Shown: positions 1 to 64,000 of the stretch, in pieces
Numbering within the stretch: the first letter of the stretch is position 1
Layout: the number at the start of each line of letters is the position of its first letter
Assembly (NCBI RefSeq): GCF_988242995.1
Contig: NZ_OZ547043.1
Direction: 5' to 3' (one strand)
DNA length: 64,000 bases
The notes under the pieces: model-generated
Databases searched by the model: none
What the model saw: the letters and a program-made list of their open reading frames with translations, nothing else
What the model was told of the DNA's origin: nothing
Program-made: the position numbers and the translations under genes

Positions 1-3000
1 TTTTGCCTGGGTGCTGGCAATCCTGTTGTGTCTGACAGGGACCCTGGCGATTTTCTCATTGCCCGTTGAACAATACCCCGATCTCGCGCCACCGAATGTG
101 CGAGTGACCGCTAACTATCCCGGCGCATCGGCCCAGACGCTGGAAAACACCGTGACCCAGGTTATCGAGCAAAATATGACCGGCCTCGATAATCTGATGT
201 ATATGTCGTCTCAGAGCAGTGGCACCGGCCAGGCATCTGTCACTTTAAGTTTTAAAGCAGGCACCGATCCGGACGAAGCCGTGCAGCAAGTACAAAACCA
301 GCTGCAATCAGCCATGCGAAAGTTACCGCAGGCGGTGCAAAATCAGGGCGTGACGGTGCGTAAAACCGGCGATACCAACATTCTGACCATTGCCTTCGTC
401 TCTACCGATGGTTCGATGGATAAACAGGATATTGCCGATTACGTTGCCAGTAATATTCAGGATCCGTTAAGCCGCGTGAATGGCGTCGGGGATATCGATG
501 CCTATGGTTCGCAATATTCCATGCGTATCTGGCTGGACCCGGCGAAACTCAACAGTTTCCAGATGACGGCTAAAGATGTCACTGATGCCATTGAGTCACA
601 GAACGCGCAGATTGCGGTTGGGCAACTTGGTGGTACACCTTCCGTCGATAAGCAGGCGCTCAACGCCACCATTAACGCCCAGTCACTGCTGCAAACACCA
701 GAACAGTTCCGCGATATCACCTTGCGGGTGAATCAGGACGGTTCAGAGGTAAGGCTGGGCGATGTCGCCACCGTCGAAATGGGGGCGGAGAAATACGATT
801 ATCTTAGCCGCTTCAATGGTAAGCCAGCCTCCGGGCTGGGGGTAAAACTGGCCTCCGGCGCGAACGAAATGGCGACAGCGGAGCTGGTGCTCAATCGTCT
901 CGACGAGCTGGCGCAGTATTTTCCACACGGACTGGAATACAAGGTGGCGTATGAAACCACCTCGTTTGTTAAAGCCTCCATTGAAGACGTGGTGAAAACG
1001 CTGCTGGAAGCTATCGCTCTGGTTTTCCTCGTTATGTATCTGTTCCTGCAAAACTTCCGCGCCACGCTGATACCCACTATCGCCGTGCCGGTGGTGTTGA
1101 TGGGAACCTTCTCCGTACTTTACGCCTTCGGTTACAGCGTCAACACCTTAACCATGTTCGCGATGGTGCTGGCGATTGGTCTGCTGGTGGATGACGCCAT
1201 CGTGGTGGTGGAAAACGTCGAACGTATTATGAGTGAGGAAGGACTCACTCCTCGCGAAGCCACACGTAAATCGATGGGGCAGATCCAGGGGGCACTGGTC
1301 GGGATTGCGATGGTGCTTTCGGCGGTATTTGTACCAATGGCCTTCTTCGGCGGCACCACCGGTGCCATCTATCGCCAGTTCTCTATTACCATTGTTGCGG
1401 CGATGGTGCTGTCAGTACTGGTAGCGATGATCCTCACTCCGGCTCTGTGTGCCACGCTACTTAAGCCACTGAAAAAGGGTGAGCATCACGGGCAAAAAGG
1501 CTTTTTTGCCTGGTTTAACCAGATGTTTAACCGCAACGCCGAACGCTACGAAAAAGGGGTGGCGAAAATTCTCCACCGTAGCCTGCGCTGGATTGTGATT
1601 TATGTCCTGCTGCTTGGCGGCATGGTGTTCCTGTTCCTGCGTTTGCCGACGTCGTTCTTGCCACTGGAAGACCGGGGCATGTTTACTACCTCGGTACAGT
1701 TGCCCAGCGGTTCAACCCAACAACAGACCCTGAAAGTCGTTGAGCAAATCGAGAAATACTACTTCACCCATGAAAAAGACAACATCATGTCGGTGTTTGC
1801 CACTGTTGGTTCTGGCCCTGGGGGTAACGGGCAAAACGTGGCGAGAATGTTTATCCGCCTGAAAGACTGGAGCGAACGCGACAGTAAGACCGGCACCTCG
1901 TTTGCCATTATCGAGCGTGCAACGAAGGCGTTTAACAAGATTAAAGAAGCTCGTGTTATCGCCAGCAGCCCGCCAGCAATTAGCGGTCTTGGTAGTTCTG
2001 CAGGTTTTGATATGGAGTTGCAGGACCACGCTGGAGCGGGTCACGATGCGCTGATGGCAGCACGTAACCAGTTGCTGGCGCTGGCGGCGGAAAACCCGGA
2101 GCTAACCCGTGTGCGCCATAACGGCCTCGACGACAGTCCGCAGTTGCAGATTGATATCGACCAGCGTAAAGCTCAGGCGCTGGGCGTTGCTATCGACGAT
2201 ATTAACGACACACTGCAAACCGCCTGGGGTTCGAGCTATGTGAATGACTTTATGGATCGCGGTCGCGTGAAGAAAGTCTATGTGCAGGCAGCTGCGCCAT
2301 ATCGCATGCTGCCAGATGACATCAATCTCTGGTATGTCCGAAATAAAGATGGCGGCATGGTGCCCTTCTCTGCTTTCGCGACCTCACGCTGGGAGACAGG
2401 CTCGCCGCGTCTGGAACGCTATAACGGTTATTCTGCGGTTGAGATTGTTGGGGAAGCCGCACCGGGGGTCAGTACCGGTACGGCGATGGATATTATGGAA
2501 TCGTTAGTGAAGCAGTTGCCAAACGGCTTTGGTCTGGAGTGGACGGCGATGTCGTATCAGGAGCGGCTTTCCGGCGCGCAGGCTCCGGCGCTGTACGCTA
2601 TTTCCTTGCTGGTGGTATTCCTGTGTCTGGCGGCGCTGTATGAAAGCTGGTCGGTGCCGTTCTCGGTAATGCTGGTCGTGCCGCTGGGGGTTATCGGCGC
2701 GCTGCTGGCAACCTGGATGCGCGGGCTGGAAAACGACGTTTACTTCCAGGTGGGCCTGTTAACGGTCATTGGTTTATCGGCGAAAAACGCCATCCTGATC
2801 GTCGAGTTTGCTAACGAGATGAACCAAAAAGGCCACGACCTGTTTGAAGCGACGCTCCACGCCTGCCGTCAGCGTTTACGCCCGATTCTGATGACCTCGC
2901 TGGCATTTATCTTCGGCGTATTGCCAATGGCAACCAGCACGGGTGCCGGTTCCGGTGGTCAGCATGCGGTGGGTACTGGCGTAATGGGCGGGATGATTTC

Positions 3001-3085
3001 GGCCACTATTCTGGCTATTTACTTCGTGCCGCTGTTCTTTGTGCTGGTGCGCCGCCGCTTCCCGCTAAAGCCGCGCCCGGAATAA
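1..3085 (+). CDS. acrD: RND-family aminoglycoside/multidrug efflux pump AcrD; 5' end truncated by window edge (~13 codons missing)
   Basis: ORF 11..3085 (1024 aa) with 12-TM RND transporter pattern; reading frame is open back to position 1; recognised as AcrD. Confidence 0.93.
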
Positions 3086-3094
3086 GCAATAAAA

Positions 3095-3125
3095 AAGGCG
3101 ACATGCCAATGTGTCGCCTTTTTCA
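3095..3125 (+). terminator. Rho-independent terminator of acrD
   Basis: GC hairpin aggcgaca-N8-tgtcgcct followed by T-run, 10 nt after acrD stop. Confidence 0.75.
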
Positions 3126-3183
3126 ACTTTCCGATTAAGAACCTGCTCAGCAGGTTCTTGCTGTTTGTACTTTGTCTCAGGAA

Positions 3184-3243
3184 TTACTTACGAAGCATAA
3201 CTTCGATAAAGTCTTTCCAGTTCCCCAGTTCACGTTCAATCAT
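3184..3243 (-). CDS. ypfM: 19-aa small protein YpfM (MIERELGNWKDFIEVMLRK)
   Basis: Hand translation of minus strand gives the exact YpfM peptide; below the 60-aa cutoff of the ORF track. Confidence 0.8.
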   Translation of the reverse strand: MIERELGNWKDFIEVMLRK

Positions 3244-3605
3244 AACAACCTCTCTTATAATTATGGGTATTCTACGGAAACAATATACCGTGGTGAAGCT
3301 AATTTACTCGATTGCTGCGATGACTACCTCCGGGGGACAAACCTTATGTAAATACTATGGTCCTGCGGTGATGATTTGTATGTGATACACAGCAACATTT
3401 CGAGATATTCATACGGCATCTAATACTGATTTAATTCTGGTTAAAATACAGACAGATAACAAGATGAATATTCTTAATGTTTACGTTAAAAATGTTTAAT
3501 ATTATTTAATAGTTGTTAATTTGAATACTTCGATAATGTTATATTTCCTGATAATCATTTGCAGGCAAAATGTTTTCACTCTTAAATGAGTATTTATTCT
3601 CATAA

Positions 3606-3980
<375 letters not shown>

Positions 3981-3983
3981 TCT

Positions 3984-5111
3984 ATGTCGTGCCCGGTTAT
4001 TGAGCTGACACAACAGCTTATTCGCCGCCCTTCCCTGAGTCCTGATGACGCAGGATGCCAGGCTTTGTTGATTGAACGTTTGCAGGCGATCGGTTTTACC
4101 GTTGAACGCATGGATTTTGCCGATACGCAGAATTTTTGGGCATGGCGTGGGCAAGGTGAAACGTTGGCCTTTGCCGGGCATACCGACGTGGTGCCGCCTG
4201 GCGACGCCGATCGTTGGATCAATCCGCCGTTTGAACCCACCATTCGTGATGGCATGTTATTCGGGCGCGGTGCGGCAGATATGAAAGGCTCGCTGGCGGC
4301 GATGGTGGTAGCGGCAGAACGCTTTGTCGCACAACATCCCAACCATACGGGGCGACTGGCATTTCTGATCACTTCTGATGAAGAAGCCAGTGCCCATAAC
4401 GGTACGGTAAAAGTCGTCGAAGCGTTGATGGCACGTAATGAGCGTCTCGATTACTGCCTGGTTGGCGAACCGTCGAGTATCGAAGTGGTAGGTGATGTGG
4501 TGAAAAATGGTCGTCGCGGATCGTTAACCTGCAACCTTACTATTCATGGCGTGCAGGGGCATGTTGCCTACCCACATCTGGCTGACAATCCGGTACATCG
4601 CGCAGCACCTTTCCTTAATGAATTAGTGGCTATTGAGTGGGATCAGGGCAATGAATTCTTCCCGGCGACCAGTATGCAGATTGCCAATATTCAGGCGGGA
4701 ACGGGCAGTAACAACGTTATTCCGGGTGAACTGTTTGTGCAGTTTAACTTCCGCTTCAGCACCGAACTGACTGATGAGATGATCAAAGCGCAGGTACTTG
4801 CCCTGCTTGAAAAACATCAACTGCGCTATACGGTGGATTGGTGGCTTTCCGGGCAGCCATTTTTGACCGCGCGCGGTAAACTGGTGGATGCGGTCGTTAA
4901 CGCGGTTGAGCACTATAATGAAATTAAACCGCAGCTACTGACCACAGGCGGAACGTCCGACGGGCGCTTTATTGCCCGCATGGGGGCGCAGGTGGTGGAA
5001 CTCGGGCCGGTCAATGCCACTATTCATAAAATTAATGAATGTGTGAACGCTGCTGACCTGCAGCTACTTGCCCGTATGTATCAACGTATCATGGAACAGC
5101 TCGTCGCCTGA
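3984..5111 (+). CDS. dapE: Succinyl-diaminopimelate desuccinylase
   Basis: 375-aa ORF, M20 peptidase motifs ([15 protein letters not shown]). Confidence 0.95.
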
Positions 5112-5138
5112 TGAGTGGTTCTGCAAGAGGAAATAAGC

Positions 5139-5339
5139 ATGGACTGGCTGGCTAAATATTGGTGGATTCTGGTGATTGTCTTTTTGGTAGGCGTCCTGCT
5201 GAACGTGATTAAAGATCTCAAGCGCGTCGACCATAAGAAATTTCTCGCCAACAAGCCGGAGCTTCCCCCGCATCGTGATTTCAACGATAAGTGGGACGAT
5301 GACGACGACTGGCCGAAAAAGGATCAACCGAAGAAGTAA
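5139..5339 (+). CDS. ypfN: Small membrane protein YpfN (UPF0370)
   Basis: ORF 5115..5339; start chosen at MDWLAKYWW giving 66 aa; one TM helix and acidic C-terminus. Confidence 0.85.
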
Positions 5340-5344
5340 GCTGA

Positions 5345-5430
5345 GCGGCCGGATAAGGCGTTAACGCCGCATCCGGCAATGGTGAACGATGCCTGATACG
5401 ACGCATCACGCGTCTTATCAGGCCTACCCG
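5345..5430. repeat. REP/BIME extragenic palindromic repeats
   Basis: gccggataaggcgttaacgccgcatccggc and gcctgatacgacgcatcacgcgtcttatcaggcctac motifs. Confidence 0.8.
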
Positions 5431-5437
5431 GTTATTA

Positions 5438-6136
5438 TTACATCATTTCAATCACATCATCATCGCCAGGCTTACCGCCGCTTAGCGCTTCGTCGAAATA
5501 ATGTTTCGGAATGGTATAACGCAAGTGATCCAGGGCAAATTGCATACTGCGATTGTCGATCGCATGGCCTAAATCCTCCACGATATCCAGCGTCACGTCA
5601 CCACCGGCATTGATTAACGCTTCCTGCGCCGCAACCGCATGCGCCAGATCGATAACCGGATCTTCACCACCATGAATCAAGTGAATTGTCGTGGCTGTAG
5701 ACGCGGTTTCCGGCAGGCTCGCGTAGCGTCCGTTGAAGGCAATGACGCGCGAAGCAAGGCCCGGTTCGGCTTTAATGCTCTCCAGCGCCATAATCGCGCC
5801 TTGAGAGAAACCGATTAGTGCCGTGGCGTTAGCCCCTACTCCGCTCTGTTTCTGCCAGTAGCGCACCGTTTCAATAAACGTCGGCATGATGGCATCCACA
5901 CGTGCCTGGCGATTATCTTCCGTAATACCCTGCACCGAAAACCACTGACGCCCCGCCGGATTACCGCTCGGCTCCGCGCCTCCGACACTCACCACCAGCG
6001 CATCAGGAAATAGCGGCGCAAACCAGCTGCCTATTTCCCCCATTGCCACCGGGTTATCCCCGACACCGTGGAAAAGCAGTAACAACTGTTGCGCAGGTTT
6101 ATCCGGGCTTTGAACAACAAAATGGTCATGTTTCAT
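5438..6136 (-). CDS. ypfH: Esterase YpfH (alpha/beta hydrolase)
   Basis: ORF 5438..6160; start set at MKHDHF (232 aa); GFSQG nucleophile elbow. Confidence 0.9.
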   Translation of the reverse strand: MKHDHFVVQSPDKPAQQLLLLFHGVGDNPVAMGEIGSWFAPLFPDALVVSVGGAEPSGNPAGRQWFSVQGITEDNRQARVDAIMPTFIETVRYWQKQSGVGANATALIGFSQGAIMALESIKAEPGLASRVIAFNGRYASLPETASTATTIHLIHGGEDPVIDLAHAVAAQEALINAGGDVTLDIVEDLGHAIDNRSMQFALDHLRYTIPKHYFDEALSGGKPGDDDVIEMM

Positions 6137-6209
6137 GGCGAACTCCTTAACTGATGTCATTAATTTTACGCCGCTGACTCACAATGACCATGGGAGAAAA
6201 TTGAAGGAG

Positions 6210-8225
6210 TCAGTGAAAAAATTGCCATTGCGTTATGCGATCGCGCAGACGCTCAGTGCGAACATCATTAAGTGCGAACAGCGCCTGCGCGGCTTCTTCG
6301 CGTTGACGGACCAGTAACAGCTTACGGCCTGAAAGTTTAAGTGTGGTACATAACTGCGCGTCACTGGCGTTTTTCTGTAAACGCGCACGCAGCGCCGGTA
6401 ATGCCAGTTCGCTGGTTTGTAACAGACGCATTAAGCAACCTAACGACGTTAATAGCGGACGATGAGCGAAAGCAAAACCGGCCAGTTCAAGCCAGTCGTC
6501 GTCAGAAAGGACGGCATCGTTTAGTGGATCAACAGGAAGCATTTCGCCATTCCACTGCGCGAGAGCTTGCGCATCGCGACGTAAACGGTAATGCTCACGT
6601 TCAGCCAGCTGTTTACCCGCATCACTCATCGGTAACAGCGCCATCGCCGTATAGCAACCGCTGCTGGCTTCACGATGATTACCCATTCGCACCAGCACAA
6701 AACCGCAGCGTTGCCAGAAACGCCATAACTCCCCGGTGTAACCAAAACTCACCGAAAGATAGTCGAGGTCACGCGTATATTGCAAAGCACCAGCAATAAG
6801 TTGCCGCCCTGTGCCTTCCCGCTGACGCGCCGGATGAACTGCTATCCGGCTGACCCGCCGTCCACGCAATGTCGCTGCCAGTGGATTGCTGCCGTGCGCC
6901 GCCAGCGACTGGGCCACCAGATTACCCCGAGGGCGACGAAAACCTGCCCATACCGCCTGACTGAGTTGTTGAGATAATCCACCCTCATCCACCAGCCACA
7001 GCGCCCCGGCAATCTCGTTGTCGCCAGCCGCCTGTAAAAAATGTTGCCCTGGTGCATCCATCATCCGGCGTAAATCCAGCGGCGAGGTCCGGTAGTGCGC
7101 ACCAGACAATAGCTGATAAACCTTTAACGGCGTTTCTGGCTCGCTTCGCCATAACGTTTGTTCAAATGCGGAAATGACGATATTGCCTTGTGGTGTATGG
7201 GTGAAGTTTTCATCGTCAAAAACCAGTGCCTCACTAACCATTTTTTCCAGCGGGCATCCCTGCGCCCAGCGGATCGGCTGTTGTAGTTCAAAACGGTGTA
7301 AATGCGGAAAGCGAGCGCAAAATTTCAGCAAAAAACCACGTCCGGTGCCTTCGTAGCCCTGCACCGTAGTGGTTAACAACGTTCGAGGAAAACGCGATAC
7401 CAGTTGATGCAACAACGGCGCAGGTATAGCTGCGGCTTCATCGACCACCAGCCAGTCGGCTTGCTCATCGCTGGCTAACAAGGCATCCGGTGCAATAAAG
7501 CGAAACTTCTCGCCCGCAAATTGTGCCAGTACATCCGTTGCCGCTTTTGCGGGCGCGGTGACAATCGCACTGCCCGCAATACGAGAAATGAGTTGCCCTG
7601 CCAACGCCGATTTACCGCGCCCACGCGCAGCCGTTACCACCACCACGCCCAATGGCATGGTCAGTAGCTGCTGTAAGAGTTGCTGTTGTTCTGGTTGTGG
7701 TGCGCCGGTCGCGGGGTGCCAGTCAGTACGGGGAGCAAAATGCACCAACGTGAACGGCTGGTTTTGCCGCCAGAGGATGGCGTCGTTATTCGCCGTAAGT
7801 ACACGTTTGAGATGCTGGACAAAATGCGGCGTCGCAATAGGGTCAGGGCAATCACTCCAGCGCAGCGAGTCGGCATCAGGTTGGTTTTCCCACTCTTCCC
7901 ATACAGGGAGTAACAAAACCAGCCAGCTTCCCGCTTTCAACGTTCCGCTAAGTGCTGCAAAGGCAGCGGCATCAAAGCCGTGGCGGGCGTCGAATACCGC
8001 ATGCCGGAATTCGCGCCCAAGTAAAGTTTGTAGCGCCGAGGGAAAACAGTGGTTTTCAGCGACTGGCTGCGGCGAAATCCACAGCCAGTCGCCAGGTAAA
8101 GCATCACGCAACTTAAGCGCATGATCAAAACACCAACCCTCTTCCCCGCTCAACACCAGCAAGCGGCGGATCCCTTCACGTTTCATTTGCGCTGTTAATG
8201 TGTGAAGCGCAGTCAGTTCAGCCAT
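6210..8225 (-). CDS. tmcA: tRNA(Met) cytidine acetyltransferase TmcA
   Basis: 671-aa ORF with Walker A (GRGKS) helicase-like domain plus C-terminal GNAT region. Confidence 0.9.
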   Translation of the reverse strand: MAELTALHTLTAQMKREGIRRLLVLSGEEGWCFDHALKLRDALPGDWLWISPQPVAENHCFPSALQTLLGREFRHAVFDARHGFDAAAFAALSGTLKAGSWLVLLLPVWEEWENQPDADSLRWSDCPDPIATPHFVQHLKRVLTANNDAILWRQNQPFTLVHFAPRTDWHPATGAPQPEQQQLLQQLLTMPLGVVVVTAARGRGKSALAGQLISRIAGSAIVTAPAKAATDVLAQFAGEKFRFIAPDALLASDEQADWLVVDEAAAIPAPLLHQLVSRFPRTLLTTTVQGYEGTGRGFLLKFCARFPHLHRFELQQPIRWAQGCPLEKMVSEALVFDDENFTHTPQGNIVISAFEQTLWRSEPETPLKVYQLLSGAHYRTSPLDLRRMMDAPGQHFLQAAGDNEIAGALWLVDEGGLSQQLSQAVWAGFRRPRGNLVAQSLAAHGSNPLAATLRGRRVSRIAVHPARQREGTGRQLIAGALQYTRDLDYLSVSFGYTGELWRFWQRCGFVLVRMGNHREASSGCYTAMALLPMSDAGKQLAEREHYRLRRDAQALAQWNGEMLPVDPLNDAVLSDDDWLELAGFAFAHRPLLTSLGCLMRLLQTSELALPALRARLQKNASDAQLCTTLKLSGRKLLLVRQREEAAQALFALNDVRTERLRDRITQWQFFH

Positions 8226-8239
8226 CCCTGCCCCGGAAG

Positions 8240-9103
8240 TTAAATGCTTTTACCAAAAGTATTGCATTGTGCCGGATCGCCGCTGTCGAAACCACGTTTA
8301 AACCAGCTGTAGCGTTGCTGAGAAGTACCATGAGTGAAACTGTCTGGTACTACTCGCCCCTGACTTTGCTGTTGTAAACGGTCATCGCCGATGGCCTGCG
8401 CCGCATTCAGCGCCTCTTCCAGATCGCCGGTTTCCAGAACGCCTTGCTGCTGCATGCTATGCCCCCAGACACCGGCAAAACAGTCGGCCTGGAGTTCCAT
8501 ACGCACAGATAAGCGGTTCACTTCCGCCTGCGTCGCGTTTTGTTGCAGTTGACGAACTTTCGGCTCGATGCCTAACAGTTTCTGCACATGATGACCGACT
8601 TCATGGGCGATAACGTACCCCTGGGCAAAATCGCCATCCGCGCCAAGTTTGTCTTTCATGTCATCATAGAAGGAGAGATCGATATAAACCGTGCCATCCG
8701 CCGGGCAATAGAACGGTCCCATAATGGACTGGCCCGCCCCGCAGCCGGTGCGCGTCATTCCACGGTACATGACCAGCTTCGGTTGCTGATAGGTTTTACC
8801 CATCTTCTCGAATTGCTGTCCCCAGGTGTCTTCCGTGGTTGCCAGAATCACCGAAGTGAATTTTGCGGCTTCGTCTTCATTAGGACTAATTGACCGTGTT
8901 GATTGCTGTTGGGAAACCGGCTGTCCGGTCATCAACCCGGTTAAATCAACGCCATAGTAGCCTGCAACCAGCACGATTATCAGTAAAATCAGCCCGCCTT
9001 TACCGCTTGGCAGGCGAAAACCTGGACCGCCCATTGACGGACCACCAGAGCTGTTGCGCCTGTCTTCAACATTGTCACTTTCACGTCGCCCTTGCCAACG
9101 CAT
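8240..9103 (-). CDS. ypfJ: Putative zinc metallopeptidase YpfJ
   Basis: 287-aa ORF with N-terminal TM segment and HEVGHH zinc-binding motif. Confidence 0.88.
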
Positions 9104-9270
9104 AGATACCTCAACAATATATTCATTATAGAAATGATCGTAGGTGGTTCAGAGGAAGATTACCACAGGAAAGCGGGATGAAATGGCGGAGGAATGAGCG
9201 TTCAATGCACATCTTCCGAGAGCGGTTGTCTTGCCGTGCCAGCTGCACGGCAAGATGATGAACAGAAAAA

Positions 9271-9984
9271 TCAGTCCAGCTGTACACCCAGGCGGCGGGC
9301 GACGGCTTCATAGGCTTCGATCAGGCCACCGAGGCTCTGGCGGAAACGGTCTTTGTCCATTTTCTCCAGCGTTTCTTTGTCCCACAGGCGGCTGCCGTCC
9401 GGGGAGAACTCATCGCCCAGTACCACTTTACCTTTGTACAGGCCAAACTCCAGTTTAAAGTCGACCAAAATCAGACCAGCATCATCGAACAGTTTTTTCA
9501 GCACGTCGTTCGCTTTGTAGGTCAGCTCTTTCATACGCGCCAGGTTCTCTTTACTTACCCAGCCAAAGGTTTCGCAGTAAGATTCGTTGACCATCGGATC
9601 GTGCATGGCGTCGTTTTTCAGGAACAGATCGAACAGCGGCGGGTTCAGCTCAATACCTTCTTCGATTCCAAGACGTTTCACCAGAGAGCCAGCAGCACGG
9701 TTACGCACGACACACTCAACCGGCACCATATCCAGCTTTTTCACCAGACATTCGGTATCGGAGAGCAGACGCTCCATTTGAGTCGGGATACCCGCTTCAG
9801 CCAGTTTGCTCATAATGAAGTAGTTGAACTTGTTGTTCACCATACCTTTGCGATCAAACTGCTCAATGCGCGCGCCATCCCCTGCTGACGTATCATTGCG
9901 GAATTCGAGCACCAACAGGTCCGGGTTTTCCGTGCTGTATACGGTTTTCGCTTTACCACGATACAACTCAGCTTGCTTTTGCAT
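9271..9984 (-). CDS. purC: SAICAR synthetase
   Basis: ORF 9271..9993; start at [13 protein letters not shown] (237 aa). Confidence 0.95.
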
Positions 9985-10037
9985 CTTTATCACTCCTGGG
10001 TGTGAATTAACGTTTTAAAATCTTTTGCTGTCTGGTG

Positions 10038-10086
10038 TGCCGGATGTTTTGTCAGATGCGGCAAGAACGCCTTATCCGACCTACGT
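10038..10086. repeat. REP-like palindromic element
   Basis: tgccggatg ... gatgcggcaagaacgccttatccgacctacg. Confidence 0.6.
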
Positions 10087-10137
10087 CCGACAAACAAATT
10101 TAGTGCGAATTACCGCTAAAATCGCGTTTTCCTGCCG

Positions 10138-10153
10138 ACGCACACGTTTGCGT
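10138..10153. promoter_or_regulatory. PurR operator (PUR box) upstream of purC
   Basis: Palindrome acgcacacgtttgcgt (reverse complement acgcaaacgtgtgcgt) matching PurR box consensus. Confidence 0.7.
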
Positions 10154-10196
10154 ATCATATCAGAAAAAAGGGCCGGATGACTCCAGCCCTGTATTT

Positions 10197-11231
10197 TTAC
10201 TTGCTAAACGCAGCCTGGAAGACAGCTACCAGCGCGTCGTTCTGACTCTGAGTCAGAGTATGACCTTTCGGATCGATGAACTGTAGGCTGCTGCGGTTAT
10301 CTAAATCGCCAACCTGCAGTTTATAGTCACCGGATGCCAGGCCTGGATCGCTCGCGCCCAGTTCCTGCCAGTCGCTGTCAGACAGCGGCTTGTAAGTTAC
10401 GGCCATGTTACCCTGCGAACGGGTGCTGTCGGTCACTTTCATGCCCACTTTTTCCAGCGCCGCTGGCAGACGTTGCCAAACCACATTGAACGGCCCGCGT
10501 ACGACCAGCATCGGTAAACCGGTGTCATCAGCTGCACTTTGTACGTCCATAGTGGTGGAGGCACGATTTTGCGCAGCGTTCGCGGCGTCAGTGGCAGATT
10601 TATCCAGACCGGCGGAAATAACGTTCATCATCTCCGTGCTGTAACGCTGCATGGAAGCCGCGTCTGCAACCGGTTTGCCCGCCTGTTCCAGGTTCAGCAG
10701 TTTAACCGTAACCGCCTGCTGATAACCCTGCGGCTTAACAGAGATTTGATAACGACCACGATACTGCTCGTCTTCGTCCAGACGGTTCCATTGTACCCAA
10801 TCGGTGGTCAGTGTCTGACCAGCATCATCACGTTGGGTGATGGTGTAGTTTTTCGCCTGCAGCACGCTAACCACCTGCGGCCACAGAGTATTGCCACGAC
10901 CATTTTCCACCAGCAATGAAGCGGTATCGCCCGTGAACTGGGTACGCGCGCCAGAAACCAGTGCCAGCGGCTGGGCTGGTGGACGAATGTCCAGCGCCTT
11001 ACCGACAGCACCACTACCGTTGGTCACCGGGATTGCATAATCACCGGAGGTCACCGGCAAAATCATTCCAGCCGGGGCATGAAGCTCCGCAAGCGGTGCC
11101 GCTTCCAGGTAGGCTTCATCACCACTGACCTGACGCTTATAGCGTGAGTCAGAACTACAGGCAGCGAGTAATAAAACAAGCGAAACACCCGCAACCTTTG
11201 CCAGGCGCGACTTTTGAACAGAGTAAGCCAT
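10197..11231 (-). CDS. bamC: Outer membrane protein assembly lipoprotein BamC (NlpB)
   Basis: ORF 10197..11234; lipobox LLAAC in signal peptide; 344 aa from second Met. Confidence 0.93.
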
Positions 11232-11247
11232 CAAATCTCCCTAAACT

Positions 11248-12126
11248 TTACAGCAAACCGGCATGCTTAAGCGCCGCTCTGACCGTCTCACGACCACTGT
11301 CGGTGATTGGTGTCATTGGCAGGCGCAGCGTATCGGTCGCCACAAGACCCAGTTCCTTACATGCCCATTTCACCGGGATTGGATTGGGTTCGACAAATAG
11401 TTTGTTGTGTAATGGCATCAGACGCTGATTAATAACGCGTGCCTCGGCAAAATGCCCTTCTGCTGCCAGTTTGCACATCTGGGCCATATCACGCGCTGCG
11501 ACGTTAGCCGTAACGGAAATAACCCCATGACCGCCTAATTGCATGAAGTCCAGCGCGCTCGCATCATCGCCGCTCAGCAGAACAAAATCATCTGAAACCA
11601 GCTCTTTGATCTGGTTTACACGCGTTAAGTTCCCTGTTGCCTCTTTGATTCCGATAATATTTTTTACTTTCGCCAGACGGCCCACCGTTTCCGGGAGCAG
11701 ATCGCAGCCAGTACGGGACGGCACATTATACAGAATTTGCGGCAGGTCAGTATGTTCAGCGATGGCTTTGAAATGCTGATACAAACCTTCTTGCGACGGA
11801 CGATTGTAGTAAGGGGTTACCGTCAGGCAGCCGACGATACCACTGTCATTGAAGCGCTGCGTCAGGCTAATGGCTTCCACAGTAGCGTTAGCGCCGGTCC
11901 CGGCAATCACCGGAATGCGCCCGTCAGCCAGCTCCAGCGTCATCATCACCACATCAGCATGTTCGTCATGATTTAAGGTAGCGGACTCGCCAGTGGTGCC
12001 AACAGAAACGATCGCCGAAGTACCGCTGGCGACATGATAATCAATCAGTTTTTTCAAGCTAGCCCGACAGACATTACCTTTTTCATCCATCGGAGTAACA
12101 ATCGCGACAATACTTCCCGTGAACAT
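11248..12126 (-). CDS. dapA: 4-hydroxy-tetrahydrodipicolinate synthase
   Basis: ORF 11248..12144; start at [13 protein letters not shown] (292 aa). Confidence 0.95.
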
Positions 12127-12271
12127 GGGCCATCCTCTGTGCAAACAAGTGTCTCAATGGTACGTTTGGTATGGCATTAAAAGCAAGCAGACAGAACCGT
12201 TCTGATTGTTGTATGCATGTTTTTTTTATGCTTTCCTTAAGAACAACTCACCCCTTAAAGGAATAACCAGT

Positions 12272-12844
12272 TTGACACTGTCATCGCAACATTATCTGGT
12301 GATCACTGCGTTGGGTGCCGATCGCCCTGGAATTGTGAACACCATCACCCGTCATGTCAGTAGTTGCGGCTGTAATATTGAAGACAGTCGCCTGGCGATG
12401 CTGGGAGAAGAGTTCACGTTTATCATGCTGCTTTCCGGTTCATGGAATGCCATTACTCTGATTGAATCAACGTTACCGTTGAAAGGTGCCGAGCTGGATC
12501 TTTTAATCGTGATGAAGCGCACGACGGCGCGTCCGCGTCCGCCAATGCCAGCATCTGTCTGGGTTCAGGTCGATGTGGCAGACTCCCCGCATTTAATTGA
12601 ACGCTTCACAGCACTTTTCGACGCGCATCATATGAACATTGCGGAGCTGGTGTCACGCACGCAACCTGCTGAAAATGAACGGGCTGCGCAGTTGCATATT
12701 CAGATAACCGCCCACAGCCCCGCATCTGCGGACGCAGCAAATATTGAGCAAGCGTTCAAAGCCCTATGTACAGAACTCAATGCACAAGGCAGTATTAACG
12801 TCGTCAATTATTCCCAACATGATGAACAGGATGGAGTTAAGTAA
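12272..12844 (+). CDS. gcvR: Glycine cleavage system transcriptional repressor GcvR; probable TTG start
   Basis: ORF 12206..12844; LTLSSQHYLVITALGADRPGIV matches GcvR N-terminus, start inferred at the TTG codon (190 aa). Confidence 0.85.
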   Translation: MTLSSQHYLVITALGADRPGIVNTITRHVSSCGCNIEDSRLAMLGEEFTFIMLLSGSWNAITLIESTLPLKGAELDLLIVMKRTTARPRPPMPASVWVQVDVADSPHLIERFTALFDAHHMNIAELVSRTQPAENERAAQLHIQITAHSPASADAANIEQAFKALCTELNAQGSINVVNYSQHDEQDGVK

Positions 12845-13314
12845 TGAATCCACTGAAAGCCGGTGATATCGCACCGAAATTTAGCTTGCCGGATCAAGAC
12901 GGAGAACAAGTTAATTTGACCGACTTCCAGGGACAGCGTGTTCTGGTTTATTTCTACCCGAAAGCCATGACCCCCGGCTGTACCGTACAGGCCTGCGGCT
13001 TACGCGATAACATGGATGAGTTGAAAAAAGCGGGCGTTGATGTGCTGGGTATCAGCACCGATAAACCCGAAAAACTCTCCCGTTTTGCGGAAAAAGAGCT
13101 GCTTAACTTTACGCTCCTGTCTGATGAGGACCACCAGGTGTGCGAACAATTCGGCGTCTGGGGTGAAAAGTCCTTCATGGGCAAAACCTACGATGGTATT
13201 CATCGCATCAGCTTCCTGATTGACGCTGATGGCAAAATCGAACATGTCTTTGACGATTTCAAAACCAGCAATCACCACGACGTTGTGCTGAACTGGCTGA
13301 AAGAACACGCCTGA
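12844..13314 (+). CDS. bcp: Peroxiredoxin Bcp (thiol peroxidase)
   Basis: 156-aa ORF with PGCT peroxidatic Cys motif; start overlaps gcvR stop (TAATG). Confidence 0.95.
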   Translation: MNPLKAGDIAPKFSLPDQDGEQVNLTDFQGQRVLVYFYPKAMTPGCTVQACGLRDNMDELKKAGVDVLGISTDKPEKLSRFAEKELLNFTLLSDEDHQVCEQFGVWGEKSFMGKTYDGIHRISFLIDADGKIEHVFDDFKTSNHHDVVLNWLKEHA

Positions 13315-13509
13315 TTACTTTGCTCCATTCCGTGCTGGCTGCGCTTGCGGTCAGCACACCTCACTTCTCGTGATCAAGATCACATTCTCGCTTTCCCCTG
13401 CGACACGGGTGTCGAATTCATTTTTTGCTGAACGTTAATGACCATCATTTTTGTACCGTTCAGAATCCAGTTAATACATAACTTATTGAATATATTAAAT
13501 TAATCAGAC

Positions 13510-13526
13510 TGGCATCCTTTATGCAA
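13510..13526 (+). promoter_or_regulatory. Sigma54 (-24/-12) promoter of the hyf operon
   Basis: tGGcatcctttatGCaa: GG and GC elements 10 nt apart, ~40 nt upstream of hyfA start; hyfR (sigma54 activator) encoded at the operon end. Confidence 0.7.
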
Positions 13527-13566
13527 TATGAAATGCAATGTTTCATATCATTTTCAAGGAGCCGAC

Positions 13567-14184
13567 ATGAACCGCTTTGTGGTGGCCGAACCACTGTGGT
13601 GTACAGGATGTAATACCTGTCTCGCTGCCTGTTCGGACGTGCATAAAACGCAAGGTTTACAGCAACACCCGCGCCTGGCCCTGGCGAAGACGTCAACACT
13701 CACTGCCCCTGTCGTGTGTCATCACTGTGAGGAAGCCCCTTGCCTGCAGGTCTGCCCGGTCAATGCCATCTCCCAGAGGGATGATGCGATCCAACTCAAC
13801 GAAAGCCTTTGTATTGGCTGCAAGCTTTGCGCCGTGGTCTGCCCATTTGGCGCAATCAGCGCTACAGGAAGCCGTCCGGTGAATGCCCCTGCGCAATATG
13901 TTTTTCAGTCTGAGGGCTCACTCAAAGACGGAGAAGTAAACGCGCCGACCCAACATGCTTTGCTGCGCTGGGAACCGGGTGTCCAGACCGTCGCGGTGAA
14001 ATGCGACCTGTGTGATTTCTTGCCAGGAGGTCCGGCCTGCGTTCGCGCTTGCCCGAATCAGGCGTTACGGCTGATCACCGACGATAGCCTGCAACGTCAG
14101 ATGAAAGAAAAACAGCGCCTTGCCGCAAGCTGGTTTGCCAATGGCGGGGAGGATCCCCTTTCCCTCACTCAGGAGCAACGCTAA
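13567..14184 (+). CDS. hyfA: Hydrogenase-4 component A, 4Fe-4S ferredoxin-type
   Basis: ORF 13528..14184; start at MNRFVVAEP (205 aa); multiple CxxCxxCxxxCP clusters. Confidence 0.93.
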   Translation: MNRFVVAEPLWCTGCNTCLAACSDVHKTQGLQQHPRLALAKTSTLTAPVVCHHCEEAPCLQVCPVNAISQRDDAIQLNESLCIGCKLCAVVCPFGAISATGSRPVNAPAQYVFQSEGSLKDGEVNAPTQHALLRWEPGVQTVAVKCDLCDFLPGGPACVRACPNQALRLITDDSLQRQMKEKQRLAASWFANGGEDPLSLTQEQR

Positions 14185-16202
14185 TGGATGCCCTGCAATT
14201 ATTAACCTGGTCGCTGATCCTCTATCTGTTTGCCAGTCTGGCTTCGCTGTTTTTACTCGGTCTGGACAGACTGGCTATTAAGCTTTCCGGCATCACATCG
14301 CTGGTGGGTGGCGTGATTGGCATCATCAGCGGAATTACGCAATTACATGCAGGCGTAACTTTAGTCGCCCGTTTTGCCACGCCTTTTGACTTTGCCGATT
14401 TAACCCTGCGAATGGATAGCCTCTCGGCATTTATGGTGCTGGTTTTCTCCTTGCTGGTGGTGGTTTGTTCGCTCTATTCATTGACTTATATGCGCGAATA
14501 CGAGGGCAAAGGCGCGGCGGCGATGGGCTTCTTTATGAATCTTTTCATCGCATCGATGGTTGCCCTGCTGGTGATGGACAACGCTTTTTGGTTCATCGTG
14601 CTGTTTGAAATGATGTCGCTGTCTTCCTGGTTTCTGGTCATTGCCAGGCAGGATAAAACGTCAATCAACGCTGGCATGCTCTACTTTTTTATCGCCCACG
14701 CCGGATCGGTGCTGATTATGATCGCCTTCTTGCTGATGTGGCGCGAAAGCGGCAGCCTCGATTTTGCCAGTTTCCGCACGCTTTCACTTTCTCCGGGGCT
14801 GGCGTCGGCGGTGTTCCTGCTGGCCTTCTTCGGTTTTGGCGCGAAAGCCGGGATGATGCCGTTGCACAGCTGGTTGCCACGCGCTCACCCTGCCGCACCA
14901 TCGCACGCTTCGGCGTTGATGTCTGGCGTAATGGTCAAAATCGGTATTTTCGGCATCCTGAAAGTAGCGATGGACCTGCTGGCGCAAACGGGTTTGCCGC
15001 TGTGGTGGGGCATTCTGGTGATGGCGATCGGCGCAATCTCCGCGCTCCTGGGCGTGCTGTATGCGCTGGCGGAACAGGATATCAAACGGCTGCTGGCCTG
15101 GAGTACCGTCGAAAACGTCGGCATTATTTTGCTGGCGGTCGGTGTGGCGATGGTCGGTCTGTCACTGCACGACCCGCTGCTCACCGTTGTTGGACTGCTC
15201 GGCGCGCTGTTTCATCTGCTCAACCATGCGCTGTTCAAAGGGCTGCTGTTTCTCGGCGCGGGCGCGATTATTTCGCGTTTGCATACCCACGACATGGAAA
15301 AAATGGGGGCACTGGCAAAACGGATGCCGTGGACAGCCGCAGCATGCCTGATTGGTTGCCTCGCGATATCAGCCATTCCTCCGCTGAATGGTTTTATCAG
15401 CGAATGGTACACCTGGCAGTCGCTGTTCTCACTAAGTCGTGTGGAAGCCGTAGCGCTACAACTTGCGGGTCCTATTGCTATGGTGATGCTGGCAGTCACT
15501 GGTGGGCTGGCAGTAATGTGCTTCGTCAAAATGTACGGTATTACTTTCTGTGGAGCGCCGCGCAGTACACACGCTGAAGAGGCACAGGAAGTGCCAAATA
15601 CGATGATCGTCGCCATGCTACTGCTCGCGGCACTCTGCGTATTCATTGCGCTTAGTGCCAGTTGGCTAGCACCGAAGATAATGCACATTGCCCATGCGTT
15701 TACCAATACCCCTCCCGTCACTGTCGCCAGCGGAATAGCACTTGTACCCGGCACGTTTCATACACGGGTCACTCCCTCATTACTGTTGCTGTTACTACTG
15801 GCAATGCCTTTGCTGCCTGGCCTTTACTGGCTATGGTGTCGTTCGCGCCGCGCAGCGTTTCGTCGCACAGGAGATGCCTGGGCATGCGGCTACGGCTGGG
15901 AAAATGCGATGGCCCCGTCAGGCAATGGCGTGATGCAGCCGCTGCGTGTGGTCTTTTGTGCGCTATTTCGTCTACGACAACAGCTCGACCCTACGCTGAG
16001 GCTGAACAAAGGTCTTGCGCACGTCACCGCCAGGGCTCAGAGCACAGAACCCTTCTGGGATGAGCGGGTGATCCGCCCCATCGTGAGCGCCACCCAACGG
16101 CTGGCCAAAGAAGTACAGCATCTGCAAAGCGGCGACTTTCGTCTCTATTGCCTGTATGTGGTTGCCGCACTGGTTGTGCTGCTAATCGCTATTGCCGTCT
16201 AA
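14184..16202 (+). CDS. hyfB: Hydrogenase-4 membrane subunit B (NuoL/MrpA-like antiporter subunit)
   Basis: 672-aa polytopic membrane ORF. Confidence 0.93.
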   Translation: MDALQLLTWSLILYLFASLASLFLLGLDRLAIKLSGITSLVGGVIGIISGITQLHAGVTLVARFATPFDFADLTLRMDSLSAFMVLVFSLLVVVCSLYSLTYMREYEGKGAAAMGFFMNLFIASMVALLVMDNAFWFIVLFEMMSLSSWFLVIARQDKTSINAGMLYFFIAHAGSVLIMIAFLLMWRESGSLDFASFRTLSLSPGLASAVFLLAFFGFGAKAGMMPLHSWLPRAHPAAPSHASALMSGVMVKIGIFGILKVAMDLLAQTGLPLWWGILVMAIGAISALLGVLYALAEQDIKRLLAWSTVENVGIILLAVGVAMVGLSLHDPLLTVVGLLGALFHLLNHALFKGLLFLGAGAIISRLHTHDMEKMGALAKRMPWTAAACLIGCLAISAIPPLNGFISEWYTWQSLFSLSRVEAVALQLAGPIAMVMLAVTGGLAVMCFVKMYGITFCGAPRSTHAEEAQEVPNTMIVAMLLLAALCVFIALSASWLAPKIMHIAHAFTNTPPVTVASGIALVPGTFHTRVTPSLLLLLLLAMPLLPGLYWLWCRSRRAAFRRTGDAWACGYGWENAMAPSGNGVMQPLRVVFCALFRLRQQLDPTLRLNKGLAHVTARAQSTEPFWDERVIRPIVSATQRLAKEVQHLQSGDFRLYCLYVVAALVVLLIAIAV

Positions 16203-16212
16203 GGAAATCACC

Positions 16213-17160
16213 ATGAGACAAACTCTTTGCGACGGATATCTGATCATTTTTGCGTTAGCACAGGCCGTGATTCTGCTGGTGCTAACCCCGCTTTTTACGG
16301 GGATTTCCCGGCAGATACGCGCGCGAATGCACTCCCGTCGCGGACCGGGGATCTGGCAGGATTATCGCGATATCCACAAACTGTTTAAACGCCAGGAAGT
16401 TGCGCCGACATCTTCAGGTCTGATGTTCCGCCTGATGCCGTGGGTATTAATCAGCAGCATGCTGGTGCTGGCGATGGCCCTACCACTATTTATTACCGTT
16501 TCCCCTTTTGCGGGCGGCGGCGATCTGATCACCCTTATCTATCTTCTTGCCCTGTTTCGTTTTTTCTTTGCTCTTTCAGGGCTGGATACCGGAAGCCCGT
16601 TTGCGGGAGTCGGTGCCAGTCGCGAGTTGACGCTCGGCATTCTGGTCGAACCCATGCTCATTCTCTCAATGCTGGTATTGGCGCTGATAGCGGATTCCAC
16701 GCATATCGAGATGATCAGCAAGACGCTGGCGACGGGCTGGAACTCGCCGCTAACCACCGTACTGGCGTTACTGGCCTGTGGTTTTGCCTGCTTCATTGAG
16801 ATGGGAAAAATTCCCTTTGATGTTGCTGAAGCAGAACAGGAATTACAGGAAGGCCCGCTAACCGAATATTCCGGTGCCGGGCTGGCGCTAGCGAAATGGG
16901 GGCTGGGGCTGAAACAGGTCGTGATGGCAGCACTGTTTGTGGCCCTGTTTCTGCCCTTTGGGCGCGCGCAAGAACTTTCTCTCGCCTGCCTGCTGACTTC
17001 ACTTGTCGTTACGCTGCTCAAGGTTTTGCTGATTTTTGTACTGGCCTCAATCGCAGAAAACACGCTGGCACGCGGGCGTTTTTTACTCATTCACCATGTG
17101 ACCTGGCTTGGCTTCAGCCTTGCTGCGCTTGCATGGGTCTTCTGGTTAACCGGTCTGTAA
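16213..17160 (+). CDS. hyfC: Hydrogenase-4 membrane subunit C (NuoH-like)
   Basis: ORF 16192..17160; start at MRQTLCDGY (315 aa). Confidence 0.9.
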   Translation: MRQTLCDGYLIIFALAQAVILLVLTPLFTGISRQIRARMHSRRGPGIWQDYRDIHKLFKRQEVAPTSSGLMFRLMPWVLISSMLVLAMALPLFITVSPFAGGGDLITLIYLLALFRFFFALSGLDTGSPFAGVGASRELTLGILVEPMLILSMLVLALIADSTHIEMISKTLATGWNSPLTTVLALLACGFACFIEMGKIPFDVAEAEQELQEGPLTEYSGAGLALAKWGLGLKQVVMAALFVALFLPFGRAQELSLACLLTSLVVTLLKVLLIFVLASIAENTLARGRFLLIHHVTWLGFSLAALAWVFWLTGL

Positions 17161-17176
17161 GGAGCACTGACGGAAT

Positions 17177-18616
17177 ATGGAAAATCTTGCTCTGACGACG
17201 TTAATGCTGCCTTTTATCGGCGCACTGGTCGTTTCGTTTTCGCCACAACGTCGGGCCGCCGAATGGGGGGTTTTGTTCGCCGCGCTGACCACGCTGTGCA
17301 TGTTGTCACTGATCTCCGCGTTTTATCAGGCCGATAAAGTTGCCGTCACGTTGACGTTGGTCAACGTGGGGGATGTGGCGTTGTTTGGCCTGGTCATTGA
17401 TCGCGTGAGTACGCTGATTCTGTTTGTGGTGGTGTTTCTCGGTTTGCTGGTCACGATCTACTCCACGGGTTATCTGACGGATAAAAATCGCGAACACCCG
17501 CATAACGGCACGAATCGTTATTACGCATTTTTGCTGGTGTTTATCGGCGCGATGGCGGGACTGGTACTCTCTTCGACGCTGCTCGGTCAGTTGTTGTTTT
17601 TTGAAATTACGGGCGGCTGCTCCTGGGCGTTGATCAGTTATTACCAGAGCGATAAAGCGCAGCGTTCGGCACTAAAAGCGTTGCTTATTACCCATATCGG
17701 TTCGTTGGGGTTGTATCTTGCCGCCGCCACGCTGTTTTTGCAGACCGGAACGTTTGCGCTTAGCGCGATGAGCGAGTTACACGGCGACGCACGTTATCTG
17801 GTTTATGGCGGCATCCTGTTTGCCGCGTGGGGGAAATCGGCCCAGCTACCGATGCAAGCGTGGCTACCGGATGCAATGGAAGCGCCAACACCGATCAGCG
17901 CCTATCTCCACGCCGCATCGATGGTGAAAGTGGGCGTTTACATTTTTGCCCGTGCCATTATCGACGGCGGCAATATCCCGCATGTGATTGGCGGCGTTGG
18001 CATGGTTATGGCACTGGTCACCATTCTTTATGGCTTCCTGATGTATTTGCCACAGCAGGATATGAAGCGGTTGCTGGCCTGGTCGACCATCACTCAACTT
18101 GGCTGGATGTTTTTCGGCTTGTCGCTCTCCATCTTCGGCTCGCGGCTGGCGCTGGAGGGTAGCATCGCTTACATCGTCAACCACGCGTTCGCTAAAAGCC
18201 TGTTTTTCCTTGTAGCAGGTGCGCTGAGTTACAGCTGCGGCACGCGCTTGTTGCCGCGTCTGCGTGGCGTATTGCACACCCTGCCGTTGCCAGGCGTGGG
18301 TTTCTGCGTGGCAGCGCTGGCAATTACCGGCGTGCCGCCGTTCAACGGCTTCTTCAGTAAATTCCCGCTGTTTGCTGCCGGTTTTGCGTTGTCAGTGGAG
18401 TACTGGATCCTGCTGCCCGCCATGATTCTGCTGATGATTGAATCGGTCGCCAGTTTCGCCTGGTTTATTCGCTGGTTTGGTCGCGTCGTGCCTGGCAAAC
18501 CTAGCGAGGCCGTCGCCGATGCCGCTCCGCTGCCAGGATCAATGCGCCTGGTGTTGATTGTACTGATTGTGATGTCGCTGATTTCCAGCGTAATCGCCGC
18601 GACCTGGTTGCAGTAA
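17177..18616 (+). CDS. hyfD: Hydrogenase-4 membrane subunit D (NuoM/N-like)
   Basis: 479-aa polytopic membrane ORF. Confidence 0.92.
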   Translation: MENLALTTLMLPFIGALVVSFSPQRRAAEWGVLFAALTTLCMLSLISAFYQADKVAVTLTLVNVGDVALFGLVIDRVSTLILFVVVFLGLLVTIYSTGYLTDKNREHPHNGTNRYYAFLLVFIGAMAGLVLSSTLLGQLLFFEITGGCSWALISYYQSDKAQRSALKALLITHIGSLGLYLAAATLFLQTGTFALSAMSELHGDARYLVYGGILFAAWGKSAQLPMQAWLPDAMEAPTPISAYLHAASMVKVGVYIFARAIIDGGNIPHVIGGVGMVMALVTILYGFLMYLPQQDMKRLLAWSTITQLGWMFFGLSLSIFGSRLALEGSIAYIVNHAFAKSLFFLVAGALSYSCGTRLLPRLRGVLHTLPLPGVGFCVAALAITGVPPFNGFFSKFPLFAAGFALSVEYWILLPAMILLMIESVASFAWFIRWFGRVVPGKPSEAVADAAPLPGSMRLVLIVLIVMSLISSVIAATWLQ

Positions 18617-18627
18617 GGAGATGATGA

Positions 18628-19278
18628 ATGACCGGTTCTATGATCGTAAATAATCTGGCAGGACTGATGATGCTGACATCGCTGTTTGTGATTAGCGTCA
18701 AAAGCTATCGCCTGTCATGCGGATTTTACGCCTGCCAGTCACTGGTGCTGGTGTCTATTTTCGCCACCCTCTCGTGCCTGTTCGCCGCAGAGCAACTGCT
18801 GATCTGGTCCGCCAGCGCCTTTATCACCAAAGTGCTGCTGGTGCCGTTAATCATGACTTACGCTGCACGAAATATTCCCCAGAACATCCCGGAAAAAGCG
18901 TTATTCGGTCCGGCAATGATGACACTGCTCGCGGCGTTAATTGTCCTGCTTTGCGCATTTGTCGTTCAGCCCGTGAAGCTACCGATGGCTACCGGGCTGA
19001 AACCGGCGCTGGCGGTGGCGTTAGGTCATTTTCTGCTTGGCCTGCTGTGCATTGTCAGCCAGCGCAATATCCTGCGGCAAATCTTTGGTTACTGCCTGCT
19101 GGAAAACGGCTCCCATCTGGTGCTGTCGCTTCTAGCCTGGCGTGCACCGGAACTGGTGGAAATTGGTATCGCTACCGACGCCATCTTCGCCGTCATTGTA
19201 ATGGTGTTACTGGCAAGAAAAATATGGCGTACCCACGGCACGCTGGACGTGAACAACTTGACCGCGCTGAAGGGATAA
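18628..19278 (+). CDS. hyfE: Hydrogenase-4 membrane subunit E
   Basis: 216-aa membrane ORF. Confidence 0.92.
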
Positions 19279-19282
19279 TGAG

Positions 19283-20863
19283 ATGAGTTATTCTGTGATG
19301 TTCGCTTTACTCCTGCTCACGCCGCTGCTTTTTTCGCTGCTCTGTTTTGCCTGCCGAAAACGGGGGCACTCTGCGACTCGCGCGGTGACAGTATTACATA
19401 GCTTAGGGATCACACTGCTGCTGATTCTGGCACTCTGGGTGGTCCAAACTGCCGCTGATGCGGGAGAAATATTCGCTGCGGGACTGTGGCTTCATATTGA
19501 TGGTCTGGGCGGTTTGTTCCTCGCCATTCTTGGTGTGATTGGCTTTCTCACCGGTGTTTACTCGATTGGCTACATGCGTCATGAAGTGGAGCACGGCGAG
19601 CTTTCACCCGTTACGCTGTGCGATTACTACGGTTTCTTCCATCTGTTTTTGTTCACCATGCTGCTGGTTGTTACCAGCAATAACCTGATTGTGATGTGGG
19701 CGGCGATCGAAGCCACCACCTTAAGCTCGGCGTTTCTGGTAGGCATTTACGGTCAGCGTTCATCGCTGGAAGCTGCATGGAAGTACATCATTATTTGTAC
19801 TGTTGGTGTCGCTTTTGGTCTGTTCGGTACCGTGCTGGTATACGCCAACGCCGCCAGCGTTATGCCGCAGGCAGAAATGGCGATATTCTGGAGCGAGGTT
19901 CTTAAGCAATCGTCCTTGCTTGACCCAACATTAATGCTGTTGGCCTTTGTGTTTGTGCTAATTGGCTTTGGCACTAAAACCGGGCTATTCCCCATGCACG
20001 CCTGGCTGCCAGATGCTCACAGTGAAGCGCCGAGTCCGGTCAGCGCCCTGCTCTCCGCCGTATTGCTGAACTGCGCGCTGTTGGTGCTTATTCGCTATTA
20101 CATCATTATTTGCCAGGCCATCGGCAGCGATTTCCCCAACCGGTTGTTGCTCATCTTCGGCATGTTGTCGGTTGCCGTGGCGGCATTTTTCATTCTGGTA
20201 CAGCGGGACATTAAGCGTCTGCTGGCGTACTCCAGCGTGGAGAACATGGGACTGGTCGCGGTGGCGCTAGGCATTGGCGGGCCGCTGGGAATTTTTGCCG
20301 CGCTGCTGCACACCTTAAACCACAGTCTGGCAAAAACGCTGTTGTTCTGCGGTTCCGGCAATGTACTGCTCAAGTACGGCACGCGCGATCTCAACGTCGT
20401 CTGCGGAATGCTTAAAATCATGCCATTTACCGCCGTGTTGTTTGGCGGCGGTGCGCTGGCGCTGGCCGGGATGCCGCCCTTCAACATTTTTCTTAGCGAA
20501 TTTATGACCGTTACCGCCGGACTGGCGCGTAATCATCTGCTGCTTATCGTCCTGCTGTTATTGCTGTTAACGCTGGTGCTGGCGGGCCTGGTACGGATGG
20601 CTGCGCGGGTGTTAATGGCGAAACCGCCGCAGGCCGTTAACCGGGGTGAACTTGGCTGGTTGACCACCTCGCCAATGGTGATTCTGCTGGTCATGATGCT
20701 GGCGATGGGAACGCATATTCCACAACCTGTCATCAGGATCCTGGCGGGCGCTTCCACTATAGTCCTCTCAGGGACGCACGACCTGCCTGCACAACGTAGC
20801 ACCTGGCATGATTTTTTGCCTTCAGGCACCGCATCTGTTTCGGAGAAACACAGTGAACGTTAA
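19283..20863 (+). CDS. hyfF: Hydrogenase-4 membrane subunit F (NuoN/MrpD-like)
   Basis: 526-aa membrane ORF. Confidence 0.92.
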
Positions 20864-22568
20864 TTCATCGTCAAATCGTGGCGAAGCGATTCTCGCCGCC
20901 CTGAAAACGCAGTTCCCCGGCGCGGTGCTGGATGAAGAGCGACAAACGCCTGAACAGGTCACCATTACGGTGAAAATCAATCTGCTGCCTGACGTTGTGC
21001 ATTATCTTTATTATCAACATGATGGCTGGCTTCCAGTCCTGTTTGGCAACGACGAGCGGACACTTAACGGTCATTACGCGGTTTATTATGCCCTTTCTAT
21101 GGAAGGGGCCGAAAAATGCTGGATCGTGGTGAAGGCACTGGTCGATGCCGACAGTCGGGAGTTTCCGTCAGTCACACCGCGCGTCCCTGCCGCGGTCTGG
21201 GGCGAGCGAGAAATTCGCGATATGTACGGGCTGATTCCGGTTGGCCTGCCGGATCAGCGTCGCCTGGTGTTGCCCGATGACTGGCCGGAAGATATGCATC
21301 CGCTGCGCAAAGATGCGATGGATTATCGACTGCGCCCTGAACCGACGACTGATTCCGAAACGTATCCGTTTATCAATGAGGGCAACAGCGATGCGCGGGT
21401 GATCCCTGTCGGCCCGATGCATATCACCTCCGATGAACCGGGTCACTTCCGCTTGTTTGTGGATGGCGAGCAAATTGTCGATGCTGATTACCGCCTGTTT
21501 TATGTCCATCGCGGCATGGAGAAACTGGCAGAAACGCGGATGGGCTACAACGAAGTGACCTTCTTATCCGACCGCGTGTGTGGGATTTGCGGTTTTGCCC
21601 ACAGTGTGGCCTATACCAACTCGGTTGAAAATGCACTGGGGATTGAGGTGCCGCAACGAGCGCATACTATTCGCTCGATTCTGCTGGAAGTCGAACGGCT
21701 GCATAGTCATTTGCTCAACCTTGGCCTCTCCTGCCATTTTGTTGGTTTTGATACCGGCTTTATGCAATTTTTCCGCGTGCGGGAAAAGTCGATGACGATG
21801 GCGGAATTGCTGACCGGGTCGCGTAAAACCTACGGTCTGAATCTGATTGGTGGTGTTCGCCGCGATATTCTCAAAGAGCAACGTCTGCAAACGCTGAAAC
21901 TGGTGCGCGAGATGCGCGCCGACGTGTCGGAGCTGGTAGAGATGCTACTTGCCACGCCGAATATGGAACAACGCACTCAGGGCATTGGCATTCTCGACCG
22001 ACAAATCGCCCGTGATTATAGCCCCGTAGGGCCGCTGATCCGCGGCAGTGGTTTTGCCCGTGATTTGCGCTTTGATCACCCCTACGCCGACTACGGCAAT
22101 ATTCCCAAAACGCTGTTTACCTTTACCGGCGGCGATGTCTTCTCCCGCGTGATGGTCCGTGTCAAAGAGACGTTTGATTCGCTGGCAATGCTGGAATTTG
22201 CCCTCGACAACATGCCAGATACCCCACTGCTGACCGAAGGCTTTAGCTATAAACCTCACGCATTCGCGCTGGGCTTTGTTGAAGCGCCACGTGGTGAAGA
22301 CGTGCACTGGAGCATGCTCGGTGATAACCAAAAATTGTTCCGCTGGCGCTGTCGTGCCGCCACCTACGCCAACTGGCCAGTGCTGCGTTACATGCTGCGC
22401 GGCAATACCGTTTCTGACGCACCGCTAATTATCGGTAGCCTTGATCCCTGCTACTCCTGTACCGACCGTGTGACGCTGGTTGATGTGCGCAAGCGCCAGT
22501 CAAAAACCGTGCCGTATAAAGAGATCGAACGCTACGGCATTGATCGTAACCGTTCGCCGCTGAAGTAA
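20853..22568 (+). CDS. hyfG: Hydrogenase-4 large catalytic subunit (NiFe, NuoC/D-like fusion); start uncertain
   Basis: ORF 20808..22568; GTG at 20853 overlaps hyfF stop and fits a HycE-like N-terminus; RxCGxCxxxH and DPCxxC Ni-binding motifs. Confidence 0.88.
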
Positions 22569-22577
22569 GGACAGAAA

Positions 22578-23123
22578 ATGCTGAAGTTACTTAAAACTAT
22601 TATGCGCGCCGGAACCGCGACGGTGAAATATCCCTTCGCGCCACTGGAGGTCAGCCCAGGCTTTCGCGGGAAACCGGACCTGATGCCCAGCCAATGTATT
22701 GCCTGCGGTGCCTGCGCCTGTGCTTGTCCGGCAAATGCGCTGACTATCCAGACCGACGACCAGCAAAATACGCGCACCTGGCAGCTCTATCTGGGGCGTT
22801 GTATTTACTGCGGACGTTGTGAAGAAGTGTGCCCGACCAGAGCCATCCAGCTTACCAATAACTTTGAACTGACCGTCACCAATAAAGCCGATCTCTATAC
22901 CCGCGCGACGTTCCATCTACAACGTTGCAGCCGTTGCGAACGCCCGTTTGCCCCGCAAAAAACCGTCGCACTGGCTGCTGAATTGTTGGCACAGCAACAA
23001 AATGCGCCACAAAACCGCGAAATGTTATGGGCGCAAGCGAGCGTCTGCCCGGAGTGCAAACAACGCGCGACGCTGATCAACGACGATACAGATGTACCGC
23101 TGGTGGCTAAGGAGCAGCTATGA
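22578..23123 (+). CDS. hyfH: Hydrogenase-4 Fe-S subunit H (NuoI-like)
   Basis: 181-aa ORF with two CxxCxxCxxxCP motifs. Confidence 0.93.
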
Positions 23124-23878
23124 GTCCAGTGCTTACGCAACATGTCAGCCAGCCCATCACGCTGGACGAGCAAACGCAAAAGATGAAGCAGCATTTGCTA
23201 CAGGATATCCGTCGCTCGGCTTACGTTTATCGCGTCGATTGCGGCGGCTGCAACGCCTGTGAAATCGAAATTTTTGCTGCCATCACACCCGTATTCGACG
23301 CAGAACGTTTTGGCATTAAGGTTGTTTCATCACCGCGTCACGCCGATATTTTGTTATTTACTGGCGCAGTCACCCGAGCGATGCGTATGCCTGCACTTCG
23401 GGCGTATGAGTCTGCCCCCGATCATAAAATTTGTGTTTCCTACGGCGCGTGCGGTGTCGGCGGCGGTATTTTCCACGATCTTTACAGCGTCTGGGGCGGC
23501 AGCGACACCATTGTCCCCATTGATGTTTGGATCCCCGGCTGCCCGCCAACACCGGCCGCCACCATTCACGGTTTCGCCGTGGCGCTCGGTTTGCTGCAAC
23601 AGAAGATTCACGCTGTGGATTATCGCGATCCCACCGAGGTAACCATGCAACCGCTATGGCCACAGATCCCGCCATCACAGCGTATCGCCATTGAGCGAGA
23701 AGCGCGGCGGCTGGCGGGCTATCGTCAGGGGCGAGAAATTTGCGATCGGCTCCTGCGCCATTTAAGCGACGATCCTACAGGAAATCGGGTTAACACCTGG
23801 TTGCGCGAAGCCGACGATCCGCGTCTCAATAGTATCGTTCAGCAACTCTTTCGCGTTCTCCGGGGGTTACATGGCTGA
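23120..23878 (+). CDS. hyfI: Hydrogenase-4 small subunit I (NuoB-like)
   Basis: 252-aa ORF; start overlaps hyfH stop (ATGA). Confidence 0.93.
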
Positions 23879-24284
23879 GGAGTGCGGGGAAATTGTTTTC
23901 TGGACGCTGCGAAAAAAATTTATCGCCAGTAGCGACGAGATGCCGGAACACAGCTCCCAGGTAATGTATTACTCGTTGGCTATCGGTCATCACGTTGGCG
24001 TGATTGATTGTCTGAATGTCGCCTTCTGCTGCCCACAGACGGAATACGAAGATTGGCTTGCACAGGTCGAAGAGGAGCAAGCCCGACGTAAGATGCTGGG
24101 GGTGATGACCTTTGGTGAGATTGTTATTGACGCCAGCCATACCGCCCTGTTGACCCGGGCATTCGCGCCACTGGCAGATGACGCGACGTCTGTGTGGCAA
24201 GCGCGTAGCATTCAATTCATTCATCTGTTGGATGAAATTGTGCAGGAACCGGCTATCTATCTGATGGCCAGAAAAATTGCGTGA
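23871..24284 (+). CDS. hyfJ: Hydrogenase-4 maturation/HycH-like protein
   Basis: 137-aa ORF overlapping hyfI end by 8 nt. Confidence 0.88.
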
Positions 24285-24313
24285 GAAGGATTTCTCATTA
24301 ATAAGGACTGTTG

Positions 24314-26326
24314 ATGGCTATGTCAGACGAGGCGATGTTTGCCCCGCCGCAAGGAATAACAATTGAAGCGGTAAACGGAATGCTCGCGGAGCGGTTAGCA
24401 CAGAAACACGGCAAGGCGTCTTTATTACGCGCCTTCATCCCGCTGCCGCCGCCGTTCAGCCCGGTACAACTTATTGAACTGCATGTTCTCAAAAGCAACT
24501 TCTATTACCGCTACCATGATGATGGCAGCGATGTGACGGCAACAACAGAGTATCAGGGCGAGATGGTCGATTATTCGCGTCACGCCGTCCTTCTCGGCAG
24601 TAGTGGAATGGCGGAGCTACGCTTTATTCGTACCCACGGCAGTCGTTTTACTCCCCAGGATTGCACACTGTTTAACTGGCTGGCACACATAATCACTCCG
24701 GTTCTGCAATCATGGCTCAATGATGAAGAACAGCAGGTGGCGCTGCGTTTGCTGGAGAAAGATCGCGATCATCATCGGGTACTGGTGGATATCACTAATG
24801 CAGTATTGTCACATCTTGATCTCGACGATCTGATCGCTGACGTCGCTCGTGAGATCCATCATTTTTTCGGTCTGGCTTCAGTCAGTATGGTACTGGGCGA
24901 TCATCGAAAGAACGAGAAGTTCAGCCTGTGGTGCAGCGATCTTTCTGCCTCACATTGTGCGTGTCTGCCACGCTGTATGCCTGGCGAAAGTGTATTGCTG
25001 ACACAAACGCTACAAACCCGACAACCGACCTTGACGCACCGTGCAGACGATCTGTTTCTCTGGCAACGCGACCCGTTATTACACTTACTTGCATCTAACG
25101 GCTGCGAATCTGCGCTCCTTATACCGCTCACCTTTGGCAACCATACACCGGGCGCATTGTTGCTGGCGCATACCTCTTCCACTCTCTTTAGTGAGGAAAA
25201 CTGCCAGCTACTACAACATATTGCCGATCGCATCGTTATTGCCGTTGGCAATGCCGATGCCTGGCGCAGCATGACCGATTTGCAGGAAAGCTTGCAGCAA
25301 GAAAACCACCAGCTTAGCGAGCAGCTCCTTTCGAATCTGGGCGTCGGTGACATTATCTATCAAAGCCAGGCAATGGAAGATTTGCTCCAGCAGGTAGATA
25401 TTGTGGCGAAGAGCGACAGTACGGTGTTGATTTGTGGTGAAACCGGAACCGGCAAAGAGGTGATCGCCAGAGCGATCCATCAACTTAGCCCACGACGCGA
25501 CAAGCCACTGGTCAAAATCAACTGCGCTGCCATCCCCGCCAGTCTTCTGGAAAGTGAGTTATTCGGTCATGACAAAGGGGCATTTACTGGTGCGATTAAT
25601 ACCCATCGTGGTCGTTTTGAAATTGCCGATGGCGGCACGTTGTTTCTCGATGAAATTGGCGATCTGCCGTTAGAACTTCAGCCTAAACTGCTGCGCGTAT
25701 TGCAGGAACGGGAGATTGAGCGTCTCGGCGGGAGTAGAACGATCCCGGTAAATGTCAGAGTCATTGCCGCCACCAACCGTGATTTGTGGCAAATGGTTGA
25801 AGATCGCCAGTTTCGCAGCGATCTCTTTTATCGCCTGAATGTCTTCCCACTGGAACTGCCGCCACTGCGCGACCGTCCGGAAGATATCCCTCTTTTAGCA
25901 AAGCATTTCACGCAAAAAATGGCGCGCCATATGAATCGCGCAATTGACGCCATCCCGACCGAGGCGCTACGCCAGTTGATGTCGTGGGACTGGCCGGGCA
26001 ACGTGCGCGAGCTGGAAAACGTGATTGAGCGAGCGGTACTACTGACTCGCGGTAACAGTCTGAATTTACATCTTAATGTCCGACAAAGCCGTTTACTGCC
26101 GACGCTAAATGAAGATTCAGCGCTTCACAGTTCAATGGCGCAGTTGCTGCACCCGACGACGCCAGAGAATGACGAAGAAGAACGTCAGCGCATTGTTCAG
26201 GTATTGCGAGAAACCAATGGCATTGTTGCCGGGCCCCGTGGCGCGGCGACGCGATTAGGGATGAAGCGCACCACGCTGCTGTCACGAATGCAGCGGCTGG
26301 GGATCTCGGTTCGCGAGGTGTTGTAA
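24314..26326 (+). CDS. hyfR: Sigma54-dependent transcriptional activator of the hyf operon (FhlA-like; GAF + AAA+ + HTH)
   Basis: ORF 24311..26326; GETGTGKE Walker A, GAFTGA sigma54-interaction motif, C-terminal Fis-type HTH. Confidence 0.92.
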
Positions 26327-26347
26327 TCTGTTTTTGCAGGAGTATGC

Positions 26348-27196
26348 ATGAGAAACAAACTCTCTTTCGACTTGCAGTTGAGCGCCAGAAAAGCGGCAAT
26401 CGCTGAACGGATTGCCGCCCATAAAATTGCCCGCAGTAAAGTGTCGGTCTTTTTAATGGCGATGTCCGCAGGCGTGTTTATGGCGATCGGATTTACTTTT
26501 TACCTTACCGTTATCGCCGATGCCCCGTCTTCACAGGCATTAACCCATCTGGTGGGCGGCCTTTGCTTTACGCTCGGCTTTATTTTGCTGGCGGTTTGCG
26601 GCACCAGCCTGTTCACCTCGTCGGTAATGACGGTGATGGCAAAAAGTCGGGGCGTTATTAGCTGGCGAACATGGCTGATTAATGCACTTCTGGTGGCCTG
26701 CGGTAATCTGGCAGGTATTGCCTGTTTCAGTTTGTTAATCTGGTTTTCCGGGCTGGTGATGAGTGAAAACGCGATGTGGGGAGTCGCGGTTTTACACTGC
26801 GCCGAGGGCAAAATGCATCATACATTTACTGAATCAGTCAGCCTCGGCATTATGTGCAATCTGATGGTTTGCCTGGCGCTGTGGATGAGTTATTGCGGGC
26901 GTTCATTATGCGACAAAATCGTCGCCATGATTTTGCCCATCACGCTGTTTGTCGCCAGTGGCTTTGAGCACTGTATCGCCAATTTGTTTGTGATTCCGTT
27001 CGCCATTGCCATTCGCCATTTCGCCCCTACCTCCTTCTGGCAACTGGCGCACAGTAGCGCAGACCATTTTCCGGTACTGACGGTCAGCCATTTTATTACC
27101 GCCAATCTGCTCCCGGTGATGCTGGGTAATATTATCGGCGGTGCAGTGCTGGTGAGTATTTGTTATCGGGCTATTTATTTACGTCAGGAACCCTAA
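26348..27196 (+). CDS. focB: Formate channel FocB (FNT family)
   Basis: 282-aa membrane ORF recognised as FocB. Confidence 0.92.
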   Translation: MRNKLSFDLQLSARKAAIAERIAAHKIARSKVSVFLMAMSAGVFMAIGFTFYLTVIADAPSSQALTHLVGGLCFTLGFILLAVCGTSLFTSSVMTVMAKSRGVISWRTWLINALLVACGNLAGIACFSLLIWFSGLVMSENAMWGVAVLHCAEGKMHHTFTESVSLGIMCNLMVCLALWMSYCGRSLCDKIVAMILPITLFVASGFEHCIANLFVIPFAIAIRHFAPTSFWQLAHSSADHFPVLTVSHFITANLLPVMLGNIIGGAVLVSICYRAIYLRQEP

Positions 27197-27232
27197 AAAT
27201 CAGCCCGGCGAAAAAGTTCGTCGGGCTGAAGA

Positions 27233-28294
27233 TTATTCTTGCGCGATTTGCCCATCGGGCCAGGCGTGAATCACGGCTTTGATCAGCGTCGCCAATGGAA
27301 TGGCGAAGAATACGCCCCAGAATCCCCACAAACCACCGAAGATCACCACCGATAAAATAATCACCAGCGGATGCAGGTTAACCGCTTCGGAGAACAACAC
27401 CGGCACTAGCAGGTTGCCGTCCAGCGCCTGAATAATCAGATACACCGCGAAGCAGCTCCAGAATTCCGTGCCAGCACCAAACTGGAATAGCGCCACGCCA
27501 ATCACCGGAATGGTCACCACAAATGCGCCAATGTACGGAATAAGAACCGAGAAGCCGACCAGCACCGCCAGCAGCAGCGAATAGTTCAGCCCGAAGAGTA
27601 AGAACCCCAGCCATGTGGCGATCCCCACCACGATCATCTCCAGCACTTTGCCGCGGATATAGTTGGTGATTTGTTGATTCATCTCCTTCCACACCTGTCC
27701 TGCCAGTCCACGGTTACGTGGCAGAACCCGGCGAACGGCGCTCAGCATCTGCTCTTTGTCTTTCAGCAGGAAGAAGACCATCAATGGTACCAGCACCAGA
27801 TAGACGGCAATGGTCAGCAAACCGACCAGCGAGGCGAGGGAAATTTTCACCACCGAATCGCCCATGGTCAGCATCCGACTGCGCATATTTTCGGCCATTG
27901 CATCAATAATGCCCGCATCCATCAACGCCGGATAGCGGCGCGGCAACGTGGCGGCAAAGTCAGAAAGCTTATTGAGCATCCCCGGCATATCGCGAATTAA
28001 GTAGATGCCCTGCTGCCAGGCGATAGGCAATACCACGAACGCCATCAGTAGCAATATACCGACGAAAACCACCAATACAATCGACGTCGCCCAGCGGCGG
28101 GAGCAGCCAATAGATTGCAGGCGCACGGTTGGCCATTCCAGCAAATAGGCCAGCACAATAGCCACCAGCAACGGAGCAAGCAGGCCACTAAAGAAAAAGA
28201 TAATGCCAAATCCGGCAACTAAAATAACCAGCAAGGCAATCGCTTCCGGGTCGCTAAAACGGCGGCGATACCATTGCATCAACATTTCGAGCAT
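27233..28294 (-). CDS. perM: AI-2E/PerM-family permease YfgO
   Basis: 353-aa polytopic membrane ORF. Confidence 0.9.
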   Translation of the reverse strand: MLEMLMQWYRRRFSDPEAIALLVILVAGFGIIFFFSGLLAPLLVAIVLAYLLEWPTVRLQSIGCSRRWATSIVLVVFVGILLLMAFVVLPIAWQQGIYLIRDMPGMLNKLSDFAATLPRRYPALMDAGIIDAMAENMRSRMLTMGDSVVKISLASLVGLLTIAVYLVLVPLMVFFLLKDKEQMLSAVRRVLPRNRGLAGQVWKEMNQQITNYIRGKVLEMIVVGIATWLGFLLFGLNYSLLLAVLVGFSVLIPYIGAFVVTIPVIGVALFQFGAGTEFWSCFAVYLIIQALDGNLLVPVLFSEAVNLHPLVIILSVVIFGGLWGFWGVFFAIPLATLIKAVIHAWPDGQIAQE

Positions 28295-28506
28295 AAAGAC
28301 CTTCCCTGAACCTCAAGAGCGGGATTGCGATCCGCAATTGTATCGAAATGTCACAAAAAAGACTTCGCTTTTTATGACGGATTCAGGAAACTGAAAAGTC
28401 ATTTGAGTGGGCTAATCTTCGCCGTTACACTCAAAGGCGGCGCGGTGGGAACGATATTTCACAGTATCGGTCAAATGACTATCTTCAGAAATACAGGATA
28501 GAGGTT

Positions 28507-29970
28507 ATGTTCAGGCAGTTGAAAAAAAACCTGGTTGCAACCCTCATTGCTGCTATGACCATTGGTCAGGTAGCCCCGGCGTTTGCCGACAGCGCAGACA
28601 CCTTGCCGGATATGGGAACCTCCGCAGGAAGCACGCTTTCCATTGGTCAGGAAATGCAGATGGGCGACTATTATGTCCGCCAGTTACGCGGCAGCGCGCC
28701 GTTAATTAATGACCCGCTGTTAACGCAATATATTAATTCGCTGGGGATGCGTCTGGTTTCGCATGCCAATTCGGTTAAGACACCGTTTCATTTCTTTCTG
28801 ATCAACAACGACGAAATTAACGCCTTTGCTTTCTTTGGCGGCAACGTGGTGCTGCACTCTGCCCTGTTCCGTTATTCCGATAACGAAAGTCAACTGGCTT
28901 CAGTTATGGCGCACGAAATCTCCCACGTCACCCAACGTCACCTGGCGCGAGCGATGGAAGATCAGCAGCGCAGCGCGCCGCTGACCTGGGTCGGCGCGTT
29001 AGGTTCTATTTTACTGGCGATGGCCAGTCCGCAGGCGGGGATGGCTGCGCTGACCGGTACACTGGCGGGAACGCGCCAGGGGATGATCAGCTTCACCCAG
29101 CAAAATGAACAGGAAGCGGATCGCATTGGTATTCAGGTGCTGCAACGCTCAGGATTCGATCCGCAGGCGATGCCGACCTTCCTCGAAAAATTGCTCGATC
29201 AGGCGCGTTACTCCTCGCGTCCGCCGGAAATTTTATTGACTCACCCATTGCCGGAAAGTCGTCTGGCAGATGCCCGCAACCGTGCTAATCAGATGCGCCC
29301 GATGGTGGTGCAGTCGTCGGAAGATTTCTATCTGGCGAAAGCGCGCACACTGGGGATGTATAATTCCGGACGTAACCAGCTCACCAGTGATTTGCTGGAT
29401 GAATGGGCGAAAGGAAACGTTCGTCAGCAACGAGCGGCGCAATATGGTCGTGCTTTACAGGCGATGGAAGCCAATAAATACGACGAGGCGCGTAAAACGC
29501 TGCAACCGTTACTGGCGGCAGAACCTGGCAACGCATGGTATCTCGATCTGGCTACCGATATCGATCTTGGGCAAAACAAAGCCAATGAGGCGATCAATCG
29601 TCTGAAAAATGCCCGCGATTTACGCACCAATCCGGTGTTGCAGCTCAACCTGGCGAACGCTTATCTGCAAGGCGGTCAACCACAAGAAGCGGCCAATATT
29701 CTGAATCGCTACACCTTTAATAATAAAGATGACAGCAACGGCTGGGATTTACTGGCACAGGCGGAAGCCGCGCTAAATAACCGCGATCAGGAACTGGCTG
29801 CGCGAGCAGAAGGTTATGCGCTCGCCGGACGACTCGATCAGGCCATTTCGCTGTTGAGTAGCGCCAGTTCGCAGGTGAAATTAGGCAGCCTGCAACAAGC
29901 GCGTTACGATGCGCGCATCGACCAGTTGCGCCAGCTGCAGGAACGCTTTAAGCCTTATACCAAGATGTAA
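28507..29970 (+). CDS. bepA: Beta-barrel assembly-enhancing protease BepA (YfgC), M48 peptidase with TPR domain
   Basis: 487-aa ORF with signal peptide and HEISH zinc motif. Confidence 0.93.
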
Positions 29971-29990
29971 TTCGCATTAAAGGAAGAACA

Positions 29991-30350
29991 ATGACCAAAC
30001 AGGTAAAAATCTACCATAACCCACGCTGTTCAAAGAGCCGGGAAACGCTGAATCTGCTGAAAGAAAACGGCGTGGAGCCAGAAGTGGTGCTCTACCTTGA
30101 GACACCCGCCGATGCGGCAACGCTGCGTGATTTGCTGAAAATGCTGGGGATGAATAGCGCCCGTGAATTGATGCGCCAGAAAGAGGATCTTTATAAAGAA
30201 CTGAACCTGGCTGACAGTTCGCTTAGCGAAGAGGCGCTGATTCAGGCAATGGTGGATAATCCGAAGCTAATGGAGCGCCCGATTGTGGTCGCGGATGGCA
30301 AAGCGCGGATTGGTCGTCCACCGGAGCAGGTGCTGGAAATCGTGGGTTAA
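29991..30350 (+). CDS. yfgD: ArsC-family protein YfgD
   Basis: 119-aa ORF, MTKQVKIYHNPRCSKSR. Confidence 0.92.
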   Translation: MTKQVKIYHNPRCSKSRETLNLLKENGVEPEVVLYLETPADAATLRDLLKMLGMNSARELMRQKEDLYKELNLADSSLSEEALIQAMVDNPKLMERPIVVADGKARIGRPPEQVLEIVG

Positions 30351-30379
30351 GAAGTGCTCCATCGCTAGTTGAAGCACAT

Positions 30380-30472
30380 TGCCGGATGCGACGCTTGCCG
30401 CGTCTTATCCGGCCTACGAATACTATGGATTAACTTCGCGTAGTTCGGATAAGGCGTTCGCGCCGCATCCGA
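30380..30472. repeat. REP/BIME extragenic palindromic repeats
   Basis: gccggatgcgacgcttgccgcgtcttatccggcctac and cggataaggcgttcgcgccgcatccg. Confidence 0.8.
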
Positions 30473-30487
30473 CAATAAACACCTTAT

Positions 30488-31189
30488 CTACAACTTCAGA
30501 ATTTCTTTCACAAACGGAATGGTCAGCTTACGTTGCGCGGTAATCGACGCACGATCCAACTGATCCAACGTCATAAATAACGTGCGCATTTCTCTGTCGA
30601 GCCGCTTCAGCAAGAAACGCCCCACATCTTCCGGCAGTTCAAAACCACGCAAACGCGCGCGTAACTGTAGCGCCTGCAACTTATCTTCATCAGAAAGTGG
30701 CTGCAATTTGTAGATCTGCCCCCAGTCGAGACGCGACGCGAGATCCGGTAATCCAAGATTCAACTGCCGCGGTGGACGATCGCCGGTGATTAACAACCGT
30801 GTTTTGCCCGATTCCAGAATTCGATTGTAGAGATCGAAAATCGCCATCTCCCACAACTCATCGCCTGCAATACACTCAATGTTGTCGATACAGACCAGCG
30901 ACAAATGCTCCATACCGTCGAGCACTTCCGGAACAAACCAGGTGCGTTTATCCAGCGGGACATAGCCCACCGCATCGCCACGCTGCGACAATTCCGCGCA
31001 AGCCGCGTGCAACAGATGGCTGCGCCCCGCGCCTTCGCGTGCCCAGAGATAGATGTAACCGCTATGTTCCTGACGCAGCACGTTTTGCAGCGCGGCCAGT
31101 AAAGAGGAGTTATCCCCCGGCCAGAAACTTGCAAAGGTTTCGTCGTCAGGAAGATAAAGTGGCAAAGAGAGCTGTGCCGGTGTGTTCAG
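30488..31189 (-). CDS. hda: DnaA regulatory inactivator Hda; start placed at internal CTG
   Basis: ORF 30488..31234 begins at GTG; Hda N-terminus (L)[18 protein letters not shown] maps to the CTG codon at 31189..31187, consistent with Hda being reported to initiate at CUG (233 aa). Confidence 0.85.
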
Positions 31190-31283
31190 AGATACCTCAA
31201 CCAGGATTTCACAAAATCGCGAGAAGTTTACCACAGAATCCCATGATGTTTGAACCGGGCAGCAACACTGCCCGGTCGGTACA

Positions 31284-32573
31284 TTATTTGTCTGTTATAT
31301 CCGCGTCTTCTGCGTCCAGCACCACTTCTTCAGGGCGCAGCACACTAATCAGTTTGAAGATCAAACTTAAGCCGATACCGACGATGGTCGCCAGCGCCAT
31401 ACCTTTCAGCTCCGCCGCGCCGATGTTTACCTTCGCGCCACTGACACCGATGATCAAAATCACGGAAGTCAGGATCAGGTTCTGTGCTTTGTTGTAATCC
31501 ACTTTCGATTCGATCAAAACACGAATACCGGAAGCACCGATGACACCATAAAGCAGCAGCGAAACGCCGCCCATCACCGGCAATGGGATCATCTGGATAG
31601 CAGCAGCCAGTTTACCGACGCAGGAAAGCAGGATAGCGAAAATCGCTGCCCCGCCGATAACCCAGGTACTGTAAACACGGGTGATCGCCATCACGCCAAT
31701 GTTTTCCCCGTAGGTGGTATTTGGCGTGGAACCAAAGAAGCCGGAGATCACGGTCGACAAGCCGTTAGCAAACATCGAACGGTGCAGACCTGGATCGCGC
31801 AGCAGATCTTTTTTGACGATATTAGCCGTTACCACCAGGTGCCCTACGTGTTCGGCAATAACCACTAACGCCGCTGGCAGAATAGTCAGAATGGCAAACC
31901 ACTCGAAGCGCGGCGTATAGAGAGTTGGCAGCGCAAACCAGTGAGCATTAATAATCGGCGTGGTATCGACAATTCCCATTGCGAAAGAGAGCGCGTAGCC
32001 CACCAGCACGCCAATTAAAATCGGGATAATTGCCAGGAAACCACGAAACAGCACGGAACCTAAAACCGTAACCGCCAGCGTGGTAATGGAGATGATGATG
32101 GTTTTGGAGTCTGGAGTTTGCCCTTCAGCCGGGAGTAAACCTGCCATACCGGCAGCTACGCCCGCCAGCTCCAGACCGATGACGGCAACGATTGCGCCCA
32201 TTGCCGCAGGTGGAAACAGCACGTCCAGCCAGCCGGTCCCCGCTTTCTTCACGATAAAAGAAACCAGGCAGAACAGCACGCCGCAGATAATAAAGCCGCC
32301 CAGCGCGACTTCATACCCTAACGGCAACAGTAACAATACCGGTGAAATAAAGGCAAAGCTGGAACCAAGATAAGCCGGGATTTTCCCTTTACAGATGAAG
32401 AGATACAGCAGCGTTCCTATACCGTTAAATAACAGTACAGTCGCCGGGTTAATATGAAATAAGACGGGCACCAGGACGGTTGCACCAAACATGGCGAACA
32501 AATGTTGCAAACTAAGCGGGATTGTCTGTAAAAGTGGCGGTCTTTCACTCACCCCGATAGCACGGCGCGTCAT
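31284..32573 (-). CDS. uraA: Uracil permease (NCS2 family)
   Basis: ORF 31284..32615; start at [14 protein letters not shown] (429 aa). Confidence 0.93.
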
Positions 32574-32658
32574 AGTATTATCCTCTGTATTATGTGTTAT
32601 AGGCGCTTTACTCAAAAAAAAGCCGACTCTTAAAGTCGGCTTTAATTATTTTTATTCT

Positions 32659-33285
32659 TTATTTCGTACCAAAGATTTTGTCACCGGCATCGCCGAGGCC
32701 CGGAATAATGTATCCGTGCTCGTTCAGTCCCTGGTCAATCGATGCAGTATACAGTTCGACGTCCGGGTGCGCTTTTTCCAGCGCTGCGATACCTTCTGGC
32801 GCAGCTACCAGCACCAGAACTTTGATGCTGCTGCAGCCCGCTTTTTTCAGCAGGTCGATGGTCGCGATAACGGAACCACCGGTTGCCAGCATTGGGTCAA
32901 CGATCAGCGCCATACGCTCATCGATGTTAGAAACCAGTTTCTGGAAGTACGGTACCGGCTCCAGCGTTTCTTCATTACGGTACATACCGACGACGCTGAT
33001 GCGCGCGCTCGGAACGTTTTCCAGCACACCGTCCATCATCCCCAGACCCGCACGCAGAATTGGCACAACGGTAATTTTCTTACCTTTGATCTGATCGATT
33101 TCTACCGGGCCGTTCCAGCCTTCGATAGTTACTTTTTCCGTTTCGAGGTCGGCGGTCGCTTCGTAAGTCAGCAGGCTACCCACTTCGGAAGCGAGTTCGC
33201 GAAAGCGCTTGGTGCTGATATCTTGCTCACGCATCAGTCCCAGCTTGTGTTTGACGAGTGGGTGTTTGACTTCCACGATCTTCAT
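32659..33285 (-). CDS. upp: Uracil phosphoribosyltransferase
   Basis: ORF 32659..33312; start at [14 protein letters not shown] (208 aa). Confidence 0.95.
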
Positions 33286-33529
33286 ACTCTTTCTCCTTTG
33301 AGGGGCAGCCACAAAAAAAATCGACGGATTATACCTCCTTTCTTCAAGGCGGCAATATTATTTTCGTTGACTTTAGTCAAAATGATAACGGTTTGAGATA
33401 AAGTTATTTTGTATTCAGATGGTTATGGAAGAAGATTATTCCATCCGAAAACGATCCTTTGCCCTGGTACAAGTATTCTTTCGCCGCGCGCCTGGGGAAA
33501 AGACGTGCAAAAAGGTTGTGTAAAGCAGT

Positions 33530-33547
33530 CTCGCAAACGTTTGCTTT
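33530..33547. promoter_or_regulatory. PurR operator (PUR box) of purMN
   Basis: tcgcaaacgtttgcttt, near-perfect PUR box ~65 nt upstream of purM start. Confidence 0.8.
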
Positions 33548-33591
33548 CCCTGTTAGAATTGCGCCGAATTTTATTTTTCTACCGCAAGTAA

Positions 33592-34646
<1,055 letters not shown>

Positions 34647-34647
<1 letters not shown>

Positions 34648-35285
34648 TGAATATTGTGGTGCTTATTTCCGGCAACGGAAGTAATTTGCAGGCAATTATT
34701 GACGCCTGCAAAACCAACAAAATTAAAGGCACCGTACGGGCAGTTTTCAGCAATAAGGCCGACGCGTTCGGCCTTGAACGCGCCCGCCAGGCGGGTATTG
34801 CAACGCATACGCTCATCGCCAGCGCGTTTGACAGTCGTGAAGCCTATGACCGGGAGTTGATTCATGAAATCGACATGTACGCACCCGATGTGGTCGTGCT
34901 GGCTGGTTTTATGCGCATTCTCAGCCCGGCGTTTGTCTCCCACTATGCCGGGCGTTTGCTGAACATTCACCCTTCTCTGCTGCCGAAATATCCCGGATTA
35001 CACACCCATCGTCAGGCGCTGGAAAATGGCGATGAGGAGCACGGTACATCGGTGCATTTCGTCACCGATGAACTGGACGGTGGCCCGGTTATTTTACAGG
35101 CGAAAGTCCCGGTATTTGCTGGTGATACGGAAGATGACATCACCGCCCGCGTGCAAACCCAGGAACACGCTATTTATCCACTGGTGATTAGCTGGTTTGC
35201 CGATGGTCGTCTGAAAATGCACGAAAACGCCGCGTGGCTGGATGGTCAACGTCTGCCGCCGCAGGGCTACGCTGCCGACGAGTAA
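34647..35285 (+). CDS. purN: GAR transformylase
   Basis: 212-aa ORF; start overlaps purM stop (TAATG). Confidence 0.95.
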
Positions 35286-35456
35286 TGCCCCCGTAGTTAA
35301 AGCGCCAGCTCTGCCGCTGGCGTTTTTCAATTCACCTGTAAATCGCAAGCTCCAGCAGTTTTTTTCCCCCTTTTCTGGCATAGTTGGACATCTGCCAATA
35401 TTGCTCGCCATAATATCCAGGCAGTGTCCCGTGAATAAAACGGAGTAAAAGTGGTA

Positions 35457-39069
<3,613 letters not shown>

Positions 39070-39107
39070 TGCTTTGCGGGCCGACGAGAAATGTCGGCCC
39101 GCATTAT

Positions 39108-41351
39108 TCAGGCACTTTCGCGAATGGGTTCGATTTCATTCAGCGTATCAATTAACGGTTGCGGCTTACCAATAAGATAACCCTGCATATAATCGATCCC
39201 CAAAGAGAGCACCGCCTCGCGGATCTCTTCGTTTTCAACGTACTCTGCCACTACCCGCATTTTCTTCATTCGCGCCAGGTGGCAAATCGACGCCACTATC
39301 TGATAATCCAGACTATTTGACACAATATTGCGGATAAAACTGCCGTCAATTTTAAGCAAATCGGCATTCACATTTTTAAGCCGCGCATAGCTGGCGTAGC
39401 CGGTGCCGAAATCATCAATCGCAATCTGGCAGCCTAATTCCTGAAGATGCTGCAAGGTGATTTGCGCCTGCTTAACATTGGTCAGAGCATTACTTTCGGT
39501 GACTTCAAAAATAAGTTGCCACGCTTCAATTTGATATTTAGCCAGCAGCTGACTGACTTCAACGGGAAAACGAGCCTGACATACCGAGGTTGGCGACAGA
39601 TTAATGGCAAAACGGTGAGCGGGCATCTTCGCTCTGTTTTCAGCCATAAATTGCAGCGTATGCTCAATGACCCACATGTCGATACTCGACGATAAACCAA
39701 ATTCGTGCGCGACCGGCAAGAAGCTGTCGGGGCTGATCAGTTCATCATTCTCACCTTTCATACGCAGAAGAATTTCATGGTAGACATCGCCACGCATACC
39801 GGTAATCGGCTGGGCCATCAGGAAAAAATGGTTGTGTTCCAGTGCCTGCTGTAGCCGATTCATCATCGCGACTTTATCTTTCAATTCGCGTTGCAAATAC
39901 ATTGCCCCGCGACGCTGCATATTTTCCGGGGCGTTGGTCACGATGGAAAGCTCGGCGACCGTATTTAGCTCTCCCAGCAGTAAGTAGATATGATTCACTG
40001 GCGAGCGCACATAGCAGTAACTGACGCCAATCTGCGGTTGCATCGGCATTCCATCCCAAAAGAAACGAAATTGCTTGAGATGGCTATCCAGTGCGGTAAT
40101 GCGCTCCTGGTGCGATTCTGTATTCAGTCGCAGCGCGAGATCGTTACCCGAAAGCTGATAAACATCCTCACCCGGTTCCAGCAATGGTGACAGCCAGTGA
40201 GAAAGTTTTTGCTTGTATTGAATCCGCAGCATGATGCCATAGTTCTTAACCAGCATTTCCATGCCAGGGATGCGTAAATAACAAAGCGCAGACCAGGGGG
40301 CATCACGCAACGCGCGATTCAGGGCGCGAACATTTGGCAGATGAACTACCGGGTCCACATACGCAAGCCGCTGAATGCGTCTGACAACCGCTCTCTGACG
40401 GGTTGCCAGTACAGCCATATAATTGACAATAAAAGAGAATACCAGATAACTGGAGGAGGTTATGGTCAGCTGCGTGGTATAGCCAGGATAAATGGGAATG
40501 TAATTTTGATAGCTGTGGATGCTGATCATCAACACGACCGCCCAGAGCAGCGAAATCAGCTTATAACCATAGCGCATCGCTCCCCACATCATCAGGGGCA
40601 GCAATAATGACAAGGTATAGTTGGTGCTAAAAATTGTGCTTTTTTCATTTAACGGCATGCATAACAGCAGCAGTAAAGCACCTAATGCCAGTAGCCAGAG
40701 TGCGAACTCTTTTTTGGTGACTTTGACATCAACCTGCTGTTTTAATTGCGAATAATAACTACGTAAATAAAACGGATTTCGCACTACACGAATGATGAAG
40801 TAGCACAGCGGGACACCAATCAGATTGCCCACCAGTAAGGCCTGATAATTGATTAAGGTCCCGAGGTTAAAAGGCATGACGCCGACCAGATTTTCTCTGC
40901 TCGCCAGTAATCCTACAAACGCAGCAAACTGGAAAAGTATCAGAAACAGCGTTGCAGGAAACACAATCTGCCAGAATATACGCTGGGAAATTAAACGGGT
41001 ATCACCATGTGAAACGTTGTTACGCCGGGGAGTAAAGACCCTGTAACCGCCCCAACAGAGAATGATAATGATAATAAAATTAGCCGTTAATGAGAGCGTT
41101 TCGTAAAAACCCAGCTCTGCATATTTGCGGACAAAAATCCCTAAGGCGATCCCTGGCAATGCCGCCCAGCTGAAAAACATCATCATGCTGATCATCAGAG
41201 CCAGAGGCAGATAAAAGAGAAAAACCTCACCGGAAGAAATATGCGCGAAAGTATTAATGTGGGCGAAAATGGGCAAGATTAAAGAAGGCAGGAACAGCGG
41301 AAGCCCCCACCATTTATCACGTATTTTTATATAAGTTGCATTCAGTTTCAT
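39108..41351 (-). CDS. pdeF: Membrane-anchored cyclic-di-GMP phosphodiesterase PdeF (YfgF), MASE1 + degenerate GGDEF + EAL
   Basis: 747-aa ORF with N-terminal polytopic region and C-terminal EAL domain. Confidence 0.9.
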   Translation of the reverse strand: MKLNATYIKIRDKWWGLPLFLPSLILPIFAHINTFAHISSGEVFLFYLPLALMISMMMFFSWAALPGIALGIFVRKYAELGFYETLSLTANFIIIIILCWGGYRVFTPRRNNVSHGDTRLISQRIFWQIVFPATLFLILFQFAAFVGLLASRENLVGVMPFNLGTLINYQALLVGNLIGVPLCYFIIRVVRNPFYLRSYYSQLKQQVDVKVTKKEFALWLLALGALLLLLCMPLNEKSTIFSTNYTLSLLLPLMMWGAMRYGYKLISLLWAVVLMISIHSYQNYIPIYPGYTTQLTITSSSYLVFSFIVNYMAVLATRQRAVVRRIQRLAYVDPVVHLPNVRALNRALRDAPWSALCYLRIPGMEMLVKNYGIMLRIQYKQKLSHWLSPLLEPGEDVYQLSGNDLALRLNTESHQERITALDSHLKQFRFFWDGMPMQPQIGVSYCYVRSPVNHIYLLLGELNTVAELSIVTNAPENMQRRGAMYLQRELKDKVAMMNRLQQALEHNHFFLMAQPITGMRGDVYHEILLRMKGENDELISPDSFLPVAHEFGLSSSIDMWVIEHTLQFMAENRAKMPAHRFAINLSPTSVCQARFPVEVSQLLAKYQIEAWQLIFEVTESNALTNVKQAQITLQHLQELGCQIAIDDFGTGYASYARLKNVNADLLKIDGSFIRNIVSNSLDYQIVASICHLARMKKMRVVAEYVENEEIREAVLSLGIDYMQGYLIGKPQPLIDTLNEIEPIRESA

Positions 41352-41702
41352 AGATGCTCAGCAGAATCCCCCACATCCTGAAGGAGGTGTATTCAGACAG
41401 GCATCCCACCTGACTTCGAATGATGATTATTCATCACTATAGAGAGCATTGATTCTAAGTGTCATATGAAAGTTCCAATTGATATATATCAAACAAAATA
41501 ACCCTGATTAATGAATTATTACGTTTATCATGTTAATTCATCATTATTACATCATCATTGTAAATAATTAAATTAACTTCCATAACATTAAAATATGTAT
41601 CCACTGACGCTTTTTTACATAACGAAGAATTGACCATTTTGTCCTGTTGTGCCTTAATGTAAGTACCGTCCACAGCGTGGGACATACTTCAAGGAACCTT
41701 TT

Positions 41703-41894
41703 GTGAGTCAGGCAACCAGTATGCGAAAACGACACCGATTTAACAGTCGCATGACCCGTATCGTACTGCTCATCAGCTTTATCTTCTTCTTTGGCCGTTT
41801 TATCTACTCGTCCGTCGGTGCATGGCAGCACCATCAGAGCAAAAAAGAAGCTCAGCAATCCACACTCTCCGTCGAATCACCGGTACAACGTTAG
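41703..41894 (+). CDS. yfgG: Small membrane protein YfgG; GTG start
   Basis: 63-aa ORF in AT-rich region, one TM helix. Confidence 0.8.
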   Translation: MSQATSMRKRHRFNSRMTRIVLLISFIFFFGRFIYSSVGAWQHHQSKKEAQQSTLSVESPVQR

Positions 41895-42204
41895 CGGTTA
41901 CCTTCTCCACTTTCACAGAACATAACGGCACCTCGCTGTCGGATGCTTTTGCTCTTTGGGATTATCAAAGCGGCAGATATTCTTTCATCTTAAATTTTAC
42001 GTCTTTGTCCTGACTGATGTTTATCCTGTTTGGCTGCGAAATAAATATAAAATTAATACATATGTTTTAATGATGTATTTTTATAAATTATTTCCCACAT
42101 GAATTTTAATAAATTTAATCTATTCCTTTATACGCAATACATTTACTTTCCTCTTTTGATGATCTTAAATATCTTATTTTTCGTAATGTGTATAACAAGG
42201 AATA

Positions 42205-42723
42205 GTGATGAAATTTAAAAAATGTCTTCTGCCTGTGGCAATGTTAGCGTCATTCACTCTGGCAGGATGCCAGTCAAATGCTGATGATCATGCCGCCGAT
42301 GTTTATCAAACCGATCAACTGAATACCAAACAAGAAACTAAAACCGTTAATATTATTTCCATTCTTCCCGCAAAAGTTGCCGTAGACAACTCCCAAAATA
42401 AACGAAACGCACAAGCCTTCGGCGCGCTTATTGGTGCAGTCGCTGGCGGTGTAATCGGCCACAACGTGGGGTCTGGCAGCAATTCCGGAACGACGGCAGG
42501 TGCAGTTGGCGGCGGAGCTGTTGGCGCGGCAGCAGGTTCTATGGTGAATGATAAAACCTTAGTGGAAGGTGTTTCTCTAACGTATAAGGAAGGCACCAAA
42601 GTGTATACCTCCACCCAGGTGGGTAAAGAGTGCCAGTTTACGACAGGTTTAGCCGTTGTTATTACCACGACGTATAACGAAACGCGTATTCAGCCAAATA
42701 CCAAATGTCCTGAAAAGAGCTAA
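42205..42723 (+). CDS. yfgH: Outer-membrane lipoprotein YfgH (glycine-zipper)
   Basis: 172-aa ORF; lipobox LAGC; Gly-rich GxxxG zipper segment. Confidence 0.88.
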   Translation: MMKFKKCLLPVAMLASFTLAGCQSNADDHAADVYQTDQLNTKQETKTVNIISILPAKVAVDNSQNKRNAQAFGALIGAVAGGVIGHNVGSGSNSGTTAGAVGGGAVGAAAGSMVNDKTLVEGVSLTYKEGTKVYTSTQVGKECQFTTGLAVVITTTYNETRIQPNTKCPEKS

Positions 42724-42738
42724 TAATCAGGAGGAGTC

Positions 42739-43278
42739 ATGAAGAAAGTTTTTCTTTGCGCCATCTTAGCCTCCTTAAGCTATCCGGCTATCGCCTCATC
42801 ATTGCAGGATCAACTCTCTGCTGTCGCAGAAGCGGAACAGCAAGGTAAAAATGAAGAGCAAAGGCAGCATGACGAATGGGTCGCGGAGCGCAACAGGGAA
42901 ATCCAGCAAGAGAAGCAACGTCGCGCAAATGCCCAGGCCGCCGCTAATAAAAGAGCGGCAACGGCAGCGGCAAATAAGAAAGCTCGTCAGGATAAACTGG
43001 ACGCCGAAGCCACTGCGGACAAAAAACGCGATCAAAGTTATGAAGATGAGCTACGCAGCTTAGAGATTCAGAAACAAAAACTGGCGCTGGCGAAAGAAGA
43101 AACCCGCGTTAAGCGCGAAAACGAATTTATCGATCAGGAACTGAAGCACAAAGCTGCGCAAACCGATGCGGTGCAATCTGAAGCTGACGCCAACAGAAAT
43201 ATGACTGAAGGCGGTCGCGATCTGATGAAAAGCGTGGGCAAAGCAGAAGAGAACAAATCGGACAGCTGGTTTAATTAA
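42739..43278 (+). CDS. yfgI: Periplasmic coiled-coil protein YfgI
   Basis: 179-aa ORF with signal peptide and K/E/Q/A-rich low-complexity region. Confidence 0.88.
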   Translation: MKKVFLCAILASLSYPAIASSLQDQLSAVAEAEQQGKNEEQRQHDEWVAERNREIQQEKQRRANAQAAANKRAATAAANKKARQDKLDAEATADKKRDQSYEDELRSLEIQKQKLALAKEETRVKRENEFIDQELKHKAAQTDAVQSEADANRNMTEGGRDLMKSVGKAEENKSDSWFN

Positions 43279-43325
43279 TCGATGTTAGTAACTTCAAGCC
43301 TATGATTCTTGAAGATAATAAATAT

Positions 43326-43349
43326 CCTCCGGCATAGCCGGAGGTTTTT
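43326..43349 (+). terminator. Hairpin + T-run; yfgI terminator, or possibly an IS200 right-end structure
   Basis: cctccggc-atag-gccggagg followed by ttttt. Confidence 0.6.
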
Positions 43350-43425
43350 CAAATGCGCCTGTAAGGCTCTGTTACCAGCCGCGCCCTAACAGGCGCATAC
43401 GATCTGACATTTGCATTCAACTTCG

Positions 43426-43884
43426 TTACTTACGGCCCGTAAACGGGCTGCCCGGATATGGAATCGATAACTGCTCCCCCATTTTATCCTCTTCAAGCTG
43501 GTGCTTTATGTAGTCACGTATCTTCGCCGTGTTCTTACCCACCGTATCGACATAGTACCCTCGGCACCAGAACTCCCTGTTTCTGTATTTGAATTTCAAA
43601 TCCCCAAACTGCTCGTAAAGCATCAGACTGCTTTTCCCTTTCAGATATCCCATAAAGCCGGATACGCTCATTTTGGGTGGGATTTCCACAAGCATATGGA
43701 TATGATCTGCGCAGCACTCTGCTTCCAGAATCCGTACGCTTTTCCACTCACACAGCTTTCTCAAAATACTGCCTATCGCCCTACGCTTCTCTCCGTAAAA
43801 CGCCAGTCTTCGGTATTTCGGCGCAAAAACTATGTGATATTTACAGTTCCAGCGGGTGTGCGCTAAGCTCTTTTCGTCCCCCAT
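43426..43884 (-). CDS. tnpA: IS200-type Y1 transposase TnpA
   Basis: ORF 43426..43935; start at MGDEKSLAHTRWNCKYHIVFAPKYRR (152 aa); HIHMLVEIPP HUH motif and catalytic Tyr region RGYYVDTVG. Confidence 0.9.
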   Translation of the reverse strand: MGDEKSLAHTRWNCKYHIVFAPKYRRLAFYGEKRRAIGSILRKLCEWKSVRILEAECCADHIHMLVEIPPKMSVSGFMGYLKGKSSLMLYEQFGDLKFKYRNREFWCRGYYVDTVGKNTAKIRDYIKHQLEEDKMGEQLSIPYPGSPFTGRK

Positions 43885-44023
43885 TGGGACCCCCTTTTGA
43901 TTTCTTGTTTGACACTTGCAGTTGCCAGACCGCAAGGTGTTTTAACAAATCAAAAGGGGTTTTAATAACTGGCTCAAAGCTGAAAGCTTTCCGGAACCCC
44001 CAGCCTAGCTGGGGGTTTTCTGT

Positions 44024-44060
44024 GCACAAAAAACCCTCTGTAGTAACAGAGGGTTTTGTT
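44024..44060 (-). terminator. Rho-independent terminator of guaBA
   Basis: Minus-strand hairpin aaccctctgttactacagagggtt followed by TTTTTT, ~25 nt after guaA stop. Confidence 0.75.
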
Positions 44061-44081
44061 CATTCATAGTGCAGGGTCAAA

Positions 44082-45659
44082 TCATTCCCACTCAATGGTA
44101 GCTGGCGGCTTGCCGCTGATGTCATACACCACGCGGGAAATACCGTTCACTTCATTGATAATGCGGTTGGAAACGCGACCGAGGAAGTCATACGGCAGGT
44201 GCGCCCAGTGTGCGGTCATAAAGTCGATGGTTTCGACAGCACGCAGAGAAACAACCCAGTCATACTTACGACCATCGCCCATTACGCCAACGGAACGTAC
44301 CGGCAGGAAGACGGTGAATGCCTGGCTGACTTTGTCGTACAGGTCCGCTTTACGCAGTTCTTCAATGAAGATGGCGTCAGCACGGCGCAGCAGGTCACAA
44401 TACTCTTTCTTCACTTCACCCAGAACACGAACGCCAAGGCCTGGTCCCGGGAACGGGTGACGGTACAGCATGTCGTACGGCAGGCCCAGCTCCAGACCAA
44501 TCTTACGCACTTCGTCTTTGAACAGCTCTTTCAGCGGTTCAACCAGGCCCATCTTCATCTCTTTCGGCAGGCCGCCCACGTTGTGGTGAGATTTGATGAC
44601 GTGTGCTTTACCGGTTGCAGACGCCGCAGATTCGATAACGTCAGGGTAGATAGTACCCTGCGCCAGCCACTTCACGTCTTCCAGTTTCAGCGCTTCTTCA
44701 TCGAATACTTCAACGAAAACGCGCCCGATGATTTTACGTTTTGCTTCCGGATCGTTTTCGCCAGCCAGCGCTGACAGGAAGCGATCTTCTGCCGGAACGT
44801 GAACAATGTTCAGACCAAAGTGATCGCCAAACATATCCAGAACCTGCTCTGCTTCGTTGAGACGCAGCAGGCCGTTGTCGACGAATACGCAAGTCAGGTT
44901 TTTACCGATAGCGCGGTGCAGCAGCATTGCGGTTACGGAGGAATCCACACCACCAGAGAGGCCGAGGATGACTTTATCGTCGCCTACCTGCTCGCGGATG
45001 CGAGCTACAGCATCGTCGATAATTTTCGCTGGCGTCCACAGGGCTTCACACTGGCAGATATCACGCACAAAACGCTCCAGCATGCGCATACCCTGGCGGG
45101 TGTGAGTCACTTCCGGATGGAACTGTACACCATAGAAGCGTTTTTCTTCGTTAGCCATAATGGCAAACGGGCAGCTTTCGGTGCTGGCTACGGTGACGAA
45201 GTCGGACGGGATAGCGGTAACTTTATCGCCGTGGCTCATCCAGACATCGAGCAGCGGTTTACCGTCTGCGGTCAGAGCATCTTCGATACCGCGAACCAGT
45301 GCGCTGTCGTTTACGACTTCAACCTGCGCGTAGCCAAATTCACGTTCGTTAGAGGCTTCAACGTGACCGCCCAACTGCATCGCCATGGTCTGCATGCCAT
45401 AGCAAACGCCGAATACCGGTACGCCTGCTTCAAAAACATACTGCGGCGCACGCGGGCTGTTTTCTTCAGTGGTACTTTCCGGGCCGCCGGAAAGAATAAT
45501 GCCGCTTGGGTTGAAGTCACGAATTTGTGCTTCTGTCACATCCCACGCCCACAGTTCGCAGTAAACACCCAGCTCACGCACGCGGCGCGCAACCAGTTGA
45601 GTGTACTGAGAACCGAAGTCCAGAATGAGGATGCGATGCTTATGAATGTTTTCCGTCAT
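44082..45659 (-). CDS. guaA: GMP synthase (glutamine-hydrolysing)
   Basis: 525-aa ORF recognised as GuaA. Confidence 0.96.
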
Positions 45660-45727
45660 TGACGCTTATTCCGAGGCAAGTGAAACAGATAATATAAATC
45701 GCCCGACATGAAGTCGGGCGAAGAGAA

Positions 45728-47194
45728 TCAGGAGCCCAGACGGTAGTTCGGGGACTCTTTAGTAATGGTCACGTCGTGAACGTGGCTTTCCTGAATGCCC
45801 GCACCGCTGATACGTACAAACTCCGCTTTAGTACGCAGTTCGTCGATAGTACCACAGCCGGTCAGCCCCATACAGGAGCGCAGGCCGCCCATCTGCTGGT
45901 GAATGATCTCTTTCAGGCGACCTTTATAGGCCACGCGACCTTCGATACCTTCCGGCACCAGTTTGTCGGCAGCGTTGTCGCTCTGGAAGTAACGGTCAGA
46001 AGAACCTTTGGACATCGCGCCCAGGGAACCCATACCACGGTAAGATTTGTAAGAACGGCCCTGGTAGAGTTCGATTTCACCCGGAGATTCTTCAGTACCT
46101 GCCAGCATGGAACCCACCATCACCGCGCTTGCGCCTGCGGCGATAGCTTTGGCGATATCGCCTGAGAAACGGATACCGCCGTCAGCGATAACCGGAATAC
46201 CGGTGCCTTCCAGGGCTTCTACTGCATCAGCAACGGCGGTGATCTGTGGAACACCGACGCCAGTCACGATACGAGTCGTACAGATAGAGCCAGGGCCGAT
46301 ACCGACTTTAACCGCGCTGCAACCAGCTTCTGCCAGAGCGCGTGCCCCCGCAGCTGTTGCCACGTTGCCGCCGATGATTTGCAGATCCGGATATTTAGCA
46401 CGAGTTTCACGGATACGCTGCAGAACGCCTTCAGAGTGACCGTGAGAGGAGTCGATCAGCAGAACGTCAACGCCTGCGGCAACCAGCGCGTCAACACGCT
46501 CTTCGTTACCCGCACCCGCGCCAACCGCTGCACCAACACGCAGACGGCCTTGCTCGTCTTTACAGGCGTTCGGTTTACGTTCTGCTTTCTGGAAATCTTT
46601 CACGGTGATCATGCCGATCAGGTGGAATTCGTCATCAACCACCAGCGCTTTTTCAACGCGTTTTTCGTGCATTTTTGCCAGCACAACTTCACGGGCTTCA
46701 CCTTCACGCACGGTGACCAGACGTTCTTTCGGCGTCATGTAAACGCTAACCGGCTGGCTCAGGTCGGTAACAAAACGTACGTCACGACCGGTGATAATAC
46801 CCACCAGTTCGTTTTCTTCGGTAACGACCGGGTAGCCCGCAAAGCCGTTACGCTCGGTCAGTTCTTTCACTTCGCGCAGCGTCGTGGTTGGCAGAACAGT
46901 CTGCGGGTCAGTCACCACGCCAGATTCGTGTTTTTTCACACGGCGAACTTCTTCCGCCTGGCGTTCAATGGACATATTTTTGTGGATAAAGCCGATACCG
47001 CCTTCCTGAGCCAGAGCAATAGCCAGGCGCGCTTCCGTTACGGTATCCATTGCTGCGGAAAGCATAGGGATATTCAGACGAATAGTTTTCGTCAGCTGGG
47101 TGCTGAGGTCAGCAGTATTCGGCAGAACGGTAGAATGTGCAGGAACGAGGAGAACGTCGTCAAACGTCAGAGCTTCTTTAGCGATACGTAGCAT
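45728..47194 (-). CDS. guaB: IMP dehydrogenase
   Basis: ORF 45728..47263; start at [16 protein letters not shown] (488 aa). Confidence 0.95.
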
Positions 47195-47246
47195 GGGCAA
47201 TATCTCGACCAGAGTGGTTAATAAATATTGCCGCGGCATTATACAG

Positions 47247-47263
47247 AGCGTAACCGATTGCAT
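47247..47263. promoter_or_regulatory. Putative PurR box in guaB promoter/leader region
   Basis: Minus-strand atgcaatcggttacgct, a PUR-box-like imperfect palindrome ~55 nt upstream of guaB start. Confidence 0.55.
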
Positions 47264-47325
47264 CTACCCCTTTTTGCAAAAAATGCTTGCTATCCCCGGA
47301 GGGCGGGTTACTATCGACTGAATAA

Positions 47326-48732
<1,407 letters not shown>

Positions 48733-48791
48733 GATGCGCCAGCATCGCATCCGGCACTGGCTCCCAGGCCACGCCAGATGCGCCATGCTGG

Positions 48792-51700
48792 TTACTGGAA
48801 GCAGGTCACCAGACCCGGTTTATTCATTAGCGTGATACTACAATCCTGTGCTCCAGTGCCTTCGTCCATTCCACACTGTTGAGAGGACAAATAAGGAAAA
48901 CTTGGTGAAGACGGCCATCCCAGTGAATTAAAAACAGTGTGCAACAACTCTAATTCATTGTATGTCGGTGCATTTTCTATGCTGCCACACTGCCTTGCAA
49001 TATCCCATTTACTGGCATCAATGATATGTGCAGAAGCCCAGTTTTCGTAGTTAATAATCGGTGAGGATACGGGATTAGCCCCGGACGGCAATTCTGTCGT
49101 TAACAACGGTCGATGTAGCGATTTACCATTCACCACTACAGTGTCTGCCATATGTCCCCAAAAGTGCGCCGAGGAAACATTCGGGCTGGTTGGTACCGTA
49201 AAAATAGCGTCCAGCGTGTCTGTCGCGGAAGCGTAATTAGCCAGAGTAACCGTCAGTGGCGTTTTATAACCAGGGGTATTATCCTGGCGGAGCGTAAAAC
49301 TTGCCGTCCCATCCGCGCCTGTCATGCCACTAATGGTATTACCGCTTTCACTCAGCGTAACAGCCGAACCAGATAACGGCTGAACGATGAGATCGTCCAT
49401 CGCCACCACATCACCATACAACGTCGCCCCAGCGTTACGCGGCGATGCATCGCCACGTTTCAAAGTAAATTCCACATTCGGTACCGTATTCCCGGCGCTG
49501 TCTTTCACCGTCACGGTAACGGGCATGGCTTCGCCTTTTTTCACTTTCGCCGCCTGAATAGCTGCGTCAAACGCTGTTGAGGTCAGTGTGACGCTGGAAA
49601 CCGTTGCGCGCGCAGACACCAGACACGCCTGATAAGCGGCATTACCATTCAATGTCGTTGTGCCATCTTTCATATTGAGCGACTGATTTTTACCATCTGT
49701 AGTCTTATCCTGCGCCCACCAGTAATAATAAACTGACCAGCCAGTTTCCGTCGTAAGGGTGTTATTGGGATAACGTTGATACAGTGACTTCATATCGCTG
49801 AGCAACGGTTGCCGGGCTTCCTCACAAGGGCTGAGGCTGGCATTTGCTTTAGTGGTTGACGAAAAATAGGGCCAGTCCTCATTATTGTTATTGGTTTTAT
49901 TTACCCCGGAGGTCGATGGCAGCTCCTTCCACAATTTCGGTCGTTCAAAGACGGTTCCATTTGCCGCTGTCACCGTTTCTGGCATATGACCCCAGTAGTC
50001 GGCATCCTGGGCGTCAGGGCTGGTGACCACGGTAAATATCAGGTCCAGGTTTGACGTGATCTGCGGATCTTGTGCAAGCGAGACCGTAAACGGCGTTGCC
50101 AGGCCGGTGGTGGCGTTTTGCGTAACATTGAACGTCACTGTGCCATCACTGCCGGTAAAACCAAGCCATTTTGCCGTATCCTGAGCAAAGGAAATACGGG
50201 TTGCTGTCGGTGTGACGACATCTACAATAAGATCATCTGCCGACGATGAGGGCCTAATTCCTGAACGACTTTTCGCCTGCGCCCGCTGAAGCGTCACGCT
50301 CTCGCCACTCAGCAGGTTGCCATTTTGGTCTTTTACTGTCACGACTAACGGGATTGTCTCGCCCTTTTTCGCCGATGCCGAAGGTGTACCGCCGTTACTG
50401 GCGGTTTTCGTCTCATCAAATGCTATTGAAGTCAGGGTAACGCTTGACGGCTTAGAGTGAGGCTGTGCCAGGCAGAGCATTAGAGCAACCGGAGAGAGTG
50501 CGGATGATACTCGTCCCGTACTTAGGTTAAAGACCTGATAATACCAGGAGCTACCATTGGAGTTAAGCAATTCATAAATCCACCAGTTTCCTGACGCTAT
50601 CGGCAACCCCAGATCTTTCGTTAACGCCCCGTTTGGGTGATCGTCATATAACCCCTGCAATTCGCTGAGGCGCGGTTGATATTCCAGCGAACAATCTGCC
50701 GTCGCTTTTTGAGTACTATATATATATGACCATGTCTCATTATTACCGTTTACCGAGCTCCCCGTAGTCGCTTCCGCTGCCAGTAATGGGCGCTTGAAGG
50801 TCACGCCTGCCGAACTGGTAAACGTTTCCGGCATATGGCCCCAGTATTTCGCTTTTGGCGAATCCGGGCTGGTTATCACCGTGAAAATGACATCCAGCGT
50901 GACGCTTTTCGAGGTATCGCGCATGAGTTCTGCGCTGAGCGGCGTTGACAGCCCATAACTGCTATTCTGGCTGACCTCAAACGTAGCTTTACCATCGCTC
51001 CCTGTCTTCAGGAGAGCCTGCGTCCCATCCCCATACAAGATTGACGTTACCCCAGTAGGTTCCACAGGTATGATGGTAAGATCATCTGCAGAAGCATCGT
51101 ACGCAGCTTTAGCGCGGTTCAGCGCAGTCCCTCGTTTAAGGTTAAAGCTGGCACCTGGCAGTGGATTGCCTGCGCTATCTCGCACCGTAACCGTCATCGG
51201 GATAACCTCTCCCTTCTTCGCTGTTGCGCTGGGCCTGCCATCATTGCTGGCCGTTTTCGTTGCATCCTCCGCCGTTGAGGTCATTTCAATAGAAGCCGCC
51301 TCTGGATGAGGGTTTACCAGGCACAGCATTAATGCCGAGGTGCTTGAAGACGCTCTTCCACTTGATCCATTTAACAGATAAATATATTGATCGTACCAGT
51401 TACCCGCATATGCCACCATGTCGTAAGCCCACCAGTAGCTATTTACCGGAATACCCAGATCGGTCTTTATCGCACGACTTGGGTGTTCGTCGTACAATGC
51501 CTGTAGTTCGCTTAACAGTGGTTGATAATGTACATCGCACCCGCTTTTATCGATATCCCCCTTTGTTGCCGATCTCAACACGGCCCACTCTTCATTGTCT
51601 TCTATAAACGACTGGCCCGACGATCTTTCAGCAGAGAGTAAGGGGCGTTTGAAGGCAGTACCAGAACGCGTAGTGAACGTTTCCGCCATATGCCCCCAGT

Positions 51701-54700
51701 AACTTGCCAGGGGGGTATCCGGGCTGGTTATCACGGTAAACATCACGGGTAATTTGTTGGATTCCAGGCTCGACTGATAGGCCTGAGCGTACACATTGGT
51801 TACCAGGCCTATAGAATCATCCTGCTTTACCGTAAACGTGGCTGTCCCGTCTGCACCTGTCACCGCATAAAGGGAGATTGATGGAGTATCCACTCTTGCC
51901 GACGTTCCCGCTGCGTTGATTACAGTGATAGTTCTGTTCGACAACTGTACATTCTGGCGATTTGTCGATCCTTCACGTTTGAGAATAAACGGAACATTTG
52001 GTACGACATTTCCCTGCGCATCTTTTGTCACCACGCGAATCACCGCGTCGTCACCTTTTTTCCGTTTTAGTGCGCTGAGGGTTTCGTCAACTTTGACAAA
52101 TTGTGTCGCATCGTTCGCTTCAACAATAATGTGGCTGGTCACCGCCACTGGGGTAGCCCGACAACTTAGCAGTCCTAGACTGCTTGACATGACCTCCGTT
52201 CCATCACCCGTTTTTAACGAAACCGCTTTAAAATTAAATGTTTGAGTGTAATAGGCAACAACCGTACTGGAGATATAGGCGCGTGATACAGGCCATCCCG
52301 TAACGTCATGTATTGGCACGTAACCTTCATCGGCATACAGTGACTCCAGCTCACTTTCAATCGGGACATATCCTGCACCGCAACCATTTACAGATGTGTT
52401 GTTCGACTGGTCCGGCGAGAACAGTGACCAGCTCTCTCCATCTTCCTGAAAAGAGCTTCGACTGGTTGTAACGGAAAGCTCATCTTGCAATAACGGTCTT
52501 TTATAAATAAGCCCGCCTGCACCGGTCATCGTTTCGGCCATATGCCCCCAGAATTTTGCTTTAGGGGTATCGGGGCTGGTTATCACCGTAAAGACCACCG
52601 GAAGCATTGATTTTACGTTATTATCTGTATCCAGCATGGCGGTCAGTTCGGTTTTTAAACCCGTGGTATTGTCCTGTTTCAGTGCAAGTGTTGTCGTACC
52701 ATCTGCGCCGGTAACGCCATAAATCAGTGCTGTTGTTGAGGAAAAATTACTCTGCGTGTTACCCCAGGCATCCGTCACGATGAGCGCGCCTGCTGTCACC
52801 GTTGTAGACGCATTTGCCCGATTGACGCTAAGGTTACGTTTAAGCGTAAACGCGGTATTTCCCACCGGGTTACCCTGCGAATCTTTAGTGGTCACGCGAA
52901 CCACGACTTCTTCCCCTTTTTTCGCTTTGACAACATTATTCGTACTGTCAAATTTCGCGGGGTCCGCAGCCTCAAGAACGATTTGGCTTGCCTTGACGAT
53001 CGGCGTCGTCTGGCAGGTAAGCAGTTCTTTTGTGGCCGATGGAATTATCGAACTGGTGCCTGAACTGAGATTGACGGCCTTGAAGTCACGCTGTTCCAGA
53101 CTACTGCTGCCTGTCGTGCTGGAAAGGTAACTTGAGGCGACGGGCCAGCCCTGAACCGTTTTCATCGCATTGCCGCGGTTGGCTTCATACAATGACTCCA
53201 GCCCGGCCTGGGAGGGAACATATTCACTACCACAACCATTAGAGGATGTGCTTGTCGCCTGAGTTTGGGTAAATTGCGCCCAGTCCTCATTATCTTCTGC
53301 AATCGCTGTTCGACCCGACGTACTGGATAACTCTTTCAACAATAATGGGCGTTTAAAGACCGTTCCATCCACAGCCGTCACCGTTTCAGGCATATGCCCC
53401 CACATTTTCGCCTTATCGCTGTCCGGGCTGGTGACAACGGTAAAAATGGTATCGAGGGTCGCTTTTTTCGTTGTGTCTGAATAGAGCGCGGCGGTCAGCG
53501 ACGTTTTTGTGCCATGGGTATCCGGGCGGGTAATAGTGAGAATTTTAGTGCCATCGCTGCCGGTCATCGCGCTGTATGCTGCGGCGGTATCATTGAGCGA
53601 AGTTTCATCCGCCAGGCCACTATTGATCACAACCGGCGCAACCAGCGCATCACCGCTACCGGCAATGTGTTTTTCGTTTGATCGGGTATAACCATCGCCA
53701 CGCTTCAGCGTAAAAGGCATATCACCCAATGGATTGCCCTGAGCATCTTTTACCGTCACCTTCACCTGTAGCGTTTCGCCTTTTTTCAGCTTCGCCGCAT
53801 TTGCTGCCGCGTTCCACTGCGCCGGGTCCACCACTTCCAGCGTAATGCTGCTGGCAGGATTGTTAGCCGTCGTCAGGCAACTGACATAAACCGCCGTGCT
53901 ACCGCCAATGGTCCGCGCGCCATCGTTGAGGGCTATGGTGTAGTAATGCGGCACCTGATCCGCGGGCGAACTGCTCCAGTAGGGCTGACGCTGCGTTGGC
54001 CAACCGTGTACCGTTTGAACGGCGTTACCGCTGTTAGCATCATAGAGCGCGTTAAGCTGGGAACGGCGTGGGAGCATATTGGCACCACAGCCACCTTTAC
54101 TGGTGCTGGAAGTGTTGGCCTGGCTAACGCGCGACCACACTTCGTTATTTTCCGTTAATGTGCCGTCCGGGCTGAACACTTCCGCAGCCAGCCGGGGTCG
54201 GGCAAAGGTTAATGCATCGACGGTAATCGTCTCATCCATATGACCCCACATCTGCGCGCCAACCGCATCCGGACTGGTGAGCGTAGTGAAAATCACATTG
54301 TAATTAACAGTATTGGGAATATAGGAGTTTACAGGCGCAATATTCAGCGGCGTCGCTAAGCCCACACCTTGCGGTTGCTTAATTTCCACAGTAGCAAAAC
54401 CCTGCGCATCCGTAGTACCTGCATAGACTAAAGACGGTTGCGATGTTCCGTAGAGCGTGCCATTCATCTCGATTGCGCCGCGGGTTGGATCATCGAAACC
54501 CGTGCTCTGCCCCTGACGATTTTTCCCCATATCTTTAGTGATGGTGAACGCGGTATACGGCACGGGCGCATTACTCAAGGCATTAAAGGTGCGTACCGTC
54601 ATGGTAATCGTTTCACCCACTTTAGCCTGCGCTCTGCTGCTTGTGGAAACATCATGATCGGTGGTCGCAGCAATCTGGGCGACCATCTCATTGCCCGAAC

Positions 54701-56834
54701 AAGAAAGGTAGTTTTGCTTAAAGCCGGAATAGGTGTCGATGTTGCCCGTGGCCAGGTTCACCGACGCGTGCGACGTCTCTTCCACCGCACTAAGATACGC
54801 TTTTTGCAACGTTGGCCAGCCATATTCGGTGCCGATGACATTGGCTGGATGTGCGGCAAACAAACTGTGCAATGAGCTTTGGCTCGGAATATGACCTAAA
54901 CCACACTCAGCCTGCATACTGCTATTCTGATCAAACAGCGCCCAGTCTTCGTTATTTTCCCGCACTGCTCCCAGTTCGTTGTCGGTTTCATCCGCCAGCC
55001 GTGGGCGTTTAAAGATATTATTCGCTTCAATAATGCCTAACATATGTCCCCACATCCGCGCTTTGTCGGAATCAGGGCTGGTGATCACCGTAAAAATAAC
55101 GTCTTTCTCATCCGAGGCGGTAAAATCACTGCGCATTTTCGCGGTGATGTGTGTTTTCACCCCCACGCCGCCTGGCTGGGTCAGCGTCAGAGAGGCCTCT
55201 CCGTTAGCATCAGTGATCCCTTCATAGGTATGGGCGTCAACTTTGCGAACGTTACTGCCACCATCAATTTGTACCGGGTGCGTCTCCCACGCAGCGTCAG
55301 TTTGATTCTTACGGTTAACACCGTCATCCAGATGCAGCGAAAAGTAGTAGTAAGCCAGCGGCTGATCGTTGTTCTTGCTATCGGTAATCGTCAGGCGTAA
55401 AGAAGCCTCTTCCCCCACCTTTACTTTCATCGCTTTTATCGTCGAATCATAACTGCCCGGCGTCAGTACCAGCTTCGGTTCAACATCGGGCGCTTCTTTA
55501 TCGACACAGCTCACAATAAACGTCGTATCGTCCGGTTTTTGCGCTTCGCTGCGGTTCGAAACATCCGCCGCATGGTGCTGGCCGCTCATCCCCGCCAGTG
55601 ATGACCAGTAGAAATTACCCTGCATCGGCCAACCAGCCACATCCTGCACTGACGTTGGCACCACCGTCGCCAGCGCACCGAAATGACGCATTCCGGGCAA
55701 AATGTCGCAATGTTTATCCGCGCCGCTCCAGGTAAAGGTGGACCAGGTTTCATTGTGATCGTTAACCGTACCGTCTTCATTATCGACTTCCGCCGCCAGT
55801 TTTGGTCGACTAAAAGTGTAATCACGGGCCTTCAGCGTATCGGGCATATGACCCCACATTGTAGCCTGCGGGACATCCGGGCTGGTGAGGACGGTAAAGA
55901 TCACTGCCGTTTCACTGGCCTGAGCAATACCCGCGAGGCTCGCGACCAACGGCGTTTTTACACCAGGGCCGTTGGCCTGGGTGACCGTAACCGTGGCAAC
56001 ACCATTCGCATCAGTAGTACCACGATATTCCGTCGCGGTGGTGGTTAATTCGGTCGTGCCCAGTTTTACCGGCGCAGTATTGTTCACCACACCCTGGCGG
56101 TTTTCAGCATCTTTGCGTTTGATAACAAAAGGAATATTCCCCACAACATTACCGACGCAATCTTTGGTGGTGACCGTTAACGTGATACTGCCGCCAACCG
56201 TCGTTTTCGCCGCACCGGAGGATTCGTCATAGCCCGCGGCGCTGACGGAAATAAGGTCACCCTGCGCGGGCGCAATCTTCAGCGTCACTTTCTGATCGGC
56301 GAGGGTCAGAACACTTTCATAGGGATAGCCCGTCGAGGTAAGTAGATATAACAGCGGCATGGTCTGCTGGGGGTCTGGCTGCGCCCAGGCGATCAGCGAA
56401 CGCCCGGCAAGGCCCTGTGCGCAAAATGAGCGATCTGCGACTGGCTGTGGGTCCAGTAAGGTGTCCGGCGTCGCGGCATCCGCCCAAACTAAAGATACTG
56501 TCGGTGGCGTTTGGTTTTCCCAACGTGGTGTGGCAATGATATCGCCTTCTCTGTCTTGCGGGTTGGTGACGAGCAATTTAGAGACGCTAACATCCGCGCT
56601 GAATTCACTCGGTTTAGCGGTAAACGCTACCTCATTCGTCTTTGCAGGATCCAGAAAGACACTGCCCTGGTAGACGGGTATGCTGGCACTGTCGGCGGTG
56701 GGCACGGTACCGTTAAATTCGCCGACCGTATCTGAAGAGTCTTGCCATGCAGATTCTGCCCATGACCACCCAGGCAGCATTGCGCTTATCAGCAATGCGC
56801 ATAACACAAGGATTTTATTCAGGGTCAGGGACAT
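48792..56834 (-). CDS. Giant (2680 aa) secreted Ig-like repeat protein, RatA/RatB-like; signal peptide followed by nine tandem ~280-aa modules
   Basis: Single uninterrupted ORF; N-terminal signal peptide [26 protein letters not shown]; nine copies of the motif FTV(I/V)TSPD...(M/F/Y)WGHM; GGAG RBS 9 nt upstream. Confidence 0.85.
49000..56100. repeat. Nine diverged tandem DNA repeats (period ~800-855 bp) inside the giant gene
   Basis: Plus-strand core catatg(n)cccca (= WGHM codons) recurs at ~49148, 49983, 50832, 51686, 52539, 53391, 54237, 55041, 55846. Confidence 0.8.
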
Positions 56835-56881
56835 GACAGAAACTCCACCGGTTGTTAAACGGACGCTTGTCGCATCAACAT

Positions 56882-56910
56882 ATTTTGCTTAATCCGGGAT
56901 TAAGCAAAAT
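56882..56910. promoter_or_regulatory. 29-bp perfect palindrome between sinI-like gene and giant gene (candidate operator or RNA structure)
   Basis: ATTTTGCTTAATCC-G-GGATTAAGCAAAAT: 14-bp arms with a 1-nt centre. Confidence 0.5.
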
Positions 56911-56919
56911 ATGCGGAAA

Positions 56920-56943
56920 CAGCATTCCCTTGCGGGAATGCTG
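56920..56943 (-). terminator. Stem-loop 12 nt after sinI-like stop (candidate attenuator / partial terminator)
   Basis: 10-bp stem cagcattccc/gggaatgctg, 4-nt loop, followed on the mRNA strand by UUU. Confidence 0.45.
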
Positions 56944-56954
56944 CTGAGTACGCG

Positions 56955-57932
56955 TTATTTGTGTTTGTAAATAATGTGAAGTTTGTAACCCTGTACCCCG
57001 TCGCCGTTTGTCGGAATGGTAAGAGCCTCTTTACCATCGCGCGCAGGACCGTTAAGGTTGGTTCTGGCCTCGTCGTTGGTCGCAGGGATGGCCAGATTGT
57101 TATTATCGAAGCTTGAGTTAACGATACCACCCGAAGTGCCGAGCTGCTGGCTGCTGCCAGAAAGTACCCAACGGAAGTCATAATTGGCGGTAACGTCAGC
57201 ATCGGTACCCGCATCAAACTTGCCGTTTTTGTTCTCATCCGAGTAAAGTTTGGCCACGTAGGTTTTGCCAAGTTCGATTGGCGTGCTGCCGTTGATAAGG
57301 TTGATACTGGTACCATCAACAAAGATGGCGACTTTCAGGTTCTGGTTAACCACCGGCCCTGGCGCAACGTTATCGCTGTCGCTTCCGCCGCCGTCGGCAG
57401 TAGAAACGTCATAAAGATGCAGCGCAGTCCCGACGTTTGGCGTACCGGTCTGCGTGGTTGGCGTAATTTCAATACCGATATAACGACCACGGTCGTCATC
57501 GGTAAGAGTGTAACTGGTCACCTTCGTTGCCAGCTCTTTTGGATCGTTACCCTGAGCGTCCTTGTAGCTCATCCAGCGGATAGTATCGATAGTCTTTGCG
57601 TTATCGCCCAATCCCCCAAGATCCACGTCGCCTTCGGTATCACCAATTTCCCAACTTACGGTTAATTTATCACCCGAGTAAAGACGCTTGTCCGTTTCAC
57701 TACCTGTCGGGCGAGCGCCTTTTAGATCAGAAGTCAACGTTACATGGTCGGCATCTGTCGTAGCGCTTCCCCCTTCCGAATAGAGCCACGGAATGGTTCC
57801 CTGGAAAATATTGGTTTCGCCGCTTTCGACCCAGGCGCTTTCTTCCGCCAGCGCCACAGGTGCCACACAATAACCTGCCAATGCCAGCGCCAATGCGATC
57901 CGGGTCAGACCGCGTCTTTTATCCTGCTTCAT
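56955..57932 (-). CDS. sinI: SinI-like secreted protein (CS54-island sivI homolog)
   Basis: 325-aa ORF with signal peptide MKQDKRRGLTRIALALALAGYCVAPVALA; AGGAGA RBS; C-terminal ~110 aa resemble the C-terminus of the adjacent SinH-like protein. Confidence 0.8.
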   Translation of the reverse strand: MKQDKRRGLTRIALALALAGYCVAPVALAEESAWVESGETNIFQGTIPWLYSEGGSATTDADHVTLTSDLKGARPTGSETDKRLYSGDKLTVSWEIGDTEGDVDLGGLGDNAKTIDTIRWMSYKDAQGNDPKELATKVTSYTLTDDDRGRYIGIEITPTTQTGTPNVGTALHLYDVSTADGGGSDSDNVAPGPVVNQNLKVAIFVDGTSINLINGSTPIELGKTYVAKLYSDENKNGKFDAGTDADVTANYDFRWVLSGSSQQLGTSGGIVNSSFDNNNLAIPATNDEARTNLNGPARDGKEALTIPTNGDGVQGYKLHIIYKHK

Positions 57933-57986
57933 TGATGCTCTCCTTAATGAACCTTCAGCGACTGGCCGACTGGCCTTACGCCAATC

Positions 57987-60164
57987 TTATTTTTTGGTAT
58001 ACAGCACGCGTAAACCGTATCCCTGCAAGCCATCTCCCGCTTGTGCGCCATAGGTTTGCGCTGCTTCGCGGTTAGTGGCCGGAATCACAATGTCCTCATT
58101 GGAAGTGTTCGCCTGTGCACCCACTTCACCATTGATGCTCTTGCCGGTAAATTCCCACTTGTAGTCGTACTGCGCCATCTCTTCGTCAGTCAGTTTTTCG
58201 ACCTGCTGGAAGACACCGTCTTTATTGCTGTCACGCCACAAAACAAATCGATAAGTGTTGTTGAGCGGCAGCGGTTCTTTATCTTTACCTATCAGGTTGC
58301 TGGGTTTAGCTGCCCCCACACGATAGATAAATGCATTTAGCCCACCAATTTCTGCCCCGAGGAAAGTGACATCCACATAGTTACTGTCGTCGTAGGGCGC
58401 AGCTTTTGCTTTCCAGCGATAGGTGCCGGGTAAGGTACTGGAGAGGGTGACAGTGCCCTTTTCTTTATCTTGTTTAGCGATAAAAACGCAGGGGTTGTCG
58501 GTCGAGCAAGGCTTGTTGGTTAACGTCACTCGTTTGTCCTGCGCGTCGTAAAGCTGCGGCGTGAGGTTATCTTCCGGCAGCGCATCGCCATTGCGGTCGG
58601 TGTTATCGCCAAAGCTGTCGGTTACATCGAGATCCATCACCACACCATCAACGCCATCTGCCTGAGCGCTGGCTTCGTGGCTGTGGTTGTTCTCTTCCGG
58701 CACGTTCGCGATGTTATTAACAATCAACTCTATTTTACGGTCCTGCTGAACGGTGATTTCCACCACGCCAGAGTTCTGTCGGTTGCCCTTTTCATCTTCC
58801 AGTGCCAGACGTACTCGCCAGGTATTGAGTTTTTCTTGTTCGGCTTTGTCAGAGCTGTACTGCCAGGCGGGCAGCACCAGGTTCCAGTGGTTATTGTTAC
58901 CCTCTGTCAGGGTATTCTCTTTGATAACCGGCATAACCAACGTGCGGGCAGCATTGTTTTTCGCCTGCCATGACGCAGCGACAATTTTGTAGTGGTGGTT
59001 GATAAGCGCGTTAATGGTCCATTTACATTTTTCCAGCCCGACGGCCGCTTCGGGAGTGTCCTTAATGACGCACTCAGGGTGCTCGTTGGTGGCATCCGCT
59101 TTTAACCACAGGGTGACATCAAGCGGATCTTTTTCTTTGTATTCCAGAACAATAAAGTTATTACGCTCAACAAAATCATGACGACTGCCCATCAACGAGT
59201 GAGCCGCTTTCACTTTATCGCTATCCAATTGATCTTTTAGCGGAACGCCGAACTGATAATTAAGAGTGGCATTAATGCTGACATCGCTGTTATCTCCGGT
59301 CCCCGCTTTATAGTCCGCCCCAACGGTTAGTAATGGCACCGGTTGATAATTCAGTCCAAGTGTTACCGCGTAGGGATCTTTCTCCAAATTATCCGTACCA
59401 AAAAGGGCGACTTCATCGCCGTAATATTGCTCGAAGACAACTTTGCCCCCCAGTTGCGGATAAGAAGGTAACCAGGCTTCGGCACGAATATCCCAGCCGC
59501 GCGCAGGGCGTTCTTCATAAAAGTCGAAATCTTCAGAGTCTTTCCAGTCAGAAAGCGGATGATAATAGTTGCCAGAGAATTTTAAATAATCAGTCCACGC
59601 TTCGCCGCCTAAACCTAAACGGCGATGTCCTCGGGTAAAATCATAATCATAAAATATATTTCCGCCCAATAACCATTCATCAAAATTATGTCTTACCCCA
59701 AGACCAATATTCCCGATTGTACGATCTTCTTTTCGTTGCGCAGAAAATTGACTGAAATAAACAGTGGTTTGATTATCGTACCAGGGAACAAAATAATCGA
59801 TGGAACTACCATCCAGATCGCCGTCCTGGCCAATGGAGAGGTTCGAACGGACCTTACCGTAGGGAGAGAGTGTGTCTTCAATATAAGATTGTGCGGTTGA
59901 GGTGATTTGACTTTGCAGATAGCTTCTGGCCTGAGATTCCAGCGCCTCAGGGGTCAAGTTTTCAAACCCTTGCGTGGCGGAGTTGATGACGTAATCGGCT
60001 CCGCGCTCTTTCAGCGATTTACCCTTGTTGGTTTGTTCATCCTGCTGTGCTGCCTGGCTACCTAAATCAGGTAACGATTCGTTTTGCTTAACATTTATCT
60101 CTGGTGCCGCGAAAGCAGCACCAGAGATAAATGTTAGCATAATACAGCGTTTCCATCGCAGCAT
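57987..60164 (-). CDS. sinH: Intimin/invasin-family inverse autotransporter (type Ve), SinH-like
   Basis: ORF 57987..60194; start chosen at ATG 60164 giving signal peptide MLRWKRCIMLTFISGAAFA; beta-barrel translocator signature (GGNIFYDYDF...LGLGGEAWTDYLKFSGNYYH) followed by passenger domains. Confidence 0.85.
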   Translation of the reverse strand: MLRWKRCIMLTFISGAAFAAPEINVKQNESLPDLGSQAAQQDEQTNKGKSLKERGADYVINSATQGFENLTPEALESQARSYLQSQITSTAQSYIEDTLSPYGKVRSNLSIGQDGDLDGSSIDYFVPWYDNQTTVYFSQFSAQRKEDRTIGNIGLGVRHNFDEWLLGGNIFYDYDFTRGHRRLGLGGEAWTDYLKFSGNYYHPLSDWKDSEDFDFYEERPARGWDIRAEAWLPSYPQLGGKVVFEQYYGDEVALFGTDNLEKDPYAVTLGLNYQPVPLLTVGADYKAGTGDNSDVSINATLNYQFGVPLKDQLDSDKVKAAHSLMGSRHDFVERNNFIVLEYKEKDPLDVTLWLKADATNEHPECVIKDTPEAAVGLEKCKWTINALINHHYKIVAASWQAKNNAARTLVMPVIKENTLTEGNNNHWNLVLPAWQYSSDKAEQEKLNTWRVRLALEDEKGNRQNSGVVEITVQQDRKIELIVNNIANVPEENNHSHEASAQADGVDGVVMDLDVTDSFGDNTDRNGDALPEDNLTPQLYDAQDKRVTLTNKPCSTDNPCVFIAKQDKEKGTVTLSSTLPGTYRWKAKAAPYDDSNYVDVTFLGAEIGGLNAFIYRVGAAKPSNLIGKDKEPLPLNNTYRFVLWRDSNKDGVFQQVEKLTDEEMAQYDYKWEFTGKSINGEVGAQANTSNEDIVIPATNREAAQTYGAQAGDGLQGYGLRVLYTKK
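60089..60136. repeat. Perfect 19-bp inverted repeat (10-nt spacer) inside the sinH signal-peptide coding region
   Basis: taacatttatctctggtgc (60089-60107) ... gcaccagagataaatgtta (60118-60136); also creates a mirror-image ORF on the plus strand. Confidence 0.9.
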
Positions 60165-60194
60165 GCACTTTCCCTGTGACAATGATACAGTCAA

Positions 60195-60373
60195 AAATAA
60201 GCTTTAATATTGTATCCCTGATTATTCAGAAAGGCATGTCATAAAGAATAAATATATTCTTAATTATTTAAATTAGTGATTTCACTCAATTACATTAGTT
60301 ATTCCACTAATAACAGATTGTTTTACCATTCACATATTAAATATAAATGATAAAACAATATATTCACATGATA
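60195..60373 (-). promoter_or_regulatory. AT-rich promoter/leader region of the sinH-sinI-giant operon
   Basis: ~180 bp of strongly AT-rich non-coding DNA immediately upstream of sinH. Confidence 0.5.
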
Positions 60374-60589
60374 TTAAGCAATAACAAATTCAACGCGTTT
60401 TTTAGATATTAAATCGTGCCCATGTTGGCAGAAATAATCCACAGCACCACAAGCTTTTAACACTTGTAACGGCTGATGACACTCAGGGCAAAGTGCCTGG
60501 ACGGTAAAGTCTTTGTCGCAAGTTGCACAGTGGGCAGTCTCGCCATTGCGTTCGAGAGGGGTTTTGCAGGTTGGACAGTTGAGTGCCAT
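60374..60589 (-). CDS. yfgJ: Zinc-ribbon protein YfgJ (DUF1407)
   Basis: 71-aa ORF with two CPxC...C/H zinc-ribbon pairs (CPTCKT..CATCDK; CPECHQ..CQHGH). Confidence 0.88.
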   Translation of the reverse strand: MALNCPTCKTPLERNGETAHCATCDKDFTVQALCPECHQPLQVLKACGAVDYFCQHGHDLISKKRVEFVIA

Positions 60590-60651
60590 AAATACTCCTC
60601 GCGCGTTATTCGGTTTCCCTTTCCGTGTGGAAAGGGAAACCAGATAAGTGA

Positions 60652-62124
60652 TTACTTACTTTTCTTGATATGCTTCATCAGGCGCTTACGCTTGCGCATC
60701 TGGGTTGGCGTCAGGGTATTACGCTTGTTCGCATACGGGTTTTCCCCTTCTTTGAACTGAATACGAATCGGCGATCCCATTACGTCCAGCGATTTGCGGA
60801 AGTAGTTCATCAGGTAACGCTTGTAGGAATCAGGCAGGTCTTTCACCTGGTTACCATGAATCACCACAATCGGCGGGTTATAACCACCGGCGTGGGCATA
60901 TTTCAGCTTCACACGACGACCGCGTACCAGCGGCGGTTGGTGATCTTCAACAGCCATCGTCATGATGCGCGTCAGCATAGAGGTCCCCACACGACGGGTG
61001 GAGCTGTCATACGCTTCACGCACTGATTCAAACAAGTTACCAACACCACTGCCGTGCAAGGCAGAGATAAAGTGCACACGAGCAAAATCGATAAAGCCCA
61101 GACGGAAGTCCAGCGTTTCTTTCACCTGCTCTTTCACTTCCTGGCTCAGGCCATCCCACTTATTCACCACAATGACAAGTGAGCGCCCACTATTGAGAAT
61201 AAAGCCCAGCAGCGAGAGATCCTGATCGGAAATACCTTCGCGGGCGTCAATCACCAACATCACCACGTTGGCATCTTCAATGGCCTGCAACGTTTTGATT
61301 ACCGAGAATTTCTCTACAGCATCGGTGATTTTGCCGCGTTTACGTACGCCAGCGGTGTCAATGAGTACATACTCACGTCCATCGCGCTCCATTGGAATGT
61401 AGATGCTGTCACGCGTCGTGCCAGGCATGTCGTAAACAACAACGCGCTCTTCACCAAGAATACGGTTAGTGAGTGTAGACTTACCTACGTTCGGACGACC
61501 CACAATCGCCAGTTTGATCGGCAGACTTTGCGGGTCGAAGTCATCTTCCTCTTCTTCTTCGCCGTTTTCTTCTGCTTCAAATTGCGCCCAGTATTCAGCG
61601 TCTTCGTCGACTTCTTCTTGCGGTGCGAGATCTTCCATCCACGGCAGCAGCACGTGCTCAAGCAGACTTAATACGCCACGACCGTGAGACGCGGCGATCG
61701 GGTAGATTTCCCCTAAACCAAGCGAGTAGAAATCAACCACTGCCTGATCGGGATCCAGACCGTCAGTTTTGTTTGCCACCAGGAAGGTCGGTTTTTCACG
61801 GGAGCGCAGATGTTTAGCAATCGCTTCATCCGCCGGCATCAGGCCCGCGCGCGCATCCACCATAAACAGTACGACGTCCGCTTCTTCAATCGCCAGCAGC
61901 GACTGTTCCGCCATGCGGGTTTCTACACCGTCTTCTGTGCCATCAATCCCGCCGGTATCAATGCAGATAAACTCACGGCCTTCAATTTCTGCACGACCGT
62001 ACTTACGGTCACGAGTCAGACCCGGGAAATCCGCAACCAGCGCATCTCGGGTGCGAGTTAGACGGTTAAATAACGTGGATTTTCCTACGTTAGGGCGCCC
62101 GACAAGCGCGACCACAGGTACCAT
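60652..62124 (-). CDS. der: Ribosome-associated GTPase Der (EngA), tandem GTPase domains
   Basis: ORF 60652..62163; start at [16 protein letters not shown] (490 aa); two G1 motifs GRPNVGKS. Confidence 0.95.
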
Positions 62125-62241
62125 GTTTAAAGCCTCATTTTTATAAATCATCAGACAACGCACGCTATATTCGTGTCGTTGTTAAAAACAGGAAAACGGC
62201 CCCTGTCCAGGAGCCGTTTTCAAAGTGAACGACAGAGACGA

Positions 62242-63420
62242 TTAACGTGTAATAGAGTACACGGTTCCGTCTTTTGCCTGGATCAGCAGTTTGCCGTCAG
62301 CGGCAACCGGTTCAGTCTGGAAACCGGAACTATCAACTTTTTGCTGGGCAACGAAACGACCATCTTCGACGTTAATCCAGTGCAGATAACCTTCACTGTC
62401 ACCTACCACCAGGTTGCCATTATACAGCACCGGAGAAGTCAGCAGGCGATGCAACAGATCGCTTTGTGTCCACAGCGTAACGCCGCCATCAATGGTCAAC
62501 GCCATCACCCGGTCATTTTGATCGACCAGATAGATGCGGTTGCCGTCGACGATGAAATCATTCACCGAACCCAGTTCGCGTTTCCACATAATCTGACCGC
62601 TGCGCAGATCAAGCGCCGTCAGGTTACCATTATAGGCCAGCGCGAAAACAACGCCGTTAACAACGACGGGAGTCGTGTCAACATCGCTCAGACGGTCAAT
62701 TTCGGTTGAACCGGTCGCCTGGGAAATACGCTGCTGCCAAATCATCTGGCCCTGTTCCATCAGCACTGCGCTGACGCGACCATTATCGCCACCCACGACG
62801 GCCGCACCAAAAGCCGTTGCCGGCGCAGACTCGCCACGCAAAGAGAGCGAAGGCATATCGAGGTTAACTGTCCATTTGACAGCGCCGTCGGTTTCGTTCA
62901 GCGCTTGTAACTGACCATTACTGGTGTGGATTAACACCAGACCGTCGCTGACCACCGGACGCGAAAGTGCTTCACCCGCGACTTTAGTTTGCCATGCCAC
63001 AGTACCATCGCTGGTATTCAGCGCGTAAACCTGCGCCTTTTCACTGCCAATGTAGACATGCCCGCCAGACACGGTCACGCCGCCAGAAAGTAATGCAGGC
63101 TCTTTAGAGAACCAGCCATCTTTCTCGGCCAGGCTGACAGACCAGATTTCTTTGCCATCATCCGCATTCAGCGCTTTTACTAAACCAGCGCGGTCCGCTG
63201 CATAGACAACGTTGTCCGCCAGTGCCGGATGAAGATTGGAATAGAAGTTGCCAATGCCGCTACCAACGGAAGTGCTCCACGCCGTGGTCGGCGTAAACTG
63301 GTTTTCAACGGTTGGCAATGGGGACATCTTTACCACATCTTCTTCGCTGTTAAACAGCGAACAGCCGCTTAAAAGGGTAACGGAAAGCAGTCCTGGCAGC
63401 AGTAATTTACGCAATTGCAT
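62242..63420 (-). CDS. bamB: Outer membrane protein assembly lipoprotein BamB (YfgL), PQQ beta-propeller
   Basis: 392-aa ORF; lipobox LLSGC. Confidence 0.95.
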   Translation of the reverse strand: MQLRKLLLPGLLSVTLLSGCSLFNSEEDVVKMSPLPTVENQFTPTTAWSTSVGSGIGNFYSNLHPALADNVVYAADRAGLVKALNADDGKEIWSVSLAEKDGWFSKEPALLSGGVTVSGGHVYIGSEKAQVYALNTSDGTVAWQTKVAGEALSRPVVSDGLVLIHTSNGQLQALNETDGAVKWTVNLDMPSLSLRGESAPATAFGAAVVGGDNGRVSAVLMEQGQMIWQQRISQATGSTEIDRLSDVDTTPVVVNGVVFALAYNGNLTALDLRSGQIMWKRELGSVNDFIVDGNRIYLVDQNDRVMALTIDGGVTLWTQSDLLHRLLTSPVLYNGNLVVGDSEGYLHWINVEDGRFVAQQKVDSSGFQTEPVAADGKLLIQAKDGTVYSITR

Positions 63421-63430
63421 CGGGTCCCTC

Positions 63431-64000
63431 TCAGATGGACAAATTATTAATTTTCATCTGCATCATTTCGCTCAGTGCCGGGGTAACATCGCTTTTCACG
63501 CCTGCTTCCCATGCACTACGCGCACCTTGCTTATCACCTTTGCTCAGCAATGCTTCACCACGCAGGTCGGCAACAATGGCAGCCCACCCTTCACCTTTGA
63601 TGGTATCAAGGGTTTTCAGCGCGGCATCAGCCTGCTTGAGCTGAACCTGAACGCGAGCAAGACGCAGATTTATCACGGCTTTGAGATTTTCATCGCTCGT
63701 GTCTGCCAGCCCCTGTTGTAACTGGGCGGCAGCTTTCTCTAGTTCATTTTTGTCAACAAATTGCTGCGCAAGTTCCAAAGAAGCCAGCGCACCATAAGTA
63801 TTTTTATTTTCAGCAGCAAATTTTTCCGCCGCCGGAATGCTATCCGGTTTGCCTTCGCTCACTGCGGTAACCGCATTTTGATAGGCAAGAGAAGCGGAGC
63901 GTGCAGAATCAACCTGATGGCTGTTCCAGTAGCGCCAGCCAATTAGTGCGCCAACGCCCAAAATCACCCCAACAGCCAGTGCTTTGCCATTTTCAGCAAA
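63431..64000 (-). CDS. yfgM: Membrane-anchored TPR-like protein YfgM; N-terminus beyond window end
   Basis: ORF open to the end of the window; the in-window M at 63967 is internal. Confidence 0.88.
   Translation of the reverse strand, partial: FAENGKALAVGVILGVGALIGWRYWNSHQVDSARSASLAYQNAVTAVSEGKPDSIPAAEKFAAENKNTYGALASLELAQQFVDKNELEKAAAQLQQGLADTSDENLKAVINLRLARVQVQLKQADAALKTLDTIKGEGWAAIVADLRGEALLSKGDKQGARSAWEAGVKSDVTPALSEMMQMKINNLSI

Follow-up and report, generated by a model that had tools for sequence, protein, structure and literature searches.

The 19-codon reading frame between acrD and yffB is the conserved small-protein gene ypfM and carries synonymous constraint at a predicted ArcZ/SdsR pairing site

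Reading frames shorter than the usual length cutoffs of gene calling are abundant in any bacterial genome, and the spacer between acrD and yffB raises the question of whether one of them is a gene and, if so, what its sequence is selected for. In the window, that is, the whole 64,000-nt stretch of DNA analysed here, acrD (11..3085, plus strand) and yffB (3624..3980, plus strand) are separated by 538 nt with 34% GC. An earlier note had translated by hand a frame lying within this spacer on the minus strand, opposite to both neighbours, and had named it ypfM. The reverse complement of positions 3184-3243 reads ATG ATT GAA CGT GAA CTG GGG AAC TGG AAA GAC TTT ATC GAA GTT ATG CTT CGT AAG TAA, and its computed translation, MIERELGNWKDFIEVMLRK followed by a stop, agrees exactly with the one made by hand. 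With 19 codons, the frame falls below both the 60-aa cutoff of the supplied ORF track and the 20-aa floor of the ORF listing used in this study. Its length does not exceed what chance provides, since the six frames of the window contain 972 ORFs of at least 19 codons, 60 of them with a Shine-Dalgarno-like tetramer upstream; thus, the case for a gene must rest on other evidence.

Regarding identity, the frame is the already catalogued E. coli gene ypfM (3184..3243, minus strand; 19 codons plus TAA), and the gene is not new. An E. coli record in RefSeq that matches the 701-nt query at 100% identity carries "ypfM: protein YpfM" (WP_001386977.1) at equal coordinates, and ypfM of K-12 MG1655 (b4606, "uncharacterized protein YpfM") occupies the corresponding position, with acrD, ypfM and yffB on the same strands as here. 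The 19-aa peptide, submitted with one appended X, matched the NCBIfam equivalog model NF033843 (small_YpfM) over its entire length: residues 1-19 aligned with all 19 profile positions, at 59.2 bits (E=2.4e-16) where the cutoff is 33. No Pfam family matched the peptide, and a profile search of the PDB with 22 peptide variants returned no match at E<=10. The name given in the earlier note was therefore right: amino acids, position and strand are identical to those of the K-12 gene, which is found here in another E. coli strain. Indeed, a megablast search with the spacer (window 3000-3700) retrieved 5,425 of 5,426 complete E. coli genomes, 5,407 of them with at least 80% coverage; in a spread sample, 11 of 12 rows were full-length matches, all with the annotation "ypfM: protein YpfM" under the match. 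The window itself is approximately 99.7% identical to its best-matching isolate, from which it differs in insertions, and corresponds neither to K-12 nor to that isolate.

Loss of the reading frame in related genomes, the observation that had been named as evidence against the gene, was looked for in 80 loci anchored on yffB, one per species, ranging from Escherichia to Yersinia, Erwinia, Lonsdalea and Dickeya. Ungapped six-frame scanning with BLOSUM scores detected a YpfM-like 19-codon ORF in 74 of these loci, with scores of 66-100 compared with 30 or less for the second-best frame, in every case on the strand opposite to yffB and with an ATG start. Among 57 distinct ORF sequences, the ATG was kept in all and the stop remained at codon position 20 in 55, encoded by TAA (36), TGA (16) or TAG (3). 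Entropy by codon position was 0.205/0.200/0.679, and dN/dS was around 0.10 (Nei-Gojobori). Such codon-position entropy and dN/dS, together with a fixed stop position occupied by varying stop codons, are the signature of a translated frame; as judged from the aligned orthologues, ypfM is under purifying selection across Enterobacterales.

The proposal that the 19-codon ORF is due to chance, the conserved element being instead an antisense 75-aa ORF (3158..3385, plus strand) or a purely non-coding RNA, has a negligible likelihood: although short ORFs are as plentiful in the window as stated above, and the third codon positions of the 75-aa ORF are in register with those of ypfM so that codon periodicity alone cannot separate the two, the antisense ORF was rejected since in 63 of 73 loci stops interrupt it outside the overlap and it has no conserved start, whereas ypfM retains its start and stop positions while using three stop codons, is represented by a curated NCBIfam model and yields a peptide seen intact by mass spectrometry (PMC12529367). 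We consider that a genuine free-standing small-protein gene, with the transcript, peptide and RNA layers proposed below, is the best explanation of the whole, with a probability of roughly 85%.

At the protein level, YpfM was reportedly detected with an SPA tag by Hemm in 2008. More recently, the intact peptide was identified by top-down mass spectrometry with 100% sequence coverage and a formylated initiator Met, as well as by DIA and by PRM against synthetic peptides, being present in all replicates only of the samples from low-Mn2+ minimal medium (PMC12529367). Down-regulation of ypfM in aerosolised cells has also been published. Our literature search found no functional study of YpfM and no reported partner of the peptide.

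The earlier note had also taken ypfM as a sign that the 60-aa cutoff of the ORF track hides real genes, and had suggested that several AT-rich spacers might conceal others. The first point holds, ypfM being the only curated K-12 gene below 60 aa in the window; the suggestion about the spacers did not find support. Upstream of ypfM, where positions 3400–3620 had been singled out, a screen of 3244-3623 for ORFs of at least 10 codons with normalised conservation scores revealed 13 other ORFs, none of them conserved beyond E. albertii: their scores dropped to 0.02-0.5 or their best matches contained stops, compared with 0.88-1.00 for ypfM. In the pdeF-yfgG spacer (41400–41700), only a 50-aa ORF was found (41533..41685, minus strand), which is restricted to Escherichia/Shigella, is missing from the curated K-12 annotation, belongs to no NCBIfam or Pfam family and is called "hypothetical protein" by PGAP in some strains. 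Identity to its homologues is 74-100% (82% for that of E. albertii), their called lengths run from 27 to 88 aa, and nearly all those that carry a name are "hypothetical protein", with one "Transposase". This ORF sits upstream of the pdeF promoter, in a spacer described as a divergent promoter region (yfgF(pdeF)-yfgG) and marked HNS (Shimada 2014; PMC3946193), and on all these grounds it is probably not a real gene. For the yfgG-yfgH spacer, the K-12 annotation shows no gene.

The transcription unit of ypfM can be read in some detail. A consensus scan of the region returned a single promoter on the minus strand, of the sigma-70 type (3269..3297), with a -35 hexamer TTCACC (3297-3292), a 17-nt spacer and a -10 hexamer TAGAAT (3274-3269). 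Both hexamers are conserved across genera, and the same TTCACC-17-TAGAAT combination is given as the ypfM promoter by Shimada (2014; PMC3946193). Transcription would start near 3262. The Shine-Dalgarno sequence AAGAGAGG (3249..3256, minus strand) lies 5 nt before the ATG; in an alignment of 68 sequences its G14 never varies, and conservation at A15, G16 and G17 is 90% or higher. Downstream, a terminator scan located a bidirectional intrinsic terminator (3090..3125; AAAAAGGCGACA...UGUCGCCUUUUUU, 14 pairs) common to ypfM on the minus strand and acrD on the plus strand, which forms within the MFE fold and whose stems are conserved across genera. In the alignment of 73 distinct orthologous regions, conservation falls into four blocks, namely the promoter hexamers, the 5'UTR with the Shine-Dalgarno sequence, the ORF and the stems of the terminator; elsewhere, the 3'UTR is poorly conserved. 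Promoter, Shine-Dalgarno sequence, 19 codons, a 3'UTR of about 95 nt and terminator thus make up a monocistronic mRNA with a predicted size of about 180 nt. The predicted mRNA of approximately 178 nt has an MFE of -52.7 kcal/mol (z = -4.4), to which two 3' hairpins contribute most. One hairpin of the 3'UTR, detected by folding and scanning, is a perfect 10-bp stem (3136..3160, minus strand; AAGAACCUGC-UGA-GCAGGUUCUU) with conservation digits of 0-6; it is confined to close relatives and corresponds in the Rfam alignment to an insertion of 37 nt versus 13 nt.

The same region matches the Rfam family RF01409, STnc250 ("Hfq binding RNA"), over its full model (1-94) at 3085..3204 on the minus strand, which covers the last six ypfM codons and the 3'UTR. 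The match scored 37.4 bits (E=1.6e-5), under the gathering score of 42, owing to the lineage-specific 3'UTR insertion, a further hairpin (3136-3160) of about 24 nt. Despite this sub-threshold score, the locus is the orthologue of the Salmonella STnc250 locus, which occupies the same acrD/yffB spacer and whose model spans the last six ypfM codons, the 3'UTR and the terminator. The name of the family implies a non-coding sRNA; what it describes is actually the 3' part of the ypfM mRNA. Indeed, Sittka (2008; PMC2515195) reinterpreted STnc250 as the small ypfM mRNA of Salmonella, which appears at around 220 nt on Northern blots, depends on growth phase and is 4-fold enriched in Hfq co-immunoprecipitates. 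The predicted length of approximately 178 nt in E. coli (around 155 nt would be expected in Salmonella) is shorter than the Northern signal, making an upstream start possible. On the other side of the gene, the AT-rich spacer up to yffB (3244..3623; 31% GC) is a divergent promoter region in which the screen described above revealed no further conserved small ORF; promoters for both ypfM and yffB have been assigned there, with the spacer marked HNS (Shimada 2014; PMC3946193), and a MarA ChIP site has been reported in the ypfM<>yffB spacer of Salmonella.

A very short ORF followed by hairpins and a terminator, on an RNA associated with Hfq, also calls to mind a cis-acting leader peptide or attenuator, or a type I toxin. 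Both readings have a very remote chance of being correct. A leader or attenuator would need a regulated gene downstream on the same strand, but beyond the ypfM terminator only acrD is found, in antisense orientation, and selection acts on the amino acid sequence of YpfM and not on its translation alone. Toxins of the Ibs/Ldr/Hok kind are hydrophobic membrane peptides countered by an antisense RNA, whereas YpfM is charged and amphipathic, and no overlapping antisense RNA gene is annotated in the RefSeq record or in K-12.

The position of ypfM beside the gene of an RND pump suggests a further alternative, namely that YpfM is an accessory peptide of AcrD, as AcrZ is for AcrB. In 71 of 74 ypfM loci, the gene lies 74-457 nt past the acrD stop codon, the two genes being convergent and served by one terminator; two further ypfM loci, in which ypfM lies at the locus edge, fell outside this assessment. 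Adjacency to acrD persists where yffB has moved away: in two loci (L066 and L072) the distance between ypfM and yffB grows to 1,044 and 1,543 nt, acrD is detected, and ypfM stays next to it. Besides, all six loci that lack ypfM are also devoid of acrD at that position, and in E. coli strain 81 an IS1 takes the place of the acrD-ypfM segment, both genes being deleted. Nevertheless, single deletions are expected to remove adjacent genes jointly, and Dickeya retains ypfM, 235 nt from yffB, without acrD beside it, a cold-shock gene and crcB lying downstream instead. These two points weaken the link to an improbable one. AcrZ, the partner of the RND pump AcrB, resembles YpfM in being a small protein, and ypfM adjoins the RND pump gene acrD in nearly all loci. 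However, AcrZ is a 49-aa transmembrane helix, and YpfM, a charged 19-aa peptide, contains no transmembrane helix.

The codons of ypfM also display reduced synonymous variation. Using dapE in the same 69 genomes as a control for synonymous variation, the mean minor-codon fraction was 0.156 in ypfM vs 0.345 in dapE. The reduction concentrates in a block spanning codons 4-10 (3214..3234, minus strand; core GGGAACUGGAAAGA), where hardly any synonymous variation is observed: minor-codon fractions were 0.07 or lower at codons 4, 5, 7, 8 and 10, whereas only 7.5% of dapE sites are as low, and none of 367 dapE windows contained five such sites in seven codons. At Gly7, 51 of 55 sequences use GGG and none uses GGC or GGU. 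Structure within the mRNA fails to explain this constraint: RNAalifold predicted no pairs on the alignment of the ypfM 5'UTR and ORF, and two candidate helices were rejected as its cause, the hairpin of codons 13-18 that forms the first stem of the Rfam model and the longer ORF-3'UTR helix of the E. coli MFE fold, since neither displayed covariation higher than that of shuffled controls.

Published interactomes point to pairing with other RNAs. Hfq-CLASH recovered 13 ArcZ-ypfM hybrids, the ypfM part of the ArcZ chimera being UAUGAUUGAACGUGAACUGGGGAACUGG; this interaction was seen in the exponential and transition phases, carries a flag for its presence in RIL-seq data as well, and is accompanied by an SdsR-ypfM hybrid (supplements of PMC7213987). 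In a RIL-seq-derived table (Bar 2021), 2,829 exponential-phase chimeric fragments are assigned to the ypfM CDS, all with one partner, whose statistics equal those of the arcZ row (96 interactions, SIC 0.921422, 28,271 fragments); ypfM hence accounts for about 10% of ArcZ chimeras. The supplements of an EPEC RIL-seq study do not mention ypfM. The ArcZ-ypfM pairing appears in published supplementary tables, and our literature search did not find it discussed in a main text.

ArcZ and SdsR share the motif UUUCCCUGG, which lies in single-stranded regions of both sRNAs. With their seeds, duplexfold predicts a 9-bp core between ACUGGGGAA of ypfM (3221..3229, minus strand; nt +15 to +23, codons 5-8) and UUCCCUGGU of the sRNAs, with energies for single-stranded seeds of -12.7 kcal/mol for ArcZ and -15.4 kcal/mol for SdsR. 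Whole-RNA duplex folding of ypfM with the sRNAs gave long helices without meaning and was set aside. The predicted core falls inside the CLASH fragment quoted above and spans the third positions of codons 5 and 7, both of them frozen, while the alternation between G and A at the third position of Leu6 retains pairing with U. The same site was the best one for the ArcZ seed in 60 of 68 orthologues; in Yersinia and Dickeya the peptide is retained, the GGGG site is lost and Gly7 is replaced. When 5,000 synonymous recodings of ypfM were considered, 5.9-9.6% paired as well with the single-stranded ArcZ seed and 8.5-13.4% with that of SdsR, which is suggestive only; with 24-nt seeds the proportion was 16-31%, which is not significant. 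A need for pairing would explain the frozen synonymous sites, including the otherwise disfavoured GGG codon for Gly; selection for sRNA pairing at codons 5-8 is no more than plausible, the natural codons not being significantly better at pairing than their synonymous alternatives.

In the mechanism that we propose from these published data, the ypfM mRNA pairs on Hfq, via codons 5-8, with the common UUUCCCUGG seed of ArcZ (and SdsR). This pairing probably represents physiological regulation. As to its outcome, a site 15-23 nt past the start codon makes an effect on translation initiation, which would decrease, and/or on mRNA stability the likeliest, with translational repression as the likeliest result. 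YpfM synthesis would in this way be tied to the oxygen and stationary-phase signals that control ArcZ and SdsR.

A related alternative reverses the roles, the ypfM transcript (STnc250) acting as a regulator in its own right: present in abundance and bound to Hfq, it would titrate ArcZ/SdsR or be titrated by them, beside or above its function as a template for the peptide. Several features agree with it: the mRNA entered the catalogues as a candidate sRNA that binds Hfq, possesses a 6-U tract, takes the share of exponential-phase ArcZ RIL-seq chimeras given above, and is the second RNA in about 31% of its chimeras, a value between those of a typical target and an sRNA; the suppressed synonymous variation at the pairing site would also fit. 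Nevertheless, a large chimera count may just mean an abundant target, and a RIL-seq-based classifier gives ypfM an sRNA score of 0.009. In addition, the 3'UTR other than the terminator is poorly conserved and has no conserved seed, neither the RNAalifold prediction nor the two helices examined revealed a conserved structure, and the peptide is clearly selected and made. The data on base pairing by ypfM RNA are of association (Hfq co-immunoprecipitation, CLASH, and RIL-seq chimeras with ArcZ/SdsR), and we regard a regulatory transcript of this kind as unlikely. A broader proposal is put forward only tentatively: across Enterobacteriaceae, ArcZ (and SdsR) would have in the ypfM mRNA a conserved partner of high occupancy, selected both for its peptide and for its RNA pairing, which maybe acts as an ArcZ sponge or as a dual-function RNA such as SgrS or AzuCR and so connects YpfM synthesis with oxygen and stationary-phase signalling.

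Returning to the peptide that the small-protein gene encodes, YpfM contains four acidic and four basic residues (8 of 19), has a mean hydrophobicity of -0.12 and lacks any hydrophobic stretch; with this composition, it is not membrane-spanning. Its helical hydrophobic moment at 100 degrees is 0.546, a value that 2.7% of shuffled sequences reach. Among 22 distinct variants, from which a frameshift-like Lelliottia sequence (K19 replaced by Asn) was left out, M1, E5, W9, K10, F12, I13, M16, L17, R18 and K19 are invariant, whereas positions 4 (R/H/T/V/L), 8 (N/H/Q/T) and 15 (nine different residues) are hypervariable. On a helical wheel, these three variable positions gather at 300-340 degrees, and the hydrophobic residues together with E5 fill 0-160 degrees. 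The periodicity of conservation at 100 degrees was equalled in strength by 7% of shuffles and is not significant. YpfM might form a single amphipathic alpha-helix with a hydrophobic face made up of I2, L6, W9, F12, I13, M16 and L17, in which E5 is embedded, a possibility to which we give somewhat less than even odds. The case for the helix is weak: the periodicity is not significant, and the G7-N8 pair in the middle could act as a helix breaker or as a cap.

If the helix forms, its constant hydrophobic face and freely varying polar face (positions 4, 8 and 15) would make docking on a larger partner the most likely mode of action, by analogy with other bacterial small proteins. The hydrophobic face would dock onto a larger partner protein (or a membrane surface) and modulate that partner, and the invariant E5 inside the face favours a specific protein contact over generic membrane binding.

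As a discovery, the frame matters little, for ypfM has long been in the K-12 annotation, is covered by a dedicated NCBIfam model and turns up routinely in proteomics; its value here is as a reminder that length cutoffs conceal real genes. The comparative data add the strong purifying selection acting on it from Escherichia to Yersinia, Erwinia and Dickeya, and a conservation pattern from which a one-faced amphipathic helix can be proposed and tested. The one non-trivial addition is the coincidence of the frozen synonymous codons 4-10 with the ArcZ/SdsR site derived from published interactome supplements, which offers a concrete experimental handle on YpfM.

Among other known systems, a likeness exists with AzuC, a 28-aa amphipathic small protein of E. 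coli encoded on an Hfq-binding RNA that was first listed as an sRNA candidate. For AzuC, both a protein partner and the base-pairing activity of the AzuCR RNA have been demonstrated. The two proteins also coincide in being found in all replicates only of low-Mn2+ minimal-medium samples (PMC12529367). AzuC and YpfM share no sequence similarity, but each is a very small amphipathic peptide that does not span the membrane, and each is encoded on a short transcript associated with Hfq that came out of sRNA screens. MgtS (YneM), a transmembrane protein of 31 aa, has a known partner, whereas YpfM would be soluble or amphipathic. The MgtS gene nonetheless resembles ypfM in having been discovered as a conserved short ORF inside an sRNA candidate, STnc570 in Rfam (Wassarman 2001, as quoted by Sittka 2008; PMC2515195), and MgtS/YneM was seen as a stable short Hfq-associated mRNA in Salmonella.

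The codons 4-10 of ypfM (window 3214-3234, minus strand) formed a block with almost no synonymous variation, minor codons being found in only 5 of 248 cases, compared with 127 of 551 at the remaining codons of the gene. Even the non-preferred codon GGG was kept at Gly7. No equivalent of this pattern was found in 7-codon windows of the control gene dapE from the same genomes. The low-variation block overlaps the site of pairing with the Hfq-dependent regulatory RNAs ArcZ and SdsR (predicted at codons 5-8) from published CLASH and RIL-seq data.

Downstream of the coding sequence, the ypfM 3'UTR contains a hairpin with a perfect 10-bp stem and a 3-nt loop (window 3136-3160), located after the stop codon and ahead of the terminator and showing no conservation beyond close relatives. 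When the sequence is aligned to the Rfam family STnc250, which matches the last ypfM codons and the 3'UTR, this hairpin appears as an insertion (37 nt versus 13 nt) that lowers the score to under the gathering threshold.

With regard to the 5' end, a single hybrid detected by Hfq-CLASH links ChiX to a fragment, labelled "ypfM 5UTR", lying 155-184 nt 5' of the ypfM ATG, i.e., at approximately 3398-3427 of the window on the minus strand, upstream of the ypfM promoter. In the RIL-seq data, 140 "ypfM.5UTR" chimeras were recorded, and the statistics of the partner RNA equal those of the uhpT 3'UTR RNA. Together with the difference between the transcript size estimated by Northern in Salmonella (~220 nt) and that predicted here (~178 nt), these upstream fragments hint at a second, more upstream transcription start for ypfM.

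The C-terminus of YpfM differed in two variants, all others ending at codon 19. In Lelliottia nimipressuralis (2552-2611 of its locus), the loss of one base from AAA-TGA replaces K19 by N and lengthens the reading frame, and in Yersinia nurmii (1398-1457) a 20th codon (Ala) precedes the stop. The gene neighbourhood also varied. In Dickeya undicola (1908-2765), ypfM adjoins yffB, and the place of acrD after it is taken by a gene for a CspE-like cold-shock protein and by crcB; in Lonsdalea, which lacks ypfM, the crcB and nitrilase-family neighbours are the same. In E. coli strain 81 (NZ_CP088131.1, 3249-3946 of the extracted locus), IS1A replaces the expected narQ-acrD-ypfM segment between aegA and yffB. 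At least one human isolate can thus do without ypfM and acrD, as this natural deletion shows.

The spacer between pdeF and yfgG contains a 50-aa ORF (41533-41685, minus strand), upstream of the pdeF promoter, which is annotated by PGAP as "hypothetical protein" in some E. coli genomes and is missing from the K-12 annotation. Its homologues were restricted to Escherichia/Shigella, with called lengths from 27 to 88 aa, and no family match was obtained; the ORF is unlikely to be a genuine gene.

Elsewhere in the window, an insertion of ~760 nt between yfgI and guaA (43329-44086), missing from K-12 and isolate AF39, carries on the minus strand an IS200-type transposase ORF (43426..43935, beginning MGDEKSLAHTRWNCKYHIVFAPKYRR) and a strong match to Rfam STnc490 (43894..44017, 146 bits). 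Between xseA and yfgJ, an island on the minus strand (48792-60194), is also missing from K-12; as annotated in AF39, whose record is collinear here, it encodes the inverse autotransporter SinH, a SinI-family protein and a protein of 2,680 aa with adhesion domains. Finally, the ypfN-ypfH spacer matches Rfam naRNA4 (nucleoid-associated ncRNA 4, CssrE) with 85.7 bits (5347-5424, plus strand).

Follow-up and report, generated by a model that had tools for sequence, protein, structure and literature searches.

Three PUR boxes in a segment of the E. coli chromosome

The DNA analysed here, 64 kb in length and referred to as the window, is a segment of the Escherichia coli chromosome running from acrD to bamB. 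Sequences of the PUR box type are present upstream of three purine operons. The purC box lies at 10138..10153 on the minus strand (ACGCACACGTTTGCGT, which reads ACGCAAACGTGTGCGT on the purC strand), the purMN box at 33531..33546 on the plus strand (TCGCAAACGTTTGCTT) and the guaBA box at 47248..47263 on the minus strand (GCGTAACCGATTGCAT, or ATGCAATCGGTTACGC on the guaB strand). Each is an imperfect dyad of 16 bp with CpG at its centre (positions 8-9), and compared with the perfect palindrome ACGCAAACGTTTGCGT there is one mismatch in purC, two in purM and five in guaB. A preliminary description of this DNA had reported PUR-box-like sequences at these places, calling the purC and purM boxes near-consensus and the guaB box weaker, and it was accurate in both respects. 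Its coordinates were exact for purC; the range given for purM (33530-33547) was one base too long on each side, and that for guaB (47247-47263) contained the right box together with one surplus base from the adjacent DnaA-box-like sequence.

The boxes were scored with a weight matrix trained on 24 PurR ChIP-chip motif instances, all from outside the window, and chance expectations were obtained by exact calculation and from 300 dinucleotide shuffles of the 64-kb window. The training sites themselves score between 9.9 and 24.3 under this matrix, with a median of 18.0. All three boxes fall inside this range (19.8 for purC, 18.5 for purM and 13.5 for guaB), the first two at or above the median, and among the ~128,000 positions of the window they rank 1, 2 and 4 with the symmetrised matrix and 1, 3 and 4 with the matrix as given. 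The p-values per site are 1e-7, 3e-7 and 8e-6, respectively, all of them smaller than the FIMO cut-off of p<1e-4 per site used by Cho et al. (PMC3159470). By exact calculation 0.007 matches are expected per 64 kb at the purC score and 0.02 at the purM score; taken together, the estimates for these two boxes are 0.007-0.11 chance matches per 64 kb, which puts both far beyond chance on their letters alone.

Identity with sites bound by PurR in K-12

All three 16-mers are letter-identical to PurR motifs found by ChIP-chip in E. coli K-12 (Cho et al. 2011, PMC3159470, Table 1), where they lie at 2,595,794-809 (purC), 2,619,140-155 (purMN) and 2,632,146-161 (guaBA), in front of the same genes and equally placed with respect to the mapped start sites. 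Around the boxes, differences from K-12 concern only the flanks, for example a G/A polymorphism in the stem of the bamC terminator, and there are none inside the boxes. The reported log2 enrichments are 2.08 with adenine and 1.52 without for purC, 2.08 and 0.98 for purM-purN, and 0.84 with adenine and none without for guaB-guaA (PMC3159470). The matrix scores follow this order, and operator quality decreases from purC to purMN to guaBA, in line with the reported occupancy in vivo. Repression of the three operons by PurR is known from K-12 (He et al. 1990 and Meng et al. 1990, as cited in other work), and it is from the K-12 literature that binding and repression at the boxes are taken.

From the letter-identity with bound K-12 motifs, the matrix ranks, the position in the promoters, the conservation and the literature, we conclude with high confidence that the boxes are the PurR operators, already known, of the E. 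coli purC, purMN and guaBA promoters. The shared PurR regulation of the three operons proposed in the preliminary description is thus borne out by ChIP-chip identity, promoter positions and published repression. It should be noted that purR is absent from the window; in K-12 it is about 0.86 Mb away, with a motif of its own at 1,735,808 (PMC3159470).

A dyad with a central CG is common to the operators of the LacI family, and a review reports an action of RbsR on purine genes, so that another repressor of this family recognising a similar palindrome, for example RbsR or CytR, might be thought to bind the boxes. This is very improbable: it was ChIP-chip of PurR itself that recovered exactly these sequences, with an occupancy that responds to adenine, in keeping with hypoxanthine as the corepressor (PMC3159470), and a matrix built from PurR sites only places purC and purM at or above its training median. 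The significance of the PurR operators is mostly one of annotation, since they are textbook members of the purine regulon and the backbone of this strain carries standard regulation; what is gained is the fixing of exact coordinates and promoter geometry, and the recognition that the guaB site is not callable by sequence statistics alone.

Position of the boxes in the promoters

A simple sigma-70 consensus scan of the window missed all three pur/gua promoters owing to the weakness of their -35 hexamers, and promoter positions were taken instead from start sites published for K-12: 2,595,803 for purC (163-nt leader), 2,619,175 for purM (44-nt leader) and 2,632,129 for guaB (37-nt leader) (Kim et al. 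2012, PMC3415461, supplementary table). With these start sites transferred to the window, all three boxes lie on core promoters.

In purC the start site is 10147, inside the box, which extends from -6 to +10. Directly abutting the box on its upstream side is TGATATGAT (10154..10162, minus strand), probably an extended -10 element to judge from its sequence, and just upstream of the promoter stands the intrinsic terminator hairpin of bamC (10169..10190, minus strand). Within the leader there is a palindromic element (10030..10090, minus strand) that is putatively REP-like, going by the REP consensus.

The purM box covers -35 to -20 and is followed by the -10 hexamer TAGAAT (33554-33559) and the start site G at 33566, a block (33554..33566, plus strand) assigned from the sequence and the K-12 start site; the start codon is a GTG at 33610. 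At guaB the box covers -32 to -17, taking up most of the spacer and the final 3 nt of the -35 hexamer. The core promoter (47231..47266, minus strand) was assigned from the sequence, the K-12 start site and PMC2885671, with the -35 hexamer TAGATG at 47266-47261, the -10 hexamer TATAAT at 47243-47238 and the start site G at 47231, and the ATG of guaB is at 47194. An extended guaB open reading frame (45728-47263) starts at an ATG inside the box; as this ATG is upstream of the start site, it is not a genuine start codon and the extension was rejected. Overlapping the -10 hexamer and abutting the PUR box is a DnaA-box-like sequence, TTATACAGA (47239..47247, plus strand), which has 8/9 matches to TTATNCACA. 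Binding of DnaA to a sequence that overlaps the core promoter of guaB is described in the literature (PMC2885671), and TTATACAGA is a likely candidate for the exact site.

According to the mechanism that we propose, PurR, the LacI-family purine repressor with hypoxanthine or guanine as corepressor, would bind each 16-bp dyad as a corepressor-loaded dimer, using the central CpG in recognition. At purC the dyad straddles the start site and adjoins the -10 element, and at purMN and guaBA it covers the -35 region and the spacer. Since every box is placed on a core promoter, we infer a steric mechanism in which bound PurR would exclude RNA polymerase and reduce initiation. At guaBA, PurR would be one weak input beside an UP element, CRP, FIS, DnaA and growth-rate control.

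Conservation of the purMN and purC boxes

Of some 5,400 E. coli genomes, nearly all have kept the boxes, which are also conserved in other Enterobacteriaceae. For purM, the box was found in 66/66 loci from more than 20 genera of Enterobacteriaceae, with 14 of its 16 columns invariant against a flank mean of 0.64; the block from the -10 hexamer to the start site does not vary across genera either, and the 44-mer around the box is identical in 5400 of the 5423 E. coli genomes. The purC box is present in 110/116 purC loci from metagenomes, every column being at least 90% conserved compared with 0.4-0.8 in the flanks, and the common polymorphism of the purC region within E. coli falls outside it. 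At the other 6/116 metagenome loci, which belong to relatives, no box of any kind was found upstream of purC.

The surroundings of the purC box are less constant. The box is separated from the ATG by 169 nt in E. coli-like loci and by 65-90 nt in the others, the ~100 extra nucleotides in E. coli being due to the REP-like element. In the E. coli layout the -10 element TGATATGAT precedes the box, transcription starts inside the box and the REP-containing leader comes after it. In several other Enterobacteriaceae the TGATATGAT hexamer is gone, a CATAAT occurs downstream of the box at a distance of 2 nt, and no more than 65-90 nt separate the box from the ATG. With this downstream hexamer as the -10 element, the purC box would sit in the spacer, as it does at purM and guaB. 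It is conceivable, though we advance the idea only tentatively, that the purC operator stayed in place while the promoter was rebuilt around it; if so, the mode of purC repression differs between genera in spite of an unchanged operator sequence. The purC start site has been mapped experimentally in E. coli only, and the promoters of the other genera were read from sequence.

The guaBA box

The statistics of the guaB box are of another order. At its score 0.5 matches are expected per window by exact calculation and 1.0 in the dinucleotide shuffles, 199 of the 300 shuffles reaching it; with a window-wide expectation of about 0.3-1, the box does not surpass the best match that chance would give in 64 kb. 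The scan with a PurR weight matrix, which the preliminary description had suggested as a check together with a comparison with curated sites, gave a divided answer for guaB, with a p-value below the cut-off per site but a score at chance level over the window, where purC and purM passed on both counts and the comparison succeeded for all three.

One could then suppose that purC and purM are true operators and that the guaB box is a chance resemblance, the small effect of PurR on guaBA being indirect and the box being conserved as the -35 region and spacer of a strong, heavily regulated promoter with DnaA and FIS neighbours. Such a view is in agreement with the 0.5-1 matches expected window-wide, with the five mismatches to the palindrome, with an enrichment that is the weakest of 35 ChIP-chip regions and seen with adenine only (PMC3159470), and with the term 'putative' used for this PurR site in the promoter literature (PMC2885671). 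It has to contend, however, with the fact that the motif lies inside a ChIP-chip region (2,632,091-2,632,533; PMC3159470), and that only ~0.001 matches are expected at this score within the 161 bp between guaB and xseA. What makes the guaB box convincing is thus its location and the outside evidence, not its score in the window.

Conservation bears on the question in both directions. The guaB box is present in 22/22 loci, and 5418 of the 5420 E. coli genomes have exactly the same 44-mer there. The guaB-xseA intergenic region is, however, conserved over its whole length (mean 0.87, with the window of the box ranking 40th of 185), so that conservation as such does not single out the box, just as a chance resemblance would predict; it could instead reflect constraints from the promoter, DnaA or FIS. 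The signal specific to the guaB box is solely in the pattern of substitutions. The variable columns (2, 7, 10 and 13) are all among the five non-consensus positions (hypergeometric 5/1820 = 0.003), none of the 22 loci has lost the central CpG or either of the GCAA/TT.C half-site cores, and no variant scores less than 13.5, though of the 48 single substitutions that are possible 38 would reduce the score. This pattern, with substitutions between species that never lower the score, argues against a chance resemblance, which we consider unlikely, and for the guaB box as a PurR operator.

Other matches in the window

A fourth motif reported by ChIP-chip, overlooked in the preliminary description although its list of three sites was correct, lies within codons 16-21 of yfgO/perM (28234..28249, minus strand, CCGGAAGCGATTGCCT). 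It corresponds to the yfgO/yfgC motif at 2,613,843-858 of K-12, with a log2 enrichment of 1.18 in adenine only (PMC3159470). Its matrix score is weak (13.0) and collapses in other genera, the motif not being conserved. Another intragenic match, in uraA (32182-32197, ACGGCAACGATTGCGC), scores 14.5-18.1 and was judged to be a chance product of the conserved GAIVAV peptide: its synonymous positions are as free as those of the flanking codons (0.75 vs 0.67), its score collapses in many genera, and Table 1 of Cho et al. 2011 has no ChIP-chip region there (PMC3159470). Selective conservation was not found for either of these two matches. In hda (30647-30662), a match with 3 mismatches and the right half CGCGCGT is at chance level, as is that in hyfD (17744-17759); the match at 41888-41903 (score 11.4) was rejected because about one chance match per window is already expected at a higher score. 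The window thereby gains one reported weak ChIP-chip motif and loses two tempting intragenic matches.

Comparison with other PurR sites

The purF operator, the site of the PurR-hypoxanthine-DNA crystal structure (Schumacher et al. 1994, as cited in a review), is likewise a dyad of 16 bp with CpG at its centre, and it shares with the boxes described here the GCAAAC half-sites and the overlap with a promoter. It belongs to another gene and has another sequence, AAGAAAACGTTTGCGT (PMC3159470), and the guaB box resembles this archetype far less. The intragenic roadblock operators of purB and purR have the same motif but are located inside coding sequence, where they block elongation, whereas the purC, purMN and guaBA sites are promoter-proximal. 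The PurR and PurBox of Bacillus subtilis and Lactococcus have in common with the present system only the name and the physiological purpose; that PurR is a non-homologous PRPP-binding protein with an unrelated DNA motif and is not relevant to these boxes.

Elsewhere in the window there is strain-specific DNA relative to K-12. In the product of purM, Gly24 had been suspected as an odd residue and proved to be the normal sequence, and D238E is the sole difference from WP_001295474.1.

PurR boxes of purC, purMN and guaBA

The window is a segment of an E. coli chromosome. In the gene order annotated in a closely related genome (acrD, dapE, tmcA, purC, bamC, dapA, hyf operon, uraA, upp, purMN, ppk, ppx, guaAB, xseA, der, bamB), purC lies at 9271-9984 (minus strand), purM at 33610-34647 (plus strand, GTG start) and guaB at 45728-47194 (minus strand). 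PUR boxes, read here on the plus strand, were located at 10138-10153 for purC (ACGCACACGTTTGCGT, one mismatch to ACGCAAACGTTTGCGT), at 33531-33546 for purMN (TCGCAAACGTTTGCTT, two mismatches) and at 47248-47263 for guaBA (GCGTAACCGATTGCAT, five mismatches), and the central CG is kept in all three. The preliminary description had recognized the three boxes correctly, although its ranges for purM and guaB were one or two bases too wide.

A PurR weight matrix was built from 24 motif instances reported by Cho et al. 2011 (PMC3159470, Table 1); since all of them lie outside the window, the test is not circular. The three boxes ranked 1, 2 and 4 among all window positions with the symmetrised (palindrome) matrix, and 1, 3 and 4 with the unsymmetrised one. 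The scores of purC, purM and guaB are 19.8, 18.5 and 13.5, with exact per-site p-values of 1e-7, 3e-7 and 8e-6 and 0.007, 0.02 and 0.5 sites expected per 64 kb at the respective score. Among 300 dinucleotide-preserving shuffles, 15 attained the purM score and 199 that of guaB. From these p-values and shuffle counts, the purC and purM boxes stand on sequence alone, while the guaB box, taken by itself, is not above window-wide chance. It lies, however, between guaB and xseA, in 161 bp of intergenic DNA for which about 0.001 matches of such score are expected, and it is this placement, together with the ChIP-chip, promoter and conservation evidence, that makes it credible.

PurR regions were listed by ChIP-chip in K-12 for purC, purM-purN and guaB-guaA (Cho et al. 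2011, PMC3159470), with motifs at K-12 2,595,794-809 (ACGCACACGTTTGCGT), 2,619,140-155 (TCGCAAACGTTTGCTT) and 2,632,146-161 (GCGTAACCGATTGCAT), and each window box is letter-identical to its motif. The log2 enrichment with and without adenine was 2.08/1.52 for purC, 2.08/0.98 for purM and 0.84/none for guaB (Cho et al. 2011, PMC3159470), and the order of enrichment is that of the matrix scores. A different protein of the LacI family could in principle occupy such operators, but this is very unlikely, the ChIP having been performed on PurR. The three boxes are the PurR operators previously described for purC, purMN and guaBA, and are not new.

Promoter geometry and repression

The start sites mapped in K-12 by Kim et al. 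2012 (PMC3415461) are 2,595,803 for purC (leader 163 nt), 2,619,175 for purM (44 nt) and 2,632,129 for guaB (37 nt), and the upstream sequences printed there terminate exactly at window bases 10147, 33566 and 47231. The boxes accordingly span -6 to +10 at purC, -35 to -20 at purM and -32 to -17 at guaB. The purC box is directly adjoined by TGATATGAT, which we read as a putative extended -10. At purM the box takes in the -35 together with most of the spacer, and TAGAAT follows downstream; at guaB it overlaps the final 3 bases of TAGATG as well as the spacer, with TATAAT downstream. This geometry agrees with the published general rule that PurR sites fall on the -35/-10 region, and with the promoter literature on guaB, where the PurR site overlaps the core promoter (PMC2885671). 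Owing to their weak -35 hexamers, the three promoters all escaped a simple scan for consensus promoters.

PurR, a LacI-family dimer, binds the PUR box when it carries hypoxanthine or guanine, and represses pur genes and guaBA. Its occupancy is raised by addition of adenine (Cho et al. 2011, PMC3159470). Since all three boxes overlap the region that polymerase contacts, bound PurR would block initiation, at purC by covering the start site and at purM and guaB by covering the -35 and spacer. The weakest PurR target would be guaBA, on whose promoter an UP element, CRP, FIS and DnaA also act (PMC2885671). The proposal that the three operons are under PurR regulation is supported by ChIP-chip identity, promoter position, conservation and the literature on PurR repression.

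A DnaA-box-like TTATACAGA at 47239-47247 lies directly next to the PUR box of guaB, overlapping the -10. Mechanical in-frame extension of the guaB ORF to 45728-47263 reaches an ATG (47261-47263) at the box start, which was rejected as the real start codon because it is upstream of the start site.

Conservation of the operators

Scanning species-representative genomes once with Ppx, 10-kb flanks included, gave 80 Enterobacteriaceae loci. Of these, 66 take in the region upstream of purM, and none of the 66 lacks the purM box; across 67 distinct sequences 14 of its 16 columns are invariant, against a mean conservation of 0.64 over the rest of the 200 bp upstream, and the invariance extends from the box across the -10. 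The guaB box occurs in 22/22 loci reaching guaB, with 12/16 columns invariant, but conservation does not single it out because the whole guaB-xseA intergenic region is highly conserved (0.87). The guaB box could be a chance match preserved by promoter constraints, which we consider unlikely, mainly on the grounds of the ChIP-chip region found there and of the substitution pattern. Variation is confined to four columns (2, 7, 10 and 13), each of them one of the five positions already off-consensus (hypergeometric 5/1820), and no variant scores below the E. coli box, although the score would be reduced by 38 of the 48 possible single substitutions. This pattern is more telling than the regional conservation. 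Within E. coli, the 44-mer with the purM box at its centre is the same in 5400/5423 genomes, and that of guaB in 5418/5420.

For purC, a degenerate DNA pattern for the N-terminus retrieved 120 metagenome loci, 116 with enough upstream sequence, and a high-scoring box was found in 110. Its columns are at least 90% conserved in these loci, while flanks fall to 40-80%. No PUR box was found up to 300 nt upstream in the other six (L110, L127, L131, L139, L151, L205), which are 82-94% identical to E. coli over the gene's initial 120 nt; some lineages may have lost the operator. Three of the six have a common repeat-like insertion upstream. In E. coli, the 601-bp stretch around the box shows 95-100% identity in all but one of 5,426 complete genomes, and the purC 44-mer has one common polymorphism, C/T at 10131, outside the box.

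In the purC leader and promoter (9985-10162), the distance from box to ATG is 169 nt in E. coli versus 65-90 nt in other Enterobacteriaceae; the E. coli leader contains what we take to be a REP-like element (about 10030-10090). In other genera the TATGAT upstream of the box is gone, and CATAAT lies 2 nt downstream of it. These differences in hexamers and leader length suggest that the promoter may have turned over around a fixed operator, the only mildly new part of this analysis. In E. coli ETEC1701 (locus L084) an IS200 aligning to window ~10165, directly upstream of the purC -10, replaces the bamC terminator region, yet box and -10 are intact.

Other PurR-like matches

The list of three sites in the preliminary description holds as far as it goes, but it lacks a fourth reported ChIP-chip motif, yfgO/yfgC (CCGGAAGCGATTGCCT, 28234-28249, minus strand; Cho et al. 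2011, PMC3159470). The motif, with a matrix score of 13.0, is not intergenic but falls in codons 16-21 of yfgO/perM. It shows no excess conservation at synonymous sites, and its score is lost in other genera; since it is not conserved outside E. coli, PurR binding there is probably incidental. The second or third best matrix match in the window, ACGGCAACGATTGCGC at 32182-32197 inside uraA, differs from the yieG operator by a single base. Chance probably accounts for this match: Cho et al. 2011 (PMC3159470, Table 1) list no ChIP-chip region there, synonymous sites are unconstrained and the score collapses in other genera. Further matches, in hda and in hyfD, do not rise above chance.

Strain-variable and RNA features

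Between xseA and yfgJ/der lies a strain-variable island (48792-60194, minus strand) with a 2680-aa adhesion-domain ORF, a 325-aa ORF and the intimin-like inverse autotransporter SinH. It is missing from strain 266917_2, and presumably resembles the Salmonella CS54 (sinH/ratA) region. Coverage of 43200-61000 reaches 80% or more in only 934 of 5,426 E. coli genomes. Just downstream of guaA, Rfam places the Hfq-binding sRNA STnc490 (43894-44017, minus strand, 146 bits), in a yfgI-guaA spacer that varies among strains (804 bp here versus 95 bp in strain 266917_2). The REP-derived RNA naRNA4/CssrE was also found with Rfam, at 5347-5424 (plus strand, 86 bits).

Follow-up and report, generated by a model that had tools for sequence, protein, structure and literature searches.

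Gene content and organisation of the hyf locus

The window, i.e. the whole stretch of 64,000 nucleotides that was analysed, carries on its plus strand, at positions 13567-27196, the genes hyfABCDEFGHIJ-hyfR-focB, which are colinear with those of Escherichia coli K-12 and whose 12 reading frames are all open. They lie between bcp and yfgO, and the reference locus of E. coli K-12 MG1655 (b2481-b2492) holds the same 12 genes in the same order at the same site. Upon translation each frame was found to have a proper start and stop, and no internal stops were found in the 12 translated frames. The genes align end to end with those of MG1655 at 96-98.5% nucleotide identity, the sole gap being 48 extra in-frame nucleotides in hyfG. 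The original prediction of a complete set of hyfA-J, hyfR and focB, which a frameshift or stop in any hyf gene was said to overturn, therefore holds: every gene is in its place with an open frame, and realignment revealed no such lesion. Every gene is annotated in the same way by RefSeq in K-12 and in near-identical genomes, and the Pfam domains match expectation for all products. The region is the chromosomal E. coli hyf operon in its fully intact ancestral form.

The product of the locus is hydrogenase-4, the hydrogenase part of formate hydrogenlyase-2 (FHL-2), a group 4a [NiFe]-hydrogenase with a complex-I-like membrane arm. Its membership of the FHL-2 type, as judged from sequence, predicts formate-dependent H2 evolution. 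The membrane arm comprises three antiporter-like subunits with Proton_antipo_M domains, HyfB (14184-16202; 672 aa) and the FHL-2-specific HyfD (17177-18616; 479 aa) and HyfF (19283-20863; 526 aa), together with the NuoH/HycD-like HyfC (16213-17160; 315 aa; NADHdh) and the FHL-2-specific NuoK-like HyfE (18628-19278; 216 aa; Oxidored_q2), which is regarded as a marker of FHL-2 (10.1101/563510). The catalytic large subunit is encoded by hyfG (20853-22568; 571 aa; GTG start), present as the full-length ancestral allele, and the NuoB-like small subunit by hyfI (23120-23878; 252 aa; Oxidored_q6). HyfA (13567-14184; 205 aa) is a HycB-like multi-[4Fe-4S] ferredoxin, HyfH (22578-23123; 181 aa) a HycF-like 2x[4Fe-4S] ferredoxin, and HyfJ (23871-24284; 137 aa; Pfam HycH) a HycH-like maturation protein. 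The hyfA start at 13567 agrees with the annotation and is conserved in all orthologues; the ATG at 13528 of the raw open reading frame is not the start used.

The operon continues with hyfR (24314-26326; 670 aa), encoding a sigma-54 enhancer-binding activator with a GAF domain and an AAA+ domain (Sigma54_activat, E = 4.3e-75) that contains GAFTGA at residue 422. No helix-turn-helix family was detected in its C-terminus at Pfam E <= 1e-5, and by eye this part resembles a Fis-type helix-turn-helix. The last gene, focB (26348-27196; 282 aa), encodes a formate/nitrite transporter family channel in which Form_Nir_trans (E = 4.1e-64) covers residues 20-273, i.e. the full-length fold of the family. 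Between focB and the convergent yfgO lies a hairpin with a 13-bp stem (27200-27229), the top terminator-like site in the whole region. Neither a protease gene (hycI-like) nor a formate dehydrogenase gene was found in the hyf locus. The genes had been described as extensively overlapping; only four of the 11 junctions overlap (hyfA/B by 1 nt, hyfF/G by 11 nt, hyfH/I by 4 nt and hyfI/J by 8 nt) and the remaining seven are gaps of 4-29 nt, although the genes are very closely packed along the whole operon. The assignment as a hyf operon with its own activator and a sigma-54 promoter ahead of it was borne out by RefSeq, Pfam and the GAFTGA motif alike, and the remark that it is known rather than novel is correct for the hyf system, which is already known and a textbook operon.

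The hyc operon of E. coli, encoding formate hydrogenlyase-1 (hydrogenase-3; 7Z0S), provides a close comparison. HycE, which is near HyfG over its whole length and is its top solved relative (phmmer 973.7 bits, E = 2.5e-292), has the same cysteine motifs, proton-pathway residues and C-terminal extension, and both operons have a sigma-54 promoter with FhlA-type upstream sites, those of hyf being candidates. However, hyf encodes three antiporter-like subunits and HyfE where hyc encodes one such subunit, and unlike hyc it includes its own activator and a formate channel while lacking a protease and HycA. In Pectobacterium atrosepticum and Trabulsiella guamensis, the FHL-2 operons share the hyfA-J core and its gene order, have a sigma-54 element ahead of hyfA, and encode HyfG proteins that are 80-85% identical and start with GTG. 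Unlike the window, these loci contain hyfK (protease) but no focB, and their hyfR is encoded on the other strand; the same-strand downstream hyfR-focB layout of E. coli is found besides only in some Citrobacter, Klebsiella indica, Kosakonia and Phytobacter. The Pectobacterium and Trabulsiella operons are active formate hydrogenlyases, the latter works in E. coli with the E. coli FdhH, and Pectobacterium HyfG is matured by E. coli HycI (PMC7384014, 10.1101/563510, PMC7654741).

The sigma-54 promoter and the bcp-hyfA spacer

A -24/-12 element, TGGCAT-ccttt-ATGCA, occupies positions 13510-13525 and ends 41 nt before the hyfA ATG, which corroborates the earlier placement of such an element about 40 nt upstream of the gene. 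It has the canonical GG-to-GC spacing (doublets 10 nt apart) and agrees with a TGGCAC-N5-TTGCA-like consensus at 14 of 16 positions (11 specified bases), with both doublets present. The bare motif is not above chance, 28 matches with up to two mismatches occurring in the window against 29.3 expected, and conservation was therefore relied on instead. The core is identical in K-12, as the promoter alignment proposed with the original prediction showed, and of 71 orthologous loci in other species of Enterobacterales, 64 have TGGCA[CT]-N5-nTGC[AT] at a distance of 54-104 nt before hyfA; the chance of such an element is by our estimate about 0.01 per sequence. Given its position, its identity with K-12 and its conservation across species, the element is taken as real and probably represents a conserved sigma-54 promoter, from which transcription in this strain is predicted. 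No sigma-70-like match was found in the bcp-hyfA spacer. In K-12, transcription at the hyf promoter was reportedly shown by Skibinski et al. in 2002 to be rpoN- and activator-dependent. With RpoN holoenzyme in vitro, the K-12 bcp-hyfA spacer gave the top gSELEX peak (PMC8743547). The hyfA ribosome-binding site, AAGGAG (13556-13561), belongs to a GGAGCC block that is invariant across species directly 5' of the conserved ATGAACCGCTTT start.

Further upstream, the search for activator sites that had been proposed yielded conserved candidates with a weak match to the FhlA consensus. The inverted repeat CGACAC-gg-GTGTCG (13401-13414), about -130 from the inferred transcript start, is tentatively considered a HyfR/FhlA upstream activating site. 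Its CGACA...TG.CG is invariant in seven species, many of the orthologous loci have similar TGTCG/CGACA repeats between -138 and -200, and the repeat has GTGTCGA / CGACACGG in common with the FhlA-dependent hyc-hyp and hydnN regions of K-12, although by our estimate such shared 7-mers occur at about chance frequency. The published FhlA consensus, TGWC-N6-GWCA (PMC7658346), is fitted poorly by the repeat, and the spacer contains a single 7-of-8 match to it, at 13392; the tentative assignment therefore rests on phylogenetic footprinting. A second activator site is possibly represented by the block TGACCATCAyTTTTG (13439-13453), the top-conserved element of the spacer, in which 14 of 15 positions are identical in all seven aligned species while the whole spacer is only 65% identical.

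Two other elements are likewise candidates by conservation and resemblance. A CRP-like palindrome read from the sequence, cGTGA-TCAAGA-TCACA (13369-13384), may be functional; in alignment A2, Citrobacter keeps both half-sites (TGTGA-N6-TCACA) and Kosakonia and Phytobacter keep the TCACA half. Between the putative activating sites and the -24 box, the reverse strand at 13479-13491 reads ATTCAATAAGTTA and resembles the established IHF consensus, WATCAANNNNTTR. Within this IHF-like site, AAC...TGA does not vary in alignment A2, and in Citrobacter the match to the consensus is perfect. In all the conserved upstream blocks of the spacer K-12 is identical to the window.

HyfG and the deleted allele of K-12

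The hyfG start was previously called ambiguous, and two candidates, ATG 20808 and GTG 20853, do share one frame. The orthologues resolve the ambiguity in favour of GTG 20853 as the predicted translation start. GGAG at 20840-20843 precedes this codon, the GTG start is kept in 12 of the 13 orthologues inspected, the closest relatives also having a GGAG-type site, and seven of the 12 that retain it have in-frame stops upstream, which means that the extension to ATG 20808 is not conserved. A GUG start for HyfG was also given by Finney et al. 2019 (PMC7384014).

The protein combines Complex1_30kDa, Complex1_49kDa and NiFeSe_Hases domains, has a fused NuoC-like N-terminus, and matches all 248 positions that are invariant in 34 orthologues. 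The nickel ligands (Cys243/246 and DPCYSC 531-536) are present, and the translated C-terminal extension contains ...TDR/VTLVDV..., a HyfG-type cleavage site (PMC7384014). Residues R480, D531, H286, E439 and R397, the equivalents of R478, D529, H284, E437 and R395 in the HycE proton pathway (PMC9474812), are all invariant.

Relative to the window, K-12 hyfG lacks 48 nt (22018-22065) and encodes 555 instead of 571 aa; it also carries T321I at an invariant site. Ten of the 16 residues lost are invariant, including Arg397, the HycE Arg395 equivalent. The segment is flanked by 10-bp direct repeats, GCCCGTGATT, at 22008-22017 and 22056-22065, a configuration that in principle would also allow a duplication in the window lineage, with the K-12 form as the original. 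That reading is refuted by comparison with other proteins, since the 16 residues are present ungapped in all 80 related loci of other species, and also in HycE, MbhL and the complex I 49-kDa/NuoD subunits; the 38 nt between the repeats, moreover, are not a copy of adjacent sequence. The absence of the 48 nt from K-12 is, on these alignments, a derived deletion between direct repeats. The structural role of the segment is taken from the published HycE structure (PMC9474812); an AlphaFold2 model of HyfG, built from 35 aligned sequences, was of poor quality (mean pLDDT 66.7) and was not used for this purpose.

The K-12 locus had originally been treated as an intact but silent comparator, a view that must be abandoned: its hyfG has the derived deletion, and K-12-like lineages bear several more lesions of a pseudogenising kind. 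With the K-12 copy deleted and its relatives decaying, the intact copy in the window is more noteworthy than was first thought.

Distribution in E. coli and the silence of hydrogenase-4

In a set of 5,426 complete genomes of E. coli, hyf is missing from about 21%, about 39% have hyfG with the 48-nt deletion and 40% have full-length hyfG; five of eight sampled genomes with full-length hyfG had the whole operon intact. Lesions were surveyed in 15 loci, eight of them K-12-like and seven from the window-like and O157-like clusters. They were counted from our own alignments, and RefSeq pseudogene flags were not accepted as they stood because nanopore assemblies give false frameshifts. All eight K-12-like loci carry at least one lesion, while all seven of the others are intact. 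The recurrent lesions are common to independent assemblies, including BL21 and CDC PacBio genomes, and several others occur in a single assembly. Derived N/S is 0.73 in the K-12-like cluster versus 0.43 and 0.47 in the other two (Fisher p = 0.003), a contrast that applies to these 15 loci and to clusters defined at the hyf locus, not by genome phylogeny.

Three substitutions just upstream of the -24 box, at 13497, 13499 and 13509, where K-12 has G, G and A, separate K-12 from the window and occur in all eight K-12-like loci and in none of the seven intact ones. The C-to-A change before the -24 box was considered as a defect and rejected, as A or T is found there in the closest outgroups too, leaving no clear polarity or defect. 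HyfR H257L, the sole amino-acid replacement fixed among the K-12-like loci, was likewise dismissed as a cause of silencing, the position being variable in orthologues (Q, H, L, K and others).

Taken jointly, it is likely that the window holds an intact, sigma-54-regulated hyf operon with full-length HyfG, encoding a selected FHL-2, and that it belongs to the part of the species which keeps the operon under purifying selection, the K-12/B/B1-like copies being in decay. In an anaerobic, acidic and formate-replete state, HyfR and/or FhlA would bind the conserved upstream sites at about 13401-13453, the IHF-like site would bend the spacer DNA, and the activators would remodel the sigma-54 holoenzyme at 13510-13525, with a transcript start near 13537. 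The tightly packed cistrons would be translated as one unit, with HyfG made from GTG 20853. HyfG would receive its Ni-Fe cofactor and then be cleaved after Arg539; as the hyf locus is without a protease gene, the enzyme is presumably HycI, whose gene lies elsewhere. The complex, together with FdhH, would couple formate oxidation to H2 evolution.

Hydrogenase-4 activity is not known to have been demonstrated directly in any E. coli strain, the work having been done in K-12. Replacement of the K-12 promoter and a swap of the HyfG C-terminus gave no H2 in 2020, and 'additional, unknown, biosynthetic problems' were invoked (PMC7654741), while a review of 2025 (PMC11841067) continues to describe FHL-2 as a functional complex of E. 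coli. We tentatively propose, as a reading with somewhat less than an even chance, that hydrogenase-4 has gone undetected because the K-12 allele is broken (the 16-residue HyfG deletion and T321I, under relaxed selection), that full-length operons assemble an active FHL-2, and that restoring the 48 nt, or using the present allele, would give activity.

The operon may instead be intact by sequence and cryptic here too. Hydrogenase-4 would then be silent, or fail to assemble, in every E. coli strain, and the cause would lie outside the hyfG deletion, for example in weak native expression, the lack of a dedicated protease or another assembly problem. The silence reported for K-12 hyf, which strong promoters did not relieve (PMC7654741), and the missing hycI-like gene speak for this; so does E. 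coli O157:H7, where all hyf genes are intact yet the -24 GG is mutated to GA at 13512, so that intact genes need not mean expression. However, ongoing selection on the proteins is favoured by the low N/S of the window-like and O157-like clusters, which are free of lesions. A HyfG from another species can be matured by the HycI of E. coli, and a foreign FHL-2 works with its FdhH. All negative experiments were made on the deleted allele: the part of hyfG ahead of the cleavage site, nt 1-1569, corresponds to the 555-aa form. Silence throughout the species is a credible but rather unlikely explanation. It is improbable that the deletion is tolerated and K-12 hydrogenase-4 functional, which would make the distinction between intact and deleted alleles physiologically meaningless. 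K-12 does retain 12 open frames apart from the deletion and T321I, and hyf mutations have been reported to alter its H2 production (e.g. PMC10758574). Against this, the counterpart of HycE Arg395 in the conserved proton pathway (PMC9474812) is lost with the deletion, as are nine other invariant residues, direct assays detected no H2 production by hydrogenase-4 in K-12 (PMC7654741), and all four of the other deletion-bearing strains sampled carry additional nonsense or frameshift lesions.

The point of interest is the comparison with K-12 and not the operon itself. E. coli hydrogenase-4/FHL-2 is discussed as a progenitor of respiratory complex I and has been biochemically refractory since 1997. 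The K-12 hyfG lesion may explain the long-standing puzzle of a silent hydrogenase-4, a hypothesis that is cheaply testable. Across E. coli the genome comparisons show hyf to be a mosaic, absent, decaying or intact, which bears on work in which 'hyf presence' is counted as a metabolic trait.

The hyf operon of the window

The hyfABCDEFGHIJ-hyfR-focB operon occupies positions 13567-27196 between bcp and the convergent yfgO, as indicated concordantly by the ORF list, by a megablast search of 5,426 complete E. coli genomes, and by the genes annotated in RefSeq for K-12 MG1655 and for AF39, the isolate with the genome closest to the window. The 12 genes are colinear with those of K-12 and match them over their full length at 96-98.5% identity; the only gap falls in hyfG, which has 48 additional in-frame nucleotides in the window. 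The translated products contain no internal stops (12/12), and their Pfam domains match the expectation for hyf genes: ferredoxin domains in HyfA and HyfH, Proton_antipo_M in the three subunits HyfB, HyfD and HyfF, NADHdh in HyfC, Oxidored_q2 in HyfE, Complex1_30kDa, Complex1_49kDa and NiFeSe_Hases in HyfG, Oxidored_q6 in HyfI, HycH in HyfJ, GAF and Sigma54_activat in HyfR, and Form_Nir_trans in FocB. The original prediction of a complete, intact locus is confirmed and its interpretation supported; the system is already known, and the allele is common and annotated. The extensive start/stop overlaps described there hold for four of the 11 junctions (1, 11, 4 and 8 nt), the remaining ones being gaps of 4-29 nt. 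A hairpin with a 13-bp stem (27200-27229) lies 3' of focB.

The hyfA start is 13567 and not the first ATG of the ORF (13528); ATGAACCGCTTT and its AAGGAG are kept in all orthologues. The start of hyfG, previously regarded as ambiguous, is resolved to GTG 20853, preceded by GGAG at 20840-20843; an upstream GTG start is kept in 12 of 13 inspected orthologues, and the closest relatives also have a GGAG-type site. In-frame stops precede the GTG in seven of the inspected orthologues, so that conservation does not extend to the 15 codons added by ATG 20808. A GUG start is also given by Finney et al. 2019 (PMC7384014).

The window and AF39 are 99.98% identical over 1-13062 and differ by one mismatch across hyfA-hyfG and by 67 across hyfH-focB, a pattern indicative of recombination, with the breakpoint at the junction of hyfG and hyfH (about 22570). 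Elsewhere, yfgI and guaA are separated in AF39 by a 3.4-kb insert (AAA ATPase, integrase fragment, response regulator), in place of which the window has 757 nt (43329-44086). Between xseA and der (about 48790-60160), colinearity with AF39 also places an 8-kb gene with an adhesion domain, a SinI-family gene and sinH, which encodes an intimin-like inverse autotransporter.

The bcp-hyfA spacer

The predicted sigma-54 promoter is present as TGGCAT-CCTTT-ATGCA (13510-13525); its two invariant doublets are canonically spaced, and the element is identical in K-12. A transcript start reportedly mapped by Skibinski et al. in 2002, 30 nt upstream of hyfA, presumably corresponds to about 13537 in the window, which would put the GC at -13/-12. 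Across the window the -24/-12 pattern is not enriched (28 matches against 29.3 expected). In other Enterobacterales, 64 of 71 orthologous loci have TGGCA[CT]-N5-nTGC[AT] 54-104 nt 5' of the conserved start of hyfA, against a chance expectation that we estimate at ~0.01 per sequence. In vitro, the strongest binding peak of the sigma-54 holoenzyme was the K-12 bcp-hyfA spacer (PMC8743547).

Alignment of the spacer with the closest non-E. coli loci (65% identity overall) footprints the -24/-12 box and the ribosome-binding site, together with a candidate CRP-like palindrome (13369-13384), an inverted repeat CGACAC-gg-GTGTCG (13401-13414) that has heptamers in common with the K-12 hyc-hyp and hydN upstream regions, an invariant block TGACCATCAyTTTTG (13439-13453) and a candidate IHF-like site (13479-13491). 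This layout is as expected of an enhancer-dependent promoter with putative activator sites. The search for upstream activating sites yielded conserved candidate blocks, but these fit the published FhlA consensus poorly.

Promoter alleles vary within the species. In the O157:H7 strain TT12B (L087:1504-1590), where the 12 hyf genes are intact, the -24 box is TGACAT, with the invariant GG changed to GA at the equivalent of 13512 and further changes at 13507 and 13526; 139 complete genomes, Sakai, EDL933 and Xuzhou21 among them, have this 87-nt allele exactly, and 222 have exactly that of the window.

Deletion in hyfG and decay of K-12-like loci

HyfG comprises 571 residues in the window and 555 in K-12, a 16-residue segment being missing from the latter. 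The 48 nt are flanked by 10-bp direct repeats GCCCGTGATT (22008-22017 and 22056-22065), the signature of a repeat-mediated deletion. The segment is ungapped in every one of the 80 related loci from other species, in HycE and in Pyrococcus MbhL, and complex I 49-kDa/NuoD subunits also have it, as ...GP(I/L)LRGSG..DLR... These comparisons make the polarity clear: full-length hyfG is ancestral and the K-12 form a deletion. The original prediction missed that the K-12 reference hyfG is not intact.

A 35-sequence alignment shows no variation at 10 of the 16 residues. Once HycE numbering is corrected for the 12-residue tag insertion in chain 7Z0S_E, HyfG Arg397 equals HycE Arg395, which is listed with R478, D529, H284 and E437 in the conserved proton pathway from the [NiFe] site (NDUFS2 R297; Steinhilper et al. 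2022, PMC9474812). The window HyfG retains all five pathway residues, both Cys motifs and 248/248 positions invariant among 34 orthologues. K-12-type alleles have lost 10 of the 248 and carry T321I; O111-type alleles have P196L in addition.

The window and 14 fetched loci form three clusters by synonymous divergence at hyf: window-like (window, AF39, O166:H15, WP4-S18, KGu016), O157-like (O157:H7, O169:H41) and K-12-like (K-12, BL21, O111:H8, 2013C_3963, 14EC047, LH09-a, PI24, 2013C-3033). All 12 genes are intact in the seven loci of the first two clusters, and each of the eight K-12-like loci has at least one lesion, in a mosaic sharing pattern. The lesions comprise the hyfG deletion (five strains), -1 frameshifts in hyfD (17265; four strains including BL21), hyfI (23467; five) and hyfC (two), nonsense codons in hyfF, hyfE, hyfI and hyfR, deletions of 208 nt in hyfD and 6 nt in hyfH, and frameshifts in focB. 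No K-12-like strain lacks both the hyfG deletion and the hyfD frameshift; K-12 itself shows the former and T321I alone. Derived substitutions give N/S of 105/143 = 0.73 in the K-12-like cluster against 84/195 = 0.43 and 24/51 = 0.47 in the intact clusters (Fisher p = 0.003), a contrast that, in a small sample with locus-defined clusters, is consistent with a relaxation of selection in the K-12-like lineage and with purifying selection still acting in that of the window.

A focB homopolymer (27028 region) has gained or lost 1 nt in LH09-a, PI24 and 14EC047, which could be a real frameshift hotspot or long-read assembly error. Just 5' of the -24 box, 13497 A>G, 13499 A>G and 13509 C>A are fixed in the eight decayed loci and occur in none of the seven intact ones; no defect can be deduced from the 13509 change, because outgroups carry A or T there. 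Two further K-12-like substitutions, 13351 and 13357, lie close to the bcp end.

Distribution and activity of hydrogenase-4

Among the 5,426 complete genomes, hyfG is full-length in 2,179 (40%), carries the same 48-nt deletion (K-12, BL21, O111:H8 and others) in about 2,115 (about 39%), and its region is absent from 1,132 (about 21%); megablast results are consistent with these counts. In an ST131 genome (phylogroup B2), bcp adjoins yfgO across a 97-nt spacer (L098:3716-3812). Compared with window 13315-13432 and 27222-27232, this spacer still contains a degraded remainder of the sequence 5' of hyf, which runs as far as GCTGAA and is joined at GCTGAAG 3' of focB, with the junction at the short direct repeat GCTGAA(G). 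The operon was therefore deleted in B2, not inserted elsewhere; its absence from B2 was known (PMC2617782). In a genome contig scan, the 80 best HyfG-encoding loci included no Escherichia species representative; those from Citrobacter spp. and Klebsiella indica come closest, with 91-92% HyfG identity but only 57-73% for HyfA, HyfB and FocB.

The K-12 hyf operon is considered silent or inactive in the field, and Skibinski et al. in 2002 reportedly saw no Ni-labelled HyfG even at 1,000-fold induction. Finney et al. 2020 (PMC7654741) placed Phyc or PT5 before hyfA in MG1655 and MC4100 derivatives, and exchanged the HyfG C-terminus for that of HycE, the hyfG part (nt 1-1569) being that of the 555-aa allele; they obtained no H2 and proposed "additional, unknown, biosynthetic problems". 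The E. coli host is competent, since a Trabulsiella hyf operon functions there with FdhH (Lindenstrauss and Pinske, 10.1101/563510) and E. coli HycI can mature Pectobacterium HyfG (Finney et al. 2020). A 2025 review still depicts FHL-2 as a functional E. coli complex (PMC11841067). Our search of the accessible literature found no mention of the hyfG deletion or of the pseudogenisation; an earlier description in the older subscription papers is possible. That the hyfG deletion accounts for the K-12 phenotype, and that operons of the window type are active, is a tentative reading, to which we give somewhat less than even weight.

Only part of the species retains the intact, ancestral form of the operon, and the reference strain does not. 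This offers a direct way to test a question that dates from 1997.

Follow-up and report, generated by a model that had tools for sequence, protein, structure and literature searches.

In this Escherichia coli locus, hda is very probably translated from a CTG codon positioned by its own Shine–Dalgarno (SD) sequence, whereas the GTG that opens a longer, 248-codon open reading frame (ORF) is part of the hda promoter, and the longer ORF is an accident of frame. The CTG start as such is already known, being both published and correctly annotated in RefSeq. Our analysis makes a modest addition to it: the invariance across the order of the CUG codon, the SD and the promoter geometry, and the recognition of the misleading GTG as a promoter base.

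Reading frame and annotation of hda

In the window, the whole 64,000-nt stretch of DNA that was analysed, the ORF listing and a reading of the minus strand give a GTG-initiated ORF of 248 codons at 30488..31234 (−), and the same reading places a CTG (31189..31187, −) at codon 16 of the 248-aa ORF. The gene lies in the order upp-uraA-hda, with arsC (yfgD) and bepA on the opposite strand. The features discussed below, all on the minus strand, are as follows.

30488..31189 (−): hda coding sequence as translated, 233 codons plus a TAG stop, with CTG first
[quoted passage not shown]
31187..31189 (−): hda initiation codon CTG (CUG), from the sequence reading, order-wide invariance and the published start
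31190..31217 (−): 5′ untranslated leader of the proximal hda transcript, about 28 nt, from the published transcription start site (TSS)
31190..31234 (−): apparently spurious 15-codon N-terminal 'extension', made up of promoter and 5′ leader and without protein conservation
31194..31198 (−): Shine–Dalgarno sequence GAGGT, with its GAGG core (31198..31195) ending 5 nt before the CTG
31225..31233 (−): extended −10 element TGgTAAACT, from conservation and published assignment
31232..31234 (−): GTG opening the 248-codon ORF, very probably not a start codon, overlapping the TG of the extended −10
31249..31254 (−): weak −35 hexamer TTCAAA, with an 18-nt spacer to the −10
31255..31275 (−): hairpin after the uraA stop codon (CCGGGCAG-tgttg-CTGCCCGG; inverted repeat I1), abutting the hda −35

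The published start, the current annotation and the comparative data below establish the identity of the start codon. The RefSeq/PGAP coding sequence (L001 1712..2413, 702 nt, WP_001307333.1) maps to 31189..30488 of the window, and the 702-nt hda of MG1655 (NC_000913.3, b2496, NP_416991.2) begins at the same CTG. EcoGene 3.0 reports the CTG start and credits it to Su'etsugu 2008 (J Biol Chem 283:36118), and Kim et al. 2017 (PMC5397184) number full-length E. coli Hda 1–233, with residues 4–226 observed in their structure of a 233-aa construct. Hda in chain E of PDB entry 5x06 is identical to the window protein from M/L1 onward, after a tag. The text of the Ribo-RET preprint does not mention hda.

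Other sources set the N terminus differently. Older tables carry a 747-nt GTG annotation for b2496 and a truncated 678-nt call for Klebsiella pneumoniae KPN_02819; the 248-aa form of Hda is represented by a cluster with 3510 members, drawn from non-NCBI sources; and the Hda proteins of relatives are annotated at anything from 218 to 272 aa. Gene callers that allow only ATG, GTG and TTG mis-set the Hda N terminus, either adding 15 residues or cutting into the clamp-binding motif, and such wrong calls for an essential replication regulator are still common in non-curated protein collections. The first-pass annotation had flagged automated start calls at this locus as unreliable, which these discordant lengths bear out. 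The 15 residues that it said the GTG would add are correct to the letter, as is the position of the GTG itself, and its proposal that the CTG is the true start, matching the reported CUG initiation of Hda, agrees with the published start, with RefSeq and with all 81 species compared here.

Within E. coli the region hardly varies. The 1001 nt around the hda start are 100% identical between the window and E. coli NZ_CP018957.1; the 1-kb region around the CTG is matched in 5425 of 5426 complete E. coli genomes, and a 45-mer centred on the CTG is found in 5423 of them. The 60-nt stretch from GTG to CTG is at least 99% identical in 5363 of the 5426 records, which means that almost every E. coli has the long ORF, though solely through the conservation of promoter and leader.

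The CTG codon is invariant across Enterobacterales

The comparison set consists of 80 Enterobacterales loci from about 35 genera, obtained in one scan of species-representative genomes and amounting to 81 with the window. The genera include Escherichia, Citrobacter, Klebsiella, Enterobacter, Serratia, Yersinia, Erwinia, Pantoea, Hafnia, Rahnella, Tatumella and Pectobacterium.

The codon at the start position is CTG in 81 of 81 sequences, never exchanged for TTG, GTG or ATG in this sample. The other 27 of the 28 invariant-leucine columns of Hda each use two to six codons, the major codon accounting for 31–89%, and interchange of CTG and TTG is common among them. Across the 80 full-length sequences, codon 1 is the sole single-codon site among 134 columns with an invariant, degenerate amino acid; the median third-position identity to the window is 0.55. 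The CTG also holds in Photorhabdus and at another, more divergent locus, both arranged in the same way.

In many species there is little else to start from. Between the nearest upstream stop and the CTG, 31 of the 81 have no canonical in-frame start, and in 9 more the sole upstream start is a GTG two codons before the CTG that overlaps the SD; an in-frame stop lies within 15 codons upstream of the CTG in 46 of 81. The first canonical start downstream falls at residues 7–13, in or just past the clamp motif, or at residue 30 or later. Translated, the extension is not conserved as protein except for 'EV', which is GAG-GTn, the ribosome-binding site read as protein. The locus thus has what marks a CUG-initiated gene: a near-cognate CTG with a spaced SD, orthologues without a canonical alternative, and conservation of the codon beyond the synonymous expectation.

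Several variations around the start are confined to particular lineages. The GTn within the SD (codon −2) is GTA in E. coli and GTC in Klebsiella, and it is GTG in 22 of the 81 species (within L050-L081; Erwinia, Pantoea, Yersinia, Hafnia, Mixta and others), where many databases call it as the start, giving 235-aa proteins (MLLNTPA...); since this GTG overlaps the SD, it has no ribosome-binding site of its own. Citrobacter spp. (L005-L010) have an in-frame ATG 8 codons (24 nt) before the CTG; it has no SD, and the predicted TSS is only about 5 nt away. The E. coli representative (L003) and L011 have GTG there. The Citrobacter ATG could give rise to a minor, nearly leaderless, extended Hda isoform in those species. 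In Serratia (L051, L056, L058, L059) 7 nt, not 5, separate the SD from the CTG, and the SD sequence tTGAGGt puts a TGA in frame, that is, a stop codon 4 codons upstream of the CTG.

Ribosome-binding site and N terminus of Hda

The sequence directly before the CTG is TTGAGGTATCT, which contains the GAGG core. Positions −9 to −5, the SD, are conserved in 75–79 of the 81 species, and the spacing from GAGG to CTG is 5 nt in 75 of 81 and 6–7 nt in the others. Between the SD and the base just before the CTG, three bases are free to vary; the base next to the CTG is T in 78 of 81. The predicted duplex with the anti-SD at the CTG has an energy of −6.9 kcal/mol, roughly within the top 3–7% of random 20-mers, compared with −4.0 kcal/mol at the GTG, −1.7 kcal/mol at the downstream TTG and +0.3 kcal/mol at the CTG of codon 11 or the ATC of codon 10. 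These last two were also considered as starts and rejected, both lacking an SD and neither being conserved. A structured leader that masks or exposes the start finds no support in the predicted fold (−10.3 kcal/mol, z = 0.66), which shows no significant structure.

The protein itself points to the same N terminus. Two family profiles match above their cutoffs, the NCBIfam equivalog NF005982 at 476.6 bits against 268 and TIGR03420 at 281.4 bits against 194.8; on the long ORF their alignments begin at residues 14 and 21, respectively. The Hda cluster carries Pfam PF00308 and PF22688 (Hda_lid). Hda has none of DnaA domains I, II and IV, aligning only to positions 106–336 of the 437-position DnaA model and scoring below its cutoff. 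Kim et al. 2017 (PMC5397184) identify the clamp motif as 6-QLSLPL-11, required for function, and the arginine finger as Arg153. In the Enterobacterales alignment (A1), QLSLPL is invariant and matches the Hda motif pattern QL[SP]LPL, and S152-R153-L154 around the Box VII arginine finger (Arg153, codon CGT at 30733..30731) is likewise invariant.

The distance from the N terminus to the clamp motif discriminates between the two starts. Among 150 representatives of the more distant family, the motif most commonly begins 3 residues after the N terminus, and it lies within 1–8 residues of it in about 80% of the 132 representatives that bear the motif. Counted from the CTG, 5 residues precede the motif, which is typical of the family; counted from the GTG, 20 do, which is atypical. 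The first-pass annotation had mapped the conserved Hda N terminus to the internal CTG and had advised a search for a ribosome-binding site before it; the family profiles do begin near the CTG, and GAGGU stands 5 nt upstream of it with a duplex stronger than that of the GTG.

The upstream GTG lies in the hda promoter

Over the 110 nt upstream, the alignment of 81 species contains an island of at least 95% conservation, TGTGnTAAACT (31235..31225), and the GTG falls inside it. Variants of the −10 block follow TGnTA[A/G/C][A/G][C/A]T, with T1, A2 and T6 kept and position 3 free, and the distance from the −10 to the CTG is 34–39 nt in 78 of 81 species; this pattern of variation and the fixed distance fit an extended −10 promoter. 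In the −35 region, GGT-TC is conserved in the alignment. A scan for two-hexamer consensus promoters (at least 9 of 12 matches) found no site here, because TTCAAA and TAAACT together make only 8 of 12 matches, so that the hda promoter falls below the standard sigma-70 criterion. Extended −10 promoters typically tolerate a weak −35.

The positions of promoter and TSS follow from the literature together with this conservation. In Table S1 of Mendoza-Vargas et al. 2009 (PMC2760140), hda has a −35 of CGGTTCAAA, a −10 of GGTAAACT, a spacer of 18 and the entry 'ext TG yes'. Its TSS, mapped by 454 sequencing, is placed at +17 relative to the start annotated at the time and is marked as falling downstream of the gene start. 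This TSS, based on 3 reads, corresponds to about 31217 in the window, 8 nt after the −10 hexamer, where transcription from such a promoter is expected to begin after about 7 nt. With the GTG some 17 nt upstream of this TSS, the GTG is not part of the proximal hda mRNA. A second hda TSS, with 2 reads, was reported by Kim et al. 2012 to lie 620 nt upstream inside uraA (about 31850). Transcripts containing the GTG may arise from this TSS or by read-through from uraA, and a minor long Hda isoform could be made from them.

Three further observations concern this region. A DnaA box overlapping the −10 (TTTACCACA, matching 8 of 9 positions of the relaxed TTWTNCACA) was considered and set aside, as the variation among TAAACT, TAGACT and TACACT fits a −10 better. 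The hairpin that follows uraA is GC-rich, terminator-like and conserved in Enterobacteriaceae; it was not called as an intrinsic terminator because it has no T-run. Finally, a conserved stretch GCGnTTTTnTG at 31210..31220 (−) covers approximately +1 to +10 of the hda leader and occurs likewise in L003-L082. Its nTG has G, A, C or T as the first base and occurs in each of the three frames when counted from the CTG; in many sequences from Enterobacter, Klebsiella and Kosakonia, a TAA comes immediately after it (ATGTAA, TTGTAA, CTGTAA).

Alternative routes to Hda

Were translation to begin at the GTG at 31234, most Hda, or else a substantial second isoform made from longer transcripts, would be 248 residues long. 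GTG is a canonical start codon that automated callers pick, a weak GGGA lies upstream of it, its frame is open in the window and, judging by the near-identity of the 60-nt region, in nearly all E. coli, and any transcript from the uraA-internal TSS or from uraA read-through would include it. Against this, the GTG sits in the extended −10, upstream of the mapped proximal TSS; the frame from GTG to CTG is open in only 8 of the 81 species, with an extension unconserved as protein; a lead of 20 residues before the clamp motif is out of keeping with the Hda family; and both the literature and RefSeq use the 233-aa protein. We regard a functional GTG start as highly unlikely. A start at a canonical codon further downstream, such as the TTG of Leu9 (31165), would accord with the truncated calls that exist in relatives (P0070, P0111 and P0125, as well as the 678-nt KPN_02819), yet it would delete half of the invariant QLSLPL that function requires, it has no SD, and the Leu9 codon is CTG in 49 of 80 species, all of which makes it extremely unlikely.

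Termination–reinitiation would retain the CUG start and change only how ribosomes reach it: a leader uORF ending at a UGA that overlaps the start codon (CUGA) would deliver them to the CUG. In the window, an 8-codon GTG ORF (31212..31186) does end at a TGA that overlaps the CTG; with codon 2 always AAY, the tetranucleotide CTGA does not vary; and some start codon in the uORF frame occurs within the predicted leader in 62 of 83 sequences. The conserved nTG after the T-run, however, is found in all three frames across species, often with TAA at once behind it. The common 4-codon 'ORF' opens with a TTG that belongs to the SD, the candidate start of the uORF lies about 5 nt from the TSS without an SD, and the directly placed SD already accounts for initiation at the CUG. 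With its frame not conserved, reinitiation from a uORF was rejected, its probability being extremely small. Direct, SD-guided initiation at a near-cognate codon is the simplest model for hda.

Model of initiation and Hda dosage

The locus is E. coli hda, whose product inactivates DnaA in the RIDA pathway. In the model of direct initiation at the CUG, the hda mRNA comes mainly from the sigma-70 extended −10 promoter (31233..31225), starting at about 31217. The 5-base SD GAGGU (31198..31194) then sets the 30S subunit on the CUG at 31189..31187, a near-cognate codon that the initiator tRNA decodes as fMet. The product is the 233-residue Hda with QLSLPL at residues 6–11.

In reporter assays, CUG initiates at approximately 1–2% of the level of AUG, and GUG and UUG at 10–100%; a single C-to-T transition in the hda CTG would yield a start roughly ten times stronger. 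Because no such drift to TTG is seen despite the interchange of CTG and TTG at other leucine columns, the sequence comparison suggests that the weak CUG is kept by selection for low Hda synthesis. Taken together, the invariant weak CUG, the fixed SD and the fixed distance from promoter to start suggest strong selection on low Hda dosage. It is a more tentative idea, which we consider possible and no stronger than that, that the weak start codon is itself the selected trait, with Hda dosage set at the level of translation and perhaps tuned by IF3. IF3 discriminates against near-cognate starts. If this idea were true, the rate of DnaA-ATP inactivation would be coupled to the state of the translation apparatus.

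Comparison with known systems

The hda of E. coli K-12 (b2496) is the same gene with the same CTG start in the same bepA/yfgD(arsC)/hda/uraA/upp neighbourhood; we find no material difference from it, the window being another E. coli chromosome with the same allele. Near-cognate starts with a normal SD are also found in E. coli at yfjD (CTG) and at infC and pcnB (AUU), yfjD being confirmed as the second CTG start in EcoGene 3.0. CUG and AUU belong to the same efficiency class of 1–2%. The weak start codon of infC is the sensor of an IF3 autoregulatory loop; such a loop acting through a weak codon has been shown for infC and not for hda.

Outside Enterobacterales, Hda/HdaA proteins are likewise AAA+ proteins resembling DnaA domain III, with the clamp-binding motif at the extreme N terminus. 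The called starts of four outgroup hda loci (52–64% identity) are GTG, GTG, ATG and TTG, none of them CTG, and on these sequences the CTG start appears specific to Enterobacterales within our sample. In three of these loci (L088, L089 and L091) the called start is GTG or TTG and not ATG, which hints that weak initiation of hda may be general beyond Enterobacterales, a sample of four loci being too small for a firmer statement.

Other elements in the window

No tRNA genes were found in the 64,000-nt window. Between hda and arsC lie two REP-like inverted repeats, at 30381..30413 and 30448..30488 (GCCGGATGCGACGC/GCGTCTTATCCGGC and GATAAGGCGTT/AACACCTTATC), the second of which overlaps the hda stop codon. 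Two matches reach the Rfam gathering score: the Hfq-binding sRNA STnc490 at 43894..44017 (−), with 146 bits, and the REP-derived nucleoid-associated RNA naRNA4/CssrE at 5347..5424 (+), with 86 bits.

Follow-up and report, generated by a model that had tools for sequence, protein, structure and literature searches.

Positions 43317–44027 of the window (the whole 64,000-nt stretch of DNA that was analysed) hold an intact IS200 element that stands alone and belongs to the IS200 group of the IS200/IS605 family. It lies directly 3' of the T-run of the guaA terminator, in the orientation of guaA and with no target duplication, and its site is not accidental; we put the probability of this reading at about 93%. 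The copy is ordinary in kind, IS200 being a known element type. It also matters little for this locus: it is a standard copy, and insertions at the same site are already annotated in RefSeq, where they are labelled 'tnpA IS200/IS605 family transposase' in other strains.

Identity and boundaries of the element

The element, its principal parts and its target are as follows.

43317–44027, minus strand: complete IS200 element of 711 bp, delimited by empty/filled alignments, with the ends 5'-GTGCACAGAAAA...GGAGGATATTTATT-3' in tnpA sense
43326–43344, minus strand: right-end subterminal hairpin CCTCCGGC-TAT-GCCGGAGG, also given as CCTCCGGC-ATA-GCCGGAGG; fold -15.9 kcal/mol, z = -4.4
43353–43398, minus strand: second inverted repeat within the right end, flanked by the stop codon of tnpA on one side and by the hairpin above on the other; arms of 14 nt (93% complementary) around a loop of 18 nt
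43426–43884, minus strand: tnpA, 152 aa, HUH/Y1 transposase with an ATG start, from Pfam, NCBIfam and structure alignments
43995–44017, minus strand: left-end subterminal hairpin AACCCCCAGC-TAG-GCTGGGGGTT, an inverted repeat and the presumed TnpA binding site; fold -18.7 kcal/mol
44016–44021, minus strand: conserved AGAAAA directly 5' of the foot of the left-end hairpin, candidate guide
44028–44057, minus strand: the target, a bidirectional intrinsic terminator shared by guaA and yfgI, in guaA sense AAAACCCTCTGT-TACT-ACAGAGGG-TTTTTT; the IS begins after the sixth T (44028)

The boundaries were established by alignment with an uninterrupted E. coli yfgI–guaA spacer, a comparison proposed in the initial annotation, which located both the target site and the ends of the 711-bp insert to within 2 nt on either side, the uncertainty coming from A/T runs. 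The empty site reads GAAGAT/AAAAAACCCTCTG and the filled site GAAGAT/IS/AAAAAACCC, compared with GAAGATAAAAAACCC in the empty one. No target-site duplication was seen in the empty and filled alignments. Terminal inverted repeats are also absent: GTGCACAG... at one end has no inverted copy in ...ATATTTATT at the other. Of 44 complete copies taken from other genomes, 40 have the same ends, with a length of 710–711 bp; alignments with other E. coli IS200 copies have their limits at approximately 43315–43317 and 44033–44036. According to the list of open reading frames, tnpA is the only gene of the insert, without a tnpB, and yfgI and guaA directly adjoin it; no further IS200 copy was found in the 64-kb window. 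A composite or otherwise larger element, or a tnpB partner, is ruled out by the empty-site alignment, which confines the insert to 711 bp, in agreement with the earlier description of a single IS200-type element. The span 43310–44060 given in that description covers the whole element and reaches 7 nt into the left flank and, on the other side, across the guaA terminator. Its statement that tnpA is antisense is correct with respect to yfgI, but the gene runs in the same direction as guaA.

The predicted 152-aa Y1/HUH reading frame was confirmed by profile matches, both to Pfam Y1_Tnp (PF01797, E 7e-37) and to NCBIfam transpos_IS200 (NF033573, 144 bits against a cutoff of 55). Its relatives in the PDB are the solved IS200/IS608-type transposases 2ec2, 2f4f and 2a6m (E 2e-19), together with 2xm3 (E 2e-15). 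H61-I62-H63 forms the HUH motif and Y125 is the catalytic tyrosine, with DHIH and Y..Q kept in comparison with 2ec2 and 2f4f; a Y125F exchange gives catalytically dead TnpA (PMC4513863). Residue 123, two positions ahead of the catalytic tyrosine, is R (CGT) here and Q (CAG) in both other E. coli copies compared (L001 and L003), and archaeal homologues have K there. A RAYT (TnpA-REP), which has a distantly related HUH/Y1 fold and acts on extragenic palindromes, was considered and rejected: the score against NCBIfam REP_Tyr_transpos (NF047646) was 29.8 bits, below the cutoff of 80, tnpA is flanked by IS200 hairpins and not by inverted REPs, and the element is multi-copy and mobile.

The left-end hairpin, quoted in the initial annotation as cccccagc-cta-gctggggg, was found at 43995–44017, with the guaA terminator hairpin (44030–44057) directly after it. 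Its 10-bp arms are 100% complementary, the loop has 3 nt, and it lies 10 nt inside the element end. The exact 21-mer occurs at no fewer than 120 loci in many taxa, and the hairpin corresponds to nt 12–34 of Salmonella IS200, a bidirectional terminator (PMC4513863). It also forms positions 1–23 of Rfam STnc490 (RF01405), which the left end matches over the full length with 146 bits. This match lies on the tnpA-sense strand (element nt 11–134), opposite to the art200 strand; it reflects conservation of the left end and is no demonstration of an antisense RNA.

At the other end, the right-end hairpin is followed by the element tip ATATTTATT (43325–43317), which is conserved and has a variable base after it (42 of 44 copies). 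As in the IS200 group generally, the two subterminal hairpins differ (-18.7 and -15.9 kcal/mol for left and right). The 3' arm of the inverted repeat at 43353–43398 is similar in Yersinia pestis copies. A match to Ysr202 (Rfam) at 43285–43349 was discarded, as its 25 bits lie far below the gathering score of 315 and it was confined to the terminator-like right-end hairpin.

This hairpin is terminator-like on both strands, and on the plus strand it is followed by TTTTT. It now occupies the place of the former yfgI terminator and would serve yfgI as a substitute, while the guaA terminator is intact and unduplicated in empty and filled sites alike. The insertion is therefore probably neutral for both neighbours.

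The closest known system is IS200 of Salmonella enterica, together with the E. coli variants (IS200C and others), with which the window copy shares a length of about 0.7 kb, a single 152-aa TnpA and Y125. The left-end terminator hairpin, the SD-sequestering stem and the art200 region at their published positions (PMC4513863) are also common to the Salmonella element, as is the lack of terminal inverted repeats and of target duplication. The differences are the length, 711 bp compared with 707 bp quoted for Salmonella IS200, and R123.

Expression and activity

Three further features belong to the 5' part of tnpA.

43891–43959, minus strand: SD-sequestering stem-loop of the tnpA 5'UTR; MFE fold z = -3.85, Salmonella nt 69–138 (PMC4513863)
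43875–43964, plus strand: predicted art200 antisense sRNA, 90 nt, with a 3' hairpin and UUUU; coordinates transferred from PMC4513863
43840–43869, plus strand: candidate art200 promoter, read by hand, with -35 TTTACA (43840–43845), an 18-nt spacer and a weak -10 TAAGCT (43864–43869)

A stem-loop sequestering the ribosome-binding site had been expected in the tnpA 5'UTR, and it is borne out by a predicted fold in which CCCCUUUUGAU is paired with AUCAAAAGGGG, by an inverted repeat with 16-nt arms (94% complementary), and by compensatory changes in 9 of 22 predicted pairs among 16 diverse copies. It is clear that this RNA structure is conserved. The art200 region can be mapped to the plus strand opposite this leader, and its predicted fold is stable (-38.4 kcal/mol, z = -6.0); the RNA may be expressed, by homology with its Salmonella counterpart, whose start lies at nt 153/154 (PMC4513863). 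A consensus scan for sigma-70 promoters inside the element returned none, the candidate art200 hexamers being sub-threshold. They fit the art200 promoter of Salmonella, which has a good -35 but a -10 that can hardly be recognised (PMC4513863), and both are kept in an IS200C copy.

By analogy with IS608 and ISDra2, TnpA of the HUH/Y1 type would bind the subterminal hairpins and move a single strand of DNA by excision and insertion ('peel and paste'). The tnpA-sense strand is expected to be the lagging-strand template at this locus. The GC skew of the plus strand is negative over 40–64 kb, a weak signal that fits this expectation. Going by the K-12 map, guaBA is presumably co-directional with replication in K-12. 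Expression of the transposase would be held very low at four levels, namely by the guaA terminator and the left-end terminator hairpin, which would block read-through, by a weak promoter, by the 5'UTR stem-loop, which would mask the ribosome-binding site, and by the predicted art200 sRNA.

In the laboratory IS200 is notorious for its inactivity (PMC4513863), and a 2024 preprint calls it essentially immobile. The present copy could accordingly be a fixed, immobile relic that now supplies regulatory RNAs (5'tnpA and art200) and no longer acts as a transposon. In Salmonella the tnpA 5'UTR is processed to an sRNA regulator of invF and further genes (PMC5435999 and 10.1101/2024.06.26.600842); the left end in the window is almost identical to the Rfam consensus, and the R123 substitution is unique to this copy among those compared, all of which would suit a relic. 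The reading frame, however, is full-length with intact HUH and tyrosine motifs, the identical protein is encoded at five or more further sites in other assemblies, and IS200 occupies up to 35 places per E. coli genome, which shows transposition on evolutionary time scales. We consider the relic doubtful, and a capacity for transposition at the present day would be in keeping with the intact motifs.

Recurrence of the insertion in E. coli

A match to IS200 was found in 2,611 of 5,426 complete E. coli genomes, at 1–35 places per genome, and 2,065 genomes have a near-full copy; the earlier remark that only part of E. coli carries the element thus holds. At the yfgI–guaA site, 106 of the 5,426 genomes are filled at the same nucleotide and in the same orientation. 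The window's variant accounts for 8 of these 106, and the other 98 (52 among the matches listed) score as the IS200C type, which diverges by about 4%; IS200C copies differing to this extent from the window copy occupy the same site in ST69-type strains. The exact window locus was absent from complete RefSeq E. coli genomes. Between the window and strain E200086, the IS differs at 2 of 711 positions and the flanks at 94 of 3000, right up to the junction, while the closest relative of the window in guaBA, E. coli strain ST2747 (99.4%), has an empty guaA site. Since two variants about 4% apart fill the same site and the closest guaBA relative lacks the insertion, the alignments indicate that this nucleotide of the guaA terminator was occupied independently at least three times, in unrelated backgrounds and by two IS200 variants.

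It could be objected that all filled sites go back to one ancient insertion, later recombined or precisely excised, so that there is no hot spot. The junctions are indeed nucleotide-identical, with the same orientation, in the three lineages examined, IS200/IS605 elements excise precisely, and gene conversion among the many copies per genome could homogenise the IS sequence. Yet the flanks of filled genomes differ by 1.7–4.4%, as much as those of filled and empty genomes, and the differences begin within 10–30 nt of both junctions. Nor would a single origin readily account for an IS that is nearly identical in two backgrounds whose flanks are 3% apart, with a third IS 4% off, or for the empty site in the window's closest relative. 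With only 106 of 5,426 genomes filled, very many excisions would be needed from an element known as inactive. We regard a single origin as very unlikely and favour repeated insertion. The proposal that the insertion marks strain lineage is weakened by the same result: being homoplastic, IS200 at yfgI–guaA is unsuitable as a lineage marker on its own.

Terminators as probable target sites

The guaA terminator hairpin (44030–44057) is a perfect inverted repeat (100% complementary) with a fold of -17.8 kcal/mol (z = -5.9), and the left end of the element adjoins its T-run, the junction being TTTTTT/GTGCAC. The suggested tendency of IS200 towards palindromic terminators proved to be strong. Among 118 other IS200-type sites from many taxa in several phyla, 111 independent left-end flanks (94%) have a hairpin and T-run at the junction, as called by an MFE-based criterion. 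In the controls the share was 2.9% for random positions, 17.5% for T-rich positions and 13.7% for the ends of T-runs in ORF-free DNA (Fisher P about 1e-65 to 1e-69). Stricter hairpin detectors gave 48/118 (perfect stems only) and 71/118 (stem end at least 2 nt before the IS); these undercount, because in many terminators the A-tract pairs with the T-run up to the junction. A T is present at -1 in 113, at -4 in 111 and at -5 in 96 of the 118 sites. The five further sites with the exact TnpA all lie after terminator-like hairpins, downstream of genes encoding RecA, PurL-type (FGAR-AT), CcmH, CNNM/CorC_HlyC and YdgH/BhsA-like domains. For IS200-type elements, insertion is nearly confined to one kind of site, the foot of a G+C-rich hairpin with a T-run behind it.

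Two observations on sequence were set aside. A G-rich motif describes the target less well than structure does, as positions -14 to -7 are G/C-mixed without a base preference. A 9-nt match between the IS interior (43367–43375) and the guaA terminator (44043–44051) is of a kind expected about once by chance in 781 nt.

Among the 118 copies the left end hardly varies at positions +7 to +11 but does so at +3 to +6, and the conserved AGAAAA is complementary to the flanking T-run, with which it forms an inverted repeat. It may be the guide for the T-run target, by analogy with IS608; the guide and cleavage-site principle of the IS200/IS605 family is summarised in PMC6006769. On this view the conserved GAAAA on the 5' side of the left-end hairpin probably reads the T-run. 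We judge the odds to be about even that intrinsic terminators serve the transposases of the IS200 group as a landing pad defined by its structure, in which a G+C-rich hairpin and T-run would be presented on the single-stranded lagging-strand template, the left-end GAAAA would read the T-run, and the terminator (A-tract, hairpin, T-tract) would mimic the right end (GAAAAA-hairpin-ATATTTATT).

IS608 (Helicobacter pylori) and ISDra2 (Deinococcus) have a homologous HUH/Y1 TnpA, subterminal hairpins and a guide 5' of the hairpin foot, and they also insert 3' of a short specific sequence without duplication. They carry tnpB and have a tetra- or pentanucleotide target, whereas the window IS200 has no tnpB and a T-run at a hairpin foot, to which the pairing of a guide is conjectural. 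IS1541 of Y. pestis and Y. pseudotuberculosis shares with the window copy the left-end 21-mer, the tip ATATTTATT, a length of 710–711 bp and a site after a hairpin and T-run; it differs in its host and in its first nucleotides (GTGCCCAG compared with GTGCACAG). Tandem copies occur in Y. pestis and not in this window. Terminator-like stem-loops were reportedly proposed as IS1541 hot spots by Odaert et al. in 1998. Group IIC introns are typically found just past terminator motifs as well, an inverted repeat followed by Ts (PMC1702495). These introns, RNA-based retroelements that have a ribozyme and a reverse transcriptase, show no homology to IS200 and have come to the same 'safe harbour' by convergence.

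The position after terminators might also result from selection, harmful insertions elsewhere having been purged, and not from a choice made by the transposase. A spot just past a terminator is among the safest in a compact genome, and a 2025–26 preprint reports terminator-like sequences upstream of IS200/IS605 elements and reads them as favouring IS persistence. Selection for safety alone would not easily explain the exact register, with the element 0–10 nt past the stem and in one orientation at 94% of the 118 sites, when such a hairpin is present at just 13.7% of ORF-free T-run ends. The Y. pestis tandems, in which the second copy follows directly after the right-end hairpin and ATATTTATT of the first, and the reuse of the same nucleotide in E. 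coli also speak for a targeted process. It seems unlikely that selection is the explanation, and we prefer target choice by the transposase.

In the literature searched, the target rule of IS200 is not spelled out apart from this preprint on terminator-like sequences, and it has apparently never been explained at the molecular level. If the landing-pad reading is true, every genomic terminator would be a potential IS200 site, and insertion at certain terminators, such as that of guaA, would recur at an identical nucleotide even where the lineages are unrelated and the IS200 variants differ. The 94% target rule, together with the conserved GAAAA beside both end hairpins, offers a testable targeting hypothesis for the least-understood, founding member of the IS200/IS605 family.

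Ends of the element and its transposase

The window region was aligned with that of a K-12-like strain in which the yfgI–guaA spacer is uninterrupted and 92 nt long. The sequence of the empty site is GAAGAT-AAAAAA-CCCTCTGTAGTAACAGAGGGTTTTG; in the window a 711-bp insert (43317-44027) comes directly after GAAGAT, AAAAAACCCTCTG then picks up again, and no target duplication was seen between the filled and empty sites. This comparison, proposed in the initial annotation, defined the target site and both ends, with 2 nt of slack arising from the A/T runs at both sides. In the tnpA sense the ends are 5'-GTGCACAGAAAA...GGAGGATATTTATT-3'. We compared 44 complete copies taken from other genomes: in 42 of them ATATTTATT comes after the right-end hairpin, with a variable base next to it, and 40 share the end-to-end spacing. 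Since the insert is bounded by the empty site, no tnpB was found in it and its neighbours are yfgI (DUF5384) and guaA, it is not part of a larger different element. No second copy was found within the window.

Right end and transposase gene (window coordinates)
43326-43344, right-end hairpin CCTCCGGC-TAT-GCCGGAGG, -15.9 kcal/mol
43353-43398, second right-end inverted repeat, 14-nt arms, 93% complementary, 18-nt loop
43426-43884, minus strand, tnpA ORF, 152 aa, ATG start

The second inverted repeat follows the tnpA stop codon and precedes the right-end hairpin; no function is given for it in the sources examined.

The product had been described as an IS200-type Y1/HUH transposase, and it matched both Pfam Y1_Tnp, 'Transposase IS200 like' (E 7e-37), and the NCBIfam equivalog transpos_IS200 (144 bits, cutoff 55). 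A REP-associated tyrosine transposase (RAYT) was rejected, as the model score was 29.8 against a cutoff of 80. Among solved structures, two archaeal IS200-type transposases (2ec2 and 2f4f) are nearest, followed by IS608 TnpA (2a6m) and ISDra2 TnpA (2xm3). The HUH motif (H61-I62-H63) and the catalytic Y125, in a Y-x-x-x-Q context, are kept in the alignments with 2ec2 and 2f4f; it was Y125 that was mutated to give a catalytically dead IS200 TnpA (PMC4513863). We also noticed that codon 123 (43516-43518), two residues ahead of Tyr125, is CGT (Arg) in the window and CAG (Gln) in the E200086 and ST69 copies, a double-nucleotide change; the identical protein with Arg at 123 is encoded at several further loci in public assemblies.

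The left end and the predicted antisense RNA

Features described for Salmonella IS200 (PMC4513863) were transferred by position, with element nt 1 put at 44028 and the tnpA ATG consequently at nt 145.

Left-end features
43995-44017, left-end terminator hairpin AACCCCCAGC-TAG-GCTGGGGGTT (Salmonella nt 12-34), -18.7 kcal/mol
43891-43959, 5' UTR stem-loop (Salmonella nt 69-138), 16-nt arms, fold z = -3.85
43875/43874, + strand, predicted art200 start (nt 153/154)
43964, + strand, predicted end of the 90-nt art200, hairpin and then UUUU
Upstream of the art200 start, candidate promoter TTTACA, 18-nt spacer, TAAGCT

The hairpin quoted in the initial annotation as abutting the guaA terminator was located, and the RBS-sequestering stem-loop expected in the tnpA 5' UTR is also predicted: CCCCUUUUGAU would pair with AUCAAAAGGGG and bury the Shine-Dalgarno AAGGGGGU. 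When 16 diverse copies were compared (Vibrio, Yersinia, Brenneria, Mailhella, Saccharibacteria and Firmicutes MAGs), two-sided changes preserved pairing at 9 of the 22 base pairs in the predicted consensus structure, some of them in the 5' UTR stem.

The left end gave a full-length match to Rfam RF01405 (STnc490; 146 bits, gathering score 56). It lies on the tnpA-sense strand at nt 11-134 (window 43894-44017) and includes the left-end terminator hairpin, and it documents conservation of the left end, not an antisense RNA. STnc490/art200 is antisense to tnpA in the literature; the strand or extent of the Rfam model apparently does not correspond to art200. Because of the strand of this match, we infer only that art200 may be expressed from this copy. 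The predicted 90-nt RNA folds at -38.4 kcal/mol (z = -6.0). The candidate promoter was not called by a generic promoter scan, and it agrees with the remark that in Salmonella IS200 the art200 promoter has a good -35 and an almost unrecognisable -10 (PMC4513863).

Probable repeated insertion at the guaA terminator

In the guaA sense the left flank reads ...AAAACCCTCTGT-TACT-ACAGAGGG-TTTTTT|GTGCAC, so the sixth T of guaA's intrinsic terminator (-17.8 kcal/mol, z = -5.9) is the last base before the element, which is co-oriented with guaA. In the empty site this hairpin is bidirectional and common to the convergent yfgI. After insertion it stays with guaA. For yfgI, on the + strand, the right-end hairpin of the IS and a TTTTT tract come 48 nt past the stop codon and were scored as terminator-like in the scan, so that for guaA and yfgI alike the insertion is probably neutral. 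The element itself would be shielded from outside transcription on both sides. A spacer-less 12+12-nt palindrome, GGGTTTTCTGTG/CACAAAAAACCC (44013-44036), is formed where the left tip of the IS meets the T-run of the terminator, since the left-end A-run is complementary to the target T-run.

A 641-bp core of the element matched 2,611 of 5,426 complete E. coli genomes, at 1-35 places per genome, which bears out the earlier statement that IS200 is present in only some lineages; 2,065 of them carried near-full copies. The yfgI–guaA site was filled in 106 E. coli genomes, 8 with the window's variant and the rest scoring as IS200C-type, another IS200 variant (52 of these 98 were listed, one named ST69). 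Insertion nucleotide and orientation were identical in all three backgrounds aligned. The IS in the window differs from that of E200086 at 2 of 711 positions, whereas the flanks differ by 94 nt over 3 kb, with several of these differences lying within 10-30 nt of the junctions; the ST69 copy differs at 30 of 711. ST2747, the closest match to the window's guaBA (99.4%), carries the window's variant elsewhere and has an empty yfgI–guaA spacer. The simplest reading of these comparisons is that IS200 inserted independently at this nucleotide three or more times, which weakens the proposed value of the site as a marker of strain lineage.

Just past xseA there is a 2,680-aa ORF (48792-56834, minus strand); ST2747 has at the same place a gene of about 8 kb for an 'adhesion domain-containing protein', and such a gene is presumably absent beside xseA in K-12. 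This ORF, together with the guaBA match to ST2747 only, suggests that the window belongs to an Escherichia lineage that is unusual and absent among complete RefSeq E. coli genomes. An Rfam match to naRNA4 (nucleoid-associated ncRNA 4, REP-derived) was seen at 5347-5424 (+ strand, 85.7 bits).

Insertion next to terminators and a candidate guide

An exact search with the left-end hairpin 21-mer CCCCCAGCCTAGCTGGGGGTT, one genome per GTDB species, gave at least 120 loci. The matches listed include Yersinia pestis, Vibrio ruber, Brenneria, Dickeya and Edwardsiella, and MAGs labelled Oxalobacter, Mailhella/Desulfovibrio, Bacillota, Peptococcaceae, Elusimicrobia and Saccharibacteria. The 21-mer (L004-L123) was thus seen in very distant groups, also in Thioploca and Vibrio, and often at contig ends; either the hairpin is extraordinarily conserved or recently transferred horizontally, or some MAG bins are contaminated.

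In almost all flanks, read in the tnpA sense, a G+C-rich hairpin is followed by a T-run into the element. Sites were scored positive when the last 42 nt had an MFE ≤ -10 kcal/mol, the stem end and the element were separated by ≤10 nt, and T made up 3 or more of the last 6 nt. By this rule 111 of 118 unique left-end flanks (94%) were positive, compared with 2.9% of random positions in the same loci, 17.5% of T-rich positions and 13.7% of T-run ends in ORF-free DNA (Fisher P ~1e-65 to 1e-69), confirming the suggested tendency to insert beside palindromic terminators. The mean MFE was -18.1 kcal/mol for insertion flanks and -6 to -8 for controls; T was found at -1 in 113, at -4 in 111 and at -5 in 96 of the 118 sites. 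Five more sites with exactly the window's TnpA obey the same rule, downstream of genes with RecA, PurL-type (FGAR-AT), CcmH, CNNM/CorC_HlyC and YdgH/BhsA-like domains. In Y. pestis NCTC5923 (L074, L075, L077, L091, L121) tandem copies of IS1541, the IS200-type element of Yersinia, were observed, one left end lying directly or 1 nt after the other's right-end hairpin and ATATTTATT, that is, a hairpin plus T-rich tail. This suggests that the element's own right end can act as a target.

IS200 is a classic element, and the insertion at yfgI–guaA already carries a tnpA annotation in RefSeq genomes. Odaert et al. (J Bacteriol 1998) reportedly found that 8 of 14 IS1541 sites had terminator-like stem-loops and suggested that these are hot spots. 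The regulatory RNAs of IS200 have likewise been published (PMC4513863), a 2025-26 preprint describes sequences resembling terminators upstream of ISs, IS200/IS605 giving the strongest signal, and group IIC introns occupy the same terminator niche (PMC1702495).

In IS608, the cleavage or target tetranucleotide is recognised by base pairing with a short guide that lies directly 5' of the foot of each hairpin (PMC6006769). In the window, GAAAA(A) precedes both end hairpins; at the left end it is nearly invariant in the 118 copies, the four bases ahead of it vary, and it is complementary to the T-run target, as seen in the junction palindrome. By analogy, GAAAA(A) may be a guide that pairs with the T-run, which would account for why a T-run is required. 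What the hairpin contributes is not accounted for by its sequence, because the stem positions are G/C-mixed; TnpA might recognise the terminator hairpin as a pseudo-right-end or, alternatively, the T-run might be exposed on the single-stranded lagging-strand template. The GC skew of the window's + strand is negative over 40-64 kb, and in K-12 guaBA is co-directional with replication; the orientation of the element would fit the lagging-strand bias of the family, on weak evidence that is confounded with gene orientation.

Altogether, the initial observation was confirmed and its interpretation supported, with two corrections, the homoplasy of the site and the strand of the Rfam match. What is added here is the exact ends, evidence for recurrent insertion at one nucleotide, a sharper target rule and a candidate guide. 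We give about even odds (0.5) that terminators are a structure-defined landing pad read by the GAAAA guide.

Follow-up and report, generated by a model that had tools for sequence, protein, structure and literature searches.

Flexible-gene hotspots of Enterobacteriaceae exchange their contents by homologous recombination in the flanking core genes. A cluster of adhesin genes beside xseA has been described in both Escherichia coli and Salmonella. According to the passages on this locus in PMC12928451 and PMC3591323, the cluster in ExPEC strains of E. coli goes by the names ila and GR17; sinH, sinI and ratA lie beside xseA in it, and its limits are xseA and yfgJ. In the same passages, the CS54 island of Salmonella (shdA, ratB, ratA, sinI and sinH) is listed directly after xseA. 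The sinH, sinI and ratA genes of Salmonella enterica CS54 thus occupy the same place beside xseA, whereas shdA and ratB are additionally present between xseA and ratA. Therefore, the xseA-side junction of CS54 differs from the junction described here. In the passages of the two papers that deal with xseA, sinH, ratA and CS54, neither a REP pair nor a diverged xseA tail is described.

The REP units of E. coli (y, z1 and z2) and the BIMEs built from them are defined in PMC8266576. A unit is an imperfect palindrome of about 29–37 nt that contains a conserved AA/GC mismatch bulge, and a conserved GTAG stands directly 5' of it. The GTAG motif is reported to be essential for the E. coli TnpA-REP (PMC8266576). 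REPs act as partial Rho-dependent terminators, as RNA stabilisers and as blocks to 3' exonucleases, and most of them are without a poly-U stretch (bioRxiv 10.64898/2026.03.23.713779). A REP is contained in 207 of the 704 convergent gene pairs of E. coli (about 30%), and 78 REPs fall within the 306 predicted bidirectional terminators (bioRxiv 10.64898/2026.03.23.713779). According to the part of PMC12306157 that cites Liang et al. (2015), translation is lowered by REPs when the stop codon is less than 16 nt away.

Here we describe a REP pair between xseA and the ratA-like gene in a stretch of 64,000 nt (the window), together with the alleles of this junction in other genomes, the border of the island and the possible roles of the pair.

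Gene organization of the locus

The window is part of an E. coli chromosome. The xseA gene (exodeoxyribonuclease VII large subunit, 458 aa) occupies 47356–48732 on the plus strand and ends with the stop codon TAA at 48730–48732. The assignment is based on the ORF, the Pfam Exonuc_VII_L and OB-fold domains and the RefSeq annotation of L001, a genome that is 99.8% identical. On the minus strand, a giant ORF of 2680 aa (48792–56834) ends with the stop codon at 48794–48792. Nine InvE_AD and nine BIg21 domains are detected by Pfam in its product, which is a RatA-like giant adhesin annotated as 'adhesion domain-containing protein'. The two genes are convergent, and the gap between the two stop codons is exactly 48733–48791 (59 bp), with the string gatgcgccagcatcgcatccggc located at 48733–48755. 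A convergent junction with a 59-bp spacer had been noted in the preliminary description, and the ORFs, the Pfam matches and the annotation of the junction genes in L001 all agree with it.

The giant ORF is followed in order by a SinI-family gene, sinH, yfgJ, der and bamB. The SinI-family gene (56955–57932, minus strand) is assigned from the ORF and from the annotation of L001, and its product has no Pfam match. The sinH gene (57987–60194, minus strand) encodes an intimin-like inverse autotransporter according to the annotation and the Pfam IAT_beta match (E = 2.9e-109). The yfgJ gene (60374–60589, minus strand) encodes a zinc-ribbon protein and is an island-linked allele, with 47 of 71 residues identical to K-12 YfgJ. 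The region upstream of sinH (60195–60373) is very AT-rich and is near-identical in UTI89, and the GC content is about 0.43–0.46 across 59000–61000. This region is probably the promoter or regulatory region of the adhesin operon.

On the other side of xseA, guaA and guaB are located on the minus strand. An insertion of about 705 bp (43323–44027) is present between yfgI and guaA, and is absent from L001, which is otherwise 99% identical. It encodes an IS200-like Y1 transposase (ORF 43426–43935, minus strand; Pfam Y1_Tnp, E = 1e-36).

Identification of the REP pair and its alleles

The spacer is a BIME-like head-to-head REP pair in which both units are truncated. The REP head decamer GCCGGATGCG is found on the minus strand at 48746–48755, and GCCAGATGCG is found on the plus strand at 48773–48782. 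The heads point towards each other with 17 nt between them, as in a BIME, which consists of two inverse REPs and a variable linker. The 64-kb window contains three exact copies of GCCGGATGCG, and the other two copies are located in canonical REPs. The decamer pattern with one mismatch allowed is not enriched over the window (17 matches versus 12.9 expected; not significant). In place of this enrichment test, a REP HMM was built from four other REPs in the window. The HMM recovers a fifth REP at 10050–10084, and the next match is 48729–48756.

This match corresponds to the left unit, REP1 (48729–48756), which reads GTAG-first on the plus strand and is without its first 9 nt (GTAGGCCGG). In the window, the match covers the model positions 10–35 with an E value of 0.039, which is marginal on its own. 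At the same site in the sister alleles of E69 (L037), L009, UTI89 and CFT073, the HMM match is full-length and starts from the G of GTAG, with E values of 2.5e-7 for E69, 4.9e-7 for a Pseudocitrobacter MAG and 3.9e-6 for both UTI89 and CFT073. Read GTAG-first, the left unit of the window is ATAAGATGCGCCAGCATCGCATCCGGCA, and 26 of 30 nt are identical to the canonical REP at 30381–30417; the identity of REP1 in the sister alleles to the same REP is 34–36 of 39–40 nt. The E69 allele folds into a complete REP hairpin with the AA/GC bulge, matching the definition in PMC8266576. In REP1 of the window, the 5' arm (GCCGG) is lost; the upper stem (GATGC/GCATC), the bases of the bulge (AA and GC) and the 3' arm (ATCCGGC) are still present.

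The right unit, REP2 (48773–48798, minus strand), is an inverted REP. It gives no match to the REP HMM in the window, and its tail is degenerate and runs into the end of the giant gene. REP2 is more canonical in E69 (L037; HMM E = 0.014) and in L009 (GCCGGATGCGCTGCGCTTATCC). We assign REP2 from the head decamer and the sister alleles. The linker between the two units (48757–48772) forms the small apical stem of the hairpin described below.

The pair is mostly extragenic. The tail of REP2 overlaps the stop codon and the last codons of the giant gene, and REP1 overlaps the stop codon and the last codon of xseA. As REP1 begins 4 nt inside xseA, the xseA stop codon itself is REP sequence.

In common with the E. 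coli REPs and BIMEs (y, z1 and z2; PMC8266576), the locus has the GCCGGATGCG head, the ATAAG...GCATCCGGC arms with the bases of the AA/GC bulge, GTAG in the sister alleles, and two inverted units with a short linker in the 3' region between convergent genes. Unlike them, REP1 of the window has neither GTAG nor the outer 5' arm and overlaps the xseA stop codon, little of REP2 is left beyond the head, and the remnants pair with each other and not each alone. The description of the palindromes as REP-like is borne out by the head decamers, the REP HMM and the full-length sister alleles. An intact REP pair (BIME; 30381–30473) is present elsewhere in the window, between arsC and hda, and a frameshifted IS1397-family element is located there in L001 (L001 1405–2880).

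In the lineage of the window, REP1 lost its 9-nt GTAG-bearing tail, and the stop codon of xseA moved from TAG to TAA with the length of the protein unchanged. UTI89, CFT073, O145, E69 and L009 read AATCC-GTAGGCCGG-ATAAG, with GTAG present, and the xseA stop codon in them is the TAG of the REP GTAG. The window is without exactly those 9 nt, so that no GTAG stands directly 5' of the palindrome and AATCC is followed by ATAAGATGCG (deletion site: window 48727–48737; L006 14428–14445; L037 11372–11390). Here the stop codon is the TAA of the REP ATAAG, and the protein still has 458 aa and ends with NP. Because GTAG is absent, the copy in the window is probably inert for mobilisation by TnpA-REP. Among the 976 complete genomes with the junction type of the window, the form of the window (111 nt) is carried by about 393–395, and the 120-nt form by about 580.

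Other alleles deviate further. In the island-positive E. coli MS1266 (L089, 1485–1540), REP1 is wholly absent (AATTCGTAG is directly followed by CTCCCAGGCC), and REP2 and the end of ratA are kept. MS1266 represents a presence/absence polymorphism of the REP at the same junction; its xseA tail is only 76% identical to that of the window. The SE15-type island allele, found in 742 genomes, has an unrelated spacer at the junction. No match to the REP HMM was obtained at the junctions of the SE15 type, E. albertii, Citrobacter and Superficieibacter, and their spacers are unrelated to that of the window.

In L009 and L010 (Pseudocitrobacter) and in L037 (labelled E. coli E69), the flanks are only 84–90% identical to the window, yet the same REP pair and the same XseA tail are present; the tail ends with KKAANP in L009 and L037. 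The same junction in such distant genomes indicates that the junction is old, or that it moved between genera with the island.

Hairpin structure and possible roles

The spacer folds as one long imperfect hairpin (48738–48792), in which REP1 is paired with REP2. The folding energy is -33.5 kcal/mol (z = -4.2), and none of 200 shuffled sequences was as good. With the flanks included, the energy is -38.5 kcal/mol on the plus strand and -41.6 kcal/mol on the minus strand. The hairpin starts 5 nt past the xseA stop codon and abuts the stop codon of the giant gene (0 nt), and it can form in either transcript. The core pairing of 48746–48755 with 48773–48782 is kept in all eight REP-type alleles, including those of the genomes whose flanks are only 84–90% identical. 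The junctions of MS1266, SE15 and E. albertii were also folded, and no significant structure was found (z about 0). According to this result, the hairpin may be inconsequential. In an Rfam scan of 48300–49200 with E values up to 1, no RNA family was found.

Covariation was considered as evidence of selection on the hairpin and was set aside. The covariation term over the eight alleles is only -0.14 kcal/mol and is not usable; the single clear compensatory change (CG to UA) occurs in two closely related alleles and represents one event. Separately, the 3' part of REP2, ATGCTGG (48785–48791), has become complementary to the REP1 loop CCAGCAT (48739–48745) in the group formed by the window, UTI89 and MS1266. 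The hairpin between the two REPs gains 7 bp from this pairing, which is not found in the O145, E69 and Pseudocitrobacter alleles. The extension might have arisen from quasi-palindrome correction by template switching.

It is quite likely that the spacer is a decayed BIME-like E. coli REP pair located where the 3' untranslated zones of xseA and of the sinH-sinI-ratA operon coincide, inside an exchanged island block, and that it is at most a modulator of 3' ends. REP1 has lost its 9-nt tail, REP2 is cut short by the end of ratA, and the remnants pair as a hairpin of about 55 nt in either transcript. As suggested by published REP biology, the hairpin would at most stabilise RNA 3' ends and partly block convergent read-through in a Rho-dependent way. 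Translation termination may also be dampened, because the hairpin starts 5 nt past the xseA stop codon and abuts that of the giant gene (0 nt). Both distances are inside the limit of 16 nt given for stop-proximal REPs in the cited part of PMC12306157. As in the REP-type 3'UTR regulators (bioRxiv 10.64898/2026.03.23.713779), a hairpin without a U-tract lies between convergent genes; unlike in them, the hairpin is formed between two REPs and is not a canonical single REP. Its absence from other alleles of the island indicates that the REP pair is dispensable.

In a second explanation, the REP pair would be a fossil left behind by selfish REP DNA; it would have no function, be kept by linkage only and be without effect on either gene. 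We regard this explanation as possible, although clearly less probable. GTAG, which is needed for the action of TnpA-REP, is lost here, REP2 is truncated, REP1 is absent in MS1266, and other island alleles have neither a REP nor a structure. A mere fossil, however, does not readily account for the head-to-head pairing in eight of eight REP-type alleles, some of them with flanks only 84–90% identical, nor for the extension of the pairing by 7 further bp in the group of the window, UTI89 and MS1266. Moreover, a hairpin of -33 kcal/mol within 5 nt of two stop codons is a configuration reported to affect translation and RNA decay.

The junction alleles could also be natural expression dials that set different levels of the ExoVII large subunit and the RatA adhesin. 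The series would comprise the full REP pair, the 9-nt-truncated REP1 of the window, the allele without REP1 (MS1266) and the allele without any REP (SE15 type). The hairpin is no more than 5 nt away from either stop codon, and that of xseA belongs to the REP; a different level could therefore result from each variant, by way of ribosomes that stall at the stop codon and of a protected RNA 3' end. We consider this unlikely. If it were true, the dial variants would be linked to the swapped C-terminal domain of XseA that travels with the island.

The preliminary description took the spacer for a probable bidirectional terminator. If both convergent transcripts ended at an intrinsic (Rho-independent) terminator that works in either direction, this would be consistent with the strong GC-rich hairpin on both strands (-33.5 kcal/mol, z = -4.2) and with the 78 REPs reported within the 306 predicted bidirectional terminators of E. 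coli (bioRxiv 10.64898/2026.03.23.713779). However, no U-tract follows the hairpin on either strand (three U in 8 nt on the plus strand, and three or four on the minus strand), and the hairpin is therefore not a canonical intrinsic terminator. No site was called at the spacer by the promoter/terminator scan, REPs are mostly without poly-U and are only partial Rho-dependent terminators, and other island alleles have no structure here. An intrinsic terminator is thus rather improbable. From what is published on REPs, any such role of the hairpin would plausibly be of the kind known for them, whether partial, Rho-dependent or RNA-stabilising.

One other candidate was found on the minus strand inside xseA, where a 5-bp stem with a T-run is located at 48711–48697 (ACGCGGTTTACGCGT TTTTG). 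It was rejected as a chance occurrence (one found versus 1.9 expected). In the direction of the ratA transcript, this small hairpin follows the REP hairpin at a distance of about 25 nt, and it is the only terminator-like site that the scan found.

Border and proposed exchange of the island

The island-linked block is 48570–60653 (12.1 kb) and includes a diverged xseA tail and yfgJ. In island-free genomes (K-12 DH5alpha, O157 and AHB5), the ends of xseA and yfgJ share 4 nt; a spacer is absent, and no REP HMM match was obtained at xseA/yfgJ. According to BLAST counts, the complete empty junction is present in 3668 of 5426 complete genomes. Together with the 976 genomes with the junction type of the window and the 742 of the SE15 type, 5386 of the 5426 genomes are accounted for. 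In the same counts over 5426 genomes, the K-12-type xseA tail is never combined with the island and always adjoins yfgJ.

On the left side, the homology shared with the island-free genomes stops at 48569/48570, which leaves 163 nt of xseA beyond the break. The island-free AHB5 is 99.4% identical to the window over 48401–48569 and 55.5% identical over 48570–48732, and over the latter segment it is 100% identical to K-12. The island-positive UTI89 has a K-12-like upstream segment (94.1%) and an island-like tail (85.9% identical to the window). All four combinations of upstream allele and tail allele are seen among the aligned genomes, and only the xseA tail tracks the island. This tail (48570–48732) is an island-linked allele of about codons 405–458. 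The XseA protein is 99% identical to that of K-12 up to ARGY and 55% identical after it. E. coli has two deeply diverged C-terminal tails of XseA, one of which is strictly linked to the island; the tails of several other genera resemble the K-12 tail (67–71%) more than the island-linked tail does.

On the right side, 60360–60653 is 44–76% identical to K-12, and the identity is 88–100% from 60654 on. The diverged spacer between yfgJ and der is 60590–60653, and the right edge of the block is the stop codon of der (60652–60654).

The REP pair is located on the island side of the 48569/48570 break. It is part of the island-linked DNA and not a pre-existing landmark of the backbone. The preliminary description placed the end of the island precisely at the REP and regarded the REP as an integration landmark, and it proposed a comparison with the xseA 3' regions of island-free genomes to locate the junction and any direct repeats. 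The comparison places the boundary elsewhere, 163 nt to the left inside xseA. No repeat of 11 nt or more is shared by the left and right junction zones, 9–10-mers are at the chance level, and the single inverted 10-mer between the two junctions is also at the chance level. The REP is missing from the empty sites and from other alleles of the same island, and neither the precise end nor the landmark is upheld.

REP/BIME sites are targets of some insertion sequences, and IS1397 has been reported to target BIMEs. From this background, the island might have integrated in or beside a REP of the backbone, so that the REP marks the exact border. In L001, an IS1397 does occupy a BIME whose counterpart in the window is intact, and no further non-coding element separates the REP pair from xseA. 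Nevertheless, such an integration is very improbable, for the empty sites of 3668 genomes have no REP or spacer, the island-linked divergence begins 163 nt further left inside xseA, and the same island is found at the same site with no REP in the 742 SE15-type genomes, E. albertii, Citrobacter and Superficieibacter. Direct repeats and an integrase are also absent. The remaining alternative, that the palindromes are a chance GC-rich inverted repeat with no relation to REPs, is extremely improbable: it would agree with the decamer pattern not being enriched in the window (17 versus 12.9 expected with one mismatch) and with the marginal HMM match, but the same position in sister alleles is a full-length REP with GTAG and the AA/GC bulge, REP1 is identical to a canonical REP at 26 of 30 nt, and all three exact GCCGGATGCG copies in the window lie in REPs.

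According to the annotation and Pfam, the island contains only sinH, sinI and ratA, and no integrase or transposase. There is no GC shift, as ratA and sinI have 0.49–0.54 versus 0.52–0.55 for guaBA and xseA, and the GC content goes down to 0.43–0.46 only at the 5' end of sinH and its upstream region. The same three genes are present between xseA and yfgJ in Pseudocitrobacter, E. albertii, Citrobacter and Superficieibacter, whose flanks are 84–91% identical to the window. No Salmonella locus was among the best 80 XseA matches in genome contigs.

From the allele patterns in a handful of aligned genomes and the BLAST counts, we infer that homologous recombination, and not site-specific integration, exchanges the block, with crossing over inside xseA and at der. 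These patterns suggest an old variable locus that is exchanged together with its flanks. The locus resembles the flexible-gene hotspots in that it has no integrase, att repeats or GC shift, its diverged flanks co-vary with the island, and it is variable across genera. It differs from them in that the left crossover zone is inside a coding region, so that the last 54 or so codons of xseA are swapped.

A different insert of about 1.4 kb is present between xseA and yfgJ in many genomes of Enterobacter, Lelliottia, Klebsiella, Kosakonia and related genera (L014, L016–L018, L021, L033–L036, L041, L044, L045, L050 and L060). As such inserts occur in many genera, the gap between xseA and yfgJ looks like a family-wide hotspot for variable genes.

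Implications

Both the element and the island are known, and the REP pair is an ordinary new case of little importance beyond correct annotation. For extraintestinal E. coli, the sinH-sinI-ratA island is an allelic block with its limits inside xseA and at der, and it is probably exchanged together with its flanks and not inserted at a REP. In comparative genomics, the limits of the island are to be redrawn, and island-positive strains have a different C-terminal tail of XseA. Effects on termination, RNA stability and translation have been proposed for REPs, and the REP variants at the junction could serve as a natural set for testing them.
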